From the IMG/VR virus record IMGVR_UViG_3300009826_000020, positions 1 through 64,000 of that record: a stretch of 64,000 bases of DNA; one strand, given 5' to 3'. Below the pieces are notes generated by a model that did no database searches, was not told the DNA's origin, and was given only the letters and a program-made list of their open reading frames with translations. The translations under genes and the position numbers were made by a program. Shown here one piece after another: positions 1 through 64,000 of this stretch; positions within the stretch are counted from its first letter, which is position 1; each line of letters opens with the position of its first letter. The DNA comes from a virus (taxonomy: Duplodnaviria > Caudoviricetes).

Positions 1-16
1 CCCGAAAGAAGACATC

Positions 17-874
17 ATGACCGAGCCGAAAGGCCCCAGTGTCCGTATCGAGCAGGTAGGCCCGAGGCTGGCCGATAAATGGCTCGGCACCCAGGAGAGG
101 AATCGCTCACTCAGAGATAGCAGGGTCGAATGGCTCGTCGCCATCATCGACCGGGGTGAGTGGAAGCTCACGAACGACGCTATTTCGTTTGACATCGGCG
201 GGCATCTGCTCAATGGTCAGCACCGGCTGACGGCAATTGTCGTAGCCGATGCGACTGTCCCTCTGATTGTCCTGCGGGGCCTTGAGCCTGAAGTGCAGGA
301 CGTGATGGATTCCGGCCTGGTCAGAAAGACCAGTGACGCCCTCAAGCTGAGGGGGGAATCGAATGTATTCGTTCTGGCGGCGGCGCTGCGGTGGGAGCAC
401 AAGCTCCGTTATATCGAAAATCAGGATGAGGGAGCGCCCATCCATTACGGCGGCGCAGAGGATCGTCCGACCACGCCTCACCTTCTCTCTATCTTTGAGG
501 AGGACGAAGACGGATGGCGACACATGGTGAAGATCTGCGCCACGCCCCTCAATAAGCTCGGATTCCGGGCCGGGGTTTCGGTCGCCCTTTTCCGCCGGTT
601 CTGGGTCATTGACCCCGAGGACGCCGCCTATTTCTACGAACATCTGGTGTCGGGCGAGAACCTGGGCAAGAATGACCCCATCCTCCAGTTACGGGAGCAG
701 TTGTCGAAGACCGAGAGCCGCCGCCGCCGGATCGGTATGCGGATGCCCGACTACCGTGAAGCGGCGCTCGTCTGCAAGGCGTGGAATCTCTATCGGGACG
801 GTGACCGCCGCCAGAATCTCTCCTGGCATTATGGGGGATCCGGCCCCCGAGAGAATTTTCCCCTGCCCCGATGA
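17..874 (+). CDS. ParB/Srx-superfamily (DGQHR-type) DNA-binding/partition-like protein
   Basis: NRSL..RVEWL...GEWKLTNDAISFD...LLNGQHRLTAIV motif, typical of actinophage ParB-like proteins (NGQHR variant). Confidence 0.7.
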   Translation: MTEPKGPSVRIEQVGPRLADKWLGTQERNRSLRDSRVEWLVAIIDRGEWKLTNDAISFDIGGHLLNGQHRLTAIVVADATVPLIVLRGLEPEVQDVMDSGLVRKTSDALKLRGESNVFVLAAALRWEHKLRYIENQDEGAPIHYGGAEDRPTTPHLLSIFEEDEDGWRHMVKICATPLNKLGFRAGVSVALFRRFWVIDPEDAAYFYEHLVSGENLGKNDPILQLREQLSKTESRRRRIGMRMPDYREAALVCKAWNLYRDGDRRQNLSWHYGGSGPRENFPLPR

Positions 875-1041
875 ACCTCGTTATTTTCCGCCATGGATCG
901 GACTGGCTGGTGCTCAAAGAAATCACCGACCACAACCTTGATGGTGACGAGCGTACCTACTTCATCAGACTGGCACATTGTTACAGCTACGACGATGCGA
1001 AGAAGATCGTTGACGCAATGATGCTGAGCGGGCTGGCATGA
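871..1041 (+). CDS. hypothetical protein (56 aa)
   Basis: read by hand: MNLVIFRHGSDWLVLKEITD...; ATGA overlaps at both ends. Confidence 0.6.
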   Translation: MNLVIFRHGSDWLVLKEITDHNLDGDERTYFIRLAHCYSYDDAKKIVDAMMLSGLA

Positions 1042-1199
1042 GGATGCCCTTCCAGAAGCTCATGGAGCAGGTCGAAGCCCTTGGCCCTTTTCCTGACGTG
1101 ACTATGGGTGAATTGTCGGAGCGGTGGGGAGAGGAACCCTTGCGAATCATGGACGCCGTCACCGCCGTTCGGTGCTGCATGGGGAGCGGACGTACATAA
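1038..1199 (+). CDS. hypothetical protein (53 aa)
   Basis: read by hand: MRMPFQKLMEQVEALGPFPDVTMGELSERW...; ATGA overlap with upstream ORF. Confidence 0.55.
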   Translation: MRMPFQKLMEQVEALGPFPDVTMGELSERWGEEPLRIMDAVTAVRCCMGSGRT

Positions 1200-1208
1200 G
1201 CTTGGAGC

Positions 1209-1682
1209 ATGACCGTTGAGGTCACCCTCGACACCCTCTGCACGATCCTCGAAGAGGCTGCAGGAGAGCTTCGCATCGAGGAGCTAGCCGCCCAGTTGAT
1301 CGAGGGGCTTGCGCTCCTGGGCGATGACCTGCTAGACCACCTGGACCCACCGCTGGGGCTGAAAACCTGGCTGTCTGCCCACGGCCTTTCCTTGGTCGAG
1401 ACGAGGAACGTACCGGCCCCGGCGGTGTGGGAGGCCTTGCAGCAGGACGAAGAGGAGGCCGACCTGGAGGAGAAGACGGGGGGCAGTCTCCACCTCCAGG
1501 TTGGCGCATCCATAGAGTACCGTACGGCTCCCTCCGGCCCCCGCAATCAGAGCTATATGGGATCCGGGCGGATCGTGCAATTACTGCGAGCCGGTGACGA
1601 GGATTGTGTGCTGGTGGAAATAGGGCCGAACCAGGAGATCATGATCAATCTCGCCACCGACTTTATTCGCCCTCTGAACTAG
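1209..1682 (+). CDS. hypothetical protein
   Basis: 157-aa ORF; TAAGCT hexamer 6 nt upstream of ATG. Confidence 0.6.
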   Translation: MTVEVTLDTLCTILEEAAGELRIEELAAQLIEGLALLGDDLLDHLDPPLGLKTWLSAHGLSLVETRNVPAPAVWEALQQDEEEADLEEKTGGSLHLQVGASIEYRTAPSGPRNQSYMGSGRIVQLLRAGDEDCVLVEIGPNQEIMINLATDFIRPLN

Positions 1683-1884
1683 TCTCCTCCCGCACGAACC
1701 GCTGGAGATCCTCGATGGAAAACATCGTGCGTCGGCCCAATTTGATTGGATGGAGTTTCCCCTGGGTCACCAGCCGCTGCAGCAGGCCGACGCTGATCCC
1801 GCCCAAAACCTTGGCGGCTGCTTCGGCACTGTAGAGCAGTGGTTCGGGGTCCTCCTCATCGTCATAGGGGGACCTCTCGGGCAT
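1663..1884 (-). CDS. excisionase-like helix-turn-helix DNA-binding protein
   Basis: LLYSAEAAAKVLGGISVGLLQRLVTQGKLHPIKLGRRTMFSIEDLQRFV matches the HTH_17/Xis pattern. Confidence 0.75.
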   Translation of the reverse strand: MPERSPYDDEEDPEPLLYSAEAAAKVLGGISVGLLQRLVTQGKLHPIKLGRRTMFSIEDLQRFVREETSSEGE

Positions 1885-2858
1885 CAGCGAGCCAGGCGGC
1901 GTGCCGGTGCAGGCCTATCCTCCTCGTCGGGCTTGGCTGGCTCGGGCGGGGTCAGGTTGAACGCCACGCCCTCCAGGCCCTGCAGGAAGTGCGTTGCCCA
2001 CAGGTCCAGTCCATCGATGAGGTTGGCCGTAAAGCCGCCCAGAACGCCCTGTAGGGCCTCCAGGTCCACCAGGGTGGTGGGTGTAGCTCCGAGAGCTTCT
2101 GTGCCCCTCCCTGGTGTTGCAGGACCCTGTGTGGTGGCTTCTGGGCTGTCCTCGGCCTCAAGGATCGCCTGGATCATGTTCTCCCGGGCCTTCCTCGGTG
2201 CCAGGCCCATGCCGGTGGCGATGTCCTTGACGTCGGCGTGGGAGAGCTTCTCAAGCTGGGCACGGGTGTGGGCGTGGGTCAATTCTGCCGTTGCCGCCGG
2301 GACCTCTTCCTCTTCAGCCTCGTCCTCTGGCTGCTCGGCTTCCTCGTCGTCTTCGTCCTCGTCCTCTGGCTCAGGCTCTTCCTGGGTGCCGGTCTCCTCG
2401 AAGGCGAGCACATGCCCGCCCGCCTTCAGGTCCCGCACCTCGATCCCGGCGTCGATAAACCGACCGGCGATGTCGTTCAATTCCTCCCGCTCATCGTCCC
2501 AGAGCACCATGAGGGTCGATTTGGGCAAGGCGTCGACCAGAATCGCCTCCATCTGCGTCCAGATATCGGGGACGGTATAGGTCTTGGTGGCGGATTGCGA
2601 TACCTCGATCATCGCCCGTTTGGTGATACTGCCCGTGGAGACGACCTCATAGGCGATCTTCGAGGCCTGGGCCATTGTGACCAACTCGTGCATCGAGTCT
2701 GAGAATTCCTCAGAGGTCAGGGGGAAAACGAACCGCACCGGGTCATCGGGGCTGGCGGCGCTGTTCAGGTACTCCTCAATGACCGTGGTGGCGGGGTCGA
2801 CCTTCATCTCGCCCGTGCCCAGGAATCCAATCGTGACACCCTCGGACCTTCTCGGCAT
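1884..2858 (-). CDS. hypothetical protein: Rossmann-like N-terminus, acidic tract, Rho-N/HeH-like module
   Basis: IGFLGTG start; EPEPEDEDEDDEE tract; RAQLEKLSHADVKDIATGMGL...RENMIQAILEAE; GGAGG SD. Confidence 0.6.
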   Translation of the reverse strand: MPRRSEGVTIGFLGTGEMKVDPATTVIEEYLNSAASPDDPVRFVFPLTSEEFSDSMHELVTMAQASKIAYEVVSTGSITKRAMIEVSQSATKTYTVPDIWTQMEAILVDALPKSTLMVLWDDEREELNDIAGRFIDAGIEVRDLKAGGHVLAFEETGTQEEPEPEDEDEDDEEAEQPEDEAEEEEVPAATAELTHAHTRAQLEKLSHADVKDIATGMGLAPRKARENMIQAILEAEDSPEATTQGPATPGRGTEALGATPTTLVDLEALQGVLGGFTANLIDGLDLWATHFLQGLEGVAFNLTPPEPAKPDEEDRPAPARRLAR

Positions 2859-2957
2859 GTGACCTCCCTTGGAGACTTTCGGTGGTCACATAGGAGCACA
2901 CTCCATCACTGAGCGTGTGCCCGTGGGGAAAGTTTTCCTAGCGAACGTAGGAATGGC

Positions 2958-2992
2958 GAAGGCCCTCCCCTTAGACCAGGAGGAGGGCCTTC
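2958..2992. terminator. GC-rich hairpin, terminator-like
   Basis: GAAGGCCCTCC / GGAGGGCCTTC 11-bp stem with 13-nt loop in an intergenic gap; no clear U-tract. Confidence 0.45.
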
Positions 2993-3063
2993 TAAATGCT
3001 CCCGAACGGCTGGACACTTCTCGTTGGAGGCGTCGTCACCATAACACGGGTACTACCTCTTGT

Positions 3064-3366
3064 CTAGCGCCTTCTCGCTCGGCTCTTCTCCAGTACCTCA
3101 GTGGCGAGACGGTCACGGTAGTGCCGTAGGCACGTATCGACGGCGTGGGCGAGCATGGAAATCCCGGCGGCACCAGCAATGACCAGCACTTCTGTTCTGA
3201 TGTGCTCGTGCAGGACCAGGATCCCGCCCACGGCGCAGATCACAATATTGAGTGCTGCTTTAAACCATGGTGCCTGATAAACCCCCATCCTGGCTGCGAC
3301 CTCCTTCCATAGCTCGGTGAGTCTGGTCGCCCCGAGGCCGAGCAGCAGAGCGTAGAGCGCTACCAC
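3064..3366 (-). CDS. membrane protein (holin-like topology)
   Basis: three hydrophobic segments and basic C-terminus; GTG start at 3366 overlaps upstream stop (ORF track starts at 3441). Confidence 0.6.
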   Translation of the reverse strand: MVALYALLLGLGATRLTELWKEVAARMGVYQAPWFKAALNIVICAVGGILVLHEHIRTEVLVIAGAAGISMLAHAVDTCLRHYRDRLATEVLEKSRARRR

Positions 3367-4004
3367 AGGGTGGGATCGAGGGGTGGCATCACCGATCCTG
3401 CCATGTAGGTGACCGAATACGTGGTCGAGAGGGGGATCCAACGGTAGATCTCGCTGTTGATCCTGGCGAGTCGCTTGGACCGACCCGGGAAGTAATAGGC
3501 AGCACCCGTGACCGGGTCCTGCAGGTAGTCACCCGTGCTCATGTTGATCGTGGTTCCGTCCATGAACGGTGGCATCGATACCGTGGGACTCAACATAGCC
3601 GAGTTCAGCAGGAAATTGCCCTGTGGGGCAAGGGGAAAGCGCACGAACGGGAACATCTGGTTGGGGAATTCGCCCGTTAAGGGCCGCTGGGGCGGTTCGC
3701 TCAGGTAATCGTTGCTGCCGTCCGCAGGGGATATGGCATATCGCTCGTAGTCGGTGGTCAGGTTGTAGTTGGTCGACGTCTCAACCCAGGTGCCATCTGA
3801 GTAATACCAGCGGAACCCGAGCGTCATCACGGCAAGAGAGGGGTCGAGGATCGACAGGTATTTGGCGTAGACGCTGAAATTGAACGGCTGCCCCTGGGAG
3901 ACGTTGTACGGGGCGACGTTGCAGTTGAAGGGCGGCTGTGCGCCCGGAGGGAACCAGATCCCGCCAACGATCTCCTGGCTGACGCTGAAATAGTCACCCG
4001 GCAC
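3360..4004 (-). CDS. baseplate/tail protein; looks like the C-terminal half of the gpI-like protein at 40350-42478
   Basis: beta-sandwich remainder (QGQPFNFSVYAKY...LGFRWY) ending in YYFPGRSKRLARI...RWIPLSTTYSVTY, the kind of C-terminus seen in gpI-like baseplate proteins. Confidence 0.6.
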   Translation of the reverse strand: MPGDYFSVSQEIVGGIWFPPGAQPPFNCNVAPYNVSQGQPFNFSVYAKYLSILDPSLAVMTLGFRWYYSDGTWVETSTNYNLTTDYERYAISPADGSNDYLSEPPQRPLTGEFPNQMFPFVRFPLAPQGNFLLNSAMLSPTVSMPPFMDGTTINMSTGDYLQDPVTGAAYYFPGRSKRLARINSEIYRWIPLSTTYSVTYMAGSVMPPLDPTLW

Positions 4005-4008
4005 GGGC

Positions 4009-4392
4009 CTACCTCAGCTTTTTTGCATAAGCACCGGCTGCGATGGTGAAGGTATCGCCCAGGTTCACGGGCTTGGGTGTGGCCAGTTCCCCGAACCATC
4101 TTCGTACGGGGGTGGGGGCCGAGTCCCACTCCTCAACCCCCACCACGATGCAATCGGGCATGTTCACCCAGGCCAGGGTCTCGTTGGTGACGATGACCTC
4201 ATCGGCGGGGTAGGCGAAGGTCACGTCCTGCCGGGTGTAATCGCCGCCCTCCACCTCCTCCCCCTCGGTTGTCTTCGTGCCCATGACGGTCACCAGACCC
4301 ACCTTGATCGGAAGGACAGGGGCCGGGTACTCGATGAGGCCGACCTGAGCCGCCAGGATCGAATTCGACTCGACCATCGTTAAATTTGGCAT
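4009..4392 (-). CDS. small virion (tail-fibre-associated) protein
   Basis: EVEGGDYTRQDVTF...FGELATPKPVNLGDTFTIAAG pattern; likely start MPNL at 4392. Confidence 0.65.
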   Translation of the reverse strand: MPNLTMVESNSILAAQVGLIEYPAPVLPIKVGLVTVMGTKTTEGEEVEGGDYTRQDVTFAYPADEVIVTNETLAWVNMPDCIVVGVEEWDSAPTPVRRWFGELATPKPVNLGDTFTIAAGAYAKKLR

Positions 4393-4589
4393 GCGTTCAC
4401 CCTTTCGATGCACAGAGGACACCCGTCATCTGCACAACAGGCGAAGTGCTTTGTTAGCGTGACGTCATCCTCGATGACCTGGATATGGCGGGGCAGGTCA
4501 TCGAGGCGTCCACATTTATCACAGGGACGGAGCAGTGCCCCCCGTATCCCCAGGGCTACTGCTCTCCCTCTCCCGCAGTACTCGCACAT
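4380..4589 (-). CDS. Cys-rich small protein
   Basis: CxxC, CxxC, CC..CxxC; TAATCT 6 nt upstream of ATG. Confidence 0.5.
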   Translation of the reverse strand: MCEYCGRGRAVALGIRGALLRPCDKCGRLDDLPRHIQVIEDDVTLTKHFACCADDGCPLCIERVNACQI

Positions 4590-4598
4590 GACATCAGA

Positions 4599-5129
4599 TT
4601 AGTGGTAAATCACTCCTCGGCTCTCCAGCCACCGGTACAGATGCTGATTGACTTTGTACCGATGGCCCCGCAAAAAGGTCATGGGCGGGTTGCTTGCCCC
4701 GTAGGTCATCTGCTCGATGTCGGTGTTCACCCGGATGATACGAAGCTCGCCCTCGACCGAGACGGGTCCCTCGACTTCCTGCACCTCATGAGGATTCCGG
4801 TATGGCGCAGGGGGCCGCTGCTGTGTTTCAGGTGTCTGGAGGTTTTTCATCGGGTCATACCCGGGCACAACCTCAGTCGGATCGAGGATAGGGTCTTCCT
4901 CGACTGACACGGGTTCGTTCAATGCCTCGATTTTCGCAGCCGCCTCTGAGGGCATCTCAATGACCTGGCCGGTAGCTGGATCGAAAATGCCCTCTTCTTC
5001 GGTTACGACATCGACCTGGTTGACGAGGCCAACTTCCTTCTGTCGCTGTGCCAACTCTTCGGCATTTTCCTCAGCCAGGTGCTGTCGCTGCCGCCCGGTG
5101 AAGTCCCCCTGCTGTGGTCCTCTGGGCAT
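4599..5129 (-). CDS. conserved capsid-operon protein
   Basis: 176-aa ORF just downstream of the capsid gene; C-terminal IIRVNTDIEQMTYG...FLRGHRYKV motif. Confidence 0.65.
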   Translation of the reverse strand: MPRGPQQGDFTGRQRQHLAEENAEELAQRQKEVGLVNQVDVVTEEEGIFDPATGQVIEMPSEAAAKIEALNEPVSVEEDPILDPTEVVPGYDPMKNLQTPETQQRPPAPYRNPHEVQEVEGPVSVEGELRIIRVNTDIEQMTYGASNPPMTFLRGHRYKVNQHLYRWLESRGVIYH

Positions 5130-5329
5130 TATCGGTTGTGCCTCCCACGGGCTGTCAGGCTATTGATGACTGCCTGTTTGTACTGAGCGGGTGTGAGTCC
5201 CATACCTTCACCAGGTTCCATACTGAGGACGTCGTTCAAGCCCTCCTGGGCCACAGACGGATAGGGACGACGACCTGTCTCGGGTGCGTCTATTTCGGCG
5301 TAGCCTTTTCTCTGAATCCTTCGTGGCAT
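5129..5329 (-). CDS. hypothetical protein
   Basis: 66-aa ORF coupled between the capsid gene and the next gene. Confidence 0.55.
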   Translation of the reverse strand: MPRRIQRKGYAEIDAPETGRRPYPSVAQEGLNDVLSMEPGEGMGLTPAQYKQAVINSLTARGRHNR

Positions 5330-5335
5330 GGTACG

Positions 5336-6358
5336 TTAATTGGTAAATGCCAAAACGATGCTCTGATCAGTGATCAGCCCAAATCCCCATATTGCATACC
5401 AGCACAGGGCGTGCTCACGTCCGAAGTCCAAAACCCCACCATCACGCAATTCGACCGGTAGCGCAATGGCATGGCCGTAGGCGTTGTCGCCCAGGTAAAT
5501 GGCACAGTGGGTCACACCGGCATTTCCGTAGCTGGTGGCCGGGATCGTGACCGGGCCGTCGCCGGGGGCGAATTGGCGTACCTGGGTCGTCTCGATGTAG
5601 ACGACGTCGTTCAGCCGCCCGATTTCCCCGATCATGAAGTTGCCGGGTGCGGCGTACTTCGTGACCTCTATGAATTCCGGGTTGTCACGCAGACGCCGTG
5701 ACTGGTGAGGGTCAATGAAGCAGACGTAGGTCTCACCGATGCGGGGGACGTTCTTGGTCGCCAGGGTCTCGACGGCATCTTTGGTGACATTGACCGAGAA
5801 GTAATACTCGCCCGCCAGATCGTCGTAGCTCGTGGCCACGTCGCCTGGATCGTAGTAGAGCAGGGAGTTCGTGGGCGTGGTATTGCGGGGCCAGTTGTAG
5901 CCGAAAATCACCGAGGATGCCTGCATGAGGGTATCTCGGGCGGATCCGTCGAGGTATTTGGCCATATTGCGCCCGAGGAGACGGGAGGACGAGGCCATCA
6001 CGTCATCGAAGGAGGAATTGAGCAGTAGCTCGGATACTGAAACGGCGTACCCCTGCTCGGCCACGGTGATGGCGTACTGGCTGGCCGTGAGGGCAGCGGT
6101 CTGCATGCGGACACCTTCAACCAATTGGGTCGCATCGCCCAGGTTGTTATAGCGCATGAAGTTGATCTGGAGTCCGGGCTGAATCCCCAACTCTGTCTTC
6201 TTCACGGCGAACTGCTCGAAGCGCAGCACAGGCATGGACTGGAAGAGGATTTCCTTCGACCAGATGACCTGAATTGCGGGCGACAACTGTGAGTTCGTTC
6301 CGGCATACCCAGTGGGCGAAGCGCTCAGTAGCGGGGTGCCAGTAATTGCGGATGGCAT
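5336..6358 (-). CDS. major capsid protein (N4-gp56 family)
   Basis: LSPAIQVIWSKEILFQSMPVLRFEQFAVKKTELG...VELRDGGVLDFGREHALCWYAIWG; follows scaffold and portal. Confidence 0.92.
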   Translation of the reverse strand: MPSAITGTPLLSASPTGYAGTNSQLSPAIQVIWSKEILFQSMPVLRFEQFAVKKTELGIQPGLQINFMRYNNLGDATQLVEGVRMQTAALTASQYAITVAEQGYAVSVSELLLNSSFDDVMASSSRLLGRNMAKYLDGSARDTLMQASSVIFGYNWPRNTTPTNSLLYYDPGDVATSYDDLAGEYYFSVNVTKDAVETLATKNVPRIGETYVCFIDPHQSRRLRDNPEFIEVTKYAAPGNFMIGEIGRLNDVVYIETTQVRQFAPGDGPVTIPATSYGNAGVTHCAIYLGDNAYGHAIALPVELRDGGVLDFGREHALCWYAIWGFGLITDQSIVLAFTN

Positions 6359-6389
6359 ACTGCCGTAACCTCCTGATTATTTAACGGTG

Positions 6390-7187
6390 CTACCTCTGCG
6401 GTCGCCTGCTCTGTGATGCTGCACGGAGAAGGGGTTCACGCACTTGAGCGTACTCTTCGGGCGACATCGCCTTGAGTTCATCTGATGTATATGTGCGTGA
6501 CGACTCACTCGCCTCCATAGGCCCTATGGGGGGTGCAGTCACACCTGCAGTCGGCCTGGTGCTGTTCACCTGCCGATAACCATTCACCACGTTGGTCATC
6601 AGCAACTGTGATTTTTCCATCAGAAGATTTATGGATGCGTCGATCTCCTCCTGGGAATTCCCTGCGACGAGATCCCGTAGCTCAGGAGTGATCTGGTCAC
6701 CCACCTCTGCCATTCGCTGGGCAAGGTAGGTCTGGAGGGAGGCATGGCGGCGCTCCTGGTCCAGTACTGCCAAGGCCTGCTCACGAGCTTGACGCTCCTC
6801 TTGTAAGCGGGCCTCCCACTCCGCATCCTTTCTGGCAATAAGGTCACGGAGTTCCATTTCTTCTTCTTCTTTTTTCTTCGCCGCCTTTTCGGCGTCTCGC
6901 TGGGCCTTGGCCTCGGCCTTGACCCGATCATCCTCTACCTGGCGATATCGGGCCAGTTCTGCATCGAGGGCGTCGGCACGCTCCATCTCCTTGGTGTAGC
7001 GGTTGCGCTCCTCATTGCGGATCCGGTCGATGTCCTCCTGGCTGAACACCTGAGGCTCTGCGCCGGTACGTTGCTGGCGTCCCCTCCCCTGGGGGGCCTC
7101 TTCTTCCTGGGCGGGAATGGTGATCGTGTCAGGTGGCTGTTCCTCCTGCTCACCTTCGGGGGGAATCTCTGGTTCGGTGGTGGTCAT
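6390..7187 (-). CDS. capsid scaffolding protein
   Basis: acidic coiled-coil between portal and capsid; C-terminal ELKAMSPEEYAQVREPLL. Confidence 0.8.
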   Translation of the reverse strand: MTTTEPEIPPEGEQEEQPPDTITIPAQEEEAPQGRGRQQRTGAEPQVFSQEDIDRIRNEERNRYTKEMERADALDAELARYRQVEDDRVKAEAKAQRDAEKAAKKKEEEEMELRDLIARKDAEWEARLQEERQAREQALAVLDQERRHASLQTYLAQRMAEVGDQITPELRDLVAGNSQEEIDASINLLMEKSQLLMTNVVNGYRQVNSTRPTAGVTAPPIGPMEASESSRTYTSDELKAMSPEEYAQVREPLLRAASQSRRPQR

Positions 7188-8930
7188 TTATCCTCCTGAC
7201 CCCTGGTCTTCTTCTGGGGTTCTCCTCTGTGGCATGGTGGTGCCTTGAGACAGGGTCACTATCCGCTGGAACATCCTGGCGACACCCTTATTGTTGACGA
7301 GGTCGACGCCCGGGAGCGTACCTATTTGCTGACCAGCAGAGTTTACGTCCCCGCCACCGGCAGAGGTTACGCCGCCCCCACCTCCACCCTCGCCGCCCTC
7401 TTCGACAGGCTGGGGGCCAGCCGGGTTCATCATGCCCGTCTGTGCCGCCGTGAATGCAGCTATCTGCGCCCGCAGAAGCTCCAGGGCTGCCTGCTGTTCG
7501 GCGTCGTCCACCAACTCCTTGAACAATTCCTGCAGCTTCTCATCGGGGAATTCCTCGCCCAACTCGACTAGCGCACCACGCTTTGACTCCAGGCCCAGTC
7601 CCATTTTCACCTGTAACTCGTTGAGCACCACCAGCCGGTCCACGGGGAGGGGTGGCTGGAATTTGACCATGTTCTCGTAGGTCTGGGGATCCATTGGGTC
7701 GAGCATGGGCAACTGGTCGTCCCTCAAGGGAGGGTCCCACTCGGGGTTGTAGACGACCGTGTCCGGTTCCTTCATGAAAAGGGTCTTGAGCGCCAGGCGA
7801 TTTACCTCGGACAGACCCTCGCCATACTGGGTTTCCTTCAGGTGGAAGCGGTTCATCAGGGGCTGGTACTGGATGGCCAGAGCGACCCCTGAGGTATTCG
7901 AGATCGCCTGCTCCTCGCCCAGGGCGGTAACGGGTACGCCGGTCATCTCGTGCATAGACCGCTTGAGCGTGTCCAGTAGCTGAATTGCCGACTCGATGCC
8001 CCGGGGGTCCATGAGCAGGCTCTCCACCCTAGCGTCCTTATTGGGGATGCTCCAGGTCTGGTGACTACCTTTTTCCAGGTTGGTCGCCCGGGCACCGATC
8101 ACCACTGTCACGGGGGCGGCGTGGTAATTCACGATGTCGCAGATGTCGGTAGCCGTCTCGTTGTACTGCCGGTTCAGTACGGTGATGTCCTGAATATCCG
8201 GCATGCCCCAGGGGGAAGAGGCGATGGGCATGTTGGCGATATGCACAATGGGGATTTCCCCGAGGGGATTTTCTCGAGAATCTATCAGTTCGTCGTTGAC
8301 GTATTCCTCTATCTGCTGCTCGGTCAATAGCTCGGTGTAGGTGAAGACCTGCCTGGTGCCCTCCTGGGTAGTGCCCCAGAAACGGTACTTGAGCTTGAAC
8401 CGGATCAGCCGCTTGCGGTCATGGGGATGCCATTCAGGGAAGCAGAACGCCGAATTGAGCGGGAGAATCCGCACCCGCCCGGGATGTGGCATGCCAGAGG
8501 GATCCGCCCAGGGTTCCTCATAGGCGACTTTGATGAAAGAGTCGCCCGTGACGGACCCCATGGACCCTATCTCCCAAAGGAGGGATTCCTTCTTGTTGTC
8601 CTTCTCCCATATGCGCTGCAGGCGGGTGGGGATGATGGCAGAGGTGGCATCAGGTGACTGGAATCCTGCCCCTTTGCCGAAGACGAAGTTGGTGGTGAAG
8701 TCACTAAGTGCCCTCACGTAATTGACCGTGAGTTGAGGCTCACCCAGATCCGGCCTCTGTGCCCAGTGATACCCGAGGTAAAACGCCCAGTTCATGGCGT
8801 AGCGGTTCAGCCTGGGGCCGTGTACCTCGAATTCCTCATCAGCTAACTCGACCAGACCCAGGGGGGAGATCTGGATGGTGAGGTCGGAGGAGGCGGCTCT
8901 ATAGCTTGGGGACTGAAACTGGATGCTCAC
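7188..8930 (-). CDS. portal protein (SPP1 gp6-like)
   Basis: 580 aa; GSVTGDSFIKV, NPLGEIPIVHIAN, SGVALAIQYQPL motifs. Confidence 0.9.
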   Translation of the reverse strand: MSIQFQSPSYRAASSDLTIQISPLGLVELADEEFEVHGPRLNRYAMNWAFYLGYHWAQRPDLGEPQLTVNYVRALSDFTTNFVFGKGAGFQSPDATSAIIPTRLQRIWEKDNKKESLLWEIGSMGSVTGDSFIKVAYEEPWADPSGMPHPGRVRILPLNSAFCFPEWHPHDRKRLIRFKLKYRFWGTTQEGTRQVFTYTELLTEQQIEEYVNDELIDSRENPLGEIPIVHIANMPIASSPWGMPDIQDITVLNRQYNETATDICDIVNYHAAPVTVVIGARATNLEKGSHQTWSIPNKDARVESLLMDPRGIESAIQLLDTLKRSMHEMTGVPVTALGEEQAISNTSGVALAIQYQPLMNRFHLKETQYGEGLSEVNRLALKTLFMKEPDTVVYNPEWDPPLRDDQLPMLDPMDPQTYENMVKFQPPLPVDRLVVLNELQVKMGLGLESKRGALVELGEEFPDEKLQELFKELVDDAEQQAALELLRAQIAAFTAAQTGMMNPAGPQPVEEGGEGGGGGGVTSAGGGDVNSAGQQIGTLPGVDLVNNKGVARMFQRIVTLSQGTTMPQRRTPEEDQGSGG

Positions 8931-9796
8931 CCGAAATACATCTCCTCTTGGTCACCCTCGTCTCGCCATCGATCTTCAAGGGTGGACCTCTCCTTGGCAG
9001 GGAAGACCTTGCGAGAAGCCATATAGGTCTTGTAGGCAGTTTCTGCCGGGGGCACCTTATCCCAGTTGTAGGGTCCGAAATACTTAGCAAAGGATTTGGG
9101 ATCACTCTCGTACCCAATCGGCGGTCCTACCTCACGCCCTTTACTGACATTCCGGGGATCGTCACGCCAGTGAGCCTGAGCGTAATCATCGGCAAAGGCT
9201 TCATCCCTGCCACGATGCTCGGCAAGGGCCTGAGATGGTGAGATATTTGGACGATCAGGAGGCAGGGCGTTCTGGTAGTCGGCAGTGGCATGACCCAATT
9301 CATGCATCAGGCCCTGGGCAGCAGATTCGTTGGCCCAATGTGACTCACCCTTGCTATAGCGAGGTTGATTCAGAGATATCCTGCCACCCTCGTCTCCAAA
9401 TTTCTTGGGTGAATACACACCCTCCCCTCGATTGTTGCCTAGCTGGACGTTGACTTTCCTGCCCTCATTGCCGCTTGGATCAATGTCAGCCAGGTTCATG
9501 GTTGAGCGTGCAATGGCTTCATGAACCTGTCGAGGCCCAGCCGGTGTGTCAAATGCCTGTGGACTATCAGGTTTATTGGCCTGGACATCGACGGTAGCCC
9601 TCACCTTTCGCATTCGCTCCGGGGTGTACCCACGGGGGTATCGCACTCTGTCTTCAGGCTTAGGGTCAGTGAAAAATTTGCCCTGAGAGGGTTTCTGTCC
9701 CTGTCCAGGGAAGTATGGGCGCACTGGTCCAGCAGGATTGGCATGGATTCCCTGAGCTTCTGGGAATTGCTGGGTGCTCAGTGCTCGGTGGCTCAT
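8927..9796 (-). CDS. putative zincin metallopeptidase-domain protein
   Basis: GLMHELGHAT (HExxH) followed by DEAFADDYA. Confidence 0.55.
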   Translation of the reverse strand: MSHRALSTQQFPEAQGIHANPAGPVRPYFPGQGQKPSQGKFFTDPKPEDRVRYPRGYTPERMRKVRATVDVQANKPDSPQAFDTPAGPRQVHEAIARSTMNLADIDPSGNEGRKVNVQLGNNRGEGVYSPKKFGDEGGRISLNQPRYSKGESHWANESAAQGLMHELGHATADYQNALPPDRPNISPSQALAEHRGRDEAFADDYAQAHWRDDPRNVSKGREVGPPIGYESDPKSFAKYFGPYNWDKVPPAETAYKTYMASRKVFPAKERSTLEDRWRDEGDQEEMYFG

Positions 9797-10008
9797 CGTC
9801 CTGTTTGTTCGTAATAGCTCTGCTGGGTGACGGGGAGCTTCCTTCTCTGCTGCTGCTTCAGGATCGACTTGACCTGGTAGCGGTACTGCTGCTGGGGCGA
9901 AACAGCGGCCACGGCGGCGTGACGGGGCACGAACTTGGTCAGATTCGAGGAGTCCCTCCGCATGCCGTAGGCGTCATTGGAATTATCGCCCCTGATCCCC
10001 GTGGTCAC
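9793..10008 (-). CDS. hypothetical basic protein
   Basis: 71-aa ORF with 4-bp overlaps on both sides. Confidence 0.55.
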   Translation of the reverse strand: MTTGIRGDNSNDAYGMRRDSSNLTKFVPRHAAVAAVSPQQQYRYQVKSILKQQQRRKLPVTQQSYYEQTGR

Positions 10009-10325
10009 CGGTATTTGGCGTAGGCCCGGGCCGTCTTATTGTTACGGTCGGTGACCTTCATGGCATGGGCGGCAGCCTGGTCATTGGATGTTCCCGGCTT
10101 TTTCTTAGGGGCTTCCTTTGCTGTTATGGTCGGTGCTCCTCTCTCCCGTGCCTTTTTCGTGGCGTTCTGGAGGAGTTTTGCTCCTTTAGAGGTATAGCCT
10201 GGAACTTCATCTGACTTCTTGGCTGGTTGTTTCTTTGCTGGCGGCATATCCTTGGCCTCCTTTAAGACCTTTGCGACGAACTTCTGGTGAACGGGCTTCT
10301 GGGGGGGTGGCTTTTTCTCAGCCAC
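10005..10325 (-). CDS. Lys-rich small protein
   Basis: GTG start (AEKKPPPQKP...) overlapping upstream stop; ORF-track start at 10517 is probably too far upstream. Confidence 0.6.
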   Translation of the reverse strand: MAEKKPPPQKPVHQKFVAKVLKEAKDMPPAKKQPAKKSDEVPGYTSKGAKLLQNATKKARERGAPTITAKEAPKKKPGTSNDQAAAHAMKVTDRNNKTARAYAKYR

Positions 10326-10533
10326 GCTGGGTCGGATCGTCAGGATCCTTGGGGCGGGTCGATCCCTCATAGACTCCGTCGACCGCATCCTGCAGCTTGC
10401 TTCCATTAGCCGCCCCCCGAGGGTCCCCCCGACGGGGGATAGAGGCCAGGGGATTGTCGTGTGGGTTGCGACGGTCGTTCCAGAGGGTCTGGACGTCCAT
10501 GTAGGGGATCGGTTCATTCGGGATATTGGACAT
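10318..10533 (-). CDS. hypothetical protein
   Basis: 71-aa ORF in the coupled chain. Confidence 0.55.
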   Translation of the reverse strand: MSNIPNEPIPYMDVQTLWNDRRNPHDNPLASIPRRGDPRGAANGSKLQDAVDGVYEGSTRPKDPDDPTQRG

Positions 10534-11774
10534 CAGAACAACTTTCCTTGACGGCCAGGGCTGGGCTGCCTTACCCGAGCTTGCTGGACGGGGTTTAATA
10601 CTGATTCACTGGGAGGTTTTTGTACACCTTTGTATCGGCCCCGAGGTTTACTGCTGTAGGACGTGATTTTCTGTTCAAACCAGTGAACTGGTTGCGCTAC
10701 ATGGGCTGGTAGTCCACGTTGTTCACCAGCCTGTCTCAGGGTGTGGGAAGCGTAGAGGTTTAGTGCATCTATTTCTTGCCCAGGTTCAAAAGGATGAGGA
10801 ACTCTAAGGGTTTTGTTTGAGTGGCTTCCTGCCACGAGATCGGCTCTAGTGTCTTCTCCGAAATCCTTGATGCCTGCCGCCCCACGATATTCATGTCGAT
10901 CGATAACGGGATTGGCATCAGCTATCCTGGGGAATTCCTGTGCATCACCATAGGTGGGAGCCTTGACTGCCCAATCTGAAGCTGCTATTGCACTTCTAGC
11001 GGGCGTACCTTTATTTGTTTCACCTTTCACATCTAAGGGGTGGACTCCCTGGGTGGCCTGGGTCATGACTCTTGCAGCGTTGCGTGCCGTGGTGTGCGTA
11101 CCTCGACTATATGTCCCACCCTTGGAGAATTGCTCAGTGTCGGGGTCTGTCTGTAGGGCCTTCGCCACCGCTTCTGTTCGTTGAATATCCTCTTCGGGAG
11201 CAGTATTGTGACTCAGTGCTGCCCGCCCGTAATGGACCGAGGAGACATTCATGCCTAGGTGGGCGGCAAGCTCTCCACTCCTACGTTGGTCGGTCCCAGG
11301 TCCACCAGTGTAATAATCTTGACCTTCGGCAGAATTAGAGCCTCGGTTAGATGCACGGATGTAGGCATTGTCGAGGTCACGACCGTAGTTTTTGATCATG
11401 TCTGCCTCGGACACCCCAAGCCTTTTTTCTACGTAACTTCGTACTCTGTTCTGAGTCTCGAATGGTAGATCGGTGAATTTTGCCTGTCGCTTGAAATCCG
11501 TTGGATTGTTCTCAGGGCCTAGATCCAGTCGACCTTGTGTCTGTTGTTTCTCTAATTGTTGCTTCTGTGTGGGAAAATCTGCCCATTTGGGGTCTAACCA
11601 ACCGTGGGCTTCGTAGTCCTTTTTGTTGTACTCACCAGGCTCCTTGTCAAAGGCCCCCGGTATGCGTTCTGGCATAGGCAGCACTCGTGCTCTGCCTGTG
11701 CCACTCGCTCTCTGCACTACGTTTTGAGGCCCAGGAATATCATTGGTGGCAGCGGCTGTGTTTTTTCTTGCCAC
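10533..11774 (-). CDS. phage protein with DUF7178-like (helical glycosylase-like) domain
   Basis: YY...ELAAHLG...AALSHNT...NAARVM..G.HPLDV...VIDRH...R.AGEQRGLPAHVAQPVHW pattern; GTG start at 11774. Confidence 0.45.
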   Translation of the reverse strand: MARKNTAAATNDIPGPQNVVQRASGTGRARVLPMPERIPGAFDKEPGEYNKKDYEAHGWLDPKWADFPTQKQQLEKQQTQGRLDLGPENNPTDFKRQAKFTDLPFETQNRVRSYVEKRLGVSEADMIKNYGRDLDNAYIRASNRGSNSAEGQDYYTGGPGTDQRRSGELAAHLGMNVSSVHYGRAALSHNTAPEEDIQRTEAVAKALQTDPDTEQFSKGGTYSRGTHTTARNAARVMTQATQGVHPLDVKGETNKGTPARSAIAASDWAVKAPTYGDAQEFPRIADANPVIDRHEYRGAAGIKDFGEDTRADLVAGSHSNKTLRVPHPFEPGQEIDALNLYASHTLRQAGEQRGLPAHVAQPVHWFEQKITSYSSKPRGRYKGVQKPPSESVLNPVQQARVRQPSPGRQGKLF

Positions 11775-11776
11775 TT

Positions 11777-11992
11777 TTACATACTCCCTGTGGTGCCGTT
11801 GTCTGCCATTCCGCCGCCCTTCGACATCATGGGGGGAGGGATGCCGGGGGTCATATTTCCACTCCCATGGATATCGCCCCCATTGGGATTCACGCCCTGA
11901 GCATGGAGCACATTTATGTTCGTGGGCCGCCTGCCCTCCCACCGTCGATCATGGTGCAGGTCAGTGCGGGGGTTGGGAGGGGGATTCATCAC
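11777..11992 (-). CDS. small Gly/Pro-rich protein
   Basis: 71 aa; contains NPRTDLHHDRRWEG. Confidence 0.6.
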   Translation of the reverse strand: MMNPPPNPRTDLHHDRRWEGRRPTNINVLHAQGVNPNGGDIHGSGNMTPGIPPPMMSKGGGMADNGTTGSM

Positions 11993-12360
11993 CCTCCCGG
12001 TAGCTCGGTCATCCTCGAATAGGAGCCACGGGCATTGGCCTGACGATTCTGCTCATTCCTCTTGTCGGCCATCCTGTCCCATACGTTGTAATTATCCGTA
12101 GGGGTTTTCCGTTTGCCCTCACTGCGCCGGTCATGGTGGAGATCAGGGCGGGGATTGGCGTAGGAGCCACCGAGCGCTGATCCAGGTTGACCGGCGGGCA
12201 CGGTCTTGGGCTGGTGCCCACCCCCGTAAAACATGCCAGCGCCAGATGCGATATCCGGGTCCTGTAGATGGAGGTTGGCCCGTGCAGTCTCACCTTTAGG
12301 GGACAGCCGTGGGCTTCTTCCCTTGGGGCCGGGAAAGCCTGCCGGGGATTTAACCATCAT
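11989..12360 (-). CDS. small Gly/Pro-rich protein
   Basis: 123 aa; contains NPRPDLHHDRRSEG. Confidence 0.6.
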   Translation of the reverse strand: MMVKSPAGFPGPKGRSPRLSPKGETARANLHLQDPDIASGAGMFYGGGHQPKTVPAGQPGSALGGSYANPRPDLHHDRRSEGKRKTPTDNYNVWDRMADKRNEQNRQANARGSYSRMTELPGG

Positions 12361-12367
12361 GTCCTCC

Positions 12368-12985
12368 TTACTTCGGAGGACGATGCCCCCGACTTCCTAC
12401 TGGCAGTGAGATGGCATCCTCTGGTGTCCAGCCGACATGAATCCGATCCCAGATCGTTTGGTATTTCACCTTGCATCGAGGATCGGCAATCCACTCGATC
12501 ATGAGCTTGGTTTCGCCCCAAGCGGTTATTTTTCTGACAGACCGGCTGTTGCGCCGGTTTTCCCAGCGGAGAATCCACTGGCAATTTTTTGGTGAGTATG
12601 GACCGTCGTTGTCGACTCGGTCTATCTCCAGCCCATCCTCGTAACCATTCGCCCTCGCCCACATCGCGAACGGTTCGTACTGCTGCCACTCGGGATCGAG
12701 CGTGATGCCTCGCCCGCCGTAGTTCTTCCACGATTTGTTCTTGGGATTCGTGCAGCGTTGCTTGATGGCGCACCACACATACCACAGGGAAGTCCGAGCT
12801 TCGCCGTGCGTAGTGGCTGTCTGACCAGCCCGTTTCTTTTGTAGGCAGCCGCAGGACTGACTGTGGCCGTTGTAGAGGTTGTAGACGAAGACCTCCCGCT
12901 CCATCCCGCACCGGCATCGACACAGGACGTGGGTCGACCGTGACCCGACACCGATCACGGTCCAGTAGCCGTAGTGCTGTAGCAT
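12368..12985 (-). CDS. free-standing HNH-type homing endonuclease
   Basis: CRCRCG..SCGC, NYGGRGI, IDRVDNDGPYSPKNCQW motifs; own extended -10 (TGCTAACCT). Confidence 0.85.
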   Translation of the reverse strand: MLQHYGYWTVIGVGSRSTHVLCRCRCGMEREVFVYNLYNGHSQSCGCLQKKRAGQTATTHGEARTSLWYVWCAIKQRCTNPKNKSWKNYGGRGITLDPEWQQYEPFAMWARANGYEDGLEIDRVDNDGPYSPKNCQWILRWENRRNSRSVRKITAWGETKLMIEWIADPRCKVKYQTIWDRIHVGWTPEDAISLPVGSRGHRPPK

Positions 12986-13020
12986 GCATGGAGGTTAGCA
13001 CAGTCTGAAGAAGGAACTAC

Positions 13021-13422
13021 CTAGTCGGTGACAACCTCAGGGGCACGGCGCTTCTGTATCATGCCGTTTCTCACTACTTCCTCAAATCTTATTTCAGCTT
13101 GGTCTGTAAATGACCCATGGGCAAATTCGCCCAGCATCGTGGGTGCGTCGATCCACGCCGCTGAGCCGACATGCGACCTCTCGGCCATCGTCTCCTCAGG
13201 CATTTTGAACTGGGTATTCGGATCGACATGGTTGATCCGCCCAGGAGCGGACACCATGAATTCGATCATGCCCCGCTGAAAATCGTTCGGGACATCGGTA
13301 TCGGTCGAGACACCTTCCTCGAAACGCAGTGGCCCCCGCCCTCCGGGCTGGTTCGGACCCATGGTGCGGTCATAGGAATAGGTGCCCCTCTCGGGGAACT
13401 GTGGCTCGGGTCCAATGGACAT
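13021..13422 (-). CDS. conserved hypothetical head-region protein
   Basis: GPLRFEEGVSTDTDVPNDF...ERSHVGSAAWIDAPTML; GAGGAGG SD. Confidence 0.7.
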   Translation of the reverse strand: MSIGPEPQFPERGTYSYDRTMGPNQPGGRGPLRFEEGVSTDTDVPNDFQRGMIEFMVSAPGRINHVDPNTQFKMPEETMAERSHVGSAAWIDAPTMLGEFAHGSFTDQAEIRFEEVVRNGMIQKRRAPEVVTD

Positions 13423-13478
13423 AGGTACCTCCTCGTATTGAATAGAGGCTAGGTCAATGTCCTAGTACCCTTGCGTGC

Positions 13479-13814
13479 ATGGCAGACGGTGATGACCAGG
13501 ATGATGGCCAACAGGCCCCGTCGAATTCCCCAACCGGGAGCGCAGCGGCCACCTGGGCGCATCAGACCTCAATGTGGCGAGCTTCAGGGGACCCGAGCTT
13601 GAAGGCACCGGGCGGATTTTCTGGGTCCTCGATGACCGGGCAACCGGCCAAAAAGCCTACGCCCTCAGGCGGATTTTCCGAGAGTTCGATCATGGGTGGG
13701 GGTCATGGATACCCCAATGCTGGGGCACCTATCAGGGAAAATCCTGGGTGGCAGAAGGGGTTGGGGAGCAGGAACGATAGAGCTTGGGTGTTCAGCCAGC
13801 GTTATCGCCATTAG
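13479..13814 (+). CDS. low-complexity protein, antisense to the head operon
   Basis: 111 aa; TACCCT 7 nt upstream of ATG; converges on the terminase stop. Confidence 0.5.
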   Translation: MADGDDQDDGQQAPSNSPTGSAAATWAHQTSMWRASGDPSLKAPGGFSGSSMTGQPAKKPTPSGGFSESSIMGGGHGYPNAGAPIRENPGWQKGLGSRNDRAWVFSQRYRH

Positions 13815-15445
13815 GCCGTTCGGCGGCGGGTCGCCGCCCGTGCCCTCTTCGCAGACGCCACCCACGGGGTCGCCTGGACCTCGACCTCAGGGATCATCAT
13901 CTGCTGGCTCATGATCGTGGCGCACGCCAGGGAGTCGACGTAGTCATCGTGGACACCGGCCTCGTCGGGGGCCGAGACGAGCATGTGCGCCCCTTTGTAG
14001 ACCTTCTCGACGTCGATCATCTGCTGGTGAAAACGCCGCCACACACGGGTTTTCTTCGTTCTGGGGGCGGCGGGCCAGGAGATCAGGCCCCGTTGTAGTA
14101 GCTGTTGGAGGTGCTTCCACCGGGCCGACTGATCGGGCAGGTTCGAGGACAGGGGTTCAACCTGGATGCGAGGAAGCAGCCTTTTTAGCCTATCGGCTGC
14201 CACATCGCCCACTCCCTGGGCATCCACGCCACAGGACACGATGGAATAGTTGGAGAAAAAATCCACGATACGAAAATATTGGTCTTCCCACTCCTCGCCG
14301 TGCATCTCCAACCAGTTGAGGATCCGGCAGTCGTACAGGCCCAATTCATCGGGCCGGTCCCAGTCGACCCAGAGAACCGTTGCCACCGTCGAGTCCATCT
14401 TGCGGGCAAAATCTATGCCAGCGACCAGGGCACTGCGAAAATACGCAGGCACGATGGGCATCGTAGAGTCACCGAGTTCGTCCATTCGACTCTCAGTGAT
14501 GAGCATGCCTCGCTCAAGGAGCCACTCCAGCCGGTAATTGAGCCGGAATTCATCGGAGTCCTCTCCAATTCGCATCGCCTCACCACGGATGTAAGCGGCG
14601 TAATTGCGGTTGTACCGGGCGCAATATCTCCAGTCGAAGCGGAAATGGTTTTTCCTCCCCCCACGTCGTAGCTCCTCACGGCGGTTGTGCATGATCGTCT
14701 TGTAGAACACGCCCTTGACGATGTCGGGCGTACCCGTCATCACGGTGGTCGCCAGGTAGAAGGCCCCCATGGGGGTGATGGACTTGTTGAGCACGTACTC
14801 GTCCACCGACTGGGACTCATCGACAAAAATCACATGGTAGGACTTCGACTCGATTTTTGCCCGAGGGTTGGCCGTCTGCATGGCGCAAAAACTGCCGCAT
14901 TTTTTCAGCCGTACACGCCGGGACCCGGGCTTCACCTGATCATCGATCTCGGGATCTTCGAGGATCTCCAGGGCACGGTCAGAGGTCAGCCGGTCGACCA
15001 CCCGCCCGAAGAGCGTCTCTACCTGCTGCTCCACCGGGGCGAAGCAGCCGATCATCACGCCCTCTCTGAACTTCTGGAGCGGCTCGAACTCCGGGAACAT
15101 CTCGGCCAGGCGGGGCAGGAGCACCATCAGGCTGGCGGCGACGTTGGCGACCACCTCGGTCTTGCCTGACTGCCGGGAGAGTTCGCCGGTAATGGTGGCC
15201 CCGTCGCCGGAGACGACGCTCTCAATGATGCGCCGCCCGAGTGCCTCCTGGTAAGGGAACATCTGAACGCCAGAGAAACTTAAGGTGAACTGCCAGATCT
15301 GGTCGGTGATCCGGTCCACGAACTGCTGGCTGGCGGGGTCCAGTTCAGGGGGGGCGTACTGCTCTAGCTCGTCGGAGACCTCCTCATCGCCTTCTCCCAC
15401 AAGGTCTTCTGCCATGTCGAGGCCGGGTTCGTCCACGAACGTCAT
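13811..15445 (-). CDS. terL: terminase large subunit
   Basis: Walker A SRQSGKTE, Walker B VIFVDESQ, RNase H-like AGIDFARK ... HDDYVDSL. Confidence 0.93.
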   Translation of the reverse strand: MTFVDEPGLDMAEDLVGEGDEEVSDELEQYAPPELDPASQQFVDRITDQIWQFTLSFSGVQMFPYQEALGRRIIESVVSGDGATITGELSRQSGKTEVVANVAASLMVLLPRLAEMFPEFEPLQKFREGVMIGCFAPVEQQVETLFGRVVDRLTSDRALEILEDPEIDDQVKPGSRRVRLKKCGSFCAMQTANPRAKIESKSYHVIFVDESQSVDEYVLNKSITPMGAFYLATTVMTGTPDIVKGVFYKTIMHNRREELRRGGRKNHFRFDWRYCARYNRNYAAYIRGEAMRIGEDSDEFRLNYRLEWLLERGMLITESRMDELGDSTMPIVPAYFRSALVAGIDFARKMDSTVATVLWVDWDRPDELGLYDCRILNWLEMHGEEWEDQYFRIVDFFSNYSIVSCGVDAQGVGDVAADRLKRLLPRIQVEPLSSNLPDQSARWKHLQQLLQRGLISWPAAPRTKKTRVWRRFHQQMIDVEKVYKGAHMLVSAPDEAGVHDDYVDSLACATIMSQQMMIPEVEVQATPWVASAKRARAATRRRTA

Positions 15446-15482
15446 GGCCCTCCAGCCTAGATCCCTGGGTCCTCCGTCCCCT

Positions 15483-15613
15483 GGTTGTCCACAGGCTGTG
15501 GGTAGAGGACCGATGGTCAGTGAGGTTAGGTGAGCCTCAGTGAGGTCAGGTGATGTTTACCTGTGGACAACCTCGTATTCATTGCACCCTTTACGACCAC
15601 CTTCTGTGGACAA
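15483..15613. promoter_or_regulatory. candidate replication origin: DnaA boxes plus 20-bp-spaced direct repeats
   Basis: TTGTCCACA at 15485 (+), 15562 and 15605 (-); TCAGTGAGGT(T/C)AGGTGA at 15517 and 15537; lies in the divergent gap before the initiator gene. Confidence 0.65.
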
Positions 15614-15622
15614 CATTGCCTC

Positions 15623-15628
15623 TTGACA
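15623..15628 (+). promoter_or_regulatory. -35 box (TTGACA) upstream of the replication operon
   Basis: perfect TTGACA; the matching -10 is weak (CATTGT at 17-nt spacing). Confidence 0.35.
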
Positions 15629-15734
15629 CTGAGTTGGTACGGGGGCATTGTCCCCGGTTACCGCTTCATCGGGGAGCGGCTGGACAGACGACTTCGGCCC
15701 CCGGAGGGGCCTTTTAGACCGGAGGTATGGCTGC

Positions 15735-16478
15735 GTGGACAAAGCCCTACTACCTGCTTGCTCTGAATTGGGTGAGACACCTGAGCACCGGCTCCTGTAC
15801 TGGATGAGCACCCACTGCACCACCAGGGGTCTGGTGAGGGGGGACTTCGATGACATGAGGCGGATGCATGAGGTGAGGCATTTGCAGGATGCTGGGTATA
15901 TCCAGCGGATAACCGGAGAGGATGGTTCCAGTTACCGGTGGAAGGTGCTCTCACCCTGCCCTGGGCTAGAAATTTCACCCGTCTCACCAGGACTTTCCCA
16001 GAAAGATTCCCCAGTGGCACATGGGCGAAGCCCGGAGCGGAGTAGTCTAGTCGCCTCAGCGACTGGATTACGGAGCGTAACGAGCGGAGGTGGAGGCCCC
16101 GAAGGGGCCGGAACCTCAGCGACTGCTTCTAAGGTTTTTTGGCACCCCTTTGCCCAAAATCAGAAAAAAATCCGCCCAGAGGTTCGGTTAGCCAAAGAGG
16201 TTTTTTGTGGCCTTGTCCATATGGACAGGCACACCCACGAAGTTGGGGCATTAGTCGGGAACCTTCGGCTCTGGCATGACCAGGACGGCTATGAATGGGA
16301 GTTCATAGAGCGGATGATGAGGGAGTTCTCCAGGCATCCTGAGTGGTATCGGGGCAAGACCACGCCCTGGAAGGTTTTCGTCTCCAAGCGTCCCCGACTA
16401 GCGGAGCTAGTGGTAGCTCGTCAGCAGAAGGATCCCGGTAGCCGTGAGAACGCTGGCATTGTCTGGTGGGCGGTATGA
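15735..16478 (+). CDS. putative replication initiator
   Basis: wHTH-like N-part, low-complexity linker, helical C-part; directly upstream of DnaC-like loader and DnaB; GGAGG SD before GTG 15735. Confidence 0.55.
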   Translation: MDKALLPACSELGETPEHRLLYWMSTHCTTRGLVRGDFDDMRRMHEVRHLQDAGYIQRITGEDGSSYRWKVLSPCPGLEISPVSPGLSQKDSPVAHGRSPERSSLVASATGLRSVTSGGGGPEGAGTSATASKVFWHPFAQNQKKIRPEVRLAKEVFCGLVHMDRHTHEVGALVGNLRLWHDQDGYEWEFIERMMREFSRHPEWYRGKTTPWKVFVSKRPRLAELVVARQQKDPGSRENAGIVWWAV

Positions 16479-16891
16479 GCCGCCCTCGGCCCCGAGCAGG
16501 TTATCCACAGCATGTCCCCCCTCTGTGGATAACCGCCCCCGCCACCGAGGACTTCAAGTCCGACCCCAGGTGCCGGTGCATCGGCAAGCAGCACCTCTAC
16601 TTCGATGACTCCATCGAGGCCCTCGCCGCCTGTCAGGCCCTGTGCGCCTCCTGTCCCTTGTTCCAGCCCTGCACCCGCTGGACCTTGCAGAATTACAAGC
16701 TCCAGCCCTTCGGTATTTTCGCCGGTCTGACCGAGCACGTCCGGGCGAGAATCTTCTATGGGGCAGAGGAGTGGTACGACTGGCGCACCGACTGGCGTCA
16801 GCGTTACGCAAAAAAGCTCATCAAGCGCCGTTACCATGCGGCTGAATTGAGGAGAGGTAATGAAAAGGGTTTTTCTACCGTACAGGGGTAA
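16475..16891 (+). CDS. whiB: WhiB-family transcription factor
   Basis: C...CASC.....C plus GIFAGLT turn. Confidence 0.75.
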   Translation: MSRPRPRAGYPQHVPPLWITAPATEDFKSDPRCRCIGKQHLYFDDSIEALAACQALCASCPLFQPCTRWTLQNYKLQPFGIFAGLTEHVRARIFYGAEEWYDWRTDWRQRYAKKLIKRRYHAAELRRGNEKGFSTVQG

Positions 16892-17456
16892 GGGCCTGGA
16901 TAACTTCGACATCCTTAACCCTATTCTGCAGGATGCTGTGGATAAGGTGAAAACCTATGTTGTGGATTGGGGAGCGGCGGATGGGCTACCAGAAGGGTTC
17001 GGTATCATTTTTGTAGGTCCGAGTGGTGTTGGGAAGACTCGTCTTGCATGCTATGTGCTAGAGGCCATGGCTGCCAAAGGTGCCCAGATTGAGTGTATAG
17101 AGGTCAGTTCCTATGTTGGCTTGCACCAGGATGCATGGAGTCGTCAGCGGGCTGAGCAGTGGGAGGAATGGGCCGAGGTCAAAGAGCACCTTGACTTCAT
17201 CCGAAATCGTGCTCGGTTTCTGCTCCTTGATGACCTGGGTCGGGAACATGAATCCGTCTCTGGGTGGTCAAACGAGCAGATGTTTGATCTTCTGCGCTAC
17301 CGGTGGAACCGAGGAAAGCCTACCATCATCACTACGAATCTTCCCTATCAGTCCCTGACAGATCGTTACACTGAGGGTTTTACGAGTTTTCTCAGTGAAA
17401 TCACGATACCAATTGTCATGGAGGGGGAGGACTACCGACGCAAAAAGGGCAGCTAG
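16860..17456 (+). CDS. DnaC/IstB-like helicase loader ATPase
   Basis: GPSGVGKT, LLLDDLG, TIITTN. Confidence 0.9.
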   Translation: MKRVFLPYRGKGLDNFDILNPILQDAVDKVKTYVVDWGAADGLPEGFGIIFVGPSGVGKTRLACYVLEAMAAKGAQIECIEVSSYVGLHQDAWSRQRAEQWEEWAEVKEHLDFIRNRARFLLLDDLGREHESVSGWSNEQMFDLLRYRWNRGKPTIITTNLPYQSLTDRYTEGFTSFLSEITIPIVMEGEDYRRKKGS

Positions 17457-17476
17457 GTACCGCTGTTGAGCGGCGT

Positions 17477-17881
17477 ATGATTTTCGTCTGGGAGGGGGCG
17501 GTTGCCTCTCTCCCAGGTGGTCATGCGGTCAAAATCCTCGAGGATTTCAAGCGGCGCATGGGTTTATTCGATGCAGCCGTCAGCTATTGGCAGGTTCATC
17601 CGAACGCTCTTTCATGGATGTGGACGATTTTGGCCCGGACAGAATTCCGTATCGATCTCTGTGTCACCAGCCGTCAACCTCAATTCGCCGCCGCAGTGGC
17701 CCGGAAAAGCGAGCGGGAGAACTGGCCTATACGGTATGTCTTCGCTGAATCCGCTGAAGTATTGGGGCGTCGACTCCCCCAGATGCCCGATGTCGAGCGT
17801 GTTATCTACGCTCTCGACTCCCAACGATGGGCCTTTGGTCCGAGAGGTATTCACGTTCCTACGGCTGGACAGGTGGTGTAA
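17477..17881 (+). CDS. hypothetical (HAD-like fold possible)
   Basis: 134-aa ORF in the replication operon. Confidence 0.55.
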   Translation: MIFVWEGAVASLPGGHAVKILEDFKRRMGLFDAAVSYWQVHPNALSWMWTILARTEFRIDLCVTSRQPQFAAAVARKSERENWPIRYVFAESAEVLGRRLPQMPDVERVIYALDSQRWAFGPRGIHVPTAGQVV

Positions 17882-19122
17882 TGGACATTGAGTGGGCGCT
17901 TATCTGCAAGGCTGTTGAGGTTGGTGGTTATCAGCAGTTGGCAATGGCGCACATCACCGAGGCCTATTTTCAGGATCCCGACAATGCCGCCGCCTTCGGG
18001 TGGATGCGGGATCACTGGAATACCTACGAGGTGCCGCCGGGTGAGGAGGCATTCCGTCACGAGTACCCCGAGGACAACCTGATCGAGACGCCTGAACCTC
18101 TGGCTTATTACATCGATGAGTTACGGGCGCAACGGGAATATGCCTTGGTGACTGCCATGCTCGACCAGATAAAGGAGCCACTGAAGAACGGGGATTCGTC
18201 TATTGCCCTGAAGATCATGGCGACCGGGATCGAAAACATCCATACCGAGGTGGTGCATTTACTTGATGACCATGCCAGTGAGTGGAAGAAAAGAATGAGC
18301 CGCTACGAATTATTGACCGAGCACCAGGGTGGGCTACTCGGGCCACCGACCGGATTCCAGACGATGGACATCGCCACGGGTGGATTGCAGGACCAGCAAC
18401 TGATCACGCTCATCGGGCTGCCGAAGGTGGGCAAGAGCATGATCCTGATGTGCATGAACATCGCCGCCAACCAGGCGGGCAAGAGGACCATGTACGCCAG
18501 CTTCGAGATGACCAACGATGAGCAGTTCCTTCGTCACGATGCCCTCAGGGCCGGTGTGAGCCTCTCCAGGCTCTCCAGGGGGCAACTGGTGGACACTGAG
18601 TGGGCGAAGCTCAGGCGGATGTTCCACGCCAGCGAGGACATGGCTGACATGACTCTGGTGCATGACCCCGCCGGGGTGACCACCGTGTCGGCCATCGCCT
18701 CGAAGATTTCAGAGGTGCGCCCGGACATTGTGTTTATCGACGGGTCCTATCTGATGGATACGGAAAACCCGGCTATCACTCCCGGCACCCCCCAAGCCCT
18801 CACTGAAATGACCCGCTCCCTAAAACGGCTGGCCCAGAGGTTCGATATTCCTATCGTGCAGACGACACAGGCCTTGAGTTGGAAAGCCCGTGGTGGTAAA
18901 TTGAGCCTCGACTCCATCGGGTATTCGTCCAGCTTCGCCCAGGACAGCGATGTGATTTTCGGCGTAGAAGAAGTAAAGGAGCGTCCTGATCTGTTGAACC
19001 TGCGAATTGTGGCATCGAGAAACAGCCCCCGCCGGGAAGTGACCCTGGTGGTCGACCTCGACCACGGGTCTGTTTTGGAGACGGAGGATATTACCTACGA
19101 CTCCGATGACGAGGGCATATGA
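17881..19122 (+). CDS. dnaB: DnaB-like replicative helicase
   Basis: GLPKVGKS, SFEM, IVFIDGSYL, SSFAQDSD; start MDIEW at 17881. Confidence 0.92.
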   Translation: MDIEWALICKAVEVGGYQQLAMAHITEAYFQDPDNAAAFGWMRDHWNTYEVPPGEEAFRHEYPEDNLIETPEPLAYYIDELRAQREYALVTAMLDQIKEPLKNGDSSIALKIMATGIENIHTEVVHLLDDHASEWKKRMSRYELLTEHQGGLLGPPTGFQTMDIATGGLQDQQLITLIGLPKVGKSMILMCMNIAANQAGKRTMYASFEMTNDEQFLRHDALRAGVSLSRLSRGQLVDTEWAKLRRMFHASEDMADMTLVHDPAGVTTVSAIASKISEVRPDIVFIDGSYLMDTENPAITPGTPQALTEMTRSLKRLAQRFDIPIVQTTQALSWKARGGKLSLDSIGYSSSFAQDSDVIFGVEEVKERPDLLNLRIVASRNSPRREVTLVVDLDHGSVLETEDITYDSDDEGI

Positions 19123-20006
19123 TCGAGGATCTGCTCGAACATATAGGTGTCGAGGACATTCGGCCCCGGGGTAATGAGATCCAGGCTCGGTGCCCGAAGC
19201 ACAAGGAGCGCACCGGGAGCCGGGAATTCCGTCCGATCCACTGGTCGATAAATCGGATATCTGGTGCTCACCATTGCTTCAGTTGTGACTACAGCGGGAG
19301 TCTGGTTCGGCTGATAACCGATATGACCAAGCTGAAGCCGTTCGATGCCCAGGTGCTGATCCATAAATTCAATGTCGAATTGGGAGAGATCGAGGTCCCT
19401 GATTGGGAGCCTTCCCTCACGAAGTCAGTGACGAAGCAATTGCGCCACGAGTTCATCGACCCTCCGAATGGCCCTATGACCGTCCGACACCTGAACAAAG
19501 AGGCCATTAGGCGATTCCGTATCCGCTGGGATCCGAAGCAGGAGGCTTGGATCCTGCCCATAGTGGGGCCGAGTGGGGAGACGTGGGGCTGGCAGGCGAA
19601 GTCACCCGACCAGGTTCGTAATTACCCGCTGGGCATCAAAAAGAGCCGTACGCTTTTCGGTATCGATGTGCTGAGGAACAGTAATTCCGTTGCCCTGGTG
19701 GAATCTCCCCTCGATGCCTGCTACCTCGACACCCTGGGCATCCCGGCGGTTGCCTCCTTTGGTGCAGCCGTCTCCGACCGGCAGATGCGCCTGTTGATCG
19801 AGCGGGTGGATGAGATTGTGCTGGCGCTCGACAACGACAAGGCCGGTCGTCGGGAGGTCATGCGGATCCTGGGGGAGAAATGGCACCACCGGATCCCCAT
19901 GAGGGTTTTTGATTACGGGAAGGTCAAGGGCAAGGATCCCGGCGAGTTGACTCGTAAGCAGGTTGAGCACGGTATGGCTAACGCCATTTTGGCTGCGTTC
20001 TGGTAG
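19119..20006 (+). CDS. DNA primase (zinc-binding domain plus TOPRIM)
   Basis: CPKH...CFSC; LVESPLDA; LDNDKAG. Confidence 0.9.
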   Translation: MIEDLLEHIGVEDIRPRGNEIQARCPKHKERTGSREFRPIHWSINRISGAHHCFSCDYSGSLVRLITDMTKLKPFDAQVLIHKFNVELGEIEVPDWEPSLTKSVTKQLRHEFIDPPNGPMTVRHLNKEAIRRFRIRWDPKQEAWILPIVGPSGETWGWQAKSPDQVRNYPLGIKKSRTLFGIDVLRNSNSVALVESPLDACYLDTLGIPAVASFGAAVSDRQMRLLIERVDEIVLALDNDKAGRREVMRILGEKWHHRIPMRVFDYGKVKGKDPGELTRKQVEHGMANAILAAFW

Positions 20007-20303
20007 GTGAAAATGAAACAGTGTCTCGTAATCAAGGTTGAGGAGAACGGGAAGCACCGGACTTGGAACTGCCAACTGGAGGCAGGCCATGAGGGGCGTC
20101 ACCGTTCCATTACTGGTCACCGGGTTTGGGATGATCTCCCTGATCCTGTTGCACCCAGCCCTCCGATTACGTCTGTGGAGGATGCTCTTCTGGCCCTGGA
20201 GGAGATAAAGGACCATCTGTTCGAGTCAGTGCAGGTGATGGTAGATGAACGCTGTGAGGAAATTCAGAGGGTAATCGACTGTCTGTCGAAACTTGAACTG
20301 TGA
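20007..20303 (+). CDS. hypothetical protein
   Basis: 98-aa coupled ORF. Confidence 0.55.
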   Translation: MKMKQCLVIKVEENGKHRTWNCQLEAGHEGRHRSITGHRVWDDLPDPVAPSPPITSVEDALLALEEIKDHLFESVQVMVDERCEEIQRVIDCLSKLEL

Positions 20304-21853
20304 CCTTCGTCGGGGAGCTATATCCCTTTCAGCTTGAAGCCGTCGAGAAAATGATCGAGGCCCGTCGCCTTCTGGTTGCGTACGAGATGGGCCTGGGGAA
20401 AACGGTCATCACCATTGCCGCCATCGAGAAATTGATTGAGGACGACAAGGTGGGCGGGGGTTTGATCATCGCTCCCGCCTCGATAAAGCTCCAATGGCAG
20501 CGCATGATCCAGCAATTCGCCCCGAATGCCTCCTCCATCGTGGTGAACGGAACTGCCAAGCAACGGGGACGCCAGTACCACGATTATCACGCCGGGAAAG
20601 CTGAGTACCTCATTATCAACCCCGAGCAGTTGGTCAACGACTGGGAAATAGTATCCAAGCTGGACCGGGATTTCATCGTGGCCGACGAGGTGCAGTGGGC
20701 GAAAAACTTCAAGCCCAACCGGTCGAAAAAGCTCAAGCGGTTAAGGGCCACCTACTGCTGGGGTCTGACCGGCCAGCCCGTCGAGAACCGGGCTGAAGAA
20801 CTGTTCAGTATTTTCCAGTGGATCGATTCCACCGTGCTGGGGGATTTCCGCACCTTCGAGGCAGCCTTTATCCGCCGGGATCACTGGGGCCGGGTGAAAA
20901 GCTACCGGAACCTGCCTACCCTGCATCGCATCGTCTCCGAGAACATGGTGCGGCGCACAAGAGCCGAGGTGGCTGACCAGCTACCGGCGGTACAGGAGCA
21001 GCTTCTCCTGGTCGATATCGACGCCCCTGGGGCCAGGCTGTACCGGCGGATGGTCCATGACCTGCAGCGGGATGTTGAGGACGCTATCAACACCTGGGGC
21101 AATTTCTCGCTGGCTGGGTATTATCACGGCGATGATCAGGGAGAGGCCCGGGGCCGGATCATGAGCAAGCTGATCTGTATGCGGATGCTCTGTGATCACC
21201 CCGAGCTACTGCGCCTCTCCTCGGCTCATTTCCGGGGAGATATCCCCGGTACCCGAATGGGCAGCCAGTACGCCGAGGAGTTGCACCAAAGTGGCCACCT
21301 GAGGGACGTCAATAAAAGCCCCAAGCTCGATGCCACGGTGGATCTGATCGAGGAGATCCTCGACGCCAACCCCCGCAATAAGGTGGTGTTGTTCTCCTTT
21401 TTCCGAGACATGCTTGATATCGTCGCCACCTCGACGGCGAAGTTCACAAAATCGGTGCTCTTCACGGGGGCGGTTTCCGTTCGGGGCCGGGATGCGGCCA
21501 AGCAGCAATTCGCCAATGACCCTGATACCCGCCTCTTCCTCTCCTCTGATGCCGGGGGGATTGGCCTCGACCTGCCTGCAGCGAACTACCTGATTTCCTA
21601 TGATCTGCCCTGGAGTGCCGGTGCTTACTCCCAGCGACAGAGTCGGATTATCCGTCTCTCCTCGGAATGGCCCGAGGTCACGCTGATTGCCACCGAGGTG
21701 GCCGGATCCATCGAGGAGTACCAGGACGCCCTTCTCGGCCAGAAGAAGAAAATAGCCGACGCCGTGGTGGATGGGAAGGGTATTTCGCCCAAGGGTCGGT
21801 TGACCATGGACCTGAAGAGCTTGACCAGGTTCCTAGAAGAGAGCGTGGTATGA
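20300..21853 (+). CDS. SNF2-family helicase
   Basis: EMGLGKT, IVADEVQ, LTGQP, DAGGIGLDL, QRQSRIIR. Confidence 0.92.
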   Translation: MTFVGELYPFQLEAVEKMIEARRLLVAYEMGLGKTVITIAAIEKLIEDDKVGGGLIIAPASIKLQWQRMIQQFAPNASSIVVNGTAKQRGRQYHDYHAGKAEYLIINPEQLVNDWEIVSKLDRDFIVADEVQWAKNFKPNRSKKLKRLRATYCWGLTGQPVENRAEELFSIFQWIDSTVLGDFRTFEAAFIRRDHWGRVKSYRNLPTLHRIVSENMVRRTRAEVADQLPAVQEQLLLVDIDAPGARLYRRMVHDLQRDVEDAINTWGNFSLAGYYHGDDQGEARGRIMSKLICMRMLCDHPELLRLSSAHFRGDIPGTRMGSQYAEELHQSGHLRDVNKSPKLDATVDLIEEILDANPRNKVVLFSFFRDMLDIVATSTAKFTKSVLFTGAVSVRGRDAAKQQFANDPDTRLFLSSDAGGIGLDLPAANYLISYDLPWSAGAYSQRQSRIIRLSSEWPEVTLIATEVAGSIEEYQDALLGQKKKIADAVVDGKGISPKGRLTMDLKSLTRFLEESVV

Positions 21854-22185
21854 GTGGTCCCACGTACCTTTTCTGTGGCAGTCGACTGACGGATGACCGT
21901 AATCTCATGCGGATCCTGCTGGAGGGATTGAATACCCAGGCTCGTCAGTGGCAGGAGATGATCACGATTCAAGATGACGGTACTCTAAATGATTTAGAGT
22001 ACGAGGTAGAGACGTTCAAGTATTTACGGTATGAGCGTGTCGAGGAGTGGTCGGACCCCAACGTGGTTTTTGCCTTTATTGACCGTATGAGCCACAACCG
22101 TGCCACCGAGGCCACCCTGGCGAGGGCCACTGAAGCTCACCGAGCCGCATTCATCTTCAGCGTTTACGAAAACATTCCCCAGTAG
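21850..22185 (+). CDS. SLOG/YspA-like protein (tentative)
   Basis: YLFCGSRLTD start, VVFAF, RATEATLARA; ATGA overlap. Confidence 0.4.
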   Translation: MSGPTYLFCGSRLTDDRNLMRILLEGLNTQARQWQEMITIQDDGTLNDLEYEVETFKYLRYERVEEWSDPNVVFAFIDRMSHNRATEATLARATEAHRAAFIFSVYENIPQ

Positions 22186-22222
22186 CACACGGGGCCTGGA
22201 GGACGCAGGTACCCTCGGTTGT

Positions 22223-22672
22223 ATGCCGAAGATCGTGACTGTGGATCTCGAAGAGGTACGCCAGGAGGTGGCTGCCTGGTGGGGCCTCAAGCGCCAGGCG
22301 AAAATGCTGGAGACGGAGATCCAGCAGCGCCGGAAGCAGCTATCATCGCTCGTCCAAAAATACGGTGAGAAGGACGACAAGGGCAACCTTTTCCTCGACC
22401 TTGGTGTGGCGGTCACCAACGATGGCATCAGCCAACTGAAGAATCAGATCACGATCAGCACCGGTCTGAACGAGGAAGCCGCCAAAGAGATCCTTGAGGC
22501 CAAGGGTCTGTGGGTGGAGATGACCGAGGTCGTCAGGGTCATCGATGAGGCCCGGGTCAATGCCGCCTTCTATGACAACAAGATCAATGAGGACGAGTTG
22601 ACTCAAATGTTCCCTCAGCGGGTGAGCTACAGCTTCTGGCCGGTGGATGAGGCTGGGAAACAGATCCGATGA
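22223..22672 (+). CDS. conserved actinophage coiled-coil protein
   Basis: GEKDDKGNLFL...VIDEARVNAAFY...MFPQRVSYSF; TACCCT 7 nt upstream. Confidence 0.65.
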   Translation: MPKIVTVDLEEVRQEVAAWWGLKRQAKMLETEIQQRRKQLSSLVQKYGEKDDKGNLFLDLGVAVTNDGISQLKNQITISTGLNEEAAKEILEAKGLWVEMTEVVRVIDEARVNAAFYDNKINEDELTQMFPQRVSYSFWPVDEAGKQIR

Positions 22673-22863
22673 GCAGTCCACCAATCGATCCACATACCGA
22701 GGGGCCGAAGAACCATGACTACCTCTCGACGGCCTGCTATCACGAACTCCATGAGCGGTGCCGGTTGGTCTGTAAATTCTGTGAGACACCCTGTGCCTGT
22801 ATATGCCATCAGGAGGGTGGGGAACATCCATTTCCTGAGGGTGGCGGGGTATTCCTGACATGA
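22669..22863 (+). CDS. small Cys/His-rich protein
   Basis: HDYLSTACYHELHERCRLVCKFCETPCACICH. Confidence 0.6.
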   Translation: MSSPPIDPHTEGPKNHDYLSTACYHELHERCRLVCKFCETPCACICHQEGGEHPFPEGGGVFLT

Positions 22864-23054
22864 CGGTCTGCGAGGGATTCCAGTGGATCGGCCAGACACT
22901 CGCCTCCTGTGACCGGTGCGGCCAGCCCTACTGGGAGCACACCCATGAGGAAGTCCCAGCAGAGGATCAGGCATTCGGCGGGACATGGAAATTGGTTCCT
23001 ATTCCGCCGGAAAAGGCCCGAGCGGTGATGGAGAAATGGGTGCATGATGTCTGA
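22860..23054 (+). CDS. small Cys-containing protein
   Basis: CDRCGQPYWEH; coupled overlaps. Confidence 0.55.
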   Translation: MTVCEGFQWIGQTLASCDRCGQPYWEHTHEEVPAEDQAFGGTWKLVPIPPEKARAVMEKWVHDV

Positions 23055-23520
23055 GCCGGATCTCATGACCCCCTTCGACACCCTCAAGGACGAGTTCTAT
23101 CCAGGGTCGAAAATGCTTCGGCGGGAATCTCTGGAGACGGTCAGGGAGCGTAAAAAGGATGAGCGTCGACAGGAACTTGCCGACGAATCCTGGGACGCCC
23201 ATCCCAAGAAGAAATCCTACCGGGGCGTGGAATACGAGATGTTCAACATCGGTGCCTTCGGAAAGGCCATGGGGAAAAGCCCCGTTACTCTCAGGGCGTG
23301 GATTCGTAAGGGCTGGCTGCCCCGGAATCAGTTTCAAGATCCGCCCGTGATCGGCTCCAGAGGGGATGCAGGACGGAGACTCTGGACCCGTGCCCAGATC
23401 GAGCGCATCGTCGCCATAGCCAGAGAGGAGGGACTGCTAGAACAAAGCCTGCCCCGCATTCAACAGACTAACTTCACCCAGCGGATCACCGACGAATGGA
23501 AGGATCTACGCTGGCGATGA
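23047..23520 (+). CDS. MerR-like HTH DNA-binding protein
   Basis: FNIGAFGKAMGKSPVTLRAWIRKGWLP...RRLWTRAQIERI. Confidence 0.75.
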   Translation: MSEPDLMTPFDTLKDEFYPGSKMLRRESLETVRERKKDERRQELADESWDAHPKKKSYRGVEYEMFNIGAFGKAMGKSPVTLRAWIRKGWLPRNQFQDPPVIGSRGDAGRRLWTRAQIERIVAIAREEGLLEQSLPRIQQTNFTQRITDEWKDLRWR

Positions 23521-23891
23521 AGCTTTCAAAAAACACCCGGTTTCTGGTTCGTGTTCGGGATTACGAGGTTGTCCACATCGAGGTCGGCAGCGAAGTGACG
23601 CACTTCGACCTGGGCTATGACGATCTCGGATGGGCCACCTTGCCACCCAAGCAGCGTGATTCGGAAATCGAACACCTCCACTCCATACTGTCTGTCGCCG
23701 TTGAGGAAATGGCCCGGGAGGAACTGGAAATAGTGGGCCAATGGTCTGAATTTTCTCCCAACGTGGCCGAGGATTTTCTCTCCCATCACTCTGCATCTGC
23801 ATCTGCACCCCTACCACTGAAAAGGAAAGACAATGCCACAGATAAGAAGACTGACTCGCCCACAACAGGACGACGACTACGAGGAGGATGA
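23517..23891 (+). CDS. hypothetical protein
   Basis: ATGA-coupled; C-terminus overlaps the SSB gene by 59 nt. Confidence 0.55.
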   Translation: MKLSKNTRFLVRVRDYEVVHIEVGSEVTHFDLGYDDLGWATLPPKQRDSEIEHLHSILSVAVEEMAREELEIVGQWSEFSPNVAEDFLSHHSASASAPLPLKRKDNATDKKTDSPTTGRRLRGG

Positions 23892-24531
23892 GGCTCCTCG
23901 CCGCCTCCGCACCCCTGAGCCACCTGCACGCCGCAGTTCACACAGGAATGCCGACGATGACCGGGGCCTGGCAGTGGCAAAGGGTCGGGCCGGTTACAAG
24001 CGTGTCAAGGCCAATGCGCCCAGCCCCTTCACGAAATTGTACAAGGTCGGGGATGATGAGGGTCTGATAATGCTCCTTGAGAACGAGCCGTATGCCTCTT
24101 TCCTCCAGCACTGGTGTGACTGGGTAGGCCGTGGTCAGCGCCAGAGCTACATCTGCCTGCAGGAGGATTGCCCGCTCGATGAGGTCGACCCCAAGCCCGC
24201 CATGCGGGTGCGGTGGAATATCCTCGACTGCAGCGGGGATCAGCCCATCCACATGCCCTTCGAGTGTGGCATCGCCGTTAGTGACATGCTGCTCGACTGG
24301 GGCGAAAATGAGCCGCTTTCCGGGCGGTATTTCGGTATTCAGATGAAGGGTCCGAAGAGGAGTCGTAGGACCCAGATCCGTCCGGTGAAGATCAGGGACC
24401 TCGAAGAGGACTGGGATTTTGTGGCCCTCAGTGAGGACGCCATCGAGGGGTTCGATCTCTTCGATGAGAAGACACTTGATGTATCCTCCCGACAGGAGCT
24501 ACGTCAGGTGGCTGACGCTTTCAACGAGTGA
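23833..24531 (+). CDS. single-stranded DNA-binding protein (gp32-like)
   Basis: FLQHW...YICLQEDCPLD Zn-site pattern; acidic C-terminus; adjacent to the polymerase gene. Confidence 0.7.
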   Translation: MPQIRRLTRPQQDDDYEEDEAPRRLRTPEPPARRSSHRNADDDRGLAVAKGRAGYKRVKANAPSPFTKLYKVGDDEGLIMLLENEPYASFLQHWCDWVGRGQRQSYICLQEDCPLDEVDPKPAMRVRWNILDCSGDQPIHMPFECGIAVSDMLLDWGENEPLSGRYFGIQMKGPKRSRRTQIRPVKIRDLEEDWDFVALSEDAIEGFDLFDEKTLDVSSRQELRQVADAFNE

Positions 24532-24535
24532 CTAA

Positions 24536-26509
24536 ATGCTTATTCCCCGGACGGTACATACGCCTGAAGATCTGAAACAGTTGGTACAGGACTACTCGGA
24601 ATTCTCTGAGTTCTCCTTCGACGTCGAGACGCATGCGACCCGTCACGTCCGGGCACTACAGAAGCAGAGGGTACTGGCACGGTCCCGTTACGGGGGCCGT
24701 GTCGCCTTCTGTGAGTCCTGTGGGCAGAGGCTGCCGCCTAGGCGGATGAAATTCTGCTCCGATGTCTGCCAGCGTGCCGCCGGGAAGGACAAGCCCGCCC
24801 TCGATCCCACCACGAACAGGGTCTGGTCCATCAGCCTTGCTGGCCCGGGACGATCTGACGTGATCCCTTGTGGGCACCCGGATACTGCCCAGCCCCAGCT
24901 TCACCGTAGTGAGGTCATGCAGGCCCTGCAACCACTCTTCTTCTCCGACCGCCGCAAGATCAACCAGAACGTTGGCTTCGACCTGCTCACGATTGCTAAA
25001 TACTACGACGGAAAAATCCCGCCACCACCCTATGGCGACGTGATGACGTTGATATTTATCATCAACGAAAACCTCGGTCGCTACAACCTCGCCAGTCTTG
25101 CCGAACACTATCTGGGCTATACCTACGCCGAGAAGTTGGGTGAAGAGGCCTATCGGGTGGAGTTCGAGCGGGCAATGAACTACTCACTCACCGACGCAAA
25201 AATGGCTTGGCTCCTCTGGTGGAAAATGGCTCCCGTGCTGGAGGACCGCCCGAAGTTGTCCTGGCTCTTTGACCTGGAGATGGATGTGCTCCGGGTGCTT
25301 CTGCACATGCGCCAGCACGGGGCCTACGTCGACTACGACGGGTTTCAGCAATTGCACCCCCAGCTTCTCGACCAATTGCACATGCTGGAGGAGGAGATCC
25401 ACGAGATGGCTGGGCGTGAGATCAACCTCAATTCCACACAGCAGTTGGGACGATGGCTGTATGACAAGCCGCCCGAGGGGTTGGGATTGCCGTGTCTCTG
25501 GTACACCGAGACGGGGCAACGTTCGACCAGTGCCGATGCTCTCAAGCGGTTGATCAAAAAACACAAAGCGCCCCAGAAGATTTTGTCCTACAAAGACGTC
25601 TCGAAGATGCTCTCCACCTATGTGGCTGGCTTCTTTCCGCACATCGATGCCGACTCACGAATCCGTCCCAGCTTCAACCAGGCCGTGGCGAAGACCGGCA
25701 GGCTCAGTTGTAGCTCACCGAATGCCCAGAATATCCCCGCCCGATACAGGGAAAATACTGAGGCCGAGGGTGACATGGTGCGCCGTCTCTTCGTGGCCCC
25801 ACCGGGGAAGAAGCTGATCGTGGCCGACTACAGCCAGATCGAGCTACGTGTGCTCGCCCACCAGACCAAGGACCGCATGCTCCTCTACGCCTACAGGGAG
25901 GGGCTGGATCTCCACACCCAGACGGCGTCCCTGATCTACAAGGTGCCTGAGGACAAGGTCACCACAGAGCAGCGAGCCATCGCCAAAAACAGCAACTTCA
26001 ACCTGAGCTTTGAGGGTGGCCCCGGGCGCATCGTGGAAATGTCCGGTATATCCAAGGACGAGGCCCAAAAGGTTTACAACGCCTGGCATGCCGCCTATCC
26101 TGGGGTGAAGAAGTGGGGTAGCTCTGTAAAGCGTCAATGCTTTACGGATGGCTATGTCGAAACCCTCTATGGACGCAAGCGGAGGCTGCCCGATATCAAG
26201 TCCTCTGACAACAAGCTACGCAGTTATGCTGAGCGCCAGGCTGTCAACCATCCGATCCAGGGCACCGCCGCCGACATTGCAAAAATCGCTCTGATCCAGG
26301 TACACGAAGTCCTTCGCCTTTTTAACGCCAGTCTGGTGCTCCAGATCCATGATGAGTTTGTGATCGAGTGCGAGGAGGACAAGGTGGACGAGGTTCTCCC
26401 CCTGGTCAGAGAGGCCATGGAGGATATCCGCCTGAGGGGTCGTCCTGTATTAGATGTACCATTGGAAGTCAATATAGGCATTGGAAATGATTGGGCCGCA
26501 GCAAAATGA
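24536..26509 (+). CDS. polA: family A DNA polymerase (3'-5' exonuclease plus polymerase) with zinc-finger insertion
   Basis: FDVET, NVGFD, YSLTDA; ADYSQIELRVLAH; R..AK...F; QIHDE. Confidence 0.95.
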   Translation: MLIPRTVHTPEDLKQLVQDYSEFSEFSFDVETHATRHVRALQKQRVLARSRYGGRVAFCESCGQRLPPRRMKFCSDVCQRAAGKDKPALDPTTNRVWSISLAGPGRSDVIPCGHPDTAQPQLHRSEVMQALQPLFFSDRRKINQNVGFDLLTIAKYYDGKIPPPPYGDVMTLIFIINENLGRYNLASLAEHYLGYTYAEKLGEEAYRVEFERAMNYSLTDAKMAWLLWWKMAPVLEDRPKLSWLFDLEMDVLRVLLHMRQHGAYVDYDGFQQLHPQLLDQLHMLEEEIHEMAGREINLNSTQQLGRWLYDKPPEGLGLPCLWYTETGQRSTSADALKRLIKKHKAPQKILSYKDVSKMLSTYVAGFFPHIDADSRIRPSFNQAVAKTGRLSCSSPNAQNIPARYRENTEAEGDMVRRLFVAPPGKKLIVADYSQIELRVLAHQTKDRMLLYAYREGLDLHTQTASLIYKVPEDKVTTEQRAIAKNSNFNLSFEGGPGRIVEMSGISKDEAQKVYNAWHAAYPGVKKWGSSVKRQCFTDGYVETLYGRKRRLPDIKSSDNKLRSYAERQAVNHPIQGTAADIAKIALIQVHEVLRLFNASLVLQIHDEFVIECEEDKVDEVLPLVREAMEDIRLRGRPVLDVPLEVNIGIGNDWAAAK

Positions 26510-27000
26510 GTGACGCAGCTTCGTGGTGGGCCAGGCAGCTAGGTGGCGTGAGATCCGCCCCTACGCCGGTCTCCCAGCCCGCCGGTTACCCCCAGAAGGC
26601 CGTGCGGTGGCAGCAGCCCCAGTACCCCCCGACTGGTCCCCAACGCCCGCCCGACCAGCCGGAGGGCGAAGACGACGATAATTGGCACCGTGTCCACCGT
26701 CAAGGGTTTGTGGCGAAAAGCCCGTCGAGCGCAGGGAAAACCGGTGCCTGCCCTGAGTGTGGTGGGTCGAATTACTTCAGTCGCAAGGGGCCATTGGGTG
26801 TTGAGGCTGCTCCGCTCTGTACCGATTGCGGATATAATGGGGACTTTTTTGTGCAGTCAGGTACGCTCCTGAACGCCATCGGGGCCAAGAGCACTGGACC
26901 CGTGCAGTTCGCCAGGACAGATAATCCCGAGGCCCAGAGTCGCCTGTGGGCCGACCCCGGACTCGCAGGCAGTGACTTCAGTTGGGGGAACGTCGGATAG
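26506..27000 (+). CDS. zinc-ribbon protein
   Basis: CPECGGSNYF...CTDCGY; ATGA-coupled. Confidence 0.65.
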   Translation: MSDAASWWARQLGGVRSAPTPVSQPAGYPQKAVRWQQPQYPPTGPQRPPDQPEGEDDDNWHRVHRQGFVAKSPSSAGKTGACPECGGSNYFSRKGPLGVEAAPLCTDCGYNGDFFVQSGTLLNAIGAKSTGPVQFARTDNPEAQSRLWADPGLAGSDFSWGNVG

Positions 27001-27008
27001 GAGGCATC

Positions 27009-27257
27009 ATGCCTAGAGGAAAATCGCCAGGACCTAGTGTCCTCAAAAAGGACTCGTACGAAAAGCTCAAGGAGAAGGGTTTTTCCAAGTCCAAGGCTGC
27101 GGCTATATCCAACGCCCAGGCTCAGGGTAAGGGTCGCCGCCATGAGATGGGGGAGAAGGCAGCCGAGACGAGGAAGTCAGGTCGGGGGGCTATGAGTAAG
27201 ACGGGCGAAGCTCAGCCGACCAATAATCCCAGGAACAAAAAGGAGAATCGTGGCTGA
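27009..27257 (+). CDS. small basic protein resembling an actinobacterial family (DUF7218-like, recalled from memory)
   Basis: GPSVLKKDSYEKLKEKGFSKSKAAAISNA; AGGAGG SD. Confidence 0.55.
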   Translation: MPRGKSPGPSVLKKDSYEKLKEKGFSKSKAAAISNAQAQGKGRRHEMGEKAAETRKSGRGAMSKTGEAQPTNNPRNKKENRG

Positions 27258-27417
27258 GAAAAAGGAACCTTTTGGTGGTAAACAGGCTCCACCTTTTGGG
27301 AAAAAGGAGGCAAAGACCCCTGGTCGTAAGCCCCGCAAGGGCGAGGTAACCCCTACTGATAAGGCGATGGGAAAAGCAGAGCGGCATTATACGCCGAAGG
27401 GCCAGAAGAGTGGCTGA
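27250..27417 (+). CDS. small Lys-rich protein (55 aa)
   Basis: read by hand: (M)AEKKEPFGGKQAPPFGKKEAKTPGRKPRKG...; GTGGCTGA overlaps at both ends. Confidence 0.6.
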   Translation: MAEKKEPFGGKQAPPFGKKEAKTPGRKPRKGEVTPTDKAMGKAERHYTPKGQKSG

Positions 27418-28510
27418 AAAGGCCGACAAGCGGCGCACCGTCGAAGAGGTCATAGCCCAGATAAATAAAGAGCTTGGCCCCGAGACAGTCGTCTGGGGAT
27501 CCCAGATCCGCTATTCGAGCCTGCCCCGGATCTCGACCGGCTCCTTCTCTCTCGATATGGCCCTCGGTGGGGGCTGGCAGACCAACGCCTGGCACGAGAT
27601 CTATGGCAACGAGAGTGCCGGGAAGACCACCATCATCCTGAAGACCATCGCTACCCAGCAGGCTGCTAACCCTGAGTTCACCGTGTTCTGGGTGGCGGCT
27701 GAGGAGTTCGTGCCCTCCTGGGCACAGGATCTCGGCTGTGACACTGACAGGATTCTGGTGATGCAGACCAACATCTTGGAGGAAGCTACTAATGCTGCCA
27801 TCAAGGTTCTTGAGGAACGTACTGTAGATGCCCTGGTCATTGACTCAATGCCCGCCCTCTCGCCGGTCACCGAGGCAGAGGGCACCATGGACGATCAGCA
27901 AATAGGGCTGGCCGCTCGCCTTTTGGGCAAGTTTTTCAGAAAAGCATATACGGCCATGAAGCGCAGTCTGGTTGAGGACGATAGGCCCGTGACCTGTTTC
28001 ATCGTCAATCAGTGGCGGGAGAAAATAGGTGTCCTCTTTGGGGATCCCCGCACCACTCCAGGGGGTCGAGCCAAGAACTATTGGTTCACTACAAGGCTTG
28101 AATTGGCCCGTGACGACTGGCTGACTGAGGGCACCCGGCAGAATCAGCGCAAGGTCGGAATCACGATCAAGGCCAACACCACAAAGAACAAGAGCTACCC
28201 ACCACAGCGGGTGGCCGTGGTGGACTTTTACTTCGACCGGAATGAGCTACAGATCCCGCCGGGATCGTACGATACGGCCAAGGAGCTTGTCACGATGGCC
28301 CTGGCGTGTGACCTCTTCAAGGTGAAGGGGGCCTACTACCACCTCGGTGAGCAGTCCTGGCACGGGCGTGCCGCCCTTGAGGAGCAGATCAGGTGGGATC
28401 TGACCTTGCAAGAGAAGCTCCGGGGTGATATTCATGATCAACTAGCAAAGGGGAGGAACCGGGAGGAGTCCAGCCCGACCCCTCGGCGGCTTGTCAGGAC
28501 GAAGGAGTGA
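27410..28510 (+). CDS. recA: RecA recombinase
   Basis: ISTGSFSLDMALGGG, GNESAGKTT, LVIDS, NQWREKIGVLFGDPRTTPGG. Confidence 0.95.
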   Translation: MAEKADKRRTVEEVIAQINKELGPETVVWGSQIRYSSLPRISTGSFSLDMALGGGWQTNAWHEIYGNESAGKTTIILKTIATQQAANPEFTVFWVAAEEFVPSWAQDLGCDTDRILVMQTNILEEATNAAIKVLEERTVDALVIDSMPALSPVTEAEGTMDDQQIGLAARLLGKFFRKAYTAMKRSLVEDDRPVTCFIVNQWREKIGVLFGDPRTTPGGRAKNYWFTTRLELARDDWLTEGTRQNQRKVGITIKANTTKNKSYPPQRVAVVDFYFDRNELQIPPGSYDTAKELVTMALACDLFKVKGAYYHLGEQSWHGRAALEEQIRWDLTLQEKLRGDIHDQLAKGRNREESSPTPRRLVRTKE

Positions 28511-29115
28511 AGGCGGGAACCCGCCTGTGGAGGCGGCAAGAACAGCAAGGGATGGAGCGATTTGGCGGTGTCCAGAACCCACGTTCTGGTGCGAATTGGA
28601 ACCGAAAAAACGACGGTCGAACGCCCCGGGAACTCGTTGAATTCAAGCGAACCGACAACACTAGCTCCATTACGCTCAAGCACGCCGACCTCGACGCCCT
28701 CTACCGACACGCAGTGGTCGAGTCTCGCATCCCAGTTCTCTGCTTTGAGCTTCACGGAAGGGATTGGGTCGTACTCCCAGAACCCGACTATCACGAATTG
28801 GTTTTTCATCGACCAGAATCAACTCATGCAGAACCTCTACGTTCGGGAGCGGCCCGACTGGTTCGACCACGCAAAATGTCTTGGCGTCAACGCCAGCAGC
28901 CCGACGAATCTGTTTTACGCCGAGGGGCAGCAGAACAACGCCCAGGTACAGGCGGCAAAGGCCGTGTGCAACGGGACGCACCCGGAGCATCCGGGTCGGT
29001 GCCCGGTACTGGAGGAGTGTCTCGACTACGCAATCGAGAACAGCGAGAGGTTCGGAGTCTGGGGCGGGTGCAGCGAAAGGGAACGGCGGCGGATAAAGCG
29101 CCAGAGACACCGTGA
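28507..29115 (+). CDS. PD-(D/E)XK Holliday junction resolvase-like protein with long Arg-rich tail
   Basis: PRSGA...KNDG...LVEFKRT...PVLCFEL; domain ends near aa 100, ORF runs on over WhiB. Confidence 0.75.
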   Translation: MKAGTRLWRRQEQQGMERFGGVQNPRSGANWNRKNDGRTPRELVEFKRTDNTSSITLKHADLDALYRHAVVESRIPVLCFELHGRDWVVLPEPDYHELVFHRPESTHAEPLRSGAARLVRPRKMSWRQRQQPDESVLRRGAAEQRPGTGGKGRVQRDAPGASGSVPGTGGVSRLRNREQREVRSLGRVQRKGTAADKAPETP

Positions 29116-29305
29116 AGAGGCCCTTGAAGCCGGGGACATTATCCCGCTCTCGCCCGGTGACCAACAAAAATCTGAGGAGCCTTCTAGATACGACGAAGCA
29201 GGACAGTCGGCTCCTTGGCGATATTCAGCGCCACTTGTTGCGGCCTGGAGGAGAGAGCGAGCAACGAAACGACGCTCTTCACCCGTCAGCAATTTCGCAC
29301 TCTGA
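28826..29305 (+). CDS. whiB: WhiB-family transcription factor
   Basis: WFDHAKC...FY...AKAVC.......CPVLEECLDYAIENSERFGVWGGCSERERRRI. Confidence 0.9.
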   Translation: MQNLYVRERPDWFDHAKCLGVNASSPTNLFYAEGQQNNAQVQAAKAVCNGTHPEHPGRCPVLEECLDYAIENSERFGVWGGCSERERRRIKRQRHREEALEAGDIIPLSPGDQQKSEEPSRYDEAGQSAPWRYSAPLVAAWRRERATKRRSSPVSNFAL

Positions 29306-30203
29306 CTGGTGCCCCAGGGCTTCCTATTACCGGCTGGCCGGTGTCGAGCCTGCTGTTTCGCCCCCATCCACATCCTGGCAACTCCAGATGGTGTTCGATG
29401 AGGGGCGGGAGATCCACGGGAAATGGCAGAAAAGGATCTGGGATATCGGGCGGTTGGCTGGGACTTTCTACTGTGTTGACTGCCACTGGGCTGGGCCTGC
29501 TGTAGCTCCTGAGTCCTGTGGGAGATGCGGTGCCGGTCGAGCCTTTCTCCGGTATCAGGAGGTGCCCCTGCAGGATTCCCAGTTGTCTCTGATAGGCCAC
29601 GCCGATGGCCTCGATGGCGAGAGCCTGATCGAGATCAAGTCGGTGGGCCTGGGTACGCTGCGCTTCGAGGCTCCTGACCTGATCGCTGCCCACACCTACC
29701 GGTTCAATCTCAATGGAAAATCTCGAGAATTTCTCGACTACGACGGGCTGTGGGATTCCATCCGCAGGCCTTTCCCGTCTCATATGCGCCAGGGTGACCT
29801 GTACTGCTACATGAGCAAAAAATACAAGGAGGTGATTTACCTCTACGAGTGTAAATGGAATCAACGGGTGAAGGAGTTTGTGATTCACTACCGTGAGGAG
29901 CGGATCGCAGATCGATTGAACTTATGCCGCCAGATCACCGTGGCGTTAAAGGGCGGGAAAATCCCTGTCTGTCCCTTCGGCGGGTGTGCAGATTGTCGAC
30001 GTTATGAGGAGAAGCATGGAAGCCGAGGAGGCAGAGTTCTTGTCAGACGGTCGTCGGTTCCTGAAAAGGACACCAATGGACCTGCACGAGAGGCTGGTCA
30101 AAATGGTGAACGGCCACCGTCAAGACGTTTATCGAGACCTCGGGATACAGGAACCTACCAGCCCCCGGTTCGGTTTACCCAAGCTGGAAGAGGACATCGA
30201 TGA
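29112..30203 (+). CDS. Cas4-family (PD-(D/E)XK, Fe-S) exonuclease
   Basis: LHPSAI...WCPR, GHADG...IEIKS, C-terminal C...GC..C. Confidence 0.8.
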   Translation: MKRPLKPGTLSRSRPVTNKNLRSLLDTTKQDSRLLGDIQRHLLRPGGESEQRNDALHPSAISHSDWCPRASYYRLAGVEPAVSPPSTSWQLQMVFDEGREIHGKWQKRIWDIGRLAGTFYCVDCHWAGPAVAPESCGRCGAGRAFLRYQEVPLQDSQLSLIGHADGLDGESLIEIKSVGLGTLRFEAPDLIAAHTYRFNLNGKSREFLDYDGLWDSIRRPFPSHMRQGDLYCYMSKKYKEVIYLYECKWNQRVKEFVIHYREERIADRLNLCRQITVALKGGKIPVCPFGGCADCRRYEEKHGSRGGRVLVRRSSVPEKDTNGPAREAGQNGERPPSRRLSRPRDTGTYQPPVRFTQAGRGHR

Positions 30204-30582
30204 CCTGACCGATAAGCAACTGATGAACCTGTTCGTGCAGTTCACCCGCTGGACGGACTTCTTCCAGAATCAGCTTGCCATCGAGGAGATTTTCGAGCAC
30301 CATGCCGAGATGGAGGTGCGAAAATTGGAGGGTATCTTCCTGACCAGGAACCGCCCTGAGCGGGCGTCAGAGGCCGTTACCTGGGTGCGGGCGCAGATGG
30401 AGATGGACCCCGAGATCCAGCAGGCACGTGATGACCTGAAGATCTTCTACGCCAGGCGCAAGCTCAAGCAGATGCTCTTTGAGGGAGCAGAGCGGGATGC
30501 CGCAGTAGTATCACGGGAATTAACCCGCCGTACTGATAACAAATCGCCCGGTTACCGGCGGGCAGATCGAGGTGCGCCATGA
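30016..30582 (+). CDS. helical protein, possible recombination mediator (UvsY-like, tentative)
   Basis: DPEIQQARDD...ERDAAVVSRELTRR; GAGGAG SD before ATG 30016. Confidence 0.5.
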   Translation: MEAEEAEFLSDGRRFLKRTPMDLHERLVKMVNGHRQDVYRDLGIQEPTSPRFGLPKLEEDIDDLTDKQLMNLFVQFTRWTDFFQNQLAIEEIFEHHAEMEVRKLEGIFLTRNRPERASEAVTWVRAQMEMDPEIQQARDDLKIFYARRKLKQMLFEGAERDAAVVSRELTRRTDNKSPGYRRADRGAP

Positions 30583-30773
30583 CTACTCCATCAGCATCTT
30601 CCAAGGAAGATTGCATTAAGAGAGCAATCCAGCATCGTGAGGAAGCGCTTCGTTGTGGTCGAGGAGGTTGGGAAAATCTAGACAATGCTGCTATCGTTCA
30701 TGCCTTACTGGCTATTGAGGCTCGGCTGGAGCAAATGTATTGGGAAATGCCAAGCCCTGAATCGCTCCTATGA
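30579..30773 (+). CDS. hypothetical protein
   Basis: 64-aa coupled ORF. Confidence 0.55.
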   Translation: MTTPSASSKEDCIKRAIQHREEALRCGRGGWENLDNAAIVHALLAIEARLEQMYWEMPSPESLL

Positions 30774-31150
30774 GTGAACCGGCTACCAAGTTTGAGCAGG
30801 TCCACGCTATCCTGCGCTGGTTCTCCGAGACAGAGTGTATTGAGTCGCTGTATTGGAACACGGTGCCGGGTGCAATTCTTTTCTGGGTTCAGTGCAACGA
30901 CATGTTCTGGTGGGGGACCGCCGACGCCGAGGACGTGGGGCGTGCGGATATCAAGGATCTGCAAGAGGCTTATCAGGACTTGCAGAAGGTGGACGACAAT
31001 TTCACCTGTTACGCCCCGGAATTGTGGGTCGCCCGCAAGCGGGGAATGCGCCCTCAGACGCCATGGTGGGATCGGGAGAGATTCCCTCAAGAGATTAAGG
31101 ATCTTTTTCTGGCTGCTGGTCCTCCCCGTGATCGAAAGGAGGAGGGATGA
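30770..31150 (+). CDS. hypothetical protein
   Basis: 126 aa; CNDMFWWGTADAE...LWVARKRGMRPQ. Confidence 0.6.
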   Translation: MSEPATKFEQVHAILRWFSETECIESLYWNTVPGAILFWVQCNDMFWWGTADAEDVGRADIKDLQEAYQDLQKVDDNFTCYAPELWVARKRGMRPQTPWWDRERFPQEIKDLFLAAGPPRDRKEEG

Positions 31151-31608
31151 TGAGTACTGAACCAGGGCACCGCAGTCCCGCTCAGGTCAAGGCATTGGCT
31201 TCACGCTTGGCGGAGGTAGGACCCTCGATTATTTTTGGAAGTGGAAAAGGTAGAGGTGATGAAGTCACCTCGGTAGTGGTCGATTTAGAAAACGGCAAGA
31301 AGGCCCTCGTTTATCCACTCGTCCCTCCCGTCGGTGCATCGGACGAGCTACTCCTTCTCTATAGCGCACGGGCGACGGCGAATATTAAGGGTCGCTGTCC
31401 TCTTTGCGATGCTGTCACTGGTCTGATGGGCCAGGACTCCACTGGCGTTACGGGCGGCGAGATGATGCATGATGCTGACTGCCCTGTAAGTAATGACCTA
31501 TTCGTCCTTGCTGCCCGTGCCCACTGGGCAGTTGGTCCTTATGACCGATGCCCCTGTGGTTCGGGTCAGAAGTTCAAGTTCTGCCACAAGACGAGCTTGA
31601 CACTTTAA
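31147..31608 (+). CDS. SEC-C motif protein
   Basis: C-terminal YDRCPCGSGQKFKFCH; internal CPLC...HDADCP. Confidence 0.7.
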   Translation: MMSTEPGHRSPAQVKALASRLAEVGPSIIFGSGKGRGDEVTSVVVDLENGKKALVYPLVPPVGASDELLLLYSARATANIKGRCPLCDAVTGLMGQDSTGVTGGEMMHDADCPVSNDLFVLAARAHWAVGPYDRCPCGSGQKFKFCHKTSLTL

Positions 31609-31626
31609 AGAAACAGAGGAGCCACG

Positions 31627-31911
31627 ATGACAACGAAAAAGCCCAGCCCTTTTGATGGCCTCTTCATGGAGGACATTCTTGGGGCGATCAGACAGGGGGT
31701 TCACGATGCCTTTAGCGAGAAGCTGAAATATCTCTCGTTGGGGCAGGTAATGAACTCTATCAATGATGGTGTTGACACAGCATTCTCACGTCACTTAATT
31801 GGTAACCTCGACGGCTTCGTGGACAATCACAGTGGGCGTGATGTACTTGAGGACGGTGTTAAAGAAGCAACGGCGGGGTACCTACAGCACTACGGTCACC
31901 TACCTCGGTGA
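31627..31911 (+). CDS. hypothetical protein
   Basis: 94 aa with AGAGGAG SD. Confidence 0.55.
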   Translation: MTTKKPSPFDGLFMEDILGAIRQGVHDAFSEKLKYLSLGQVMNSINDGVDTAFSRHLIGNLDGFVDNHSGRDVLEDGVKEATAGYLQHYGHLPR

Positions 31912-32504
31912 CTGACGTCTATGTCGGTATTGACCCTGGATCACGAAATTGTGCCCTGGTCGCATGGTCGCCCACCAGAGGTCTTATAACCACCTGGAAG
32001 CCCACCGGCACGATGCCCACCGGGGTGCTGCGCCTCAAGCGGCTGATGGTGGATATTTCCCAGGAGTTGGGGAAGCTCGACGGGATCCAGAAAATCGCCC
32101 TAGAGGCTTACTCTATGGCCGAGAAATACGGCCAGCACGCCTCCGGTGAGGTGGGAGCGGCTATCAAGCTCACCATCCTCGGCCATTTCAGCTACGACCT
32201 GCGGGCATTCCCTGTTCTGGTCGCTCCGCAGCAACTCAAGAAATTCGTCTCCGGCAATGGCAACACGAAAAAGGAGATGATCCCCAAAGAGGTTTTGAAG
32301 CGGTGGGGGATGGATTTCAACGACACGAATATCGCAGAGGCGTACGTACTCGCCCGGATCGCCCATGCCGTGGATGCCGAACCAGAGATGACCGGGTTCC
32401 AGCGGGACGTGGTGAAGGCCCTGGAGGGTCGCACCGAGGCCCCTCCAGGGGGCTATGAGGGGATGCGGAAGGGAAGACGTAGGCTGGTCCGCATCGGGGC
32501 ATAG
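31908..32504 (+). CDS. ruvC: RuvC-like Holliday junction resolvase
   Basis: VGIDPGS, ALEAY, DTNIAEAYVLA. Confidence 0.85.
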   Translation: MTDVYVGIDPGSRNCALVAWSPTRGLITTWKPTGTMPTGVLRLKRLMVDISQELGKLDGIQKIALEAYSMAEKYGQHASGEVGAAIKLTILGHFSYDLRAFPVLVAPQQLKKFVSGNGNTKKEMIPKEVLKRWGMDFNDTNIAEAYVLARIAHAVDAEPEMTGFQRDVVKALEGRTEAPPGGYEGMRKGRRRLVRIGA

Positions 32505-32514
32505 GCTTGCAGGC

Positions 32515-32985
32515 ATGGCAGATCCCAGAATGGTCGGTCATGCGATCCGACGCCGGATGGGCGCACCCTCAAGCCATTTGGAAATGGCAGCAGGTGGTGC
32601 CTGGTCGCAGCCGCCCAGTGGCGATGAGGATGTCCCTATTGCAGGAGGAAGGGCTATGGCAGGTAATCATCTGCGGGGTGTTCCTGATGTCTATGAGACC
32701 GGCTCCGGTTCCTACGGGATGGGATCCGGCCCGCCGCTGGCGGGTGACAATGCTGCCATGGCGAGTGGGGTGAAGGATGGGGTCGACGCCGAGCAGACTG
32801 GTCCCAGAGGTCGTTTATCGCCCGCAGAATCCGCTGGAGCACGGCTGACCGTATCACCCTCCATGAAATTCCCTGAGCAGTCTCCTGTGCCCACACAGGG
32901 GGCTGGGCGGGTGGTGTCCTCCCCGAATAATCCATCGAGGCAAGGCTCCTTCTCCTTCGGCATGTCGGAGCAGCACGGCGGATGA
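32515..32985 (+). CDS. Gly/Pro-rich probable virion protein
   Basis: start MADPRM; TAGGCT 7 nt upstream. Confidence 0.6.
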   Translation: MADPRMVGHAIRRRMGAPSSHLEMAAGGAWSQPPSGDEDVPIAGGRAMAGNHLRGVPDVYETGSGSYGMGSGPPLAGDNAAMASGVKDGVDAEQTGPRGRLSPAESAGARLTVSPSMKFPEQSPVPTQGAGRVVSSPNNPSRQGSFSFGMSEQHGG

Positions 32986-33335
32986 GCGATCTGAGCGCAG
33001 GTGCCAACCCGAACCCCGGGGGAGGTAGTGGGTCCACGGGAGTGGCCGGTGCTGGCCAGCAGACCCAGCCCAGGCCCCCTGCTGCCCCCAAGCAGCCGCC
33101 CGCTGGGGCTGCTTCTGGGGTCGCTCCGTTCGCCCTGGGGTCCCAGGGCTATGAGTACGCCGAGCACGTCAACAAGGAGCCGCACGGTCCTACGTACGAT
33201 ATGGTCATGTCGGATATTTCCGGCGACATAAAGGACCCTCAGGATCCCCACTACCTCGGGGGCCTGCTGCCACCGGCTCGTCCACGCTCCGAGGAGGTCC
33301 GTAGCTTCTTCGATGCCACGAACGTGATGGGATAA
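32982..33335 (+). CDS. Gly/Pro-rich probable virion protein
   Basis: 117-aa coupled ORF. Confidence 0.55.
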   Translation: MSDLSAGANPNPGGGSGSTGVAGAGQQTQPRPPAAPKQPPAGAASGVAPFALGSQGYEYAEHVNKEPHGPTYDMVMSDISGDIKDPQDPHYLGGLLPPARPRSEEVRSFFDATNVMG

Positions 33336-33845
33336 ATGCCCCAAGGAACCTTCACCCCATTTCAGTATCTGCCCCCGTGGAATTTCGGAGCACCGGGGAA
33401 TGCCAACACCGTCAGCGGTGGCGGGGGCATGGGGCCGTTTTTCCGAGACGCTCTGGATGCAAAAAGAGCCGCACACAACCAGACGCCTGACGCTCAGTAC
33501 CCACCGGGTTATCTCGGGACCATAAATACCCGACGCCAGGATCGACTCCTCGACGCCCTGAAGAATCGCCAGAATCAAAGGAGCTACGTCAGGGGTGTGC
33601 ATAAAGGGGAGCGCATAGATCCCGCCGATTACTTCTTCCCCGCCGAGGTGCAGCCCACCGAGGGAATTGAGCGGGGAGAGGCGGCGGTGCCGATTGACTT
33701 CGGCAGCCAGTGGCTTGTCGAGCGCCATGCCCCGAAGCTCGACCTTGTGCCGTCCCTGACGACTAAGCAACAGGTGATGTGGGGGGCGGATCCCGGTATC
33801 GGTCGAACCACCCAGCTAAAGAAGCTGGCCCCACCTTGGAAGTGA
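33336..33845 (+). CDS. conserved hypothetical protein
   Basis: QYPPGYLGTINTRRQDRLL...YVRGVHKGERIDPADYFFP. Confidence 0.7.
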   Translation: MPQGTFTPFQYLPPWNFGAPGNANTVSGGGGMGPFFRDALDAKRAAHNQTPDAQYPPGYLGTINTRRQDRLLDALKNRQNQRSYVRGVHKGERIDPADYFFPAEVQPTEGIERGEAAVPIDFGSQWLVERHAPKLDLVPSLTTKQQVMWGADPGIGRTTQLKKLAPPWK

Positions 33846-33848
33846 AAA

Positions 33849-34202
33849 ATGCCAGACGACGAAAATGGAACAACCTGGGCAGGAGCGCCCGGTACAGAAA
33901 CGGCACCGGATCAGCAGAATCAGCCCCTGAGCGGCAAGCCTCAAGCGAAGCCGGGATTTCTGGGCAAGCTCAGTAACAGTCAGTTCGGTAAAAATCACCC
34001 GGGTATCGGTCATGCCATGGAGTCGGCCTCGAAGGCGAACTTCTTTCGTCACGCTGGCATGGGCCACGCTTTGCGCTACACCCTGAACCTCCATGGGGAA
34101 GCCCCGAAGTACGATGCCCTGATCAAGCAGCGGATGGATCCACTGAATGGAGTGCAGCCGGGGCTGAATCCGACGCCTTTCCACAGCCCAGAGACGTTCT
34201 AG
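33849..34202 (+). CDS. hypothetical protein
   Basis: 117-aa ORF in the coupled chain. Confidence 0.55.
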   Translation: MPDDENGTTWAGAPGTETAPDQQNQPLSGKPQAKPGFLGKLSNSQFGKNHPGIGHAMESASKANFFRHAGMGHALRYTLNLHGEAPKYDALIKQRMDPLNGVQPGLNPTPFHSPETF

Positions 34203-35003
34203 ATGGCCTTTGTCCTCGATGAGTATTTCCCGTTCGATCCTGGCTTCGGGGCTTCAGCGAATGCCACCCGCTGGCGGAAAATGGCTGCACTGTGGCAGGC
34301 GGATGGGGTCATCAGTGGGCTGACCGCCGGGATCTCGGGTGGTACTCTCACGGTTCAGCCGGGAGCGCTTTTGATCAAGGGCTACTACGGTGAACTTGCT
34401 GCGGCCAAGAGCTTTTCGCCCATAGGGGCCAGTGGCACACTCGTAGCCCAGGCCAATCTGCCGACTGACAACGAGTATATCCAGGTGACTTACCGACCCG
34501 GTATCGTTGATTACGGTGCCGGTGGTTACCAGCAGGACAGCAATGTCTGGGAAATGCCGCTGTGGTTGGTGGATGGTGGCAACCTGATTGATCTGCGAAC
34601 GCTCCTCACGCCCAGTGGGCCGGTCTGCTGGTCGGATCAGGTGGTAGGGGCGCAGACGGTGAATGGTGGGGCCACAGTGGATGTCCCGGTGCTGAGCGCA
34701 CGTATTCCTCATGCTGGCTGGGCCTTGGTGCAGGGATCGGCTCTGCTCACTTTCACCTCCCAGCAGACGGCTACTTGCTCGATCTACTATGAGACTCCTG
34801 CTGGTGGTGAGAACCATGCCACCTCTACGATTGCCCCAGCGGTAGCTGCCGGAGCAGTACCTGTTTCCATCAGTGGCAGGATGCCCGTTACGTCTGGGCG
34901 GAAAATCTTAGGCTGGCGAGTAGTAGCAGGGTCGGGAGCCGCCGTGTCGATTTCTCAAATGACCGTAACAGCAACGCTGATCAGCGCAGGAGCACAGGGG
35001 TAG
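34203..35003 (+). CDS. minor tail protein
   Basis: YFPFDPGFGA...RWRKMA..W..DGVI N-terminal anchor, paralogous to the next gene. Confidence 0.7.
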   Translation: MAFVLDEYFPFDPGFGASANATRWRKMAALWQADGVISGLTAGISGGTLTVQPGALLIKGYYGELAAAKSFSPIGASGTLVAQANLPTDNEYIQVTYRPGIVDYGAGGYQQDSNVWEMPLWLVDGGNLIDLRTLLTPSGPVCWSDQVVGAQTVNGGATVDVPVLSARIPHAGWALVQGSALLTFTSQQTATCSIYYETPAGGENHATSTIAPAVAAGAVPVSISGRMPVTSGRKILGWRVVAGSGAAVSISQMTVTATLISAGAQG

Positions 35004-35010
35004 CTGACAC

Positions 35011-35985
35011 ATGACCATGCTCGATACCTATATCCCCTTCGATCAGGGTCCCGGTGCTACGGCGACTGCCCCTCGCTGGCGGCAGATGGCCCGGAACTTC
35101 TGTGGTTCAGGGGTGATCCCCGGCTATCTCAACCAGATGACTCCTACATTGGCCGGTACCAACCTCACCATCGCTTCAGGTGGGGTCATGTGTGATGGGA
35201 TGTACGGGGAAAATGCTGGCCCGAAGACCTTTGCTGTTTCTGCTGCTGGGATTGCTGTTGCACGCATGGATCCCACGGCGAGGTCGATCTCCTTTGCCTG
35301 GCTTGCTAATGCCACCACCTATACGCAGAATCTCACGGGTATCTTCGAGGTCCCTATCGCTATGGTGGTGAACAGCGCCCTGGTCGATTTTCGAGAGTGG
35401 GCAACCGGTGGGGGTGGAGTGGGTGGCAGTCATTCAGAAGGGATGATCGGAGAAATACGGGGGTTCGCTTACTCGACTCCTCTCCCTGGTTGGATCGTCT
35501 CTGATGGGCGTTACCTTGACCGTGCCCAGTACCCGGAACTTTTCGCTAAAATCGGCGTGGTATACGGCTCGACCTCAGCTACTAATTTCCGAATCCCTGA
35601 ACTCACCGCACGGGTTCCCTTTGGTGCGAGCGCCAATTATGCCATGGGGACATGGGGTGGGTCTGCGACCGTAACGCTTACTACGGCTCAGATGCCCACC
35701 CATAACCATGGCAATACCGGTAATATTAGTGCGAACCACGTACACCGGAATACAGTACCGACGAGTGGGACAAACGGGGCGACCATCATCAGTTGGTCTG
35801 CATCCACAATCCATATCGCTTACTCGCCAAGTGGTGAGCCGGTCACGATTGACTCATCAGGAACCCAGACCTCTCAGATAGAGAGTGCCAACCACGTTCA
35901 CGCTACGGCCAATGCCGGAAGCAGTAATTCCCACGAAAACATGCCGCCCTACATGGTCATTACCTGGATGATCAAGGTGCGGTAA
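35011..35985 (+). CDS. tail fibre with tail-collar domain
   Basis: IGEIRGFA..PLPGWIVSDG.YLDRAQYPELFAKIG..YG....FRIPEL..RVP; HENMPPYMVITWMIK. Confidence 0.85.
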   Translation: MTMLDTYIPFDQGPGATATAPRWRQMARNFCGSGVIPGYLNQMTPTLAGTNLTIASGGVMCDGMYGENAGPKTFAVSAAGIAVARMDPTARSISFAWLANATTYTQNLTGIFEVPIAMVVNSALVDFREWATGGGGVGGSHSEGMIGEIRGFAYSTPLPGWIVSDGRYLDRAQYPELFAKIGVVYGSTSATNFRIPELTARVPFGASANYAMGTWGGSATVTLTTAQMPTHNHGNTGNISANHVHRNTVPTSGTNGATIISWSASTIHIAYSPSGEPVTIDSSGTQTSQIESANHVHATANAGSSNSHENMPPYMVITWMIKVR

Positions 35986-36416
35986 TGACCTTCGTCCAGC
36001 CCGCCAATTTTCGCCAGCTACCCCTCCAGCGGGAGATGGGGCAGCCTTTTCACATCGACGCTGCCGGGTCTGTCGCACATGAATTTGATCCGGCCCGGTG
36101 GGCACGTAGTCATATCCTGGCAATCCTGCTGACGAATCCTGGTGAGCGGGTGATGCGGCCCACCTACGGGGCAGGCCTCCAGCGGCAGTTGTTCGAGAAC
36201 GATGACTCGGTCATCGAGACGCAGTTGAACACGGCTATTCGTCAGCAACTGGCCACCTATGAGCCGAACGTCCAGATCAGCGAGTGCAAATTTGTCTTCA
36301 CTGCTGATTACTCTGGAGTCATGGAATTGCAGATCGCCTTCTGGGTGGGGTCGAACCCGTCCCTGCGGACGGTGGCCATCACCATCGATGGCACGGCTAT
36401 TGAGGTCAGGGTATGA
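35985..36416 (+). CDS. baseplate wedge protein (gp25/GPW-like)
   Basis: ILLTNPGERVMRPTYGAGL..LFE...YEPNV. Confidence 0.9.
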   Translation: MTFVQPANFRQLPLQREMGQPFHIDAAGSVAHEFDPARWARSHILAILLTNPGERVMRPTYGAGLQRQLFENDDSVIETQLNTAIRQQLATYEPNVQISECKFVFTADYSGVMELQIAFWVGSNPSLRTVAITIDGTAIEVRV

Positions 36417-38284
36417 GTACCTCGCCAGTTTCCCTCGGGACGGTCTCGGATATTATCCCGTCCTCGATCATCGTCCCCCCTGTCGATTACACCAGCCGTG
36501 ATTATGCCTCGCTGGTGAACGACATGCTCAACCTGATCCCGAGCTATTTGCCGGAGTGGACCGACCGGTCTCCAGGGGATTTTGGCATCGTGATGCTGGA
36601 ATTGTTTGCCTACGTGGGCGACATCCTGAATTTCTACTCAGACCGTATCGCCAATGAGGCGTATATCGGTACAGCCCAGCAGCGGCAGTCGGTGCTGAAT
36701 ATCGCCAACATGCTGGACTACACGCCTCATGGCAATGTGGCGGCGAGCGTTGTGCTCAGTTTCACGATCTCCTCGCCCTCGGGTCCTGTCCTTATTCCAC
36801 AAGGGTCCCAGGTCTCCACCATGCTCACGGGTATCAAGGCCACGATCTTCGAGACGGTGGAAGATCTCTGGGTTTATGGGGACGGTATCTCCACCACAAA
36901 AGTCATTACCAGTAATGGTCTGCCGAATCAGACCATTCTGATGGACGATCCTTCACTGCCTTACCCCTCTTACAATTTTACCGGTGGTTCCGAGCATCAA
37001 TCGGTTTCGGTTGGCGGTGAGAACTGGCCGATCTCGGCTGGTAATGAATTCCATGGGATCGGGACGGACAAGCTCTACACTGTGATCAACGGTAATACAA
37101 TCCAGTTCGGAAATGGGATCAACGCCGCCATCCCCCCTGCTGGTCAGTCGATAATCGTCACCTTTATACCTGCAGTCCCGGGCACCTACGTGGGTCAGGT
37201 CAATGCTCTCCAGGGGGAGAGCCAGATCGGTGAGGGTATCGGGATCTCTGATGGTACGCCCAACCAGCAATATACCCTCTTCAATACCCCGGTGGTAGAC
37301 GGCTCGATCCAGGTCTTTATCAACGAGGGTGCGACTCCCACCGAGTGGATCTATCACCAGCGGATGATCGATGCCTTCTCCTCAGAGGGCGCATATACCT
37401 ATGACGTGGACGCCAACGGTGTCGTCACCATTCGATTCGGGGATGGGATCTCAGGACGCATTCCACCCCAGGGTGTGCTGATTTCTGCCAACTATATGGT
37501 CGGTGGTGGGTCTATTGGCAATGTCGCCGCCCATTCCATCACCCAGATGATGTCCGGCATTACCGGTGTGGTTGCTGTCGACAACCCGGATGCTGCCACA
37601 GGTGGAGCCGACCAGGAGACCATCGACCACATCCGCATCCACGCTCCCCTGTCGATGTCTGCCATCAACAGGGCCGTGACCCTGGACGACTACGCCGCTC
37701 TCACGCTCAACGTCCCGCAGATCGCCAAGGCCGCAGCCATGTCGACTGCCTACAACCAGGTGAACATTTTCATTCATCCAGCGGGTGATTTTCTTGCCAC
37801 TGGCCCTGAGGACACCACTGGAATAGCTACCCTGACGAGGCGTGTCAATGCTCTCCTGCCCTCGCTGACGAATTCCGGCTACACGGGCTACCTTGACGAC
37901 AAGAAAATGGTGAGTACGTCCGTTGTCATTCTGCCTCCGCAGTACGATAATAAAGGCGTGCGCCTGACCGGCTATGTTCCCTGTAATGTCACGGCTACTG
38001 TCCAGGTCTTGCCCCAGTATCATCAGTCGTCTGTCCGGTCACTGGCAGAAGCGGCCCTTCGTAATCTCTTTCTCTTCTCGGTGGTGGATTTTGGATCTCG
38101 AATCACACTATCGAGCGTCTATCATGCCCTCATGAATGTCGAGGGTGTTGACTACGTCAATGTCAACCTCATGGCCCGCAATGAGGCGGATCAGTCAGCG
38201 GCTCCTGCTGACATCGAGTGTGAGGCGTACGAGATCCCCAGGGCCTACCAGATCAACGTCAACGCCAACGGGGGGGTGTTGTAA
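36413..38284 (+). CDS. baseplate J-like wedge protein
   Basis: VDYTSRDY...PEWTDRSPGDFGIVMLELFAY; GGADQET...RAVTLDDY. Confidence 0.9.
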   Translation: MSTSPVSLGTVSDIIPSSIIVPPVDYTSRDYASLVNDMLNLIPSYLPEWTDRSPGDFGIVMLELFAYVGDILNFYSDRIANEAYIGTAQQRQSVLNIANMLDYTPHGNVAASVVLSFTISSPSGPVLIPQGSQVSTMLTGIKATIFETVEDLWVYGDGISTTKVITSNGLPNQTILMDDPSLPYPSYNFTGGSEHQSVSVGGENWPISAGNEFHGIGTDKLYTVINGNTIQFGNGINAAIPPAGQSIIVTFIPAVPGTYVGQVNALQGESQIGEGIGISDGTPNQQYTLFNTPVVDGSIQVFINEGATPTEWIYHQRMIDAFSSEGAYTYDVDANGVVTIRFGDGISGRIPPQGVLISANYMVGGGSIGNVAAHSITQMMSGITGVVAVDNPDAATGGADQETIDHIRIHAPLSMSAINRAVTLDDYAALTLNVPQIAKAAAMSTAYNQVNIFIHPAGDFLATGPEDTTGIATLTRRVNALLPSLTNSGYTGYLDDKKMVSTSVVILPPQYDNKGVRLTGYVPCNVTATVQVLPQYHQSSVRSLAEAALRNLFLFSVVDFGSRITLSSVYHALMNVEGVDYVNVNLMARNEADQSAAPADIECEAYEIPRAYQINVNANGGVL

Positions 38285-39058
38285 ATCCCCGCTTTTCCAT
38301 CCTCGATCAAGGTTTTCCAGACGTTCCAGAATTACACTGATATCATCTGGGCGATCAGTATCAACGAATGTCATGATGAGATCGTCGCCCTTGAGTCAAT
38401 CCTGGGCGTCAATCCTTTCATCGGCACACCCTATACGACCTTCAGTGGTGCCATTCAGGATCTATACGCCAACAAGGCTCCCGCCAACCACACCCACATT
38501 CACTCCAACCTGTTGGACGACAACATAGGGAATGACCATCCTCAGTACATCATGGCGAGCGGGTACCCAGGCTTCAGTGCGCCCGTGGTGGGCGTGGCGG
38601 GTGGTAATGCAGCCAACCTGGTGACCCTGGCCCAGGTGCAGGGCTTCGGCTATGTCAACGAGGCCACGGTGCGCTCCATTGCCACCAGCATGATCAACAG
38701 TGCCGAGGGTGGCCTGATGGTTGGGGCCTGGGGCACTCAGCCCTTGATAGGGGTCGCCCCCAACCCCAGTTGGACGATCCAGGGCGGGGTCTACTCAGCC
38801 TGTACAGACGCCAGTGGCCGGATAACGATCCCCTTCAACCCCCATTATTCGCATTGTGTGCAGTCCGTCTCTGTCACGAAAATGCCTGCAACGCCCCAGG
38901 CAGGTGGCCATTATCCATGCCCACCATATGACTGGATCGAGTCCCAGGTCACCCTTCTTGGCGCATCAGGTACGGGAGCCGTTGTCCAATTCTCCCATGA
39001 CTACAGTTGGCAACCCGGTATGTGGGTGACAATCATGTACATGGCTATGGGGAATTAG
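38285..39058 (+). CDS. minor tail/fibre protein; apparent start codon ATC
   Basis: frame open from 38285 with no ATG/GTG/TTG until 38513; the 76 extra codons align to the N-terminus of paralogue 39059-40336. Confidence 0.7.
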   Translation: MPAFPSSIKVFQTFQNYTDIIWAISINECHDEIVALESILGVNPFIGTPYTTFSGAIQDLYANKAPANHTHIHSNLLDDNIGNDHPQYIMASGYPGFSAPVVGVAGGNAANLVTLAQVQGFGYVNEATVRSIATSMINSAEGGLMVGAWGTQPLIGVAPNPSWTIQGGVYSACTDASGRITIPFNPHYSHCVQSVSVTKMPATPQAGGHYPCPPYDWIESQVTLLGASGTGAVVQFSHDYSWQPGMWVTIMYMAMGN

Positions 39059-40336
39059 ATGTCCGACGTACCGGATATGCCGGTAACTGACCGAGGTGAG
39101 ATCCCACCGGTAGTTGCTAGTCGGCGTTATCCGCAGGCCATACGTAATTTTGTCACCTACCTTGATCAGCCCGGTGGACCGGATCGGTTCCTGGTCACCG
39201 CCAATACCCAAGGCGGCGGGACCACCACCACCGACGTCACCCTTGACGCCGCCGCCGTCACTCGTGATGTGCAGACTGAGATAGTCAGCCTGGAGACGGT
39301 TATCGGTATACGGCCTTGGACTGTGCCCGGGACGGTCGATATCGGTGGTTCAATCAGGTGGCTGTACAACAATAAGGCTGCTGGTCGAGTCGATACTCGG
39401 AACGAAATACCTCCGGCTCCCCCGCCCTCGCACAACCATGTCCACGCCCAGTCGACAGGACTCAATGCCGATGATCACCCGATCTACATGCGGGTCGATG
39501 GCACGAGGCATTTCTCGGCTGCTGTGCTGGGCAAGAACGGCACCGCCGGTAATCATCTGTTGACACTCGGGCAGGTCCAGCCGGGTGGGCCGCTTGCTGG
39601 GCTGACCTCAAGTCAGGTGCAGGCCATCATTCAGGGTCTGATCAATGCCTCCTCGAACAACCCCTGCCGTGGGCCGGATTCCCGCCGATGGAAGATGGCT
39701 GGTGGGGTAGCACAGGGCTATACGGATGCCAACGGTAACCTGGCCTTCAGTATTGCGGCGGCTAAATTCAACGGGATCCTCAGTTTTCTCTTTATGAAGA
39801 TGCCCCATGCGGGTACCACGGCTGTCAACCTGAGCTTCACGCTTTCCGGTGATGTGCTCTTTGCCTTCGACAGTTCGGCCCTCTCGTCCGGTGCTGTGGC
39901 CGAACTGAACAGCATTGCCCTCACGCTGAGGAGTTCGCCCTCTGGGAGTGTGCATGTTGTCGGTCACACCGACTCGATAGGCACGTATGCCTACAACCTC
40001 GGCCTCTCGCAGCGACGGGCTGCCAGTGTGATGTCGTACTTTTCTGCCCATGTTGGCAATTCCCAGCTTCGGTATTCGAGTGAAGGGCGCAGTTATAGCG
40101 ATCCTGTGGCCCCCAACACTCTGCCCAACGGCGCAGATAATCCCGCCGGTCGAGCGCTGAACCGCCGTGTCGAGATCAGCTACGTGCCTGACGTTCGCTA
40201 CGCTTATCAATACATGGAGGATCAGCTTCTGCTCACCTCCCTGACCAATAGCAGTGCAGTCGTCACCTTCATTGAGGATGTCAGGGTGGACAAGCAGGCT
40301 CTGGTCAGCCTCTGTTGGCTGGCACTGGGGATATAG
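39059..40336 (+). CDS. tail fibre paralogue with inserted OmpA-like peptidoglycan-binding domain
   Basis: LSGDVLFAFDS..L...VVGHTDSIG...NLGLSQRRA..V...G.S..DPVAPN...GRALNRRVEI (about 39824-40189). Confidence 0.85.
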   Translation: MSDVPDMPVTDRGEIPPVVASRRYPQAIRNFVTYLDQPGGPDRFLVTANTQGGGTTTTDVTLDAAAVTRDVQTEIVSLETVIGIRPWTVPGTVDIGGSIRWLYNNKAAGRVDTRNEIPPAPPPSHNHVHAQSTGLNADDHPIYMRVDGTRHFSAAVLGKNGTAGNHLLTLGQVQPGGPLAGLTSSQVQAIIQGLINASSNNPCRGPDSRRWKMAGGVAQGYTDANGNLAFSIAAAKFNGILSFLFMKMPHAGTTAVNLSFTLSGDVLFAFDSSALSSGAVAELNSIALTLRSSPSGSVHVVGHTDSIGTYAYNLGLSQRRAASVMSYFSAHVGNSQLRYSSEGRSYSDPVAPNTLPNGADNPAGRALNRRVEISYVPDVRYAYQYMEDQLLLTSLTNSSAVVTFIEDVRVDKQALVSLCWLALGI

Positions 40337-40349
40337 GGAGGAGGACACG

Positions 40350-42478
40350 ATGGGCGTATATGGCCTGGATTTTACGGAGTAGGTCGCTTCGGGCGGGATC
40401 CCGCCCTTGAGCGGCCTGACTTCTCTGTTCAGCCCTTCGCCACCATGCCTCTCAGCTATTCCAGCCTGTACCTGTCCTGGGTGAAGCCCGTATCCCCTGA
40501 CTGCGTGACTCTGCGCCTGGTGCGTACCGGCCTGAACCTCTCCCAGAATCCCGGCGCTGATCCCGGCACTACCACGAATGCCGACGCAGGCTCGGATGGT
40601 TATGTGCTCTTCACCGACACCGTGGATCGGCTACCGAACTTTATTGATGTGGGTCTTGGTGGTGGGTTTTTCTATTACACGATGTGGGGTTGGTCCAACC
40701 AGGACCAGATCTGGATCCGCTGCTCCGATGTGATCGGCCTGGTGCCCCTCAACTGGAACTATGGCTGGCGGCTGTACATGCTCCTCCCCGAGGCCTACCG
40801 GGACCGTGACTGGGTCCTGGTGGATCACTACAACCCTCTGGCCCTGCCCCGGCAGAATGACTTCAGGCCCTACGAGGTGGAGAGTGGTGATTCGTGGCAG
40901 ACACTCGCCTCCCACTACGGCACCACGCCAGAGAGCCTGGCGTACATCAACGGTGAGGTGATCTCGACTCCTCTGACATTGGGTCAATCGATCCTGGTGC
41001 CCTGGCCGAATTCTCCTAACCCGGATCCGCCCCTCAGGCGATTCCTGGGTCTGATCGGATTCCAGTTCGACTTCATCCGCACCGAGCTTGAATCGCTCAT
41101 GAGCGTCAATGACGCCATGCACTGCTCGGGTGCGCTCCTGCCTCTGATGGCTCAGCAGTATGCCCTGGTGCATGAGCCGGAGATCGGGATGCAGCAGGAG
41201 CGCACCTTGGTACAGAACGCCGTGCATCTTTTCAAGCTGAAGGGCACTCCTCGGGGTATTACTGATTGGTGTTCGATCATGACGAGCTACCCCTTCTCCA
41301 GGTTGGTTCACCATGGCTATAACTGTCTGCTATGCCTCGATGATTCGGCCTTTACAGACGGGATAGGTACCTGGCAGTCCTGGCCCCCGAGGGGGGCGAG
41401 CTTCGAGGAGGAAAAGGAGCGCACCTGGTTCGACCCGGACTGGTTCTGTAATCAGACCTTCGGGTATTACTTCGGCTCTGGTGGTGTGAATGTCGAGGTC
41501 ACTGGATTCAAGTTGACCTGGATCCCTGATCTGCCTATGGCTGGGACCTCCAGCCCTCTGGGTGACATGTACCCTGATGGATTCCCTGTGTGGTCACCGG
41601 AATATCTCAATAGCGGTATGAGCCTGTCTGCCGATGGCCCGGGTACGCTGGACACCTGCACTGCAGGCATCCCTATCACCGACTTCGTGTCGGAGACATA
41701 CGGCCCTGGAAATGCCACCTTTCGTGTAGGTGTCTGGTCGCCCACAGCCCGTCAGGTCAACCTCTCAATCTGGGCCGACGAAGGGTCTGACGAGCCGATC
41801 CTCATTGCGGAGCAGAACTTCACCTCGGTGGCCGGTCACTGGTCGCTGTTCACTCTGACCACGCCCATCGATGTATATCCTGACCTGGACGGCCCTGCCC
41901 AGTACTACTGGCTCTATCCCCGTATTCGGATAATAAATGCCGCCGCTCATGAGGTACATTACGTCACGCTGGCTGCCCTCTGGCCCACAACCCCAAACCT
42001 GGTGGGTCTCAACACGCCTGAGTTTGACTATGCCCGTGACCTCAAGGTGAATCTTGAGCCGGTGGCTTCCAATCTTCTCGGTAATACCCTCACGAGTTTC
42101 GACCGTCTTAACCCTGATGATGGCAGGCTACGGATCGGATTCGATGGCCTCTGTGCTGTTGCTGACCCTATTACGAAGGCTGGCCCGCAGACAGGGCAAA
42201 TGGTCTACCGCCGCCAGACTGTCGATGATGCCCCGAGTTCCCTGACCGTCAACGGAAATGCCGCTCTGCAGTTCAACGTGACTGCGCCTGGTGGCACGGT
42301 GTGGTTTGGCAGGATACCCTCCTGGTCGCCCGAACCCCCGACTCCTGATGGATGGTGGGATCCCAAGACCAGTGACTGGTACCCGGGTGCTGGACCTGGA
42401 GCCTCTGCTGCTAGGCCATGGATGAGTGACACACTGGGCTGGTTCGCCATGCCCTTCCCGCCGGGAGTCAGCCTGTGA
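40350..42478 (+). CDS. gpI-like baseplate protein, N-terminal part, with LysM insertion; needs a -1 shift at 40367-40373
   Basis: LPEAY...LRRFL...LLPLMAQQY...LFKLKGT gpI pattern; LysM at 40871-41002; strong SD before ATG 40350, none before ATG 40445. Confidence 0.75.
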
Positions 42479-42729
42479 GCCAAATGGATTCAGAGTCATT
42501 TTTCTGGGTCAGGGGCAAGGTTGAAAAAGGCCCCCGAATGGTGGAGATGGATGGTGGTAGCGAGATGTGTATCGCCGCTACCACCCATGGAAATATACGC
42601 TTCGATTGGCCCAGACTCAGGGATTCAATGCAGGCCCTGATGGAGTCCGGTGCTGACCCTGCCATGGTTGGTGGTGTCGGGTACGCCGACAACGTCTGGC
42701 CATTGCGGCTATGGGGCGAGGACTCCTAG
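42475..42729 (+). CDS. hypothetical protein
   Basis: 84-aa ORF with GGGAG SD; converges on the oxygenase gene. Confidence 0.45.
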   Translation: MSQMDSESFFWVRGKVEKGPRMVEMDGGSEMCIAATTHGNIRFDWPRLRDSMQALMESGADPAMVGGVGYADNVWPLRLWGEDS

Positions 42730-43349
42730 ACGTCGAAGAAGAATAGGTGAACCAGCCGAGGCCCATTCACATAGCTTGTCGCTGAGTGAATGAGGCTGGC
42801 GTCCCAGAGGACGAGCCGGTTATAGATCCCGGCGACCTGGTCGACTAGCTGCCAACTGTCAGGGTGCTCCAGGTTGTACGGGTCATATACTGACGCCTCA
42901 GCGTCCTTGATTGCCTCAGGCCCGTATTTCTCCAGCCGCCTGACCTCATATGGATGTGTGGGCTTACGACGAACGCCGTCAGCAATGTGTTGCCAGAAAC
43001 TCGTCCCATCTTCTGGCCCGCCGTCAGGGTTCAGGTACACCGCCCCGGCATAATCCTGACCATCGTGGTGCCAGACGAGGTTGTCCTCTTGTGAGGTCTG
43101 CTGGAAGACACCGTTCATCCCGTGTTCCAGCCAGGCCGTGATGGGTGTGCCGAGCAGCCGAGAGAATTCCTCACGTTGCCAGGGGAAGAGGAATCGCTCC
43201 TTTGAGCGCAAGCCCTTGAAGTAGTCGAGGTCTGAACCGTACTCCTGGGCGAGGGCGAATTCTCGTATGGCGTCTGGATCCTTGTAGAATTCGTCCACCA
43301 CCAGGAGGCTTGGTGGTTGGGAATTGTGCTGTACCTCTTCTAGATCCAC
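42726..43349 (-). CDS. 2OG-Fe(II) oxygenase (DUF6445-like)
   Basis: VVDEFYKDPDAIREFAL, WHHD..YAGAVYL, GTSFW, YNRLVLW...IHSA, RLVHLFFF. Confidence 0.8.
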   Translation of the reverse strand: MDLEEVQHNSQPPSLLVVDEFYKDPDAIREFALAQEYGSDLDYFKGLRSKERFLFPWQREEFSRLLGTPITAWLEHGMNGVFQQTSQEDNLVWHHDGQDYAGAVYLNPDGGPEDGTSFWQHIADGVRRKPTHPYEVRRLEKYGPEAIKDAEASVYDPYNLEHPDSWQLVDQVAGIYNRLVLWDASLIHSATSYVNGPRLVHLFFFDV

Positions 43350-46174
43350 TTGCTACCGTCCCATACCTTGGCTGGTACCCATCCACCAGCCTGTTCCATG
43401 GTGGCCTCAGAGATGAACCTGAAGTCTCTGATGATGAAATCGACCTCGCCGCCTATCGGGCCGGTCCCCCCTGGTCCTTGCCCGCCCGTCCCTGAGATCC
43501 ACAGGTTCATGTCAACGCTGGGACCGTCATCACCGACATTGGCAATCGCCTGCCCGTCAGGGAATCCGTTCCAGGTGGCCCCAGAATAGCTGCGGGGCAA
43601 CTGCGGGTTTGCCTTCCAGGTGGACGGGCTGCCGGTCGGAGAGGTCCAGGTAACCGAGCGTGGTGGTCCTGAGCGCCAATCGAACCAGTGCTTGGTGGGC
43701 AGTGGCGTGTCGGCCTCGGTGTACCGGAGATCGGCCCCATTGATGCTGGGTCCTGACCAGAAGTAGTCCCGCCACTCTGTATAGGCGGGATCGGGCACGA
43801 TGCTCGGCCAGGAAGACCAGTGGCCGTTGGTGGGCTGTGGGTAGCTCCACCTGGCGAACTCAATGTCGATCTCTCGGTTGCAATAATCCCAGGAGTCACT
43901 GGAGCGAGAATCCCAGGTGAACAGTCCCACCACCACATTGAGGGGCACTGGATCAACCGGCGTGTCCAGTGTCCACTCGTACCTGCCGTAGCCGAAGTTG
44001 TTTTTGCTGATAATCTCGGCGCACTCCCAGCCATTACGGGAGGCGTTGTAGGCGATTTTCAGATGGAGCCGGTCCTGGCCGTCAATAAACACCATGTTGT
44101 TAGACCAGAAGTTGTTGCCGGGTCCGACCCTTTCCCCGCCAGCATTGCGCTTGACGTTCCACTCAATGCCCTTCCACATGAGGTTGGATGACCCACCATT
44201 ACCGAAGAGGGCGTAATTGCGATCTGCTGCTGGTGTGCCATATTCACGTATACCGCTGATGTCTCCACCCCATCGCCGCAGATTTCCTGATGCCCACTTC
44301 GTGCCATCCCACGCCTTGACCGGACCAGGAGGCAAAGCTTCTACGAATGGCCCACCACGGAGGTTGTCCCAGCGTGACGTGTTCTCGGACAGTTCAATGC
44401 CAATAGCACCCGTTGTCCAAGAGGTAGCTGGTGAACCGATATTGGCAGTGCTGATGACCTCCGTCCAATGGCCACCGCTCGGACGACGGCCCACGGCGAG
44501 GACATTGCCCCGCTTGGCAAACCAGAGCGAATCACCGCTAGCAATTCCCGGTGCGATTTCACCGGCCAGGTTGGTTCCCACACCGGCAACCTCACGGCTC
44601 AGATACCATTCTGTCCCATACTGAGCGAGACGGAGGCCGGTCTGTTCCGAACCAGGGTTCTGCAACATTATCCAGAAGGAGAACTGGGCACCGCCAGGAC
44701 TGGTCACGCAGTCGATCAATACATCGCAGTCAGGCCCTTGCAATTCCTTGAAGGTGGGGCGCACGAAGCCCTGGTTCCAACCGCTGGCAGTTTGTCCAAG
44801 CGTGTTGCTGATAACCCGCAGACTGCCGGGATAGCCAGAGTTGATCCAGCCGCTGACCCAAATGGGCGCACCGTCCCCGGCGTCGAGGTTACCGTCAGTC
44901 CGGTTGAAATTATCGATCAGGTCTTCATGATCCGGTTCAGGTCCGGTAATAGCAAGAGGCCCGCCCCGAAGATCGTCCCACCGCTGGGTGGCGTCGGTTA
45001 CCTGAAGACCGAAATACCCGTCAGCCGGGAGGTACAGATTCGATGTGGCGGTGAAGAGTTGTGTCCACTGCCCACTGGCTGGCTTGGCATAAGCAGTGAA
45101 CACGTTCCCACGCTTGGAGAACCACAACTCCTCATTGGCAGTAATGCGGTGTGCGATGCCACCGATATAGGTCCACTGCGTGTAGTCGGTCCCCTCGATG
45201 AGGTACAGGAGGAGTTCGCCTTCATAAATCTGCCAGCCCCAGGTTTTCATGTTGCTGGTTTCGACGTTGTTCGCCAGCATGTACCAGGTGACTACATCGT
45301 CTGCTGCCTGATCCGGCGGTACAACGCATTTGACGATCAGGTCGCAGTTCTCTCCTTGGATTTTCTTCTTGGAAGTTGTGCTCTCCCAGTTCTGGCCGGT
45401 GGGGCTGCCGAGGGTATTGCCAATGACCTGGAAATCAGACGCCCAACTACCCCAAGCACTGTGACCGGTCCAGATGTCCGCTCCTGCACCGTCTTGTACT
45501 GGCCCGTTGGCCCGATTGAAGTCATCGATTAGCTCATCGTATTCCGGTGGGTCTACTGGGGGCGGCTGCTCCTCGGTGATCTCGATGGTGTGCGCCCGAT
45601 AGGGCGAAGAGGAGAATCCGGTCACCGTGTCTGCTGCGGGGTTTGCTGCCAGTCCTGCCCTGGTGTGGACCGCCATGAGTGCCGAGGCCCCAGCAGGCTG
45701 GGCAATGCTGTTCGTCCACCCTGAGGGAGGAGAGCCAGCGGTGTTGGCGTGTGCCGCCCCTCTGGTCACCACCCTGACGCCCATTGATGTCCCACCTGTG
45801 GTGGAGAGAGTCAGCGCTGGATAAATGGTGTTGGTCTGGTTGTTGGCATTTCCGCTTGAGGATCCACCGGTAGGAACAGCTAGGGTTCCGCCGTGACTGG
45901 AGCGCAGGACAAGAACGCAGATGTGGCTGGCGTTTGCTGAGGTGACGGTCCCATGATTCGAGGCCGTCGCTTTTGTCCACGCAGTGACCAAGGCGAGGGT
46001 GTTTGCTGCGCCGGTCTGGAGGCTCGTAAAGGTCAGCCCGGAAATAGTGGGGAGGCTGTTTGCCGTATTGTTCGCCCGCCGAGCCGTGACCAGGATCAGA
46101 TCGCCAGCCTGATGGGCTGGCATAGCGACATTGGTGGCTGCTGCCGAAGCACTACTGGCAATCGTGATGGTCAT
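43340..46174 (-). CDS. receptor-binding protein with GH16 glycoside hydrolase and two tandem lectin-like domains
   Basis: EIDIE catalytic motif at 43859-43873 within FGYGRY...VVGLFTW...REIDIEFARW; repeats ELIDDFNR / DLIDNFNR. Confidence 0.8.
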   Translation of the reverse strand: MTITIASSASAAATNVAMPAHQAGDLILVTARRANNTANSLPTISGLTFTSLQTGAANTLALVTAWTKATASNHGTVTSANASHICVLVLRSSHGGTLAVPTGGSSSGNANNQTNTIYPALTLSTTGGTSMGVRVVTRGAAHANTAGSPPSGWTNSIAQPAGASALMAVHTRAGLAANPAADTVTGFSSSPYRAHTIEITEEQPPPVDPPEYDELIDDFNRANGPVQDGAGADIWTGHSAWGSWASDFQVIGNTLGSPTGQNWESTTSKKKIQGENCDLIVKCVVPPDQAADDVVTWYMLANNVETSNMKTWGWQIYEGELLLYLIEGTDYTQWTYIGGIAHRITANEELWFSKRGNVFTAYAKPASGQWTQLFTATSNLYLPADGYFGLQVTDATQRWDDLRGGPLAITGPEPDHEDLIDNFNRTDGNLDAGDGAPIWVSGWINSGYPGSLRVISNTLGQTASGWNQGFVRPTFKELQGPDCDVLIDCVTSPGGAQFSFWIMLQNPGSEQTGLRLAQYGTEWYLSREVAGVGTNLAGEIAPGIASGDSLWFAKRGNVLAVGRRPSGGHWTEVISTANIGSPATSWTTGAIGIELSENTSRWDNLRGGPFVEALPPGPVKAWDGTKWASGNLRRWGGDISGIREYGTPAADRNYALFGNGGSSNLMWKGIEWNVKRNAGGERVGPGNNFWSNNMVFIDGQDRLHLKIAYNASRNGWECAEIISKNNFGYGRYEWTLDTPVDPVPLNVVVGLFTWDSRSSDSWDYCNREIDIEFARWSYPQPTNGHWSSWPSIVPDPAYTEWRDYFWSGPSINGADLRYTEADTPLPTKHWFDWRSGPPRSVTWTSPTGSPSTWKANPQLPRSYSGATWNGFPDGQAIANVGDDGPSVDMNLWISGTGGQGPGGTGPIGGEVDFIIRDFRFISEATMEQAGGWVPAKVWDGSKWI

Positions 46175-47157
46175 GCTGTTGTCTCAAACCAGAGATCTCC
46201 AATACCTGGATTGTTGGGCTGGGCAGGGCCTACACTCATATTCGCACCGCCCCCTCCACCGGCTATCACCTGCTCCCATGCAGCACCATTCCAGAAGTGG
46301 AAAATCCCCCCCTCAGTCAAAGGAGGTGGTGGAGGTGCTGTCGATGTGGCAATGACCTCGAAGGACAATGCTCGCCAGGCAGAAGAGCCGCTGATGGCCA
46401 CGGTGTCTGCTGTCAGATCAGTGGTCAATCCTGCCCTGTAATGCACTGTCAGCAGAGCACCGGCACCAGCCGGTTGTACTAGGCGATTGTTCCATCCCGG
46501 CGGCGGGTCTGCCATTGCAGTGGCCGCTGTTGTCCTGATGGCTACCCGTACACCCATTGAACTGCCGTCTGTCTTTTGCAGGCTGAGTGCCGGATAGGTG
46601 ACATCGGCAGCATTTCCGTTACCCTGTGAAGTCGCCCCGAGAGCCAAGGTTGCATCTGCTGCTCTGAGCGTGATGGCTGCCGTGTGGTTGGCGTTCGTCC
46701 AGGTTCCCGAGGTGAGATTGGAACCGTTGGCGACGACATGGCCACTCTGGATACTCAGGCTGTCGGCACCTCCGTTGGGTCCCTGCTCCCAGGTGAGGTT
46801 GGGAGAACCGCCCCCAGTTGTATTCGGCTTGGTTGGTGGTGTGTTATTACCTGCTCGACGGGCGACGAGGATCACCAAGTCGCCTGCCTGAGCGGAGGGG
46901 AGCGTTGTCGGAGATAGAGCAGCACCGGCATTGGAAGATGATCCGGCGACGGTGATGGTGGGGATGACTGGCGACGGCGGGGGTGGTGGCTCTAGCCATA
47001 GTAGGAAATTATCACGGGGGTTTGGCGGATTTGTACCAACCCAGATCTGTTCTGCGCTGCCTCCACCTGGAGCGCCCTGAGCACCCTGAGGCCCCTGGTA
47101 AGCGAGATCCCGCCAGCCCGTGGAGGTGCGGATGCGTACCGCTCGTTGGTCACTCAA
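46171..47157 (-). CDS. tail fibre/adaptor protein
   Basis: short GxQ collagen stretch; about 200-aa module shared with the N-terminus of 43340-46174. Confidence 0.7.
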   Translation of the reverse strand: MSDQRAVRIRTSTGWRDLAYQGPQGAQGAPGGGSAEQIWVGTNPPNPRDNFLLWLEPPPPPSPVIPTITVAGSSSNAGAALSPTTLPSAQAGDLVILVARRAGNNTPPTKPNTTGGGSPNLTWEQGPNGGADSLSIQSGHVVANGSNLTSGTWTNANHTAAITLRAADATLALGATSQGNGNAADVTYPALSLQKTDGSSMGVRVAIRTTAATAMADPPPGWNNRLVQPAGAGALLTVHYRAGLTTDLTADTVAISGSSAWRALSFEVIATSTAPPPPPLTEGGIFHFWNGAAWEQVIAGGGGGANMSVGPAQPNNPGIGDLWFETTA

Positions 47158-47311
47158 AGTCTCTCTCCATTTTCCGCAGAATATCCGATTCGTATTGGAG
47201 TCGCTGCAACCGTTTCAACTCTCGGCCTAGGCGTCGGAATGACAACCAGAGATCCACGTTAAGCCCTAGCAGAAATCCGAGCAGGACCAGTAGGACGTGG
47301 ACGGCGGTCAT
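47150..47311 (-). CDS. small membrane protein
   Basis: MTAVHVLLVLLGFLLGLNV TM helix plus charged tail; ATGA overlap. Confidence 0.55.
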   Translation of the reverse strand: MTAVHVLLVLLGFLLGLNVDLWLSFRRLGRELKRLQRLQYESDILRKMERDFE

Positions 47312-49026
47312 GGGACAGTGACCCCAGTGGCAATGGCGATGCGGGGACGGTCGCCCTCCAGCCAGTCCTCTTGGGTTGTAAGCAGGTTGTAGGATGCGCC
47401 CCAGGTGCCGTTGAATTGAATAGCGGGAGTGACCCATCGACCATGATCACGGGTACCATTCGGATTCATACCGAACATGCCGTTCAGCCCGAATAAGAAC
47501 TGACGGGTCGGTACAGCACCGAGTAGGTTGTAGTCCCTGATGCCGTCCCAGTTAAAGTTATCGGCAACGACCCGCATCGTCCCGCCCACCGCTCCGATGA
47601 CGGGGACCAGCACTTCGCCAACCTCGACTGGGCAGTTGATCCCCATCTGGTAAAGACCGGCGGGAGTGCCCGATGGAACGGTGGAAGCGGCGGTCGCCCG
47701 GTGGCTGATGATTCCCGTCTGACGGTCGAGGACGTAGATAGCGAGGTGGCCAGTGACCCCTGAGTCGACCGCCTCCTCCAACCCGATTGTCATACCTGTG
47801 ATCGTGCAGGTTCTACCGGCGGTGAGAAAGGCGAACCGAAACCATCCAGAGGGGAGAGTGACTGCAACGTGAGGACCGGCACCGATGTTCTCAGGGACAT
47901 ACCACCGACCGTCGACCAACGGTGTTGCCCCCGGCAAACCAGCAACGCTAGCGCCACCTGGGCTGGGTTGTAATTGCTCCTCGGTAATCCAGAGGGCACC
48001 GGCATTTTGTGTGTCCGGTTGTTGGGCCTGCTCATGAACTTCGACAAGCCCTGGGGATCCCTGTGGCCCCTGACTCCCTGCGCCTCCTCCAGCGAGATCC
48101 TTCCAGCCCTCTCCGTTCCACATCGATAGGGCGTAGCCGACATCCCCACCACTACTGCTCTGATCGTTGATTGCTTCGTAGTCGCCCAGTATTTCCTGTG
48201 GTGTCAGCGCCCGATTGAATATCGCCACTTCATCCAGAACCCCAGCAAAGGAGGTACCTCCACGCCCCAAGGTGAATTTGGTGGTGAGCGAGGATATTGC
48301 TGTTGCCAATTGTGGTTGAGTGGAGGTGGTGACCGGCGTGGCGGCAACCCCGTCGCAGTAGGCGATTGCTGAAGTGCCATCACAGGTGACGACACCATGA
48401 TGGGTCACGTTGTCTGCAAAGCCGGGTGGACGGGTGCCAGGGGATTGACGGGTTGTGCCGCCGGTTCCAGATGGGCCTGGACGAAATTGCAAGTCGCCGC
48501 TGGTATTGGTTAGGCATTGCCAGGGAAGAGGAACTAGATCTTCAGGGGTACCGAAGCACCACATGATCCTGTTCTCCGTACCCGTGCGGAAGAGTACGCT
48601 CACCGACCACTGATTGCCGAGGCCGGTGATGTCTCCCTCGGCTCTGGAGGTGTTTCCCCAGGCGGCGGCGGTGTCTTCATCCCATGGCAACAATCCGATA
48701 GAGGAGGAGATATTACCGGTACCGAGGAGGGTGGAATTGGCTGGGCTGGAGTCGGTGAAATTCGGTGGATCGTCCATCCGCCAGTAGCGGAATAGTCCAC
48801 TCCTGCTAGCAATGCGAGAGTGGTAGGCAGAGGAGGCTGATCGGCGTGGCTCTACCCATAGCTCTCCGCTGCGTGGGTTTGGTGGTGCTAGCTCAGCGAA
48901 TACTGGCTGTGCTCCTGGTGGGCCTGTCTGTCCACGAATTGTCGCCTGCCATGGCTGGACCGGAGCATCAACACCATCATCACCATCACCGGAAATGGGG
49001 TCGCCGGGATCACCGCTTATGCTCAT
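47308..49026 (-). CDS. tail fibre with LamG/ConA-like domain
   Basis: LFRYWRMDD...HGVVTCDG...YCDG...FAGVLDEVAIFNRALT. Confidence 0.8.
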   Translation of the reverse strand: MSISGDPGDPISGDGDDGVDAPVQPWQATIRGQTGPPGAQPVFAELAPPNPRSGELWVEPRRSASSAYHSRIASRSGLFRYWRMDDPPNFTDSSPANSTLLGTGNISSSIGLLPWDEDTAAAWGNTSRAEGDITGLGNQWSVSVLFRTGTENRIMWCFGTPEDLVPLPWQCLTNTSGDLQFRPGPSGTGGTTRQSPGTRPPGFADNVTHHGVVTCDGTSAIAYCDGVAATPVTTSTQPQLATAISSLTTKFTLGRGGTSFAGVLDEVAIFNRALTPQEILGDYEAINDQSSSGGDVGYALSMWNGEGWKDLAGGGAGSQGPQGSPGLVEVHEQAQQPDTQNAGALWITEEQLQPSPGGASVAGLPGATPLVDGRWYVPENIGAGPHVAVTLPSGWFRFAFLTAGRTCTITGMTIGLEEAVDSGVTGHLAIYVLDRQTGIISHRATAASTVPSGTPAGLYQMGINCPVEVGEVLVPVIGAVGGTMRVVADNFNWDGIRDYNLLGAVPTRQFLFGLNGMFGMNPNGTRDHGRWVTPAIQFNGTWGASYNLLTTQEDWLEGDRPRIAIATGVTVP

Positions 49027-51359
49027 CAGGCACCTCCGAGTGGTGGACGGGCAAGGAGGCGCACGCCCTGGAGATTACGACGACTCATCCCACGATGGAA
49101 GAAAGGTGGCTTCGCCCCAGGGTAGGTTGTCGTCCCTGTTGTCACCTCATAGATGGCAGGCCGACCATAGGATAAGCGGATGCTGGAGAATTCGGACGGC
49201 TCGATGTCGAGGTAGTTCCCGACATCGTCCCGCTTCCCCACCGCACACCGGAAATAAGCAGCACCCCGAGGCACTGGGCACCAGGCTCGCCCCCGCCGAC
49301 CCATGTAGCCGAAGCCCAACCCCTTGGCACCGTTGGAACAGATCCAGGTGTTCACATCGGGCCAAGAGTAGAAGTGCGTGCTGATGAAGCAGTACGGCTC
49401 AGGCAATGCCAAGAGCAGGCCGTCGAAAATGGGGTGAACAGGGAGTGGCAATCCCTGTGTCATACGTGCTCGGTTCGTCACGTTCTGGTGACTTGCCGAG
49501 AGGTTCCGGCCCGTTGAGATCGAGATGCTGCCTGCCTCCCACGGTACTGCTGAGGTGAATTCCAGATCACTGTCGGCAATCTGGACATGGCTGATCCAGC
49601 CGTAGCGTGTGCCCCATGTCCCGTGGGCACTTGCAGCGCCCTGTGCCTGGAAGATGATGTCGCCTCCCCGCACATTCTCCCAGTTCTGACCTGCCTCAAA
49701 ATTCCACCCGTTGGTGACGCACCACCTGGCCTGCTCGGAGGCATTGCGTGGCATGGAGTTCGCCCAGGTGTTCGGGCCGTTGTTGGAGTTGCCCGTACTG
49801 GCATACTTGGAGTTCTCGATGGTGATTCCCCGCATGACCAGGCTCACGAAGGTGGAGCAGTCAATCTGTGACGCTCCTGACCAATCCTCGTTGAGTGCCC
49901 CGTCGTAGCCGTACACGCTGGGTCTGTATGACTGGGTGGTGTTGAACCAGGCATCAGCGAGGGAAATAACCGAACTGATCTGCGATGAGCCATTCTGCGG
50001 GAGCGAGAAATCGCCCGCAAATCGAGGGCCTGATACAACTCCTCTGACTTTCCAGTCACCTGACGAGGTGGCGTTCCGAGGCCGGATGTAGCCGAAGTCG
50101 ATCCGATAGTGGGCCTTGGCCTTGGGTAGGAAAACGCCCTCATCGGTGCAATCCCGTCCCTCAAGCCATAGACCTGGTGCCTGCCAGAACTTGATCCTGT
50201 CGGTGTCAACCTGGGTGCGAAAGGTGAGTGCCGACCTATAGCTGGGGTCGACTGTCGCTGGCATTTGGAATGCCAGTGCCGTCAGGGCCGTCGAGGTGAA
50301 ATCGTGGAATTCTCCAGCCTGGATCGTGGGAGCGGTCGATTCTGTGTAAGAAGCCCCGCTCTGGGTGACCAGGGTCAGTTCTCCAGCGGAGCCTTGGTAC
50401 CCCTGGTGGCCTTGCGCCCCTGGTCCTCCAGCCTCTCCAGTGCCCCCAGGTGACCCCTGGTGGCCCTGTGCGCCCTGCTCTCCGGTAGTCGAGGTACCTG
50501 GTCCCCCCTGGGATCCTGGCCCCCCCTGATGCCCCTGAGCACCCTGGCTCCCCTGTGCTCCACCCTCTCCTGATCCTGCCCCCTCACCGACGAGCAGTCG
50601 GTGAATCCTGACGTTGTCCAGCAGGACTGTTTTGTCGTTTGTCCAGCCATCGAAGAGAACCCGTACGAAAGCAGCATTTTCTGGTGCCCTTGGTTCCCAG
50701 TCATCGAGGTCGTTACTCCATCTGCTGGCGGATCTCAAGGCAACCGAATGCCACCCCGCTCTTTTCCTGAGGAGTGTGAATTTGATGCCTGCGGAGGAGA
50801 AGTGATCCTCATTGGCTGCACTCCATTGCCACTCCACCCGAACACCTGCATCGATTGTCGTCGGTATGGTTGGGATGAAGATATCAGCCAAGAAAACATA
50901 AATTTCCCCAGGCTCTACTGCAATGGGAGATGATGTGTACCCTAGCTCAATTGCGAAGTTATGTACGTCATAGGGTAGGGCGTCTGTTATGGCTAAAGCT
51001 CGGTCACCGACTGTCGCATTACCTGTCACCACTTCAATCGTGGTGTTCGCTGATCCTGTGACGCCCCAAGCTCCTGAAGTGCCGCCTTCAAAAGAAGAAC
51101 TTTCTGCATCCAGCAGGTTTGGGCCGACTATCAGGGCATTCCCTATGTCACCGATTATTCCAGAGGTTCCCTCACCGGAGGCCCCCTGCGCTCCCTGGTG
51201 GCCCTGAGGTCCGGTAGTGCCCTGAGGTATTTGCTCCTCGGTTATCCACAGAGAACCGAGATTCAAGGTATCTGGCTGCTGCGTCCCTTCATAGACCTCT
51301 ACGGCCCCAGAGTCGCCCTGTGGCCCCCGCAGGTTCCCGGCGTTGTTCCAGTTACTCAT
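49026..51359 (-). CDS. tail fibre: collagen repeats, CBM-like domain, interrupted NlpC/P60-like domain
   Basis: NLL..SSFEGG CBM pattern; GxQ repeats; IDCSTFV...GDIIF...SHVQI. Confidence 0.8.
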   Translation of the reverse strand: MSNWNNAGNLRGPQGDSGAVEVYEGTQQPDTLNLGSLWITEEQIPQGTTGPQGHQGAQGASGEGTSGIIGDIGNALIVGPNLLDAESSSFEGGTSGAWGVTGSANTTIEVVTGNATVGDRALAITDALPYDVHNFAIELGYTSSPIAVEPGEIYVFLADIFIPTIPTTIDAGVRVEWQWSAANEDHFSSAGIKFTLLRKRAGWHSVALRSASRWSNDLDDWEPRAPENAAFVRVLFDGWTNDKTVLLDNVRIHRLLVGEGAGSGEGGAQGSQGAQGHQGGPGSQGGPGTSTTGEQGAQGHQGSPGGTGEAGGPGAQGHQGYQGSAGELTLVTQSGASYTESTAPTIQAGEFHDFTSTALTALAFQMPATVDPSYRSALTFRTQVDTDRIKFWQAPGLWLEGRDCTDEGVFLPKAKAHYRIDFGYIRPRNATSSGDWKVRGVVSGPRFAGDFSLPQNGSSQISSVISLADAWFNTTQSYRPSVYGYDGALNEDWSGASQIDCSTFVSLVMRGITIENSKYASTGNSNNGPNTWANSMPRNASEQARWCVTNGWNFEAGQNWENVRGGDIIFQAQGAASAHGTWGTRYGWISHVQIADSDLEFTSAVPWEAGSISISTGRNLSASHQNVTNRARMTQGLPLPVHPIFDGLLLALPEPYCFISTHFYSWPDVNTWICSNGAKGLGFGYMGRRGRAWCPVPRGAAYFRCAVGKRDDVGNYLDIEPSEFSSIRLSYGRPAIYEVTTGTTTYPGAKPPFFHRGMSRRNLQGVRLLARPPLGGA

Positions 51360-51842
51360 TTACGCCCAGACCCACAAATTGCCGTCGATGTCGAGCCACG
51401 CATCTCCTGGTTGCCCGCCTGAAGGCGGCGGTCCCTGGCCCGGGAGAGTGCCGACAATGCGAATACCGGCCCCAGAATCGCCCTGTGCGCCGGGACCACC
51501 CTGGTGCCCTTGGTGTCCTTGCTGACCCAGTTCCCCAGCGTTGCCAGCCCCACCCTGGTTCCCCTGATTTCCCTGATGCCCTTGATTTCCTTGCGCTCCG
51601 GTTCCGCCCGCAGTTCCGGCGGTCCCAGGACCGCCCTGGTTACCCTGTGTTCCGACATTTCCCTGGTGGCCCTGGTGTCCCTGCTGGCCGATGCCTCCAT
51701 CAACCCCAGCGGTTCCTGGCCCGCCCTGATGGCCTTGAGATCCTTGATTCCCTGTGGCCCCATCGGCTCCTGTATTACCGGGATCCCCTTGTAGGCCCTG
51801 AGGCCCTCGGATTACACCGACATTCGACCAATCACCGGACAT
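51360..51842 (-). CDS. collagen-like protein
   Basis: about 37 uninterrupted Gly-X-Y triplets. Confidence 0.85.
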   Translation of the reverse strand: MSGDWSNVGVIRGPQGLQGDPGNTGADGATGNQGSQGHQGGPGTAGVDGGIGQQGHQGHQGNVGTQGNQGGPGTAGTAGGTGAQGNQGHQGNQGNQGGAGNAGELGQQGHQGHQGGPGAQGDSGAGIRIVGTLPGQGPPPSGGQPGDAWLDIDGNLWVWA

Positions 51843-51859
51843 TGCCTGCCCTGCCTTCC

Positions 51860-52414
51860 TTAGCTATAGACCCACAGTTCGCCGGTTTCACCAATAATCC
51901 AGCCATCCCCCGGCTGTGGATCCTCGATGGAGGACAGATCCATCACGAATGGCACGGTGCCCTTGATCGTCGTTCTCGGTCCCGGCTCTCCCTGATATCC
52001 CTGCATACCAAAAGGCCCTTGTGGTCCCTCCGGCCCGGATATCTGTTCAAGCTTTGTCCAGCCGACAGGATCGCCCTTGATCAGTCTTGAGTCATACCAC
52101 CAGACTTCATAGCTGCCGTTGACCGGCCCGACGAGCCAGACCTTGCCCATCTGCGTCACGTCAGGGGTACATGGCAGGAAACGGAGGTCAGGTATTACTG
52201 CCTGGATATTGAATCCACCAGGAGGCCCGGTGTGTCCCTGTAATCCCTGAGGCCCTTGTAGCCCCTGTGGTCCCGGCTGGATGCCCGGTGGGCCTTGAGG
52301 CCCTTGCCGTCCGACCGGCCCAGCTAAGCCAGGTACCAGTATCTCCACGATCTCCGAGGTCGGAGAGACGGTGATGGGAAGCTCGGGATAAAGATCGACG
52401 TCAGTGTTGGACAT
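51860..52414 (-). CDS. collagen-repeat tail protein
   Basis: GPQG repeats; DPQPGDGWIIGETGELWVY. Confidence 0.75.
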   Translation of the reverse strand: MSNTDVDLYPELPITVSPTSEIVEILVPGLAGPVGRQGPQGPPGIQPGPQGLQGPQGLQGHTGPPGGFNIQAVIPDLRFLPCTPDVTQMGKVWLVGPVNGSYEVWWYDSRLIKGDPVGWTKLEQISGPEGPQGPFGMQGYQGEPGPRTTIKGTVPFVMDLSSIEDPQPGDGWIIGETGELWVYS

Positions 52415-52877
52415 GGCTACCTCGTCGCCCTATCGGAAGGGGTAGGTTGTCTGGTTCGTCTGGCCTGGTGATATTGGGGTCGACGTAGAAAAAGCCCCGC
52501 ATGAGACGGCCCCGTACGGACTCCTCTTCCTCTTCCTCTTCATTGGTGTACCAGACGAGAAGATCGTAGAGATAGGACCTGCCGATGCCCCAAAAACCTA
52601 CGGCCTGTACTGCCCCTGGGTAATTACCTGACCGGAAATAGTGCTCGATCTCTTCGGCGGTTAGGTGCAACTGGATCGTCGTCCCGTCTTCGAGGACGAC
52701 GCATCGCCCGTTCTCGGCGTCGAGCCGGAGAGCCAGTACGAAATTCGTATTCCGAACGTCCATCATGGCCTGATGGATCTTGACGAAGCTCCAGGTGTCG
52801 ACGTCACGTACTCGGATCTCCCGGTGCCAGTCACTCCCTCCGTTGCAATGGAAATTGTAGCTTTTGACCAGTGCCAT
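52401..52877 (-). CDS. tail-fibre attachment beta-sandwich protein
   Basis: IQLHLTAEE...YLYDLLV pattern typical of fibre-proximal adaptors. Confidence 0.55.
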   Translation of the reverse strand: MALVKSYNFHCNGGSDWHREIRVRDVDTWSFVKIHQAMMDVRNTNFVLALRLDAENGRCVVLEDGTTIQLHLTAEEIEHYFRSGNYPGAVQAVGFWGIGRSYLYDLLVWYTNEEEEEEESVRGRLMRGFFYVDPNITRPDEPDNLPLPIGRRGSHVQH

Positions 52878-52878
52878 C

Positions 52879-53391
52879 TCACCACACCATGGTCTGGTGG
52901 AAGAAGTCATGCTGCTGCATGTCGTTGACCATCTCCTCGGTCTTCATTTCCTCTCCCATGGCGGTGATGGTCAGATATTGCCCGTGGACAAAGCCCTGCT
53001 TTTCGTAGTGAGCCACCCGGTAATGCCGACTGTCGTAGCTGAACCGGTCACGAAAATGAGCCGCCGTCTCAAGGGGATTGAATCTGAACCGGTCATGCGC
53101 CACCGATACCTGGAAGGTGATGCTGGCCGTGGACAAGGTGTAGAGGCCATCGGCCCCCTCCATCGGATCGTCCTGGCGGAAGAGTAGAAACATGACCGGT
53201 AGCTCGATGGGTGGATACCAGGCTCGGCTCGGCCCCTCATCGTAGACATCGTGCTTCCTGGCTGATAGCTGGTCATATTCCATCCATAGGACGTTTTCGC
53301 CCCAGGTACGCTGGTAATTCCTCATGATGTCATTCATCATGGTCATCTCGTACTTGGACCACCACTCAGGAACGTAAAGATTACTGCCCAC
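52879..53391 (-). CDS. head-closure/neck protein (tentative)
   Basis: DVYDEG...DRFSYDSRHYRV; lies in the neck operon. Confidence 0.55.
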   Translation of the reverse strand: MGSNLYVPEWWSKYEMTMMNDIMRNYQRTWGENVLWMEYDQLSARKHDVYDEGPSRAWYPPIELPVMFLLFRQDDPMEGADGLYTLSTASITFQVSVAHDRFRFNPLETAAHFRDRFSYDSRHYRVAHYEKQGFVHGQYLTITAMGEEMKTEEMVNDMQQHDFFHQTMVW

Positions 53392-53518
53392 CTGACACCT
53401 CTTTGTCCTGGTCTTTGTCCTCCATCATTTTTGCATGCCAGTCGTTCAGCATTTTGACCACTATGGGAACAAGGGCGGCAACGATTGCGGCGAGAGCTTG
53501 CTGCCAGGCTGCGCTCAT
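53381..53518 (-). CDS. small holin-like membrane protein
   Basis: MSAAWQQALAAIVAALVPIVVKML TM helix with acidic tail. Confidence 0.55.
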   Translation of the reverse strand: MSAAWQQALAAIVAALVPIVVKMLNDWHAKMMEDKDQDKEVSGGQ

Positions 53519-53874
53519 GTTTCCCGGTACCTCCCCAGCCGCCAGTTGGTGTAGGTGGCAAGCGCACTGAAGGCCATCGCCAGGAAGATCAGAGCGACAC
53601 CCCATTTTGCATAGGTGTCGGTGACCCTAACGAGTTCGATCACGATGGCATAGATCCAGGCTGCGGCCACGATCAGCCACATCATGATTTTGCCGGTGAA
53701 GAGCAGGATCAGTAATGCGATGATGGTAGCAATGCCCGCTCCGAAAATCGCCCACTGGTCATAGAGAAAGTGGTCCCACGCCAGAATGGCCAACCCTACT
53801 GAAGCGATGATGTGCGTGGAGACACGCATGATGCGGTCGAAAGTGGGACGCATGAATTGAATTTTCACCACCAC
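53515..53874 (-). CDS. four-TM membrane protein (holin-like)
   Basis: four hydrophobic segments. Confidence 0.65.
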   Translation of the reverse strand: MVVKIQFMRPTFDRIMRVSTHIIASVGLAILAWDHFLYDQWAIFGAGIATIIALLILLFTGKIMMWLIVAAAWIYAIVIELVRVTDTYAKWGVALIFLAMAFSALATYTNWRLGRYRET

Positions 53875-53880
53875 CCCACC

Positions 53881-54480
53881 TCACTTGAGGGCATCCTCTG
53901 GAGCCATCCCTTTCTGGAGGCGAGCGTAGACCGTGTGGTATTTCGCCCCGCAGCGAGGGTCCTCGATCCACTCAGGCAAGGATTTGGTTTCGCCCCAGGC
54001 TGTGATGCGTATGGTCTTCTGAGTGTTGCGACGTTGTTGTCGCTTAGGTATCCAAGTGCAGTTTTCTGGGGTATAGTTGCCATCGTTGTCACGTCGCTCG
54101 ATGGTGAGGCCATCCTCGTAACCAGAGGATTTCGCCCAGGTGGCGAAGGTGCTGAACAATACCCACTCGTCACAGACCTTGATCCCTCTAGCGCCGTAGT
54201 TTTTATAGCGCTGGTTCTTGGGATTATTGCATCTAGCCCACATGGTGTCCCAGACACGGTATAGAGGTGTCTTGGACTGCCCGTGAGATTCAGCCTGTCG
54301 GCCCCAGCGAGAGCAGCCACAGGATGTTGATCCTCCATTCTGGAGGAGGTCGTCTCGTACGAGTTTGACCGTTCCGCACTCACATTGGCATGTCCACTTG
54401 GGATGGTTCGGGTCGGTGAAGAAGGGGCCAGCGATGACAGTCCATCGTCCGATCTTCTTGTTGAGGGTGATCGTCTCCAT
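53881..54480 (-). CDS. free-standing HNH-type homing endonuclease
   Basis: CQCECG..SCGC, NYGARGI, IERRDNDGNYTPENCTW; paralogue of 12368-12985. Confidence 0.85.
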   Translation of the reverse strand: METITLNKKIGRWTVIAGPFFTDPNHPKWTCQCECGTVKLVRDDLLQNGGSTSCGCSRWGRQAESHGQSKTPLYRVWDTMWARCNNPKNQRYKNYGARGIKVCDEWVLFSTFATWAKSSGYEDGLTIERRDNDGNYTPENCTWIPKRQQRRNTQKTIRITAWGETKSLPEWIEDPRCGAKYHTVYARLQKGMAPEDALK

Positions 54481-54517
54481 ACAGGAGACACTACCACTCG
54501 ATCCTCATACACCATCT

Positions 54518-55663
54518 CTACCACCAACCCACCCAACCCATATTGATGCTAGTCCAACTCCAGTACCAGCCCTGGCCTGCGCTCGGTCCCTCGGCGCAGA
54601 CCTCGGTGTCGGGATTGATGCCAGCCGGTACGGCCTGGTTGGCGACATAGCGCCGGTTTCTTGAGTCGACCAGGTCATTGGCCTGGTAACTCCGCTGTGG
54701 ATTCCACTGTCCCTGGTAGGTATATTGCACGTCCACCTCGTCAATGGGTGGCATGATCCGCTGCGGCCAGGTGAGGTCGTCGTATTCCTTGCTGCGGTAG
54801 AGGGGCACCAACCTCTTTGTGGTGCGAGAGACTCGCCGGAGTCGGGACTGCGTTATTCGGTAGAGGCCGACGCCGAGTGCCGCACAGATCGAGTCGTACT
54901 GTGCCTCCAGACCCTGCACCATCTGCATGATCTGGCTGAAGGTCTGGCTGATCGGGATCGTGACGCCGTCAGGAGTGTGGACATCGTGCTGCTGGGATAC
55001 CCCGATGGCAATATCCCACAGGGCCAAAATGGTGACCTTCAGTGAGAGCGGATAGATCTGCACCTCGGGGATCATGGCAGGAGGTGTCATGCCACCTGAG
55101 CCGTCCGGGCCACAGGGATCGATGGGCATGCCGTCGCAGTTTCTCTGCGGTCCTGTGGGTGCCGGGTAGCCCATGTCCAGGCTGGCTGTCGGCTCGGTGC
55201 CGAACATCTGCAGGGTATAAGCCGTGCGAACGTACATGTCCAGTTCGGATGGGAGAAAATCCCTGTAGTACGTTCCGCCCGCCACCAGAAGGAGGCTCGT
55301 CTTGGGTGCCTCATTGAAGATCAATAACCCGCCGTGGTCATCGAGAAAATAGTCGACGTCGAGCCGTAATTCTCGAGAATTTTGTTCTGTGGTGTCGGTT
55401 ATTACGACCTGTAGGTCATCCCGCAGCACATTTTGTACGGGTAGCTCGAATCGCCAAGCGTTTCCGGTGCAGGTCTGCCGACAGATAAATGGCCGAGGAA
55501 AATCCCGCAGGTGGAGTCGAGCCATCTGGGCGATGCGCTGGATCGACATCGGGTTGACCGGTGGGTAGAGCAGAGCCTGATCGGTGTTGGGATATTGGCC
55601 CGGGTTACCCGCCGTCATGTCATACGGGTTCGGAAGTCCTGATGGTCTGCCGATCATTGCCAC
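54518..55663 (-). CDS. head-to-tail adaptor/neck protein
   Basis: PEVQIYPL...LWD...DVHTPDGVTIP...RLRRVSRTTKRLVPLY; first gene of the operon. Confidence 0.65.
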   Translation of the reverse strand: MAMIGRPSGLPNPYDMTAGNPGQYPNTDQALLYPPVNPMSIQRIAQMARLHLRDFPRPFICRQTCTGNAWRFELPVQNVLRDDLQVVITDTTEQNSRELRLDVDYFLDDHGGLLIFNEAPKTSLLLVAGGTYYRDFLPSELDMYVRTAYTLQMFGTEPTASLDMGYPAPTGPQRNCDGMPIDPCGPDGSGGMTPPAMIPEVQIYPLSLKVTILALWDIAIGVSQQHDVHTPDGVTIPISQTFSQIMQMVQGLEAQYDSICAALGVGLYRITQSRLRRVSRTTKRLVPLYRSKEYDDLTWPQRIMPPIDEVDVQYTYQGQWNPQRSYQANDLVDSRNRRYVANQAVPAGINPDTEVCAEGPSAGQGWYWSWTSINMGWVGWW

Positions 55664-55786
55664 CTTCCAAGGCTACGCCGAGGTGGTCAGGGTGCCTGCG
55701 CCATGCCGCCCTACGATTGAACGATCCGGCCCGCTAACGCCGGATGAGCAGTAAATCGCCTGAGAACGCCTAGAAGTGGAGGGAAA

Positions 55787-56167
55787 ATGGCCTCCCGATA
55801 CAACTGTGTCAACACGTATGCCTTGTCACAACTCAAGAAGTTGGCCCAGATGTATGAGGGGATGTCCGATCCCGAGACGCTCAAGGCGGCTGCAGCCCAG
55901 GCGGGTGCTCAGTTACGGGACGAGATGCAGAAGAGGGTCGAGGGCGAGCACAGCCTGCCCGACCACCAGGATGTGGGTCAGGCCTTGCAGGTCTATGAGG
56001 ACGAGGACGGTCTCAGTGTCGGCATCCCGGCTGATCATCCCCTGCGGGACAAGGCCCAGGAGATGCATGGCATCTATCAGTTGACCGACGTGACCCAGGA
56101 TCTGGAGCAGCAGTCGGGAAATGCCGAGCGTGCTTTCTATGCTGCCCTTAGGAACGCCGTCTCGTGA
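55787..56167 (+). CDS. hypothetical neck/tail-region protein
   Basis: 126 aa with GGAGG SD. Confidence 0.6.
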   Translation: MASRYNCVNTYALSQLKKLAQMYEGMSDPETLKAAAAQAGAQLRDEMQKRVEGEHSLPDHQDVGQALQVYEDEDGLSVGIPADHPLRDKAQEMHGIYQLTDVTQDLEQQSGNAERAFYAALRNAVS

Positions 56168-56871
56168 CCGATACCGGCCATGTCACGTTCCCTGATTTTG
56201 ATATTGACCCCAATCCGCCCTTCCTCGGCCTCTATACCGAGGAGGACATGGGGCTGAAGACCCTTCTTCAGGGCATGACGGTCACAGACCTGAACTCCGA
56301 GCCGATGGCACCTCGTCCCGTGCCGGTCTGGTTCCACAACCCTGAGCGTGAAGAGCGGCGGATCACCTACCCGAATATCACGATCAATTTCATGAGCGAG
56401 CGTGTCGCCCATGAGCGTGAGCACAGTGGGCTGATCCCTATTGCTTGGCGGTACCTGCAGAACATCCCCTTCAGCCAGGGCCATGAAGACGACGATCTTC
56501 CCTATGCCCCGCCGATAATCCAGTACCCCATCCCCATGGATTTTGACTATGAGGTCACGGTATCGGCTCGGATAAATCAGCACATCAGCCAGATCAGTTC
56601 CGCCCTGGCGCTCGGCAGGCTGGATCCTCGGTTCGCCGTGGTGCATTGCCCGGGAGGTACGGCCCGACGCCTTGAGGTGCTCGGCACCACACGCACCAAC
56701 ACCCTGGAATCAGACAAGCGGATTTTCCGCCAGATTTATCGTGTCCGCATTCCGACCGAAGTGGAATGGCCTGTGGCCACCTCTCACTACCGTGTCAAGC
56801 ATGTCATCCTCAGTCTGGTCGAGAAGGATGACCCCGAGCAGCGTGTCCTCTGGACCAACGAAGGAGAGTAG
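56164..56871 (+). CDS. tail completion/terminator-like protein
   Basis: VPVWFHNPE.E.R.ITYPNITI...PIPMDFDYEV; precedes the sheath gene. Confidence 0.65.
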   Translation: MTDTGHVTFPDFDIDPNPPFLGLYTEEDMGLKTLLQGMTVTDLNSEPMAPRPVPVWFHNPEREERRITYPNITINFMSERVAHEREHSGLIPIAWRYLQNIPFSQGHEDDDLPYAPPIIQYPIPMDFDYEVTVSARINQHISQISSALALGRLDPRFAVVHCPGGTARRLEVLGTTRTNTLESDKRIFRQIYRVRIPTEVEWPVATSHYRVKHVILSLVEKDDPEQRVLWTNEGE

Positions 56872-56874
56872 AAA

Positions 56875-58470
56875 ATGCCAGCGCTAACTCACCCGGGGGT
56901 ATACGTCGATGAGTCGGCCTTCCCCACGTACATCAGTGCCACTCCCGGCAATGCGGTGGCCTGCTTCGTGGGTGTTGCTCCTCGTGGTCCGATAGGCCCG
57001 AAGATCGTAAATTCGTGGAAGCAGTTCACCACGCTGTACGGTGGCTTCGAGACGCAGTATCCACCGAGCAGTCTGCACCTGGCGGTGTTCGGGTATTTCT
57101 CTGCCGGTGGAACCAGTGCCGTGATTATTCGAGCTATTCGGCTGGATACTCAGGGGCCTTCCACTGCCTCTGCCAGCCTCGATGACCAGAATTCTGAGGG
57201 GGCACAGCCTTCCATAGAGGTCCAGGCGGCGAACCCGGGAACCTGGGGCAACGATGTGTACGTCGACATCCTGCCTGGGCGGGTGCTCGACCCCCTGACA
57301 TCGGTGCCGATCACCTTCAGTATTGTGGTGAAATACCAGGGCACGGCACCCATAAATGTTGTGGAGCGGTGGACAGACCTCTCGATGGTCCCGGGGTCCA
57401 CCCATCTGGGTCAGCACAATTACGCCCTCGATCTGGTCAACTCCACCTATAACGGGTCGAATTTCATTCGGTTGGTGGACTTGGCGAACGACCCTGGTGT
57501 CCTTGAACCCACGCCAGCCCCTGCTAATAATCCTGCCCCGACGCCGTCGAATGTTTCGACACAGCTATCAGGTGGCGATGAGGGCCAGCCTATTACCTTC
57601 AATGACCAGTACCAGGCACTGACACAACTGGATCAGTACCCGAACCAGCCCTTCGTGATCAATATGCCAGGCGTCACCAACGTCACCGACGTTGGCCAGG
57701 TGGTGTCCTACGCTGAGCAGCGTACCGATGGCTTTGTGGTCATCGATCCGCCCGCCGGGATGGCCCCTGATGGAATGGTCGCTTACGCCCAGTCACCCGG
57801 GATCCCGGCCAGTGCCCAGGCTGCGATCTATTACCCTCAGGTGCTCATCGCTGATCCGTACAGCATGAACCCCGGTATCACCAGACTCATGCCACCTGGT
57901 GGATTCGTGGTGGGCCAGTACATTAACACCGACATCACGAGAGGTGTGCAAAAGGCCCCCGCCGGTCTGGGTGCCTCACTGAACGGTGTCCTCGGTCTGG
58001 AATACACCCTGACCAACCAGGACCAGGGTGATTTGAACCTCGCCAATGTCAACTGCCTCGTGGCCATGTCGGGATATGGCGTGGTGATCTGGGGTGCCCG
58101 GACGCTCTCGCCCTACCTGATTACCAGGTATGTATCAGTCGAGCGCACCATCATTTACCTGGCCACTGAGTTGGTGGCCATGTCGAGATTCGCCGTGTTC
58201 GAGCCGAATGACTGGGTGCTCTGGAATCAGGTAACACAGATCCTGGCTCAATTCCTGACCCAGTTCTGGCAGAGCGGTGGCCTGTCAGGTAAAAGCGCTT
58301 CGGAGGCGTTCTATATTATCTGTGACCAGACCAACAACACACCCTTGACTATCCAGCAGGGCGTCCTCAATATTGAGATTGGTGTTGCCCTGGAATTCCC
58401 CGCCGAGTTCGTGGTCATCAAGATTGGCCAGTGGGCTGGCGGGCAGAATGTTTCAGTGACCACCACCTAG
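56875..58470 (+). CDS. contractile tail sheath protein
   Basis: HPGVYVDE; YVSVERT...FEPND..LW; IEIGVALEFPAEFVVI. Confidence 0.95.
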   Translation: MPALTHPGVYVDESAFPTYISATPGNAVACFVGVAPRGPIGPKIVNSWKQFTTLYGGFETQYPPSSLHLAVFGYFSAGGTSAVIIRAIRLDTQGPSTASASLDDQNSEGAQPSIEVQAANPGTWGNDVYVDILPGRVLDPLTSVPITFSIVVKYQGTAPINVVERWTDLSMVPGSTHLGQHNYALDLVNSTYNGSNFIRLVDLANDPGVLEPTPAPANNPAPTPSNVSTQLSGGDEGQPITFNDQYQALTQLDQYPNQPFVINMPGVTNVTDVGQVVSYAEQRTDGFVVIDPPAGMAPDGMVAYAQSPGIPASAQAAIYYPQVLIADPYSMNPGITRLMPPGGFVVGQYINTDITRGVQKAPAGLGASLNGVLGLEYTLTNQDQGDLNLANVNCLVAMSGYGVVIWGARTLSPYLITRYVSVERTIIYLATELVAMSRFAVFEPNDWVLWNQVTQILAQFLTQFWQSGGLSGKSASEAFYIICDQTNNTPLTIQQGVLNIEIGVALEFPAEFVVIKIGQWAGGQNVSVTTT

Positions 58471-58478
58471 GAGAAGCC

Positions 58479-59090
58479 ATGACCTCTCGACCACTCAACT
58501 CAGATCCCCTGCGGAATTTCCGGTTCATTGTCTCCCTCAACCATCCGAACCTGCCCAATCTGGTTCGTATGGGATTCATGGCGGTGTCAGGATTGGCCGT
58601 GAACAACGAGGTCATTCCCTACCGTGAGGGCGGCAACAACACCACCACCCGGAAGATGCCCGGGCAGTCTGACTTCGGCCCGTTGACGATGACCCGTGGC
58701 CTGATGGCCGCTCCGGTCAAGGCAGGTGTCGGGAACGTCTCCGGCATGGAGGTGTACCAATGGTTCTCCCAAATTTTCTCGGTGAATATCGGGGCTGGAT
58801 TTGGCAGTGCCTCCACTGACTTTCGTATCAGTTGCACCATCGATGTGCTGCAGCACCCCATCACCTCGGGTGCCGGAGCCGCCGGTAATGAGCCGTATAG
58901 CGTGCCCCCGATCAAGGTGCGGTTCGTGGTACAGAACTGCTGGCCCATGGGTTATTCGTTCTCCGACCTCGAAGCTGGGGGTAATGCCGTCTTCATCGAG
59001 AACCTGACCCTGGCGCACGAGGGCTGGGGCATGATCACCGCCGCCTCGCCGGATCCTGGTGTCTACGTGAGTTCCTCGGCCACGTACTGA
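58479..59090 (+). CDS. tail tube protein (T4 gp19-like)
   Basis: DPLRNFRF...SGL...YREGG...RKMPGQSDFGPLTMTRG. Confidence 0.92.
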   Translation: MTSRPLNSDPLRNFRFIVSLNHPNLPNLVRMGFMAVSGLAVNNEVIPYREGGNNTTTRKMPGQSDFGPLTMTRGLMAAPVKAGVGNVSGMEVYQWFSQIFSVNIGAGFGSASTDFRISCTIDVLQHPITSGAGAAGNEPYSVPPIKVRFVVQNCWPMGYSFSDLEAGGNAVFIENLTLAHEGWGMITAASPDPGVYVSSSATY

Positions 59091-59968
59091 TGAGCCTGAG
59101 CCAACCATTCAATCCCAAGGTTCACCCGCAGGCTGGGGTTTTTGACCCCAATGTTTTTGAGGGCAGCCTCATGGATCCCACTGAGAATCCTGAGCAGGCG
59201 AACCAGATTGTCAGGGAGCTAACCAGTCCTGATGTCCCTCTCATGCCGTCCCTGCCCTCGGACAAAATGTTCCTGCCTGGTGGGTATGTCGATCAGGACG
59301 GTGAGCTTCACCAAGAGGCCCACATTCGAGAGATCAATGGGGCCGACGAAGAGGCCATGGCCCGGGAGCTACGCAACCCCAACGTGAGTGTGGCCAAGGT
59401 GGTCGACCTGCTTCTCAAACGGTGCGTGCTGGAGGTAGGTCCACACCGTGCCACGCCCCAGATATTGGGAGAAATGCTGGCAGGTGATCGAGCGTCCATG
59501 ATGCTGGCCATCAGGGTGCTGACCTTCGGCAGTGACTGGGAGGTGGAGGAATTCCCTTGCCGGTTGTGTGGCAAGAACTTCGGCACGGTGGTCGAGCTTG
59601 ACTCCATCGGGGAAAAGCGGATGGACAACCCGAGGGTGCAGGAAATCGACGTCAGGCTCCGCAATAATCACACTGCCACTGTGGCTCTGCTCGATGGTGC
59701 CTCACAGATGGCTATGATCGGTGACGGGAACAGGACCGGCCCTGAGGAGATCAGCATCGCCATTGATCGTTGCCTCAAGCGCTATGACGGGAAGCCGGTG
59801 CCACTTAACGGTATAGCCCAGACCTTGAGCATGGCTGACCGCCGTGCGATCTCGACCGCCATGTCCGAGGCCCAGCCTGGGCCGAAAATGGAGGAGGTGA
59901 TGGTCACATGTACCGAGTGTGGGCAAGAGGCGTCGTATTCCATCAGCCTCCTCGACTTATTTCGTTGA
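59090..59968 (+). CDS. tail assembly chaperone / hub protein (T4 gp26-like)
   Basis: IREINGADEE...GDRASMMLAIRVLTFG...CRLC...CTEC. Confidence 0.8.
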   Translation: MSLSQPFNPKVHPQAGVFDPNVFEGSLMDPTENPEQANQIVRELTSPDVPLMPSLPSDKMFLPGGYVDQDGELHQEAHIREINGADEEAMARELRNPNVSVAKVVDLLLKRCVLEVGPHRATPQILGEMLAGDRASMMLAIRVLTFGSDWEVEEFPCRLCGKNFGTVVELDSIGEKRMDNPRVQEIDVRLRNNHTATVALLDGASQMAMIGDGNRTGPEEISIAIDRCLKRYDGKPVPLNGIAQTLSMADRRAISTAMSEAQPGPKMEEVMVTCTECGQEASYSISLLDLFR

Positions 59969-60110
59969 GTCAGTCACCAATACCGGCCTGCTCTATCTCC
60001 AGTATCAACGTATCGCTGAACGGTTTCCTGGTTGGAGTCTCTCTGAGATCAAGCTCATGTCCTACCCGGAGCGGAAACACTGGGTCGATGTCATCCTGAA
60101 TGAGGTTTGA
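59961..60110 (+). CDS. C-terminal chaperone extension (gpGT/gp51-like), probably reached by a +1 frameshift
   Basis: LYLQYQRIAERFPGWSLSEIKLMSYPERKHW in the +1 frame; no well-placed start codon. Confidence 0.6.
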   Translation, partial: FVESVTNTGLLYLQYQRIAERFPGWSLSEIKLMSYPERKHWVDVILNEV

Positions 60111-60113
60111 TAA

Positions 60114-63100
60114 ATGCCTGATGGTGGTGGGTACGGCCTTGGGGTGCTTAATCCGAGTACGCTGAAAGAATTCGCTACTGGTCTGGGTGGGATCAGTAGT
60201 CAATTCACCAAGTTGGTGAGCGGGGTCACCAATTTTGGTACGGCTGTCTCCAAAACGATCCAGCAGGCGAACACCCAGCTTGACACTCTGGATAAGAAAT
60301 TCCAGTCCTTGGTGACCAGGATGGGGCAGATGGGGGCGGGTGGTCCCTCGACCGGGATGGGCGGGGGCAGTGGGGGCACTGGTTCTCCCAGTGGATTAGG
60401 CAGCCAGTGGGGGTCAGCCCTGACCCCTGCAGGTACGTCAGTTGCTTCTGGCACCCCTAGTCTTCCCAAGCAGCCCACTAATTCCATTGCCGGGACGAGT
60501 TATCCCACTCAGGCTCCTCAGGCTGTTTCTACTCCTGGTGTGCAGACTACGGCCCCTAATGGTGGTGGTGCCCCGCTGGGTTCAGCCGAAGCCGCTGCCA
60601 AGGCCTTCGCCCCTCAGCCCAGTCAGGCAGCCCCTGCTGCCCCCACACAGACGACTGCAGGCAACGGTGGGTGGGGTCCTGCTCCTGGCGCTACTCCTGC
60701 CCCTACAGCCCCGAGTGGTGGCAATAACTGGCCCACCACACCCAGTGCTCCTGAGACACAGACGACCTCACCGAATGGCGGTAGTGGGTCGACAGGTGGT
60801 GGGGGTTCGATGATGCAGAGGGCGGCGACCTCGATCCTGCCCGCTGCTGCCGGTTATGCGGCGGGAGCCGTGGGTGAGGGCGGGGGTGGCGGTGCGATAG
60901 CAACGTCAGTCCAGGGTGCCACCATCGGCCAGCTTCTCTCCGGGCAGAACTACACCTCGGCGGCGGCAAAGCAGTACTACGTGATGCCCAAGGACATGAT
61001 GGCGCAGAGTCCCGCCGATTATGCCCAAGGCAATTACTATGCCGCTCAGAGTATGGGATTGCAGCCTGGTGTGGGTGGGCTGACCAGTCAGAATTTTGCC
61101 ACTGTTCAAAAAGGCACCCAGCAATTGATGACCCTGTCACCTGGCATGAGCTACCAGAGTGCCATGGCGGCGCAGAACCAGATGAACCAGCCACAAACCC
61201 TGAATGCGGCCCTGAGAGTCGGCATAAATCTTCGCCCTGGTGGCAAGATGTTGACCCCCGAGCAGCAGAACGAACAGATCTTCAACCGTATGTTCCAGGG
61301 GAAAAAGCCGACCAAGGATGAGTTCGACCAGGTCATGTCCTCTGGCTATGGCCAATCGAACCTGGCCTCGATTGGCATCACACCCGGTAGTGATGAGTAC
61401 AACCAGTTCATGAACTACTCCCGTACGAAAATCGGTATGCAGGAGCAAGGCAAAGGCATGCCAGATGTGGGCACCAAGAAGGGTGCCCAGGAGGCTGGGC
61501 TGAACACACCATATAACGATCAACTACGGGTGCAGTCGAAGGAATCCCAGTTGAAGTCCCAGGCTGAGCCGACGCTCGCCAAGGCTGCGGATACCTTGAA
61601 TAAGGCAGCGAACGCCTTGCTCGGTGCTGTCCAGAAAATCGGTGCCACTCCCGGGGGCGGCGGCGGATTTTTCAGCCAGATCGGCCAGCACCTGGGATTG
61701 ACCGGGGGAGGTGGTGGCGGATTACTGAGTGGGTTCAGCCTGCATCTCCAGGGTGGTGGTGAGGTCCCTGATGTATGGCAGGGTGATCTCAACAAGACAC
61801 CCATGGGTAAACTGCCGGGTGTTAGTAGCAATTTCTTCAAGAATATCGGCAGGCTTTTCGGTGGGCTGAACGGTGAGGCTGACACTGATAAGGTGCCCAC
61901 TCTCCTTAGCCCAGGGGAGCGTGTGCTGTCGAAGTCGGAAAAGAAGTCGGTTGAAAAATCTCTGGCAGGGCAGTCTGGAACTTCTCGTGGGTACTGGGGG
62001 CCGAAGGTAGCTGGGAGTCAGGCTGATTCGAGCACGGTTGCCGGATTGCTGAGCACAAAAATCAACGATCTGGACCAGACCACCGTCGCCTACTCTCTGT
62101 TCAATAAGCCCCCTGACGGATCGCTTATCTCAATGATGCTCTCTCAGGGTGGTCAGAAGGGTGGTGGTGCCCAAGGTGGGAAACCACCCGATGCCTGGGT
62201 GGAGGGGCAGATAGACGCCTCCGGCAAGACGGGGCAGACAGGGAAGGCCAGTGGCACCAGGACCGGCCAGCAGACCGGCGGGAAGACCAACGCCAATCAG
62301 CCAGAGGAGAGCCAGAAGAAAAAGAGCGGTGGGATTCTTGGCACCATCGGTGATGTCCTCGGCGGGGTGGTGAAGGGTGTCGGTGGAGTAGTCGGCAGTC
62401 TCCTCGGTGGAGGTGCGGGTCTCGGTGGGGCTGGTGGCGGTGCCGGGGGCCTGGGGGGTGGGCCTGGGGGAGGTTTGTTGGGGACCGGATTTGCTGGTGC
62501 GCCTGCGCCATCAGTCGGCACCTTGCCCTGGAATTACAAAATGCTGACGAGCACGCCTGTTGATATGTCGAGTCTTTTCGACAAGCAGTCAGCCAGTTCT
62601 GATGACTCGTCGTCGGATGACTCCTCATCCAGTGTGGTCGGATCTGCGCCCTCAGGTAATTTGAAGGGCTGGATCTCTCAGGCGATGAAGATCACCAATG
62701 TGAGTGGTGACGCCTGGACGAATGGCCTCAACCTGATCATCCAGAAAGAGTCTGGAGGGAACCCAGGGGTCACGAATAACTGGGACAGCAATGCGGCTGC
62801 CGGTCATGCTTCGACTGGCTTGATGCAGCTAATTCCCAGTACCTTTAAGGCCAATGCGGTCCCTGGATATGACAAGAATATCAACGATCCCGTCAGTAAT
62901 ATCGCAGCAGGAATCAAGTATATTGAGTCTCGGTACCATGATATAAGTAATGTCCCTGGGGTCAAGGCCGTGGCCGCAGGTGGAGCATATGTGGGGTATG
63001 CCCGTGGCACACAACGTATAGCCGAGACCCAACTAGCACTTCTTCACCGAGGTGAGTCGGTGGTACCCGCCGCCGACAACTACGGTACCGCACCTTATAA

Positions 63101-63275
63101 CCGTAATGGTGCCATGAACGGTGGTGGGAATGTAACCCATCTGAACTTCAAGACCGGTTCGATTACTCTCCAAGTTCCAGCCAACAGTACACAGACACAA
63201 ATGGAAAATATCGCCAAGCAATTTGTGCAGGCAGTGTCCAAGCCTGGTGTCATCGCCGCCGTGAGGAGTAGCTGA
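60114..63275 (+). CDS. tape measure protein with C-terminal lytic transglycosylase
   Basis: 1053 aa after the chaperone; IIQKESGGNP...STGLMQLIPSTF...NIAAGIKYI. Confidence 0.9.
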   Translation: MPDGGGYGLGVLNPSTLKEFATGLGGISSQFTKLVSGVTNFGTAVSKTIQQANTQLDTLDKKFQSLVTRMGQMGAGGPSTGMGGGSGGTGSPSGLGSQWGSALTPAGTSVASGTPSLPKQPTNSIAGTSYPTQAPQAVSTPGVQTTAPNGGGAPLGSAEAAAKAFAPQPSQAAPAAPTQTTAGNGGWGPAPGATPAPTAPSGGNNWPTTPSAPETQTTSPNGGSGSTGGGGSMMQRAATSILPAAAGYAAGAVGEGGGGGAIATSVQGATIGQLLSGQNYTSAAAKQYYVMPKDMMAQSPADYAQGNYYAAQSMGLQPGVGGLTSQNFATVQKGTQQLMTLSPGMSYQSAMAAQNQMNQPQTLNAALRVGINLRPGGKMLTPEQQNEQIFNRMFQGKKPTKDEFDQVMSSGYGQSNLASIGITPGSDEYNQFMNYSRTKIGMQEQGKGMPDVGTKKGAQEAGLNTPYNDQLRVQSKESQLKSQAEPTLAKAADTLNKAANALLGAVQKIGATPGGGGGFFSQIGQHLGLTGGGGGGLLSGFSLHLQGGGEVPDVWQGDLNKTPMGKLPGVSSNFFKNIGRLFGGLNGEADTDKVPTLLSPGERVLSKSEKKSVEKSLAGQSGTSRGYWGPKVAGSQADSSTVAGLLSTKINDLDQTTVAYSLFNKPPDGSLISMMLSQGGQKGGGAQGGKPPDAWVEGQIDASGKTGQTGKASGTRTGQQTGGKTNANQPEESQKKKSGGILGTIGDVLGGVVKGVGGVVGSLLGGGAGLGGAGGGAGGLGGGPGGGLLGTGFAGAPAPSVGTLPWNYKMLTSTPVDMSSLFDKQSASSDDSSSDDSSSSVVGSAPSGNLKGWISQAMKITNVSGDAWTNGLNLIIQKESGGNPGVTNNWDSNAAAGHASTGLMQLIPSTFKANAVPGYDKNINDPVSNIAAGIKYIESRYHDISNVPGVKAVAAGGAYVGYARGTQRIAETQLALLHRGESVVPAADNYGTAPYNRNGAMNGGGNVTHLNFKTGSITLQVPANSTQTQMENIAKQFVQAVSKPGVIAAVRSS

Positions 63276-64000
63276 TGCCTGGTGACAAGCCTGGCGATCA
63301 GGCATACCAAGAGGCCCAGAAACACAAAGGTGCAGCCTATGTCTACGGTGCCCAGGGACCAGACACATTCGACTGCTCTGGGCTGATGGTCTACTCCTAC
63401 CTTCATGGTCCTGGGATCACAATCCCTCGGGTGGTGTCTGATATCTGGTCCAATCAAGCGGTGCTGAGCACGGTTATGCCTAAGGGCAGCAAGAACGCCA
63501 AGGATGTTAAGGAATCCGACCTTGAGGTCGGAGACATGCTGTGTTACCTACAGCCTGGCAATAATGGTCAGAACCAGCACGTAAAAATGTATGCGGGTGG
63601 TGGGCAGACCATCGAGGCTCCACACACAGGGGCCAATGTTTGCATGAATCCCTTAGACCTCAACGGGAGCGGCACTGAGCCATTTGTCGGGGCCAAGCGG
63701 GTGGGTGGTGGCGGGTCCTCCGGCGGGAGTGGTACTGACCAGGGTGACAACAAGAAATCTGACTCCCCCATTTCTGGATCCCAGGACACGGGGTCTGCTG
63801 ATACTGCCTATATAGATACAGCCCTGTCTGACCCCCGTAATAATCTTCCCTTTTCCCCGCTCTTCATGGGCAGTGCTGGTGGGTTCAAATTCACCTACCA
63901 GCCATCCCCGAACAGTCCTCTGCGTCAGGTTTCAGCCGCATGGCAGTTGGTACGTGGTGGCATTGTTCAGTTGCTGTCGACCTCGGACAAGAACCCCAAC
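63275..64000 (+). CDS. NlpC/P60 peptidase-domain tail/hub protein (truncated by window end)
   Basis: read by hand: YVYGAQGPDTFDCSGL...QHVKMYAGGGQTIEAPHTG; frame open to 64000. Confidence 0.85.
   Translation, partial: MPGDKPGDQAYQEAQKHKGAAYVYGAQGPDTFDCSGLMVYSYLHGPGITIPRVVSDIWSNQAVLSTVMPKGSKNAKDVKESDLEVGDMLCYLQPGNNGQNQHVKMYAGGGQTIEAPHTGANVCMNPLDLNGSGTEPFVGAKRVGGGGSSGGSGTDQGDNKKSDSPISGSQDTGSADTAYIDTALSDPRNNLPFSPLFMGSAGGFKFTYQPSPNSPLRQVSAAWQLVRGGIVQLLSTSDKNPN

Follow-up and report, generated by a model that had tools for sequence, protein, structure and literature searches.

Does one baseplate gene of this phage lie in two pieces on opposite strands, and if so, by what event was it cut and what do the pieces now encode? 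The locus is found in the window, the 64,000-nt stretch of DNA that was analysed, which makes up the first 64 kb of a termite-gut phage contig in IMG/VR (83 kb, ~71% complete). The phage is contractile-tailed with a genome of ~117 kb, and the genomes of its relatives are 113-117 kb. An earlier note had proposed that a gpI-like gene was split by an inversion. The coordinates and strings it gave for two ORFs, two inverted pairs of short repeats, an AGTCA repeat and a GAGGT motif were all present in the sequence. The genes concerned are the following.

40350..42478, plus strand: N-part of the gpI-like gene, with LysM and Tail_P2_I domains (called ORF 40445-42478, 677 aa)
3360..4004, minus strand: C-part of the gpI-like gene, 214 aa, with a GTG start at 4004-4002, most of a putative CBM-like beta-sandwich and the conserved ...PPLDPTLW end
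4009..4422, minus strand: Gp80-like head-fibre/head gene, 137 aa (PF23140, 38.5 bits; phrog_240)
1663..3441, minus strand: genes still joined to the C-part, in the order found in relatives
2858-1884, minus strand: gene of a 324-aa protein, second behind the C-part
1884-1663, minus strand: 73-aa HTH_17/Xis-like gene, third behind the C-part
42475..42729, plus strand: 84-aa ORF whose GTG overlaps the TGA of the N-part, one of the called genes of the ENA assembly

Homology of the two ORFs to a single gpI-like protein

The 677-aa ORF (40445-42478, plus strand) ends in ...WFAMPFPPGVSL*. Its Pfam matches were LysM (24.3 bits) and Tail_P2_I (PF09684; 22.4 bits with a cut-off of 20.6, residues 208-278), and PF09684 is carried by many homologues of the N-part. 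The family-type N-terminus MGVYGLDF was found at the ATG at 40350, one T short of the frame at a TTTT run (40370-40373), and the open frame of the N-part is 713 aa. Upstream lie GPW_gp25 (35985-36416), Baseplate_J (36413-38284) and two fibre-like genes, an order identical in the relative L001, and the position of the gpI-like protein in the baseplate module was confirmed. The 214-aa ORF (4004->3360, minus strand) has a GTG start, continues with MPGDYFSVSQEIVGGIWF... and ends in ...PPLDPTLW*. A PHROGs search of both halves gave no match.

The two ORFs match the N-terminal ~650 and the C-terminal ~215 residues of single gpI-like proteins, and the homologues covering both ORFs (n = 50) were mostly 817-1127 aa long. 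An 886-aa homologue aligned with both ORFs: its residues 664-885 with residues 3-214 of the 214-aa ORF (51% identity, E 9e-71), and its residues 34-647 with the 677-aa ORF. The N-part was 48% identical to residues 34-647 of homologue P0009, and identity between the C-part and the final ~215 residues of homologues 859-886 aa long was 51-53%. At the join, ...WFAMPFPPG/DYFSVS..., the alignment fits the family (e.g., WFTMPPGDGSLPSQYFGLG) with no residue lost. Single full-length homologues span the junction, which was one of the checks that the earlier note had asked for. Judged by homology, the two ORFs are the halves of one protein, far beyond chance. This protein resembles P2 gpI-type wedge proteins (PF09684) in its Pfam match, in its place behind gp25/W and J, and in full collinearity once the ORFs are joined. 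It differs from the other gpI-type members found, all of which are single-chain: here no single polypeptide spans the N-terminal wedge and the C-terminal sandwich, and 677 aa and 214 aa lie 38 kb apart on opposite strands.

No stand-alone family of the C-part was found among 1.84 billion representatives, where its region was seen only at the C-terminal end of longer proteins or in fragments without the N-terminal part. A stand-alone C-part of 117-375 aa was also absent from 5.8 billion proteins. The split is known from a single phage strain, probably in two termite-gut data sets at 2-8x depth; no diverged relatives carrying it, which would have indicated persistence under selection, were found. 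An ENA contig of 16.8 kb with adjacent 535-aa and 301-aa ORFs was considered as a second split, and the alignment revealed an in-place frameshift.

Ancestral gene order and the breakpoints

The rearrangement is described by three further features.

4003..42459: inverted segment of ~38.5 kb, inverted with respect to relatives (synteny with L001 and L006)
3997..4002: left joint J1, CCCGGC, 6-bp microhomology, where region A meets the inverted segment
42460..42465: right joint J2, GCCGGG, reverse-complementary to the J1 copy

The segment contains the minus-strand head module, terminase, genes for replication and recombination (DnaB, SNF2, PolA, RecA), the tail/baseplate genes of gp25 and J, and the N-part of the gpI-like gene. 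In L001 the order is gp25-J-x-x-gpI(856 aa)-101-323-HTH, followed on the other strand by a 157-aa gene, and past gpI this order is region A of the window read backwards. In tblastn comparisons with L001, the genes after the C-part showed identities of 54% (125-aa ORF), 47% (324-aa protein), 58% (HTH) and 43% (opposite-strand 157-aa protein). The 3064 and 1884 genes directly follow the gpI-like gene in L001, an arrangement that had been named as a check of the proposal. The first gene behind the C-part encodes a ~100-aa membrane protein, whose GTG at 3366 overlaps the C-part stop (longest ORF from 3441). The Xis-like HTH gene, which the earlier note had placed 2 kb from the left break, is a conserved neighbour in relatives with an intact gpI-like gene, so it has no tie to the event.

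The other ancestral adjacency was recovered from L006, whose major capsid protein is 85% identical. Its order is portal-scaffold-capsid-176-69-Gp80-like, then a stretch collinear with window positions 51469-57759 in the opposite relative orientation. Region C thus adjoins the head-fibre gene in L006, and this second adjacency bears out the ~38.5-kb inversion that had been put forward. The Gp80-like gene is placed after the major capsid gene in L005-L007 too. The adjacencies in L001 and L006 together indicate that the segment ~4003-42459 is inverted, and a two-breakpoint inversion of ~38.5 kb is the simplest account of them. The 84-aa ORF at 42475..42729 is a putative gene that would have stood after the head-fibre gene before the inversion; it has no homologue in L005-L007.

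Family homology runs in the N-part through ...PFPPG at J2 and in the C-part from P-G-D-Y-F at J1, and the V-S-L and stop that close the N-part are derived from the far side of the joint. A second inverted pair (GGCTGAC 3977-3983 and GTCAGCC 42467-42473) and a direct repeat AGTCA (3992-3996 and 42466-42470) are also present. In trials with 60-nt windows paired at random from this genome, the frequency of an inverted match was 52% for 6 nt or more and 19% for 7 nt or more, and 9.5% of the trials had both; the two inverted pairs on their own are within chance. Only the 6-mer matters, since it is located exactly where the family homology changes sides; of the two microhomologies noticed at the breaks it was kept, while the 7-mer pair was set aside as within chance. 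The extent of the microhomology (6 bp) is one that we infer. Restriction cutting and religation at the palindromic CCGG core were considered as well; CCGG is frequent at 59% GC.

The reading that we hold to be probable is a fixed illegitimate inversion that yielded a two-chain baseplate protein. One illegitimate recombination event, with a crossover at CCCGGC/GCCGGG, would have flipped ~38.5 kb. One break would fall 4-10 nt past the stop of the head-fibre gene, with no damage. The other would have opened a Trp-rich loop in the last CBM-like beta-sandwich of the gpI-like protein, leaving the 5' part of the gene in the baseplate operon with three codons and a stop added. The 3' part and the three genes behind it now stand after the head operon, where the joint offers a GTG start and GAGGT as ribosome-binding site. 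The two chains are probably reassembled by strand complementation, and the phage would be viable.

The usual described outcome of illegitimate recombination is gene exchange at gene borders; unlike this, an intragenomic inversion here cuts a structural gene and both parts are translatable. The case is like illegitimate recombination in its non-recurrent joint at a few identical bases with no dedicated recombinase. Such microhomology-mediated events have been discussed as a source of phage rearrangement and mosaicism (PMC2327257). A literature search turned up no comparable case in phages, which does not prove that none exists.

Translation signals and predicted packing of the two chains

The GTG of the C-part lies 4 nt past the head-fibre stop, and a GAGGT (4015-4011) is found 6 nt upstream of it, within the final codons and stop (TAG 4011-4009) of the Gp80-like gene. 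Random flanks of the genome gave an in-frame start with a ribosome-binding site in only 2.8% of cases. Expression of the C-part is plausible in view of this chance and of the GAGGT-N6-GTG arrangement behind the upstream stop, and GAGGT may now act as the ribosome-binding site of the C-part. A terminator scan found none at J1 and, near J2, minus-strand candidates that were all weak.

The break lies in the low-confidence Trp-rich loop of the last CBM-like sandwich. The AF2 sandwich of the C-part had a pLDDT >90, and the full-length AF2 model of P0010 was poor (pLDDT 55). Foldseek returned CBM16/22/4 (E 6e-4, TM 0.44 on target, 8-12% identity over ~120 columns), and the modelled sandwich may have a CBM4/16/22-like fold with a putative carbohydrate-binding role. 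No solved relative was found by sequence. The complex of N-part and C-part was modelled with an ipSAE of 0.77 (runs 0.82, 0.76, and 0.77; best control 0.00), a score built on alignments of single-chain homologues, which reports packing in the unsplit protein and not the meeting of separate chains in the cell. The ipSAE mark used was attained by 58 of 80 solved complexes and by 2 of 110 mismatched pairs. The runs had at least 61% of contacts in common, and the partner pLDDT was at least 72.

In the complex model, N-part residues 607-626 lie antiparallel to C-part residues 118-141 (two N-part strands, ~607-623). The N-part is thus predicted to stop within the beta-sandwich, as the earlier note had read it from the sequence. 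A break outside the sandwich, suggested by a 301-aa C-part model without the first strands, was overturned by the complex model. Reassembly of the chains is plausible on these models. Of the two outcomes proposed for the locus, two chains or a switch by inversion, the former is the likely one.

A known case of distant gene halves is that of dnaE-n and dnaE-c in Synechocystis, which lie far apart on opposite strands and whose products are rejoined by a split intein. The halves of the gpI-like gene are likewise distant, on opposite strands and in separate chains. In contrast to dnaE, no intein halves were found, and there are no extra residues beyond V-S-L and M-P in the alignment. The chains could therefore associate but not be ligated.

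The inversion could also be real and the C-part a recent, non-functional remnant, leaving a truncated gpI-like protein or a defective dead-end variant that was abundant at sampling. The occurrence in one strain without diverged relatives is in line with this. Furthermore, the pieces from the second sample (X3/X4) are all sequence-identical and of the same strain, so the event may be very young and an intact ORF would then be expected whatever its function. However, the C-terminal region ranks with the most strongly conserved stretches in the family, many of its columns through the final PPLDPTLW being 90% invariant or more, and the start and ribosome-binding site at the joint would be met by chance at ~3% of positions. 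Moreover, the present form was assembled in every run covering the locus, and a truncated N-part would, according to the model, keep two orphan sandwich strands. We regard a remnant as rather unlikely.

The joints in independent assemblies and the comparison with invertible segments

An independent Logan contig (11,462 nt) reads through J1, from 3870 to 9000+. The 677-aa product, including the joint-specific tail across J2, was recorded as an exact match in JGI/IMG, ENA and Logan (two contigs, same neighbours). Both joints are real and present in independent assemblies. No loose end at ~4000 was found in four runs (contigs, 2-8x depth), the X3/X4 contigs having a depth of ~2 in the bin 3901-4200. 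The runs X1/X2 and X3/X4 look like twice-filed data. The depth was 6.2 in region A and 7.9 in the inverted segment; as this difference is not twofold, region A is not duplicated, and a terminal inverted duplication of it was ruled out.

The Mu G (Gin) and P1 C (Cin) segments are ~3-4 kb long, with ~34-bp inverted sites, two alternative C-terminal exons and an adjacent serine invertase. As in these segments, the end of an inversion in a tail/baseplate gene here parts a constant N-terminus from a C-terminal receptor-binding part. A programmed reversible inversion, serving as a phase switch for attaching the distal carbohydrate-binding module to the baseplate protein and releasing it, as in Mu G or P1 C, would agree with the exact reciprocal breaks, the inverted 6-mer at both joints and the in-frame rejoining. 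Its recombinase could be encoded in the 29% of the genome outside the 83 kb, and a minority in the other orientation may be present, rare variants being dropped by contigs. Unlike the known switches, however, the segment spans 38.5 kb and includes essential genes. The repeat is just 6 bp, a size common by chance, with no long inverted repeat at the joints: where invertible segments would have ~25-35-bp inverted sites at both ends, only the 6- and 7-bp matches were found. The earlier note had seen no recombinase in the window, and the full 83 kb also has no serine or tyrosine recombinase (PF00239, PF00589). The present orientation offers no alternative C-terminus or exon, merely three codons and a stop. 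The contigs of the four runs also showed no strand-changing joints at ~4000, and exact-pattern scans of public metagenome and viral contig sets, outside which the window's own record may lie, matched neither the rejoined junction nor either present one. A programmed switch is very improbable on this evidence, and that part of the earlier proposal did not stand. We give equally little credence to a low-frequency reversible inversion by a recombinase from the missing 29% or the host, in which the attached and detached module would represent two adsorption states.

An assembly, scaffolding or MDA chimera, with the gene intact in the real genome, is highly unlikely: one end of the contig is formed by the 4 kb of region A, the depth is low (6-8x), homopolymer errors and indels are present in the contig and the JGI, ENA and Logan assemblies may rest on common reads, but two joins would need exact reciprocity with zero bases lost or gained, the k-mer-based Logan contig crosses J1 without a branch or loose end, a second contig of 20-50 kb has J2 with the same neighbours, a 6-bp overlap is unable to produce a de Bruijn graph misjoin, and X3/X4, from the identical strain, have no loose end at ~4000.

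The fixed inversion would represent a clean natural gene fission in a virus, an instance of a known process and not a new kind of system. Both ancestral adjacencies are recoverable, a 6-bp microhomology pins down the breakpoints, and the translation signals of the orphan half come from the joint. In annotation, the 214-aa ORF would otherwise be labelled a hypothetical protein of the head module. If the chains reassemble, a cut in a beta-sandwich loop is something that a baseplate wedge protein can withstand, and this, if true, would help in designing receptor-binding modules that are split or exchangeable. A phage would then also be able to survive a large inversion that carries part of a tail gene over to the head operon.

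Two parts of one gpI-like baseplate protein

Judging from its gene content, this is a large contractile-tailed phage, whose record is present in termite-gut metagenomes. The source record in IMG/VR, whose bases 1-64,000 make up the window, is linear (83,018 bases; completeness 71% as estimated by CheckV), and contigs carrying the same baseplate module in relatives reach 113-117 kb.

Features of the window and of one relative
4004-3360, minus strand: C-part, 214-aa ORF
8930-4009, minus strand: portal, scaffold, major capsid protein, Gp80-like head-fibre protein
13811-15445: large terminase
plus strand: DnaB, SNF2 helicase, PolA, RecA
baseplate order: gp25/W, baseplate J, two fibre-like paralogues (one with an OmpA domain), then the gpI-like gene
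40445-42478, plus strand: N-part, 677-aa ORF
4879-6486 and 6560-7465 of an ENA contig (sample ERZ26871208): a relative's gpI-like ORFs, 535 and 301 aa

The earlier note regarded the N-part and C-part as halves of one protein, and its strings and coordinates all proved correct when checked against the sequence. The N-part carries LysM and Tail_P2_I domains, and almost all of its homologues (n = 50) have 817-1127 aa, at least ~170 residues more. Both parts align to adjacent stretches of the single-chain homologue P0009 (886 aa), which bears the proposal out: residues 34-647 match the N-part and residues 664-885 the C-part (51% identity, E 9e-71). In a second homologue, P0010, residues 650-858 match the C-part with 53% identity. 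The parts abut in a 28-sequence alignment, where the N-part ends in ...RPWMSDTLGWFAMPFPPG(VSL*), the C-part starts with (MP)GDYFSVSQEIVGGIWF and a family example reads WFTMPPGDGSLPSQYFGLG across the join; no residues are lost and only P-G is duplicated. Among 1.84 billion representatives, every occurrence of the C-part region is either C-terminal in a longer protein or in a fragment without the N-terminal part; the split is thus a derived state, seen so far in this phage alone. Three other C-part-like proteins came from a word-index search at 117-375 aa: two sit on 1.1-1.3 kb contigs, and one is the downstream (3') ORF of a gene frameshifted in place. The relative's neighbouring ORFs of 535 and 301 aa (contig of 16,842 bases) result from a frame change that the alignment places ~50 residues N-terminal to the break position in the window, and which may be an error or a disruption of independent origin.

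The full-length homologue P0010 was modelled poorly overall by AF2 (pLDDT 55). In this model two strands (residues 585-602, equal to N-part ~607-623) precede a long low-confidence Trp-rich stretch, within which the break position falls. A 301-aa C-terminal model gave a confident sandwich (pLDDT >90; C-part residues ~31-150) resembling CBM16, CBM22 and CBM4 modules and one phi812 baseplate chain (Foldseek E 6e-4, TM 0.44). The complex of N-part 430-677 with the C-part scored an ipSAE of 0.77 (runs 0.82, 0.76 and 0.77; best control 0.00). Among solved complexes 58 of 80 attain this mark, and among mismatched pairs 2 of 110. At least 61% of contacts recurred between runs, and the partner's pLDDT was at least 72. 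N-part 607-626 runs antiparallel to C-part 118-141 in the complex model and the sandwich is predicted to be discontinuous; the N-part was rightly said to stop inside a beta-sandwich, with the cut itself in a loop. No solved relative was found by sequence, which means that the score does not echo a complex already known. It rests on alignments of single-chain homologues, and the predicted complex shows the two parts packing together in the unsplit protein and does not speak to separate chains meeting in the cell.

The LysM domain (40871-41002, N-part ~143-186) lies in a ~50-residue insertion missing from P0009 and most homologues, and a peptidoglycan-binding domain of the OmpA type is found in the neighbouring fibre-like protein (39059-40336). 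The presence of two such modules in one baseplate suggests that the host's cell wall is exposed. The family-type N-terminus MGVYGLDF starts at ATG 40350, behind GGAGGAGG, in a frame that reaches a stop after ten codons; lengthening TTTT (40370-40373) by one T gives the reading ...DFYGVGRFGRDPALERPDFSVQPF..., as in all homologues. A programmed frameshift there is no likelier than a sequencing error, because the contig has a homopolymer difference elsewhere. Logan contigs of all four termite-gut runs carry an extra G at 1170-1172 (GGG vs. GG), so at least one homopolymer indel is present in the IMG/VR contig, and the small ORF 1038-1199 is affected by it.

Ancestral gene order and translation of the C-part

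The proposed ~38.5-kb inversion was confirmed by both ancestral adjacencies, found in two relatives' contigs, L001 and L006. The order in L001 (114.5 kb, JGI) is gp25-J-250-294-gpI(856 aa)-101-323-HTH_17, beyond which a 157-aa and a ParB-like gene lie on the other strand. Thus 101-323-HTH_17 stands directly after gpI, a point raised in the earlier note. By tblastn these genes match, one by one, region A (left of the left joint) read backwards: C-part, 125-aa ORF, then the 324-aa, 73-aa HTH, 157-aa and 285-aa proteins. L006, whose major capsid protein is 85% identical to the window's, has the head order portal-scaffold-capsid-176-69-Gp80-like and directly beyond it a stretch collinear with window 51469-57759, in an orientation relative to the head genes opposite to the window's. 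A flip of 4003-42459 between the hexamers CCCGGC (3997-4002, left joint) and GCCGGG (42460-42465, right joint) accounts for both new adjacencies. Because the second break falls 4-10 nt past the Gp80-like stop codon, no known gene other than the gpI-like one was interrupted.

Block 42466-51400 (DUF6445 and fibre-like proteins of 944, 328, 572 and 777 aa) is completely different from 3474-6400 of L006, a close relative with genes conserved from window position 51469 onward, and looks like a replaceable tail-fibre cassette adjoining the right breakpoint. The highly repetitive, collagen-like coding sequence at 51360-51842 (minus strand) cross-matches in many registers the relatives' contigs L005-L007 and regions of the same genome at positions 66-68 kb.

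On the minus strand the left joint reads ...AAG CTG AGG TAG gccc GTG CCG GGT GAC..., with GAGGT six bases ahead of the C-part GTG; the Gp80-like stop codon, GAGGT and GTG are each in part built by the joint. Only 2.8% of random flanks of this genome give an in-frame start and a ribosome-binding site within five codons, which argues that a rearrangement could have survived only if it left the C-part open to translation. Coupling to the next gene is retained as in relatives (GTG 3366 overlaps the C-part's TAG), and the expression timing should be unchanged because both breaks sit in late structural operons. Of the two outcomes proposed earlier, two chains or an inversion switch, the former is probably what the inversion produced. 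A young non-functional remnant is the main alternative to the two-chain protein, and a rather unlikely one.

Origin and authenticity of the joints

Of the two inverted microhomologies reported earlier, CCCGGC/GCCGGG lies at the switch point of family homology, while GGCTGAC/GTCAGCC is within chance. At random, two 60-nt windows share an inverted match of 6 nt or more in 52% of cases and one of 7 nt or more in 19%, with both occurring together in 9.5%; since such 6-7-mers are common by chance, the second pair carries no weight. The hexamer pair matters only through its position, exactly where family homology changes sides. Such a pattern is the hallmark of illegitimate recombination at a microhomology, which at these 6 bp would flip 4003-42459. 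The phage encodes its own RecA; 6 bp is far below the length that homologous recombination uses. The direct repeat AGTCA (3992-3996 and 42466-42470) lies immediately outside both hexamers, a layout like terminal inverted repeats with a target-site duplication, and is probably due to chance because the left copy belongs to a conserved coding stretch (G-D-Y). A programmed switch is highly improbable, as no serine or tyrosine recombinase was found in the 83 kb and no long inverted repeat at or near either joint.

A Logan contig of 11,462 nt (independent contigs in runs X1/X2, likely duplicate filings) begins at 3870 and passes the left joint, and no loose end or strand-changing joint near 4000 was found in the Logan contigs of the four runs. 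JGI/IMG, ENA (contig of 83,020 bases) and Logan all record the 677-aa product in exactly this form, including the final residues that span the right joint; its neighbours (84-aa ORF, DUF6445 gene and 944-aa gene) recur on a second contig of 20-50 kb that encodes it. An inverted duplication of region A was excluded by depth (6.2 vs. 7.9 in the inverted segment). The assemblies may share reads and depth is low, but an assembly or MDA artefact is very unlikely, given the bridged left joint, the recurrent right-joint product and the need for two exactly reciprocal chimeric joins at a 6-bp overlap, which is not the output of de Bruijn assemblers or MDA.

The derived 38.5-kb inversion that split the baseplate gene is real. 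Gene fission and phage inversions are already known, and this case is a variant of these and not a new kind of system.

Follow-up and report, generated by a model that had tools for sequence, protein, structure and literature searches.

Does a gap between divergent operons of a large phage, in which copies of a DnaA-box-like 9-mer lie next to short direct repeats, constitute an origin of replication assembled from host DnaA boxes and iterons, as an earlier note on this DNA had proposed, or do the boxes serve the phage in some other way? The origins of large actinobacterial phages, and their needs for host factors, are essentially unmapped. The DNA analyzed here (hereafter the window) comprises the first 64 kb of a viral contig of 83 kb from IMG/VR, whose completeness is estimated at 71%. 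To the left of the gap lies terL, which encodes the large terminase (13811–15445, minus strand; Pfam Terminase_6C, PHROG 2) and is the first gene of a leftward operon. The replication operon to the right encodes, in this order, a 247-amino acid protein (the organizer, see below), WhiB, a DnaC-like loader (16860–17456), a conserved small ORF (17477–17881), a DnaB-like helicase (17827–19122), a DnaG-like primase (19119–20006), and an SNF2 helicase; the loader, small ORF, helicase, and primase genes are on the plus strand. Pfam and PHROG matches substantiate the earlier assignment of a phage-encoded loader and helicase and add the primase. The whiB gene, together with matches of TerL and DnaB to Streptomyces phages of 112–116 kb, points to an actinobacterial host. 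Searching 185,579 bacterial genomes with TerL revealed no prophage copy, a DNA search of a phage collection with positions 15000–17500 gave no match, and exact peptide patterns from the organizer found nothing among viral contigs. We gathered relatives through TerL instead, which yielded 43 related contigs at 73–90% identity, and across these the order terL, gap, organizer, WhiB, loader, small ORF, and helicase is maintained.

Three perfect copies of the 9-mer TTGTCCACA lie in the gap at the positions given in the earlier note: box a (15485–15493, plus strand), box b (15562–15570, minus strand), and box c (15605–15613, minus strand). The window contains four copies of TTGTCCACA against 0.49 expected, in agreement with the previous rough estimate of about 0.5, and none of 100 shuffles reached four. 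Boxes a and b with their flanks form the left and right arms of an inverted repeat (15483–15495 and 15560–15572), which is perfect, as described before, and measures 13 bp rather than 12 bp, with 64 nt separating the arms. The 9-mer of box c (15604–15615 with its flanks) lies 9 nt upstream of a −35 hexamer. Three additional perfect boxes, of the form TTATCCACA, had been overlooked. Boxes d (16501–16509, plus strand) and e (16524–16532, minus strand) supply the arms of another perfect inverted repeat, of 12 bp with 12 nt between the arms (16499–16534), inside the part of whiB, at its 5′ end, that encodes an N-terminal extension of the protein; box f (16936–16945; 9-mer 16937–16945, minus strand) falls within the 5′ portion of the DnaC-like gene. 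Over the 83-kb contig, 6 of the 10 perfect matches to TT[AGT]TCCACA fall within the 1.46 kb from 15485 to 16945, which is the sole cluster. Each of the six cluster boxes has the TT prefix and a G suffix, as against a TT prefix in 2 of the 11 other TCCACAG heptamers of the contig. Thus, the unit is the full (G)GTTRTCCACAG, more than the hexamer core. Two other readings of the inverted repeats were considered and rejected. Sites for a serine invertase (hix/gix-like) or an invertible promoter have half-sites 2 bp apart, not 12 and 64 bp; pairing of the 13-bp arms into an RNA stem within the leader of terL does not fit the relative L006, which retains the motif but not the arm geometry.

We compared these sites with the DnaA box defined as the 9-mer TT(A/G/T)TNCACA (PMC4285127, and a preprint on T5 quoting Schaper and Messer, bioRxiv 10.1101/866236). 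All six satisfy this consensus, and their clustering exceeds chance. The sequence TTGTCCACA is the high-affinity box of Streptomyces and Mycobacterium tuberculosis, and TTGTCCACA and TTATCCACA are the canonical high-affinity boxes of actinobacteria and of Escherichia coli and Bacillus (PMC4285127). When bacterial genomes were scanned for the extended motif in inverted pairs, most of the hits were in actinobacteria. A Nocardiopsis locus (L126) has a cluster of 11 boxes directly downstream of dnaA, a gene encoding Bac_DnaA and Bac_DnaA_C domains; this cluster is the chromosomal oriC. When it was pooled with two other box clusters (L118 and L098), G occupied position −1 in 29 of 35 boxes and position +10 in 25 of 35, counts in which the search pattern had forced only two boxes per locus; variants with A, G, and T at position 3 are intermixed in these clusters. 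The flanks of the phage boxes, G at −1 and G at +10, are those of the Nocardiopsis oriC, even if Nocardiopsis may not be the host of the phage. The same motif emerges from the relatives. An unbiased count of 7-mers in the gaps upstream of terL of 28 non-redundant relatives ranks TCCACAG at the top (26 observed against 1.18 expected, in 17 gaps), and the flanks of TCCACAG across the related gaps rebuild TTNTCCACAG. The relaxed pattern TT[ATG]TNCACA occurs 23 times in these 28 gaps against 1.14 expected, while three control patterns occur 0–2 times. At the level of sequence, then, the consensus, the clustering, and the oriC-type flanks uphold the earlier identification of the 9-mers, and the (G)GTTRTCCACAG sites can very probably be taken as true boxes for host DnaA, of the actinobacterial type.

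Conservation in related genomes had been proposed as a check on the origin model, and the outcome goes against it: 5 of the 28 gaps contain two or more canonical boxes, nine contain one, and 14 contain none. Long or complete relatives have 1–6 perfect boxes genome-wide without a cluster; a complete relative of 117.5 kb has a single box, sited elsewhere. Because the arrays are not conserved, the boxes cannot be the core origin of the family. A cultured relative, Streptomyces phage LuckySocke, has eight boxes, scattered rather than clustered, and a different gene order. In the TerL tree, full arrays appear in three separate lineages (the window with L006; L028 with L033; and L022), with box-poor lineages between them, and the organizers of these three lineages are only 24–38% identical, with no common signature in the recognition helix. 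Perfect arrays in three lineages with such different organizers suggest a conserved reader, which argues for recognition by a conserved factor, probably one of the host, rather than by the organizer. The cluster of boxes d and e at the start of whiB is found in the window and L006 only, the other relatives lacking that N-terminal extension of WhiB; in L006 both boxes and their spacing are maintained, and the spacer sequence is divergent. In the ‘T-type’ clade, the single box lies across an A-tract inverted repeat and could be there incidentally. The array is best read as a lineage-specific, dispensable addition, and neither as the core origin of the family nor as an iteron origin of the P1 type.

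A link between the boxes and gene expression is suggested by their position relative to a promoter, which, together with the leader that follows it, is a well-defined conserved feature and a further yield of this analysis. The early promoter (15623–15651, plus strand) consists of a −35 TTGACA (15623–15628), a 17-nt spacer, and a −10 CATTGT (15646–15651), and it can be aligned in about 18 relatives as a TTGACA −35, a 17–18-nt spacer, and a CAnnGT −10. A scanner for consensus promoters and terminators found nothing in the gap; it missed this promoter because its −10 reads CAnnGT. The conserved 5′ leader (15656–15715, plus strand) comprises GGTTACC, a variable hairpin, GGCTGGA, and a second hairpin (15696–15711) followed by TTTT, and it has no match in Rfam. 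A minus-strand box with 0–2 mismatches stands 8–9 nt upstream of the −35 element in the window, L006, L022, L007, L043, and L040; these six genomes, the outgroup pair among them, represent at least four lineages. This positional coupling of box and promoter is the best evidence that the boxes function, and it points to transcriptional control.

The product of the first rightward gene (15735–16478, plus strand) most likely starts at the GTG codon at 15735, which is preceded by GGAGG at 15721–15725. It has no match in Pfam or PHROGs and none that is significant among PDB sequences (best E value 0.32). An AlphaFold (AF2) model based on a 23-sequence alignment predicts with confidence an N-terminal winged helix and a conserved C-terminal helical domain, with residues 84–142 forming a disordered linker. 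Foldseek found nothing significant for this model in the PDB. In the viral structure library BFVD, it matched phage proteins annotated as “HTH domain”, “replication protein”, and “conserved phage C-terminal domain” with E values of 3e-5 to 1e-3. VIA-align placed the N-domain among MarR-like winged helices, and for the C-domain it gave a DnaD-like domain a Z score of 5.7, tied with generic helical matches. In the ESM Atlas, the nearest clusters carry Phg_2220_C, HTH_36, and Phage_rep_O (0.93 to the Phg_2220_C/Phage_rep_O clusters), and RepA_N appears as a weak structural row only. Taken as leads rather than proofs, these matches converge on a replisome organizer of the lambda O/DnaD type as the probable identity of the 247-amino acid protein, in keeping with the position of its gene upstream of those for the loader and the helicase. 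The neighboring gene thus remains a plausible initiator or organizer, as had been supposed, on the strength of fold and embedding; a Rep-type identity finds no Pfam or PHROG match.

Within the organizer gene, the part that encodes the linker contains a cluster of G+C-rich hairpins (16023–16109, plus strand), located at 16023–16033 (GAA loop), 16046–16067 (9 bp), 16068–16080, and 16095–16109 (GAA loop). The palindromes are not identical repeats. Downstream of them lies a stretch locally richer in A and T (16128–16208, plus strand), with runs of A7 and T6, which falls in the least stable ~1% of the 40-bp windows of the contig. At the corresponding position in the relatives, mini-hairpins are six-fold enriched (25 observed against 4.2 expected), 13 of the 25 having GNA triloops, and folding of the homologous 90 nt gives a long stem-loop in about 21 of 23 genomes. 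We counted pairs on segments anchored at the loops, as MAFFT had misaligned the hairpin segments. In 18 relatives, 190 of 216 cells pair, compared with 132 ± 7 for permuted arms and a maximum of 159 in 2000 permutations, and most hairpin positions show several pair types. The inner pairs had served to pick the hairpins and the outer six had not; the outer six still pair in 13–16 of the 18 genomes. The reading frame that runs through the 3′ arm in the window is not the one used in L031, so the constraint would act on the nucleic acid and not on the protein, and the frequent T·G pairs imply that the element works in the form of its sense strand, be it RNA or single-stranded DNA. The origin of lambda lies in the linker-coding part of O. 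Since the hairpins are present family-wide and the box arrays are not, the covarying hairpin cluster appears to be the better candidate for the core origin; a role at the mRNA level is equally open. This makes the structured element within the organizer gene an origin candidate that can be tested. A more specific proposal is that sense-strand GNA-triloop hairpins, of the d(GCGAAGC) mini-hairpin type, are the origin or priming signal of the family and that a few lineages, including this phage, independently recruited perfect host DnaA boxes on one or both sides. We regard it as unlikely but worth keeping in view; if true, it would mean that a phage origin has been caught in the course of gaining dependence on the host initiator.

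The reading that we favor, with a probability of roughly one in two, is a lambda-like replication module in which host DnaA docks around the early promoter and the organizer gene by way of an optional, lineage-specific array. In this module, an early promoter of the sigma-A type would drive the O/DnaD-like organizer gene, whiB, and the genes for the DnaC-like loader and the DnaB-like helicase. Host DnaA would dock on boxes a–c upstream of the promoter, with box c at approximately −45 to −53, and on boxes d–f past the organizer gene. Once docked, it would modulate, and most likely stimulate, early transcription, and it may also help to open or organize an origin in or beside the organizer gene. 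Phage replication would thereby be coupled to the state of host DnaA, as it is through DnaA at lambda pR and ori-lambda. Binding by DnaA, the sign of its effect, and a part in replication are all inferences. Lambda itself depends on DnaA binding both to activate its origin through transcription and to express its replication proteins well (PMC8203912). The phage resembles the lambda region of pR, O, P, and ori-lambda in that an early promoter leads into a gene for a predicted organizer with a winged helix, linker, and C-domain and then into a helicase-loader gene, a candidate cis element lies in the linker-coding part, and host DnaA sites lie near the promoter. It differs from lambda in that its boxes are many and perfect and for the most part precede the −35 element, with a second set past the gene; its in-gene element is a run of non-identical hairpins instead of four identical iterons; it encodes its own DnaB-like helicase and primase; and its host is probably an actinobacterium. 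Homology of the organizer to lambda O is suggested by leads at the level of fold and embedding alone. Several observations weigh against DnaA docking: canonical boxes are missing from the gap in half of the relatives and the complete relatives have no cluster, boxes d, e, and f are in coding sequence, and beside the boxes there is no strongly A+T-rich element and, on inspection by eye only, no DnaA-trio. If the boxes do bind DnaA, the family offers a natural series of promoter/origin regions with no box, one box, or a full array, on which to test what a phage gains from the host initiator, whether in the time at which early genes are transcribed, in the opening of the origin, or in shutting off the host.

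The model from which we started is a self-sufficient origin of the P1 oriR or iteron-plasmid type in the gap, with a Rep protein acting on 17-bp iterons, the boxes recruiting host DnaA, and ParB-like functions providing maintenance. Its premises are partly correct. Two 17-bp direct repeats with a 20-bp period are present as described, at 15517 and 15537 (15517–15553, plus strand; ~3.7 degenerate 10-bp units), bracketed by boxes a and b, and the adjoining gene is initiator-like and located beside the loader and helicase genes. As in P1 oriR and iteron plasmids, short direct repeats are accompanied by DnaA boxes, and the adjacent gene would encode a replication protein that binds DNA. Some relatives have arrays of 10–11-bp phased repeats at the equivalent place, which vary between genomes like the organizer N-domain; MtrA-type response-regulator sites (PMC4285127, PMC5650626) were considered for phased arrays, and the repeats of the window do not fit their spacing. 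The architecture nevertheless does not hold up. Iteron origins have at least three phased iterons of 17–22 bp, and five or more repeats are found in P1 oriR and iteron plasmids, whereas the gap has two; no further copy of the 17-mer occurs in the window at up to 2 mismatches, and the closest relative, L006, has none. The neighboring gene has no Rep_3/RepA family match. No gap window was among the least stable of the contig in a duplex-stability scan for an A+T-rich unwinding element. The ParB-like gene reported earlier is not borne out, as no ParB_N domain was found in the 83-kb contig, nor was a partition gene. Arrays of two or more boxes in just 5 of 28 relatives, and the better conservation of the in-gene cis element, likewise disfavor an iteron origin in the gap, which we therefore consider improbable.

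Somewhat less doubtful, yet still rather unlikely, is the idea that the sites are operators or origin sites of a phage protein, either the organizer or another early protein, which would control the divergent early and late promoters and whose target would resemble a DnaA box by convergence or chance. Inverted pairs with perfect arms of 12–13 bp are operator-like, the sites lie in a divergent control region with one of them at a fixed distance from the −35 element, and conservation extends into the flanks beyond the 9-mer. Convergence would have to account for a complete match to the DnaA box that includes both canonical variants at position 3 and the oriC-type flanks. Moreover, the spacing of the arms varies (64, 12, and 9 nt), single sites occur too, genomes sharing the box have very different organizer N-domains without a common recognition-helix signature, and the 83-kb contig encodes no DnaA-like DNA-binding domain (domain IV homologue). 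Host DnaA could also be the reader and yet serve another purpose, namely titration of DnaA as the phage genome multiplies, which would stall the host chromosome, or tethering of the DNA to membrane-bound DnaA for injection or packaging, as has been proposed for the injection-stop (iss) region of T5. T5-like phages provide the precedent: they conserve DnaA boxes within inverted repeats that have a spacer of ~52 bp, in a non-coding region apart from and unrelated to their origins, for a purpose that is unproven (bioRxiv 10.1101/866236). Like the T5 iss region, the phage studied here, a large phage of virulent type, has boxes in inverted repeats tens of bp apart in non-coding DNA; the array also abuts terL, and two related contigs (L013 and L014) end inside the gap. 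The likeness does not extend to the layout. T5 has eight boxes, in pairs 3 bp apart, within a terminal repeat away from the replication genes, whereas the present array is tied to a promoter at the replication operon, half of it lying at the replication genes and not at terL; no terminal repeat is evident, and the contig records list no end repeats. The permutation differs among the long related contigs, none of which stops at the gap, so that there is no sign of a fixed DNA end, and a cos or pac end at this place was ranked low for the same reason. The placement of box c relative to the promoter is more in line with a transcriptional role, and titration or tethering seems to us a doubtful explanation. 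That the cluster is a functionless product of chance or coding is very improbable. In its favor, the motif can arise from the codons that underlie boxes d, e, and f and the near-box at 15734 (Leu-Trp-Ile, Val-Asp-Lys, and Met-Asp-Lys), and in many relatives terL itself contains a similar box, specified by Val-Asp-Lys/Asn. Box f, over Ala-Val-Asp-Lys, could be a coding coincidence. The one-mismatch box noted before over the initiator start exists and is explained by the conserved N-terminal codons Met-Asp-Lys; it recurs over the start codon in L024, whose organizer has the same N-terminal start, and is probably a coding by-product. Such effects do not reach the three perfect non-coding boxes within 130 bp, where 0.49 are expected per 64 kb, nor the family-wide enrichment or the preservation of boxes d and e and their spacing in L006 despite a divergent spacer.

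The box array can also be set beside chromosomal origins. With the oriC regions of Streptomyces, Mycobacterium, and Nocardiopsis it shares the box sequence, the flanks, and A, G, or T at position 3 (PMC4285127, PMC3583192). It differs from them in scale and context: actinobacterial oriC has 11–25 boxes in 0.7–1.1 kb by dnaA together with an unwinding element, and the phage has 3 + 3 boxes with a gene between them and no clear unwinding element. Bipartite origins such as those of B. subtilis and Helicobacter pylori (PMC4285127) likewise have two box clusters split by the gene for a replication protein; in the phage, the second cluster is confined to the window and L006, and the gene between the clusters encodes the organizer and not DnaA.

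The divergent gap between terL (13811–15445, minus strand) and the gene for the predicted lambda-O/DnaD-like replisome organizer (15735–16478, plus strand) contains a conserved early promoter, composed of TTGACA, a 17-nt spacer and CAnnGT, followed by a structured 5′ leader, both within 15623–15715. The leader runs from GGTTACC through a variable hairpin to GGCTGGA and then a second hairpin with TTTT. Promoter and leader are common to about 18 related phage contigs, and the region 15623–15715 had no match in Rfam. Candidate roles for the leader (15656–15715) are mRNA stability, attenuation or antitermination.

A second structured region lies inside the organizer gene, in the part encoding the linker between the N- and C-terminal domains. 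Here G+C-rich hairpins, the majority of them closed by GNA triloops, are clustered at 16023–16109. At homologous positions in the relatives (L006–L047), the cluster is retained family-wide and shows compensatory changes, and the reading frame of the 3′ arm of the hairpin differs between lineages. The cluster is a candidate in-gene origin or RNA element. The organizer gene also carries a 14-bp perfect palindrome (16214–16227), which consists of two overlapping box-like halves, each with 1–2 mismatches to the DnaA box.

The inverted DnaA-box pair in whiB (16501–16509, plus strand, and 16524–16532, minus strand) is contained, within the region 16475–16534, in an N-terminal extension of WhiB of about 10 residues, which the window phage shares with its nearest relative, L006, and which the other relatives lack. 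The earlier note had also listed a ParB-like gene; against this, no ParB_N domain (PF02195) was detected across the whole 83-kb contig.

Other repeats occur around terL in the relatives. Within the first ~100 nt upstream of terL, the clade of L009, L010, L011, L017, L018, L020 and L024 has an A-tract/T-tract inverted repeat (GAAAAAACC ... GGTTTTTTC), which brackets a second promoter-like element and whose left arm is overlapped by the clade's single "T-type" DnaA-like box. The terL-to-promoter gaps of L010, L017, L018, L024, L047 and others hold arrays of 3–4 degenerate repeats, of CTGTAGA and GTCACAG types, phased at 10–11 bp. Some of them resemble the reported Mycobacterium tuberculosis MtrA motif GTCACAGCG; the phased repeats could be sites for a response regulator or the organizer. 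Inside terL, ~133–148 nt into the coding sequence, many relatives carry a perfect DnaA-type 9-mer at the same place, corresponding to Val-Asp-Lys/Asn; the window's own terL is without it.

In bacterial chromosomes (L050–L127, from Streptomyces and other actinobacteria), extended DnaA boxes also form inverted pairs. Several different pairs of this kind are conserved and recur in many Streptomyces genomes, with fixed spacings of ~32 and ~50 nt overall.

Follow-up and report, generated by a model that had tools for sequence, protein, structure and literature searches.

Receptor-binding proteins of phages that infect Gram-positive bacteria recruit carbohydrate-binding modules, and we know of no fibre module described as directly recognising the stem peptide of peptidoglycan. 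The OmpA_C domains (PF00691), a family that includes those of OmpA, OprF, Pal, YiaD, MotB and PA0833, the A. baumannii OmpA-PD and the extension of PsaB (7f4v), usually form the terminal part of proteins of the cell envelope. In A. baumannii OmpA the pair of residues that binds diaminopimelate (DAP) is D271 and R286 (PMC5974059). Phage baseplates offer a second line of comparison: siphophages that infect Gram-positive bacteria have “evolved Dits” and BppA-type decorations, which carry binding modules in a loop of a lectin-like domain, where the inserts add adhesion to the host wall beside the main receptor-binding protein (PMC7291167). For some Listeria phages, peptidoglycan itself is given as the documented receptor, as reference 63 is cited in PMC9863714.

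Here we analyse a 64-kb window, the first part of an 83,018-bp IMG/VR virus record, whose DNA is contained in termite-gut metagenomes, with no RNA run among the sequencing runs listed for it, and whose source is an uncultured contractile-tailed phage of the termite gut. One of its baseplate-module genes, B, encodes a fibre-like protein into which a complete OmpA_C domain has been inserted, and the alignments indicate that the putative DAP-binding pair of this domain has been kept.

A conserved baseplate block with two fibre-like paralogues

The phage encodes proteins of replication and recombination (DnaB, an SNF2 helicase, PolA and RecA) along with a terminase, portal, capsid and contractile-tail sheath. 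Its baseplate block lies on the plus strand and begins with a fibre-like gene with a tail-collar domain (35011-35985), followed by a gp25/W-like baseplate wedge gene (35985-36416; PF04965, E 1.1e-12) and a baseplate J-like gene (36413-38284; PF04865, E 5e-11) that also matches the baseplate wedge families phrog_219 and phrog_6. Downstream of J lie the two fibre-like genes, A (38285-39058) and B (39059-40336), and a P2-I-like baseplate gene (40445-42478; PF09684). The order (collar)-W-J-A-B-I is common to four related contigs, in which A has 250-256 aa and B, at the same position in the baseplate module, has 278-294 aa and no OmpA domain.

As originally predicted, A and B are colinear paralogues. 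A, of about 257 aa and without an insert, is an open frame that follows immediately, and in frame, on the TAA of J; B runs from ATG to TAG and encodes 425 aa. BLASTP aligns the two proteins in two segments, A 27-201 with B 69-249 (E 8e-17) and A 215-256 with B 383-424 (E 2e-4), which leave 13 residues of A and 133 of B unaligned between them, and every motif that the prediction had quoted from the pair is found in the sequences. At its N-terminus A shares homology, over 41 residues, with gp99 of Streptomyces phage LuckySocke (E 6e-10), which is likewise encoded after baseplate J; this similarity suggests a conserved docking module. The start of A is unusual in that no ATG, GTG or TTG precedes 38513, yet the first 76 codons are conserved (window 38270-38515). 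In two related contigs (L005 and L006) the orthologues of A (250-256 aa) begin with a TAATG that overlaps J. At this place the window has TAAATC, preceded by seven consecutive G; an ATC start, readthrough of the TAA from J, which is in the same frame, or a sequence error are each possible.

The P2-I-like protein carries a LysM domain (PF01476; about 40871-41002), which alignment with the L005 and L006 orthologues shows to be inserted and which is found in 4 of 49 homologues, the two closest included. In both of these closest LysM-bearing contigs B is without OmpA, so that, judged by these gene contents, the OmpA graft is a later, lineage-specific step compared with the gain of LysM. LysM folds in contractile baseplates can be purely structural, and the LysM insert is therefore no independent proof of wall binding. 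The P2-I-like protein is also shortened at its C-terminus, having 677 aa versus 817-1127 aa in most homologues, some of which carry a CBM_4_9 domain near that end. Beyond the end of the gene (42300-42478), the window continues into a minus-strand operon of large fibre-like genes (42726-52414).

At its other end, the P2-I-like gene is apparently frameshifted at codon 8 (window 40337-40448). An ATG at 40350, behind GGAGGAGG, reads MGVYGLDFTE-stop, and one extra T in GATTTTAC would give MGVYGLDFYGVGRFG..., which matches the N-termini of orthologues (L005; P0033 from residue 272 onward). The Logan contigs of the source runs carry the identical sequence at this point, and either a homopolymer error or a programmed shift would account for it. 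P0033 itself, a candidate fusion of B with I, was judged to be a sequencing or gene-calling artefact in which a B gene runs out of frame into I.

Further along the plus strand, a large tail protein and probable tape measure (60114-63275) contains an SLT transglycosylase domain (PF01464, E 2.3e-14), and the tail gene that follows it (63275-64000, running past the end of the window) has an NlpC/P60 endopeptidase domain. From these domain matches the virion seems to carry two wall hydrolases. In the second of these genes, the NlpC/P60 domain is fused to a region with a weak CIS_tube match (L094 275-1723), and its product may be a tube-initiator-type protein that carries a wall hydrolase. Two other genes of the record deserve mention, namely a 229-aa ORF of the ADP-ribosyltransferase exoenzyme family (L094 18419-19108, genome 81419-82108; PF03496, E 5e-9) and one for a 1147-aa protein with four stretches of collagen triple-helix repeats (L094 3184-6627, genome 66184-69627; PF01391, E 9e-35).

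An OmpA_C domain nested in a fibre-like scaffold

The Pfam OmpA model PF00691 matches B at residues 267-359 (E 7.5e-14; 52.3 bits against a cut-off of 27.2), and it scores 55.7 bits in a six-frame search. Alignment with about 35 orthologues sets the extent of the insert at residues ~252-380 (nt ~39812-40198), close to the stretch from about 39824 to 40189 that had been proposed from the sequence. At this position A and the orthologues have a loop of 8-10 residues: the orthologues run from ‘KMPFPGGSMLGW’ directly to ‘YAYQYMEDQL’, and B has the insert in between. Scaffold and insert were folded separately. Folded alone (AF2, 40 close homologues), the insert reaches a pLDDT of 94.6 and a pTM of 0.87 and shows the beta-alpha-beta-alpha-beta-beta order of strands and helices expected of OmpA_C. 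A Foldseek search with this model returns solved OmpA_C domains with E values down to 2e-12 and TM scores of 0.7-0.8, among them the A. baumannii OmpA domain with a DAP-containing peptide (3td5). Compared with solved structures, residues 225-375 of B match the OmpA-like C-terminal extension of PsaB (7f4v; 1.6e-19) and, further, PA0833, OprF, OmpA, YiaD, Pal, TssL, YfiB and MotB-type domains. The Pfam match, the gap in the orthologues and the complete isolated fold together bear out the predicted graft of a domain into a loop.

The insert retains all 20 of the columns that are invariant in a 41-row alignment with 40 close OmpA domains, and D305, R320 and the NRRV motif are invariant across all 41. 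D305 closes the GHTD motif (residues 302-305; 39962-39973) and corresponds to D271 of A. baumannii OmpA. The original prediction had assigned DAP binding to this aspartate and to an arginine of NRRV (NRRVEI, residues 368-373; 40160-40177). The aspartate stands, but the arginine has to be reassigned: R320, in LSQRRA (residues 316-321; 40004-40021), lies at +15 from D305, the spacing of D271 and R286 in A. baumannii, and R320 is on this ground the residue that would pair with D305. The NRRV arginines are conserved too, but they are not the residue cited for DAP. No direct repeats were found flanking the insert. A motif of the scaffold, GYTDANG (39716-39736), is nearly invariant in the family and superficially like the GHTDSIG of OmpA; we judge the likeness coincidental, and it led a joint MAFFT alignment to place OmpA proteins on the scaffold.

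The scaffold is covered by no Pfam or PHROG family. Its HxHxH motif (H125, H127 and H129; 39431-39445), invariant in 36 family members, and its DDHPxY motif, invariant or nearly so, form a unit that repeats 9-12 times in two long metagenomic proteins (P0044 and P0096). The HxHxH of B recalls the metal-binding HxH motifs of trimeric fibres. An AF2 model of full-length B, built with 36 family members, has an overall pLDDT of 58 and does not place the insert confidently; it is confident, with values of 84-96, at residues ~205-250 and ~385-425. In the model these two segments form one six-stranded beta-sandwich interrupted by the insert. The first half of this head (residues ~207-251, three strands; 39677-39811) has a pLDDT of 84-95 over blocks 211-250, and the second (residues 381-425 and the stop codon; 40199-40336), which BLASTP aligns with the C-terminus of A, has 76-96 over blocks 391-425. 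By the modelled topology, OmpA_C in B takes the place of the short loop that joins strands three and four of the head.

In an exhaustive structural comparison, seven of the nine best matches to the head are distal domains of phage fibres, tailspikes and R-pyocin fibres, with Z scores of 7.7-6.2 that, being below 8, may reflect a common arrangement only. They comprise gp53 of AP22 (Z 7.7), the R1 and R2 pyocin fibres (Z 7.5 and 6.5), and the phi297, LKA1 and AP22 tailspikes together with the Pam1 receptor-binding domain (Z 7.3-6.2); the H-type lectins discoidin I, HPA and SLL-2 also appear among the matches. A BFVD structural search gave no match with E below 0.05. Because of these Z scores and the BFVD result, we hold it as likely, and not more, that the modelled head is a fibre tip. 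The name “tail fibre” that B had been given is plausible on indirect grounds, favoured by the position between baseplate J and the P2-I-like gene, by HxHxH and by the sandwich, and limited by Z scores of at most 7.7 and by the lack of a family model.

The first 255 residues of B, used as query in a word-indexed search, retrieved 24 other proteins of 274-314 aa with 39-55% identity, none of them annotated as OmpA. Among 1.84 billion cluster representatives, searched exhaustively with HMMER, no other protein combines scaffold and OmpA, and the scaffold orthologues without the insert number about 35. Among phages, the OmpA-like matches in 16 INPHARED records and the tblastn matches in “Pseudomonas phage” records were traced to bacterial or prophage-flank DNA that is unannotated or mislabelled (pal, yiaD, ompA); neither set contained a tail gene. 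Five IMG/VR loci with related OmpA domains, sought with a 7-row alignment, encode small stand-alone proteins of about 180-210 aa. Literature searches turned up no relevant account of an OmpA-like domain in a phage fibre or virion. In the sequence databases that we searched, B alone has an OmpA_C domain inside a fibre-type head, and the literature that we searched does not describe this combination. The original claim that such an architecture has no described precedent needs qualification: it holds for OmpA_C in a fibre, but the principle of setting modules into loops of baseplate proteins is known from the evolved Dits.

Host, proposed role and rival explanations

The best cultured-phage matches of J (34%, to a baseplate J protein) and PolA (33%) are to the same Streptomyces myophages, with identities ranging from 33 to 35%. 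Among named OmpA domains, the closest are those of Acidimicrobiales (55%) and Solirubrobacterales (51-52%); in a tree of OmpA domains the row nearest to the insert is a metagenomic protein (61%), followed by Acidimicrobiia, and no supported clade forms around the insert. A prophage search that took the A family as query and covered 401 Actinomycetota genomes, plus the three with the closest OmpA domains, gave no match, a result that says nothing either way. The phage matches of J and PolA, the closest named OmpA domains and the two wall hydrolases lead us to favour an actinobacterial monoderm: faint as these similarities are, the host probably belongs to the Actinomycetota and has a DAP-type wall, and the OmpA_C domain of B was probably taken from an actinobacterial wall-associated protein.

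We suggest, with a probability of roughly 0.55, that B is a peptidoglycan-binding adsorption module on a baseplate fibre, a reading in which we infer the virion location, the trimeric state, the ligand and the host. B would be a small baseplate-attached fibre or receptor-binding protein. Its N-terminal module of ~45 residues, common to A and to the post-J gene of Streptomyces myophages, would probably dock it to the wedge, and this would be followed by an HxHxH/DDHPxY shaft and then by the lectin-like beta-sandwich head. Because the Asp/Arg pair is kept in its OmpA_C domain, we propose that this pair would grip the diaminopimelate of the peptidoglycan stem peptide, so that the fibre tip attaches non-covalently to DAP-type peptidoglycan where a monoderm host exposes it. 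Several copies of B per baseplate, together with the LysM of the wedge protein, would provide avidity and hold the baseplate on the wall; the SLT and NlpC/P60 hydrolases could then open the wall once the baseplate is fixed, and the sheath would contract. A more far-reaching version, that peptidoglycan is the receptor of the phage and is read by a host-derived OmpA_C on every fibre tip of the baseplate together with LysM in the adjacent wedge protein, we put forward only tentatively and regard as somewhat doubtful. Were it true, B would be the first case in which an OmpA_C domain serves a phage for receptor binding, and the phage could perhaps adsorb to any DAP-type wall, whatever its surface glycans. 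The adsorption reading needs a host with exposed peptidoglycan.

The record is a metagenome assembly and B is the only member of its 90% cluster, as a chimera of a phage contig with a bacterial OmpA gene would have it. An assembly artefact is nevertheless unlikely, since the insert continues an intact frame with scaffold sequence on either side, its GC (0.60) and GC3 (0.66) match those of the scaffold (0.58 and 0.65), and the two probable source runs, in their separate Logan assembly, give a contig of 22.7 kb that is identical across 38200-40600. A 741-nt contig from another termite-gut sample (39333-40073) moreover spans the 5' junction with 0 differences; the contigs of that second sample (X3 and X4) leave 40073-40281 uncovered, so that only the 5' junction is bridged there. 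With the composition, frame and contigs in agreement, we assign next to no probability to a chimera. Hardly more persuasive is the idea that B acts outside the virion, for instance as an assembly factor or as a protein of the cell interior or the periplasm, where it would anchor something to the wall of the producer cell. The fact that no family model names the scaffold would allow for this, but B is embedded in the conserved W-J-A-B-I block, its N-terminus shows no signal peptide-like features in translation, its head resembles fibre tips and its HxHxH is invariant, and we take such a role to be very improbable.

A rival that concerns the insert itself holds that the OmpA_C domain is a passenger or has been repurposed, either with another ligand, such as a wall polymer of another kind or a partner from the phage, or as a recent, near-neutral insertion that the loop tolerates and that has no part in adsorption. 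Being a singleton among about 35 orthologues, joined by linkers that are both short, the insert could be such a passenger, and the three PHROG families that contain an OmpA domain are all of unknown function. We nevertheless think this reading unlikely: the insert has kept every invariant column of its close homologues, the DAP pair included, it is confidently predicted to fold on its own, its composition is already phage-like, more than one termite-gut sample contains the identical sequence, and the adjacent gene has gained a second wall-binding module. Less likely still, in our estimate, is a diderm host, in which OmpA_C would bind peptidoglycan only after the outer membrane has been breached, or in membrane-damaged cells, and would clamp the contracted baseplate to the sacculus instead of serving first adsorption. 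OmpA_C domains are best known from diderm periplasms, diderms are abundant in termite guts, and about half of the 80 closest genomic OmpA matches belong to Pseudomonadota, Acidobacteriota and similar phyla. Against this, the insert belongs to a peripheral fibre-like protein rather than to the hub or tube initiator, Streptomyces is the host of the nearest phage relatives, and the closest named OmpA domains are actinobacterial.

If the OmpA_C domain of B does bind a DAP-type wall, as the adsorption reading proposes, then B would be a natural example of a host wall anchor converted into a viral adhesin by insertion of a domain into a loop, one for which the pre-insertion state of the scaffold survives in dozens of relatives. 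Such a domain would also be a portable and compact head with which uncultured hosts could be labelled or captured by their walls, the host of this phage in the termite gut among them, and the graft would mark a loop of the fibre head that tolerates large inserts.

Comparison with known systems

The insert of B is alike to known OmpA_C domains in sequence, in fold (TM about 0.8) and in its GHTD, LSxRRA and NRRV motifs. In contrast to their usual place, it is nested within a phage baseplate-module protein, between linkers of ~5 residues. The head of B aligns over about 80 residues with AP22 gp53 (4mtm), the R1 and R2 pyocin fibres (6cxb, 6cl6), HPA (2ccv) and discoidin I (2w94), with Z scores of 7.7-5.8, and like the distal domains of fibres it is C-terminal in a short protein of a baseplate module. 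It differs from these fibre tips and H-type lectins in sharing only 6-16% identity with them at Z below 8, values that do not establish homology, and no matched solved domain is described with a domain nested in it. LuckySocke gp99, annotated as a hypothetical protein, and its relatives occupy the position of A after J and share its N-terminal module; beyond this they are unrelated, without the HxHxH shaft, a match to the lectin-like head or an OmpA domain.

The closest parallel in principle is the evolved Dit, a baseplate protein in which a binding module likewise sits in a loop of the lectin-like domain. The two differ in their components: a Dit galectin scaffold with carbohydrate-binding inserts in a siphophage on one side, and an unnamed fibre-like scaffold with an OmpA_C insert in a myophage with sheath and wedge genes on the other. 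Pfam and PHROG searches of B found no Dit, galectin or CBM family. By analogy, B would work in a similar way to an evolved Dit without being a member of that group. The parts and the principle are known, and what is new, as far as the databases and literature that we searched go, is the combination of an OmpA_C domain with a fibre-type head.

Follow-up and report, generated by a model that had tools for sequence, protein, structure and literature searches.

The gpI-like baseplate gene in the window, by which we mean the 64,000-nucleotide stretch of viral DNA analyzed here, is likely to depend for its expression on a programmed -1 ribosomal frameshift at codon 8/9. An earlier inspection of the letters alone (the sequence-only reading) had proposed such a shift as an attenuator of expression, and the proposal is favoured by the match of the shifted product to its homologues, an exceptional hairpin behind the shift site, and the weak non-AUG start codons of related lineages.

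The gene upstream is a tail-fibre-like gene (39059..40336, + strand), annotated from the ORF list and Pfam, with a product of 425 aa that contains an inserted OmpA-like domain (E 7.5e-14). The insert is absent from the homologues of this gene, which are 277–314 aa long. The stop codon of the upstream gene (TAG 40334–40336) shares its frame with the long ORF downstream. A strong Shine-Dalgarno sequence read directly from the DNA, GGGAGGAGGA (40336..40345, + strand), is located 5 nt before ATG 40350 and sits in a 13-nt spacer, which is absent in most relatives. From this ATG, frame 0 (40350..40382, + strand) is ATG GGC GTA TAT GGC CTG GAT TTT ACG GAG TAG, encoding MGVYGLDFTE; the ATG and codons 2–8 give the conserved N-terminus MGVYGLDF, and ACG GAG are then followed by the stop at 40380–40382. 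The Shine-Dalgarno sequence, the start and the short leader all lie where the sequence-only reading had placed them, with GGAGGAGGA upstream of the ATG.

The -1 frame, which is that of the ORF at 40445..42478, is open from 40337 to 42478 and reads ...FYGVGRFGRDPALERPDFSVQPFATMPLSY. Within this open stretch, no ATG, GTG or TTG was found upstream of 40445. The gene callers chose the internal ATG at 40445..40447 (+ strand, 677-aa call), the equivalent of residue 33 in the family protein, and the bases preceding it (CCCTTCGCCACC) bear out the earlier remark that it has no Shine-Dalgarno sequence. Reading on in -1 from the T run at 40370–40373 gives YGVGRFGRDP... and leads into the 677-codon ORF, so that a -1 slip on G_GAT_TTT (40367–40373) joins the leader to this ORF, as had been proposed, with 701 codons open in the -1 frame. 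Translation, Pfam and homologues identify the -1 part (40373..42478, + strand, 701 codons plus stop) as gpI-like (Tail_P2_I, LysM) baseplate protein, and codons 1–8 joined to it make a 709-aa product. The two frames stand in a -1 relation and the downstream frame has no usable start of its own, which is the arrangement of a programmed -1 frameshift.

The assignment to the P2 gpI family is based on a match to PF09684 (Tail_P2_I) at residues 244–314 of P0001 (E 1.3e-4, 22.2 bits against a cut-off of 20.6), which is above threshold but marginal; many homologues carry PF09684 in their precomputed annotation. A LysM domain was also matched by Pfam. The order of genes is consistent with this putative identity: a tail collar-domain protein (35011), a gp25-like gene (35985), a J-like gene (36413) and two fibre-like paralogues precede the gpI-like gene, placing it downstream of gp25/gpW-like and gpJ-like genes, and relatives are syntenic across the baseplate cluster. 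Among the 54 homologues of the gpI-like family, 44 encode in a single frame the N-terminus that the shifted product, MGVYGLDFYGVGRFGRDP..., matches at each residue. The invariant family residues F18, G19, D21, P22 and F34 (P0001 numbering) lie upstream of the called ATG. Against the relatives' consensus, codons 1–8 carry five changes, four of them synonymous and one conservative (I to L), and this retention of the conserved residues indicates that frame 0 is the frame under protein-level selection.

The shift site, G_GAU_UUU (40367..40373, + strand, read directly), has an effective core of U_UUU at 40370–40373. After a slip of one base on this core, tRNA-Phe is again perfectly paired, and UAC (Tyr) is read next. 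Re-pairing of the P-site tRNA-Asp is poor (GAU to GGA), and the full heptamer is not of the XXX type and is non-canonical for bacteria; the slip motif is provided by U_UUU. No phage tRNA genes were found in the window. Transcriptional slippage was set aside on the length of the T run, as four T are far below the length of known transcriptional slippage tracts. In E. coli, sites of this non-canonical type act as tetramers with efficiencies of a few percent at best, and U_UU.U, which shifts readily given a stimulator, ranks third among the six most shift-prone Z_ZZN tetramers, whose efficiencies with a stimulator are 0.26–5.6% (PMC4066793). Because only the A-site tRNA-Phe re-pairs perfectly, the efficiency here is probably about 1% by analogy with those sites (PMC4066793). 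The earlier statement that the heptamer is known from umbraviruses and dianthoviruses agrees with the literature: pea enation mosaic virus RNA 2 shifts at G_GAU_UUU, and sites of the G_GA type are given for some umbraviruses and dianthoviruses (PMC5009743).

A 7-nt spacer (40374..40380, + strand) separates the shift site from the core stem of a putative stimulatory hairpin, within the 5–9 nt expected for a 3' structure. Folding confirmed the 15-bp hairpin that had been noticed at 40381–40417, with 9 + 6 bp, a 1x2 internal loop, a GAUC tetraloop and a free energy of -26.7 kcal/mol. A 5-bp lower extension, which takes up the last five nucleotides of the spacer and would be melted by a ribosome at the shift site, extends the folded hairpin to 20 bp at 40376..40423 (+ strand, -33.2 kcal/mol, z = -4.8). 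The stem starts 32 nt past the A of ATG 40350, which is outside the footprint of an initiating ribosome.

None of 200 dinucleotide shuffles folded as well as the extended hairpin, and on the + strand of the 83-kb contig 52-nt windows reached -33 kcal/mol at three places, of which the hairpin is one. When the same peptide was recoded synonymously with codons drawn by the phage's own usage, 0.24% of 5000 recodings folded as well (P = 0.0024). Owing to G-U pairs in the sense RNA, the antisense strand folds at only -24.2 kcal/mol, 9 kcal/mol weaker than the sense strand, and a DNA palindrome or operator is therefore less likely. Other roles for the hairpin were also considered and rejected. No terminator-like site was found on either strand between 39800 and 40800, the tail after the stem being GACUUCUCUGUU, and the whole window gave 0 Rfam matches to known structured RNAs at the gathering threshold.

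To place the locus among its relatives, we searched IMG/VR, where the protein query recovered 4 loci and an alignment query 22 loci (18 distinct). A search of JGI metagenomes returned the same three contigs again, and the 185,579 species genomes of GTDB contained no relative. No relative closer than about 57–60% protein identity was found in IMG/VR, JGI metagenomes or GTDB. All 20 related lineages with DNA (P0036, P0037 and P0056 lie outside this count) encode the N-terminus in one frame. None of the 20 has the hairpin, so that frame arrangement, motif and structure are not conserved together, and a DNA pattern that only the shifted arrangement would fit had 0 matches in IMG/VR. The four T plus hairpin that the sequence-only reading had proposed to look for in relatives were not found, and since no relative shares the shift, conservation lends it no support. 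The closest lineage, in which P0003 and two cluster members are all called from MPIDY after a 110-nt gap, had been suspected of sharing the frameshift. Its DNA, obtained through the upstream gene as L041, starts with ATC and stays in frame, and the idea was rejected.

In L041, the sister lineage, the reading is GAT TTT TAC and contains five T, and L021 and L033 likewise have an in-frame GAT TTT TAY. Four T in the window against five in L041 has the look of a homopolymer deletion or a sequencing error, and this counts against the shift. The region equivalent to the hairpin folds at -11.6 to -23.6 kcal/mol in 18 relatives; in L041 its free energy is -13.3 kcal/mol, with only 11 of the 20 pairs able to form. 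The window differs from L041 at 12 positions in 40374–40425, 11 of them paired in the hairpin, with nine differences creating pairs and none breaking one. One of the differences introduces Glu at a position where most relatives have Val or Ile and none has a charged residue. The hairpin is specific to the window's lineage and was built by directional substitutions relative to L041. A different, moderately stable hairpin lies nearby in the unshifted lineages L020 (-29.5 kcal/mol) and L022 (-26.9 kcal/mol), so that the region is prone to structure, a point against the proposed shift. One-frame relatives that lack the hairpin had been named beforehand as grounds for abandoning the frameshift. This is literally what we observed, and we do not take it as a refutation. 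With a lineage-specific cassette one would expect a hairpin only where a shift is needed, while a hairpin in unshifted relatives would have meant that it is uncoupled from the shift.

The difference from L041 may instead reflect a real, unprogrammed deletion from five T to four, leaving a gene that is dead or dying or that yields a truncated protein from ATG 40445, with unselected slippage at most and a hairpin that is coincidental or has another purpose. We consider this improbable, though it has several points in its favour. Homopolymers are deletion hot spots, L041 has five T in frame, no relative has the shift, and low-level frameshifting that compensates for problem indels is recognised as a class of its own (PMC5009743). 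The C-terminal end of the gpI-like gene is also cut, by a 38-kb inversion that removed ~215 aa and at whose breakpoints no inverted repeats were found. This cut could be a sign of decay, and together with the ATC start of the neighbouring gene it could mean relaxed selection on the module. However, a deletion makes the hairpin a coincidence, in spite of its rarity among synonymous recodings (P about 0.002), its place in the top three of 83 kb, and the nine pair-creating and zero pair-breaking substitutions. Conserved residues are kept in both frames, the 701 downstream codons are intact, and 32 conserved N-terminal residues would be lost from a wedge component that is probably essential. Non-AUG starts, including ATC, recur across the family and are no sign of decay. 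In addition, the family has no prophage copies and looks lytic, and the genotype reached an abundance sufficient for assembly in two samples. The family is probably not a decaying prophage, given that no relative occurs in the 185,579 species genomes, and one would not expect a dead wedge gene in a majority genotype.

A sequencing or assembly error, with five T in truth and an ordinary single-frame ORF from ATG 40350, is less probable still. Four T for five is a classic homopolymer miscall, the contig is a metagenome assembly, and L041, L021 and L033 carry the in-frame GAT TTT TAY. Nevertheless, the Logan assembly of SRR10512955 has the same layout (425 aa, 108-nt gap, 677 aa, 84 aa), so that an independent assembler repeats the 677-aa call and the gap, and the Logan contig is present in two samples. 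Across 39.6 kb aligned to the relative G001 at ≥45% identity there was no other frameshift, which argues against an indel-prone read technology. The suspicion of an error-ridden contig was also dismissed, as the sole frame breaks in tblastn against G001 were antisense shadows at gene boundaries. An error would further leave a selected hairpin without explanation, and an in-frame gene would make this the only lineage that combines a strong Shine-Dalgarno spacer with an unattenuated ATG.

The start contexts of the family point the same way. In 16 lineages there is no spacer between the upstream stop and the start, which overlap or directly adjoin each other (TGATG, TAATG and similar), and ATG or GTG is used. 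Three other lineages have a spacer with its own Shine-Dalgarno sequence, and their starts are ATC (L041), ATT (L040) and ACG (L021/L007). Non-AUG starts thus occur in 3/3 spacer lineages and 0/16 coupled ones (Fisher P about 0.001, calculated by hand). The window is a fourth spacer lineage, with an ATG and the proposed shift instead of a non-AUG start. In measurements of initiation, AUC, AUU and AUA work at 1–2% of AUG, and a group of 57 other codons, to which ACG by implication belongs, at 0.1–1% (bioRxiv 10.1101/063800). The published efficiencies of weak starts and of stimulated U_UU.U sites are of the same order (bioRxiv 10.1101/063800; PMC4066793). Elsewhere in the window, a non-AUG start stands behind a Shine-Dalgarno sequence at 38285.

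Such starts also allow a reading without any frameshift, in which the long frame would begin at a non-AUG codon such as ATA 40358 and ATG 40350 would open a short decoy or leader ORF. The ATA lies in the long frame, and three related lineages as well as position 38285 provide precedents behind a Shine-Dalgarno sequence. We regard this as very improbable. The ATA is 12–13 nt from the Shine-Dalgarno sequence and would compete with a perfectly spaced ATG, its product would begin MWPGF rather than the conserved MGVYG-DF, although frame-0 codons 1–8 are conserved, and the hairpin would have no role.

Under the frameshift reading, ribosomes would initiate efficiently at ATG 40350 behind the strong Shine-Dalgarno sequence and synthesize MGVYGLDF. 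When GAU occupies the P site and UUU (40371–40373) the A site, the front of the ribosome would meet the G+C-rich base of the 15–20-bp hairpin. A minority of ribosomes would then slip back one base, tRNA-Phe re-pairing with UUU 40370–40372, and read UAC GGA GUA... into the 709-aa protein with the family N-terminus. This product would have the junction ...LDFYGVGR and contain the tryptic peptide GVYGLDFYGVGR. The other ribosomes would stop at UAG 40380 after a 10-residue peptide. As a net result, the gene would be throttled roughly hundredfold, an effect that sister lineages would obtain through ATC, ATT or ACG starts. Such a throttle would probably serve to set the stoichiometry of a wedge protein present in low copy number. 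More broadly, we lean slightly towards the view that in these roughly 115-kb soil phages the gpI-like wedge must be held at ~1% of the output of a good ribosome-binding site, and that lineages use interchangeable devices to this end, namely stop/start coupling, ATC, ATT or ACG starts, and here a hairpin-stimulated -1 shift that replaced the weak start.

To our knowledge, nearly all known -1 frameshifts of phages and other viruses give two useful proteins in a fixed ratio. Here the zero-frame product would be a useless decapeptide, so there would be no second protein as in most known viral cases, which counts against the proposal. If the proposed shift is real, -1 frameshifting would act as a pure throttle in a virion gene, its only effect being to discard most ribosomes. 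L041, with its ATC start, five T and no hairpin, would then be the likely precursor, and the two lineages would form a clean natural before-and-after pair for the evolution of such a cassette.

[quoted passage not shown] However, pea enation mosaic virus and the dianthoviruses are plant RNA viruses that use eukaryotic ribosomes, a polymerase fusion late in the ORF and long-distance kissing, whereas the window is phage DNA read by bacterial ribosomes, with the shift at codon 8, no functional zero-frame product and a simple local hairpin. T7 gene 10A/10B (G_GUU_UUC) resembles the window as a phage structural gene with tRNA-Phe slipping on a U run on bacterial ribosomes, and both sites have a non-identical X_XX part, G_GU in T7 and G_GA here (PMC5009743). 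In T7 the ribosomes shift close to the 3' end of the gene, giving a minor capsid protein with a C-terminal extension, and both products are used, while the shift proposed here would be obligatory for any functional product. The -1 shift of the tail assembly chaperone genes (lambda G/GT, P2 E/E+E') likewise occurs in a phage tail gene and sets a protein ratio, but it affects another gene, at its 3' end, with two functional products, and is conserved in most tailed phages, in contrast to the single lineage here.

The plan shared by IS3/IS911 orfAB and dnaX, a shift-prone tetramer or heptamer, a 5–8-nt spacer and a stable 3' hairpin or pseudoknot, is also that of the window; in the IS elements low shift efficiency limits transposase, and U_UU.[U,C] tetramers are among the IS3-family sites (PMC4066793). 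Unlike in the window, the shift sites of IS3/IS911 and dnaX have a sizeable ORF on either side, and the product of frame 0 (OrfA, gamma subunit) is functional. In dnaX there is also an upstream Shine-Dalgarno-like stimulator, and none was seen here at the right distance. The proposed outcome is like that of the AUU starts of E. coli infC and pcnB, with ~1% expression despite a good Shine-Dalgarno sequence (bioRxiv 10.1101/063800), except that the window has a normal ATG and the throttle would have moved from initiation to early elongation. The shift in prfB (RF2), at codon 26, is likewise early and obligatory for the sole functional product, with a short zero-frame peptide. It is, however, a +1 shift at a stop codon with an upstream Shine-Dalgarno stimulator and serves RF2 autoregulation, and no such feedback is evident here. 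An early obligatory throttle shift would be a variant of a known recoding mechanism.

The locus also bears on annotation. The gene callers drop 32 conserved N-terminal residues here, and the same loss in every examined relative with an ATC, ATT or ACG start indicates that pipelines mis-call this gene family systematically. Other short calls in the family comprise a mis-called GTG start (P0047), an ACG start (P0022) and an ATT start (P0053).

Read directly, the sequence contained every element of the frameshift proposed in the sequence-only reading of the gpI-like baseplate gene. The upstream gene ends with TAG at 40334-40336, followed by a 13-nt spacer with a Shine-Dalgarno sequence (GGGAGGAGGA) and, 5 nt further on, by ATG 40350. 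Frame 0 from this ATG encodes MGVYGLDFTE and stops at 40380-40382, and the decapeptide is a useless product. The -1 frame is open from 40337 to 42478. On the heptamer G_GAU_UUU (40367-40373), a slip of tRNA-Phe from UUU 40371-40373 to UUU 40370-40372 yields a 709-aa protein that begins with MGVYGLDF-YGVGRFGRDPALERPDF. Because the P-site tRNA re-pairs poorly on this heptamer, shifting is expected at only ~1%. Scanned from 40337, the -1 frame had no ATG, GTG or TTG upstream of 40445, the codon chosen as start by gene callers, and initiation at some non-AUG codon within this long frame seems hardly plausible to us. A single-frame N-terminus, M-[GA]-[VI]-YG-[IV]-DFYGVGRFGRDP...RPDFSV, was called in 44 of 54 family homologues, and the stretch omitted by the 677-aa call from ATG 40445 holds several invariant columns of a 41-sequence alignment. 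Relative to the family consensus, frame-0 codons 1-8 carry four synonymous changes and one conservative change. These comparisons indicate that the region upstream of ATG 40445 is coding; with the consensus, the invariant columns and the near-consensus codons all kept, both segments appear to be under protein-level selection, each in its own frame.

The DNA of 18 distinct IMG/VR lineages and of two further related lineages, L040 and the sister lineage L041, encoded the N-terminus in one frame throughout, and a DNA pattern specific to the shifted arrangement had no other match in IMG/VR. At the position of the shift site most relatives have GAC TTC TAT, and two (L021 and L033) have GAT TTT TAT. 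The sister lineage, whose DNA was reached via its upstream gene, has GAT TTT TAC in frame with five T, and the window (T4, 40370-40373) is therefore exactly one T short of its nearest relative. A shift shared with the sister lineage, first suggested by three gene calls starting from an internal Met with a 110-nt gap, was ruled out by this in-frame DNA. The arrangement was thus not conserved in any lineage compared, and the expectation that relatives would keep the four T and the hairpin failed on both counts. One-frame relatives without the hairpin had been named as grounds for rejecting the frameshift, and this is literally what we found. The support from conservation is lost, but we do not take the link as refuted, because the one lineage that requires the shift is also the only one with the hairpin.

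The folding energy is -26.7 kcal/mol for the core stem (40381-40417) and -33.2 kcal/mol (z = -4.8) once a further 5 bp are included (40376-40423). Across the entire 83-kb contig, scanned in 52-nt windows, a stability of at least -33 kcal/mol was reached at only three plus-strand places, and only 0.24% of 5000 synonymous recodings (same peptide, the phage's own codon usage) folded equally well. The contig's most stable local RNA structures also include 24664-24712 (+; -35.3 kcal/mol), within the family-A DNA polymerase gene and ~125 nt from its start, and 1457-1508 (about -33 kcal/mol, stable on both strands). Two G-U pairs in the stem leave the antisense RNA 9 kcal/mol weaker; the hairpin has no terminator tail and no Rfam match. 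Seven nt separate the shift site from the core stem, which begins 32 nt past the A of the ATG, outside the footprint of an initiating ribosome, and this geometry fits the frameshift reading.

In 18 relatives the corresponding 52-nt region folds at -11.6 to -23.6 kcal/mol, and the relatives' best 52-nt windows within the first 140 nt of the gene at -14.8 to -29.5 kcal/mol. Two lineages, L020 and L022, are the strongest, but through different pairing, and the 5' part of the gene is somewhat structure-prone in a few lineages. The moderately stable L020 and L022 hairpin (nt 34-85 of the gene; -29.5 and -26.9 kcal/mol) pairs Gly-His codons with downstream Val-Ala codons, and both lineages are unshifted. 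The sister lineage folds at -13.3 kcal/mol, with 11 of the window's 20 pairs possible. Within 40374-40425 it differs from the window at 12 nucleotides, 11 of them at paired positions; towards the window, nine differences gain a pair and no pair is lost. One stem-building change introduces Glu at a site occupied by Val or Ile in most relatives and by a charged residue in none; its reversal costs 2.5 kcal/mol. Selection has evidently acted on the stem in the window's lineage, which is also the only one needing the shift.

These fold statistics and the sister comparison shift the finding away from its mundane reading, a homopolymer sequencing error at the T run. Such an error would have to coincide with a selected hairpin; moreover, the Logan assembly of SRR10512955 (two samples) repeats the layout (425 aa, 108-nt gap, 677 aa, 84 aa), and comparing all ORFs of a relative's 77-kb contig with the whole contig showed 39.6 kb of good alignment to be free of further frame breaks, which together make an error quite improbable. 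Three frame breaks flagged in that comparison were antisense shadows at gene boundaries. A genuine deletion without any programme is also unlikely, since it involves the same coincidence and would cost the majority genotype of a lytic-looking family 32 conserved residues of a probably essential wedge protein. Homologues sit on soil-metagenome phage contigs of up to ~117 kb, while a search of 185,579 species genomes gave none, so the phage family does not look like prophages and looks lytic.

The attenuating role suggested for the shift gained support from the start codons of the family. Sixteen lineages begin the gene with an ATG or GTG that overlaps or adjoins the upstream stop (TGATG, TAATG, TGAGTG, TGAC-ATG). 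Three lineages have their own Shine-Dalgarno spacer, and all three carry a non-AUG codon exactly at the expected ATG position: ATC in L041 (1006-1030; AGGGGG, then 8 nt), ATT in L040 (1043-1075; GGAGGTGAT, then 6 nt) and ACG in L021/L007 (L007:1399-1450, equal to L021; GGGGGTGG, then 4 nt). This 3/3 versus 0/16 difference gave a Fisher P of ~0.001 (by hand), with the lineage L024 counted as ambiguous. In L024 (= L003; 2935-3010), 48 nt are inserted between the conserved GVYG and the upstream stop; the place normally taken by ATG holds ATA, behind AGGTGGTGG, and a GTG in frame adjoins the upstream stop. The ATC state was present in at least six sample assemblies, judged by identical gene geometry. 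Owing to these non-AUG starts, gene callers shorten the protein by ~22-55 residues, depending on the lineage.

A fourth lineage with its own spacer is that of the window, where a normal ATG is combined with the frameshift. In E. coli, AUC, AUU and AUA initiate at 1-2% of AUG and the other 57 codons, by implication including ACG, at 0.1-1% (bioRxiv 10.1101/063800), while the six most shift-prone Z_ZZN tetramers, among which U_UU.U ranks third, shift at 0.26-5.6% with a strong stimulator (PMC4066793). By these published numbers, weak starts and the frameshift would fall in the same efficiency range, and the in-frame, unattenuated ATG of the error scenario would be the family's odd one out. The neighbouring fibre gene (38285-39058, 253-aa type) starts with ATC behind GGGGGGGTG (38271-38290), directly after the gpJ stop (TAA ATC CCC), where relatives have TAATG; it has no in-frame ATG, GTG or TTG before 38513.

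In our view the gene probably depends on an obligatory, programmed -1 ribosomal frameshift that throttles its expression. Against this reading stand the absence of the shift from every relative compared, the poor heptamer, the useless decapeptide, the structure-prone 5' region of a few relatives and the C-terminal loss of the gene. This candidate shares its mechanism (shift-prone U run, spacer, 3' hairpin) with IS3/IS911, dnaX and T7 gene 10, and its heptamer is identical to that of pea enation mosaic virus RNA 2 (PMC5009743). The mechanism itself is already known; what would be new is its use at codon 8 of a virion gene in a purely attenuating role, together with a likely precursor state still to be seen in the sister lineage.

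The source record is linear, 83,018 bp long and ~71% complete (CheckV estimate), and the window is its first 64 kb. The baseplate cluster comprises a tail collar-domain protein (35011), gp25-like (35985) and gpJ-like (36413) proteins, two paralogous fibre-like genes (38285 and 39059), the second with an OmpA-like insert, and the long ORF with LysM and a marginal Tail_P2_I match (40445..42478 as called). The C-terminal ~215 residues of the gpI-like gene were lost to a 38-kb inversion. Compared with five related contigs, the segment with the replication and baseplate genes (~4005-42445) is inverted, with breakpoints near 4004/4009 and 42445/42446, the latter inside the gpI-like gene, which stops 11 codons later. 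A check of the breakpoints for inverted repeats was negative, and the right-hand junction is also in the Logan assembly. The relatives' C-terminal part is a separate GTG ORF (4004..3360, minus strand) directly after the gp80-like fibre gene (4422..4009) and followed by the next two genes, at 3441..3064 and 2858..1884. The insert in the second fibre-like paralogue (39059-40336), at ~39830-40190, is a complete OmpA-like peptidoglycan-binding domain that is missing from the paralogue's 277-314-aa homologues. The domain is best matched by OmpA-family proteins from actinomycetes (Nonomuraea, Micromonospora, Actinomadura), a possible hint at the phage host.
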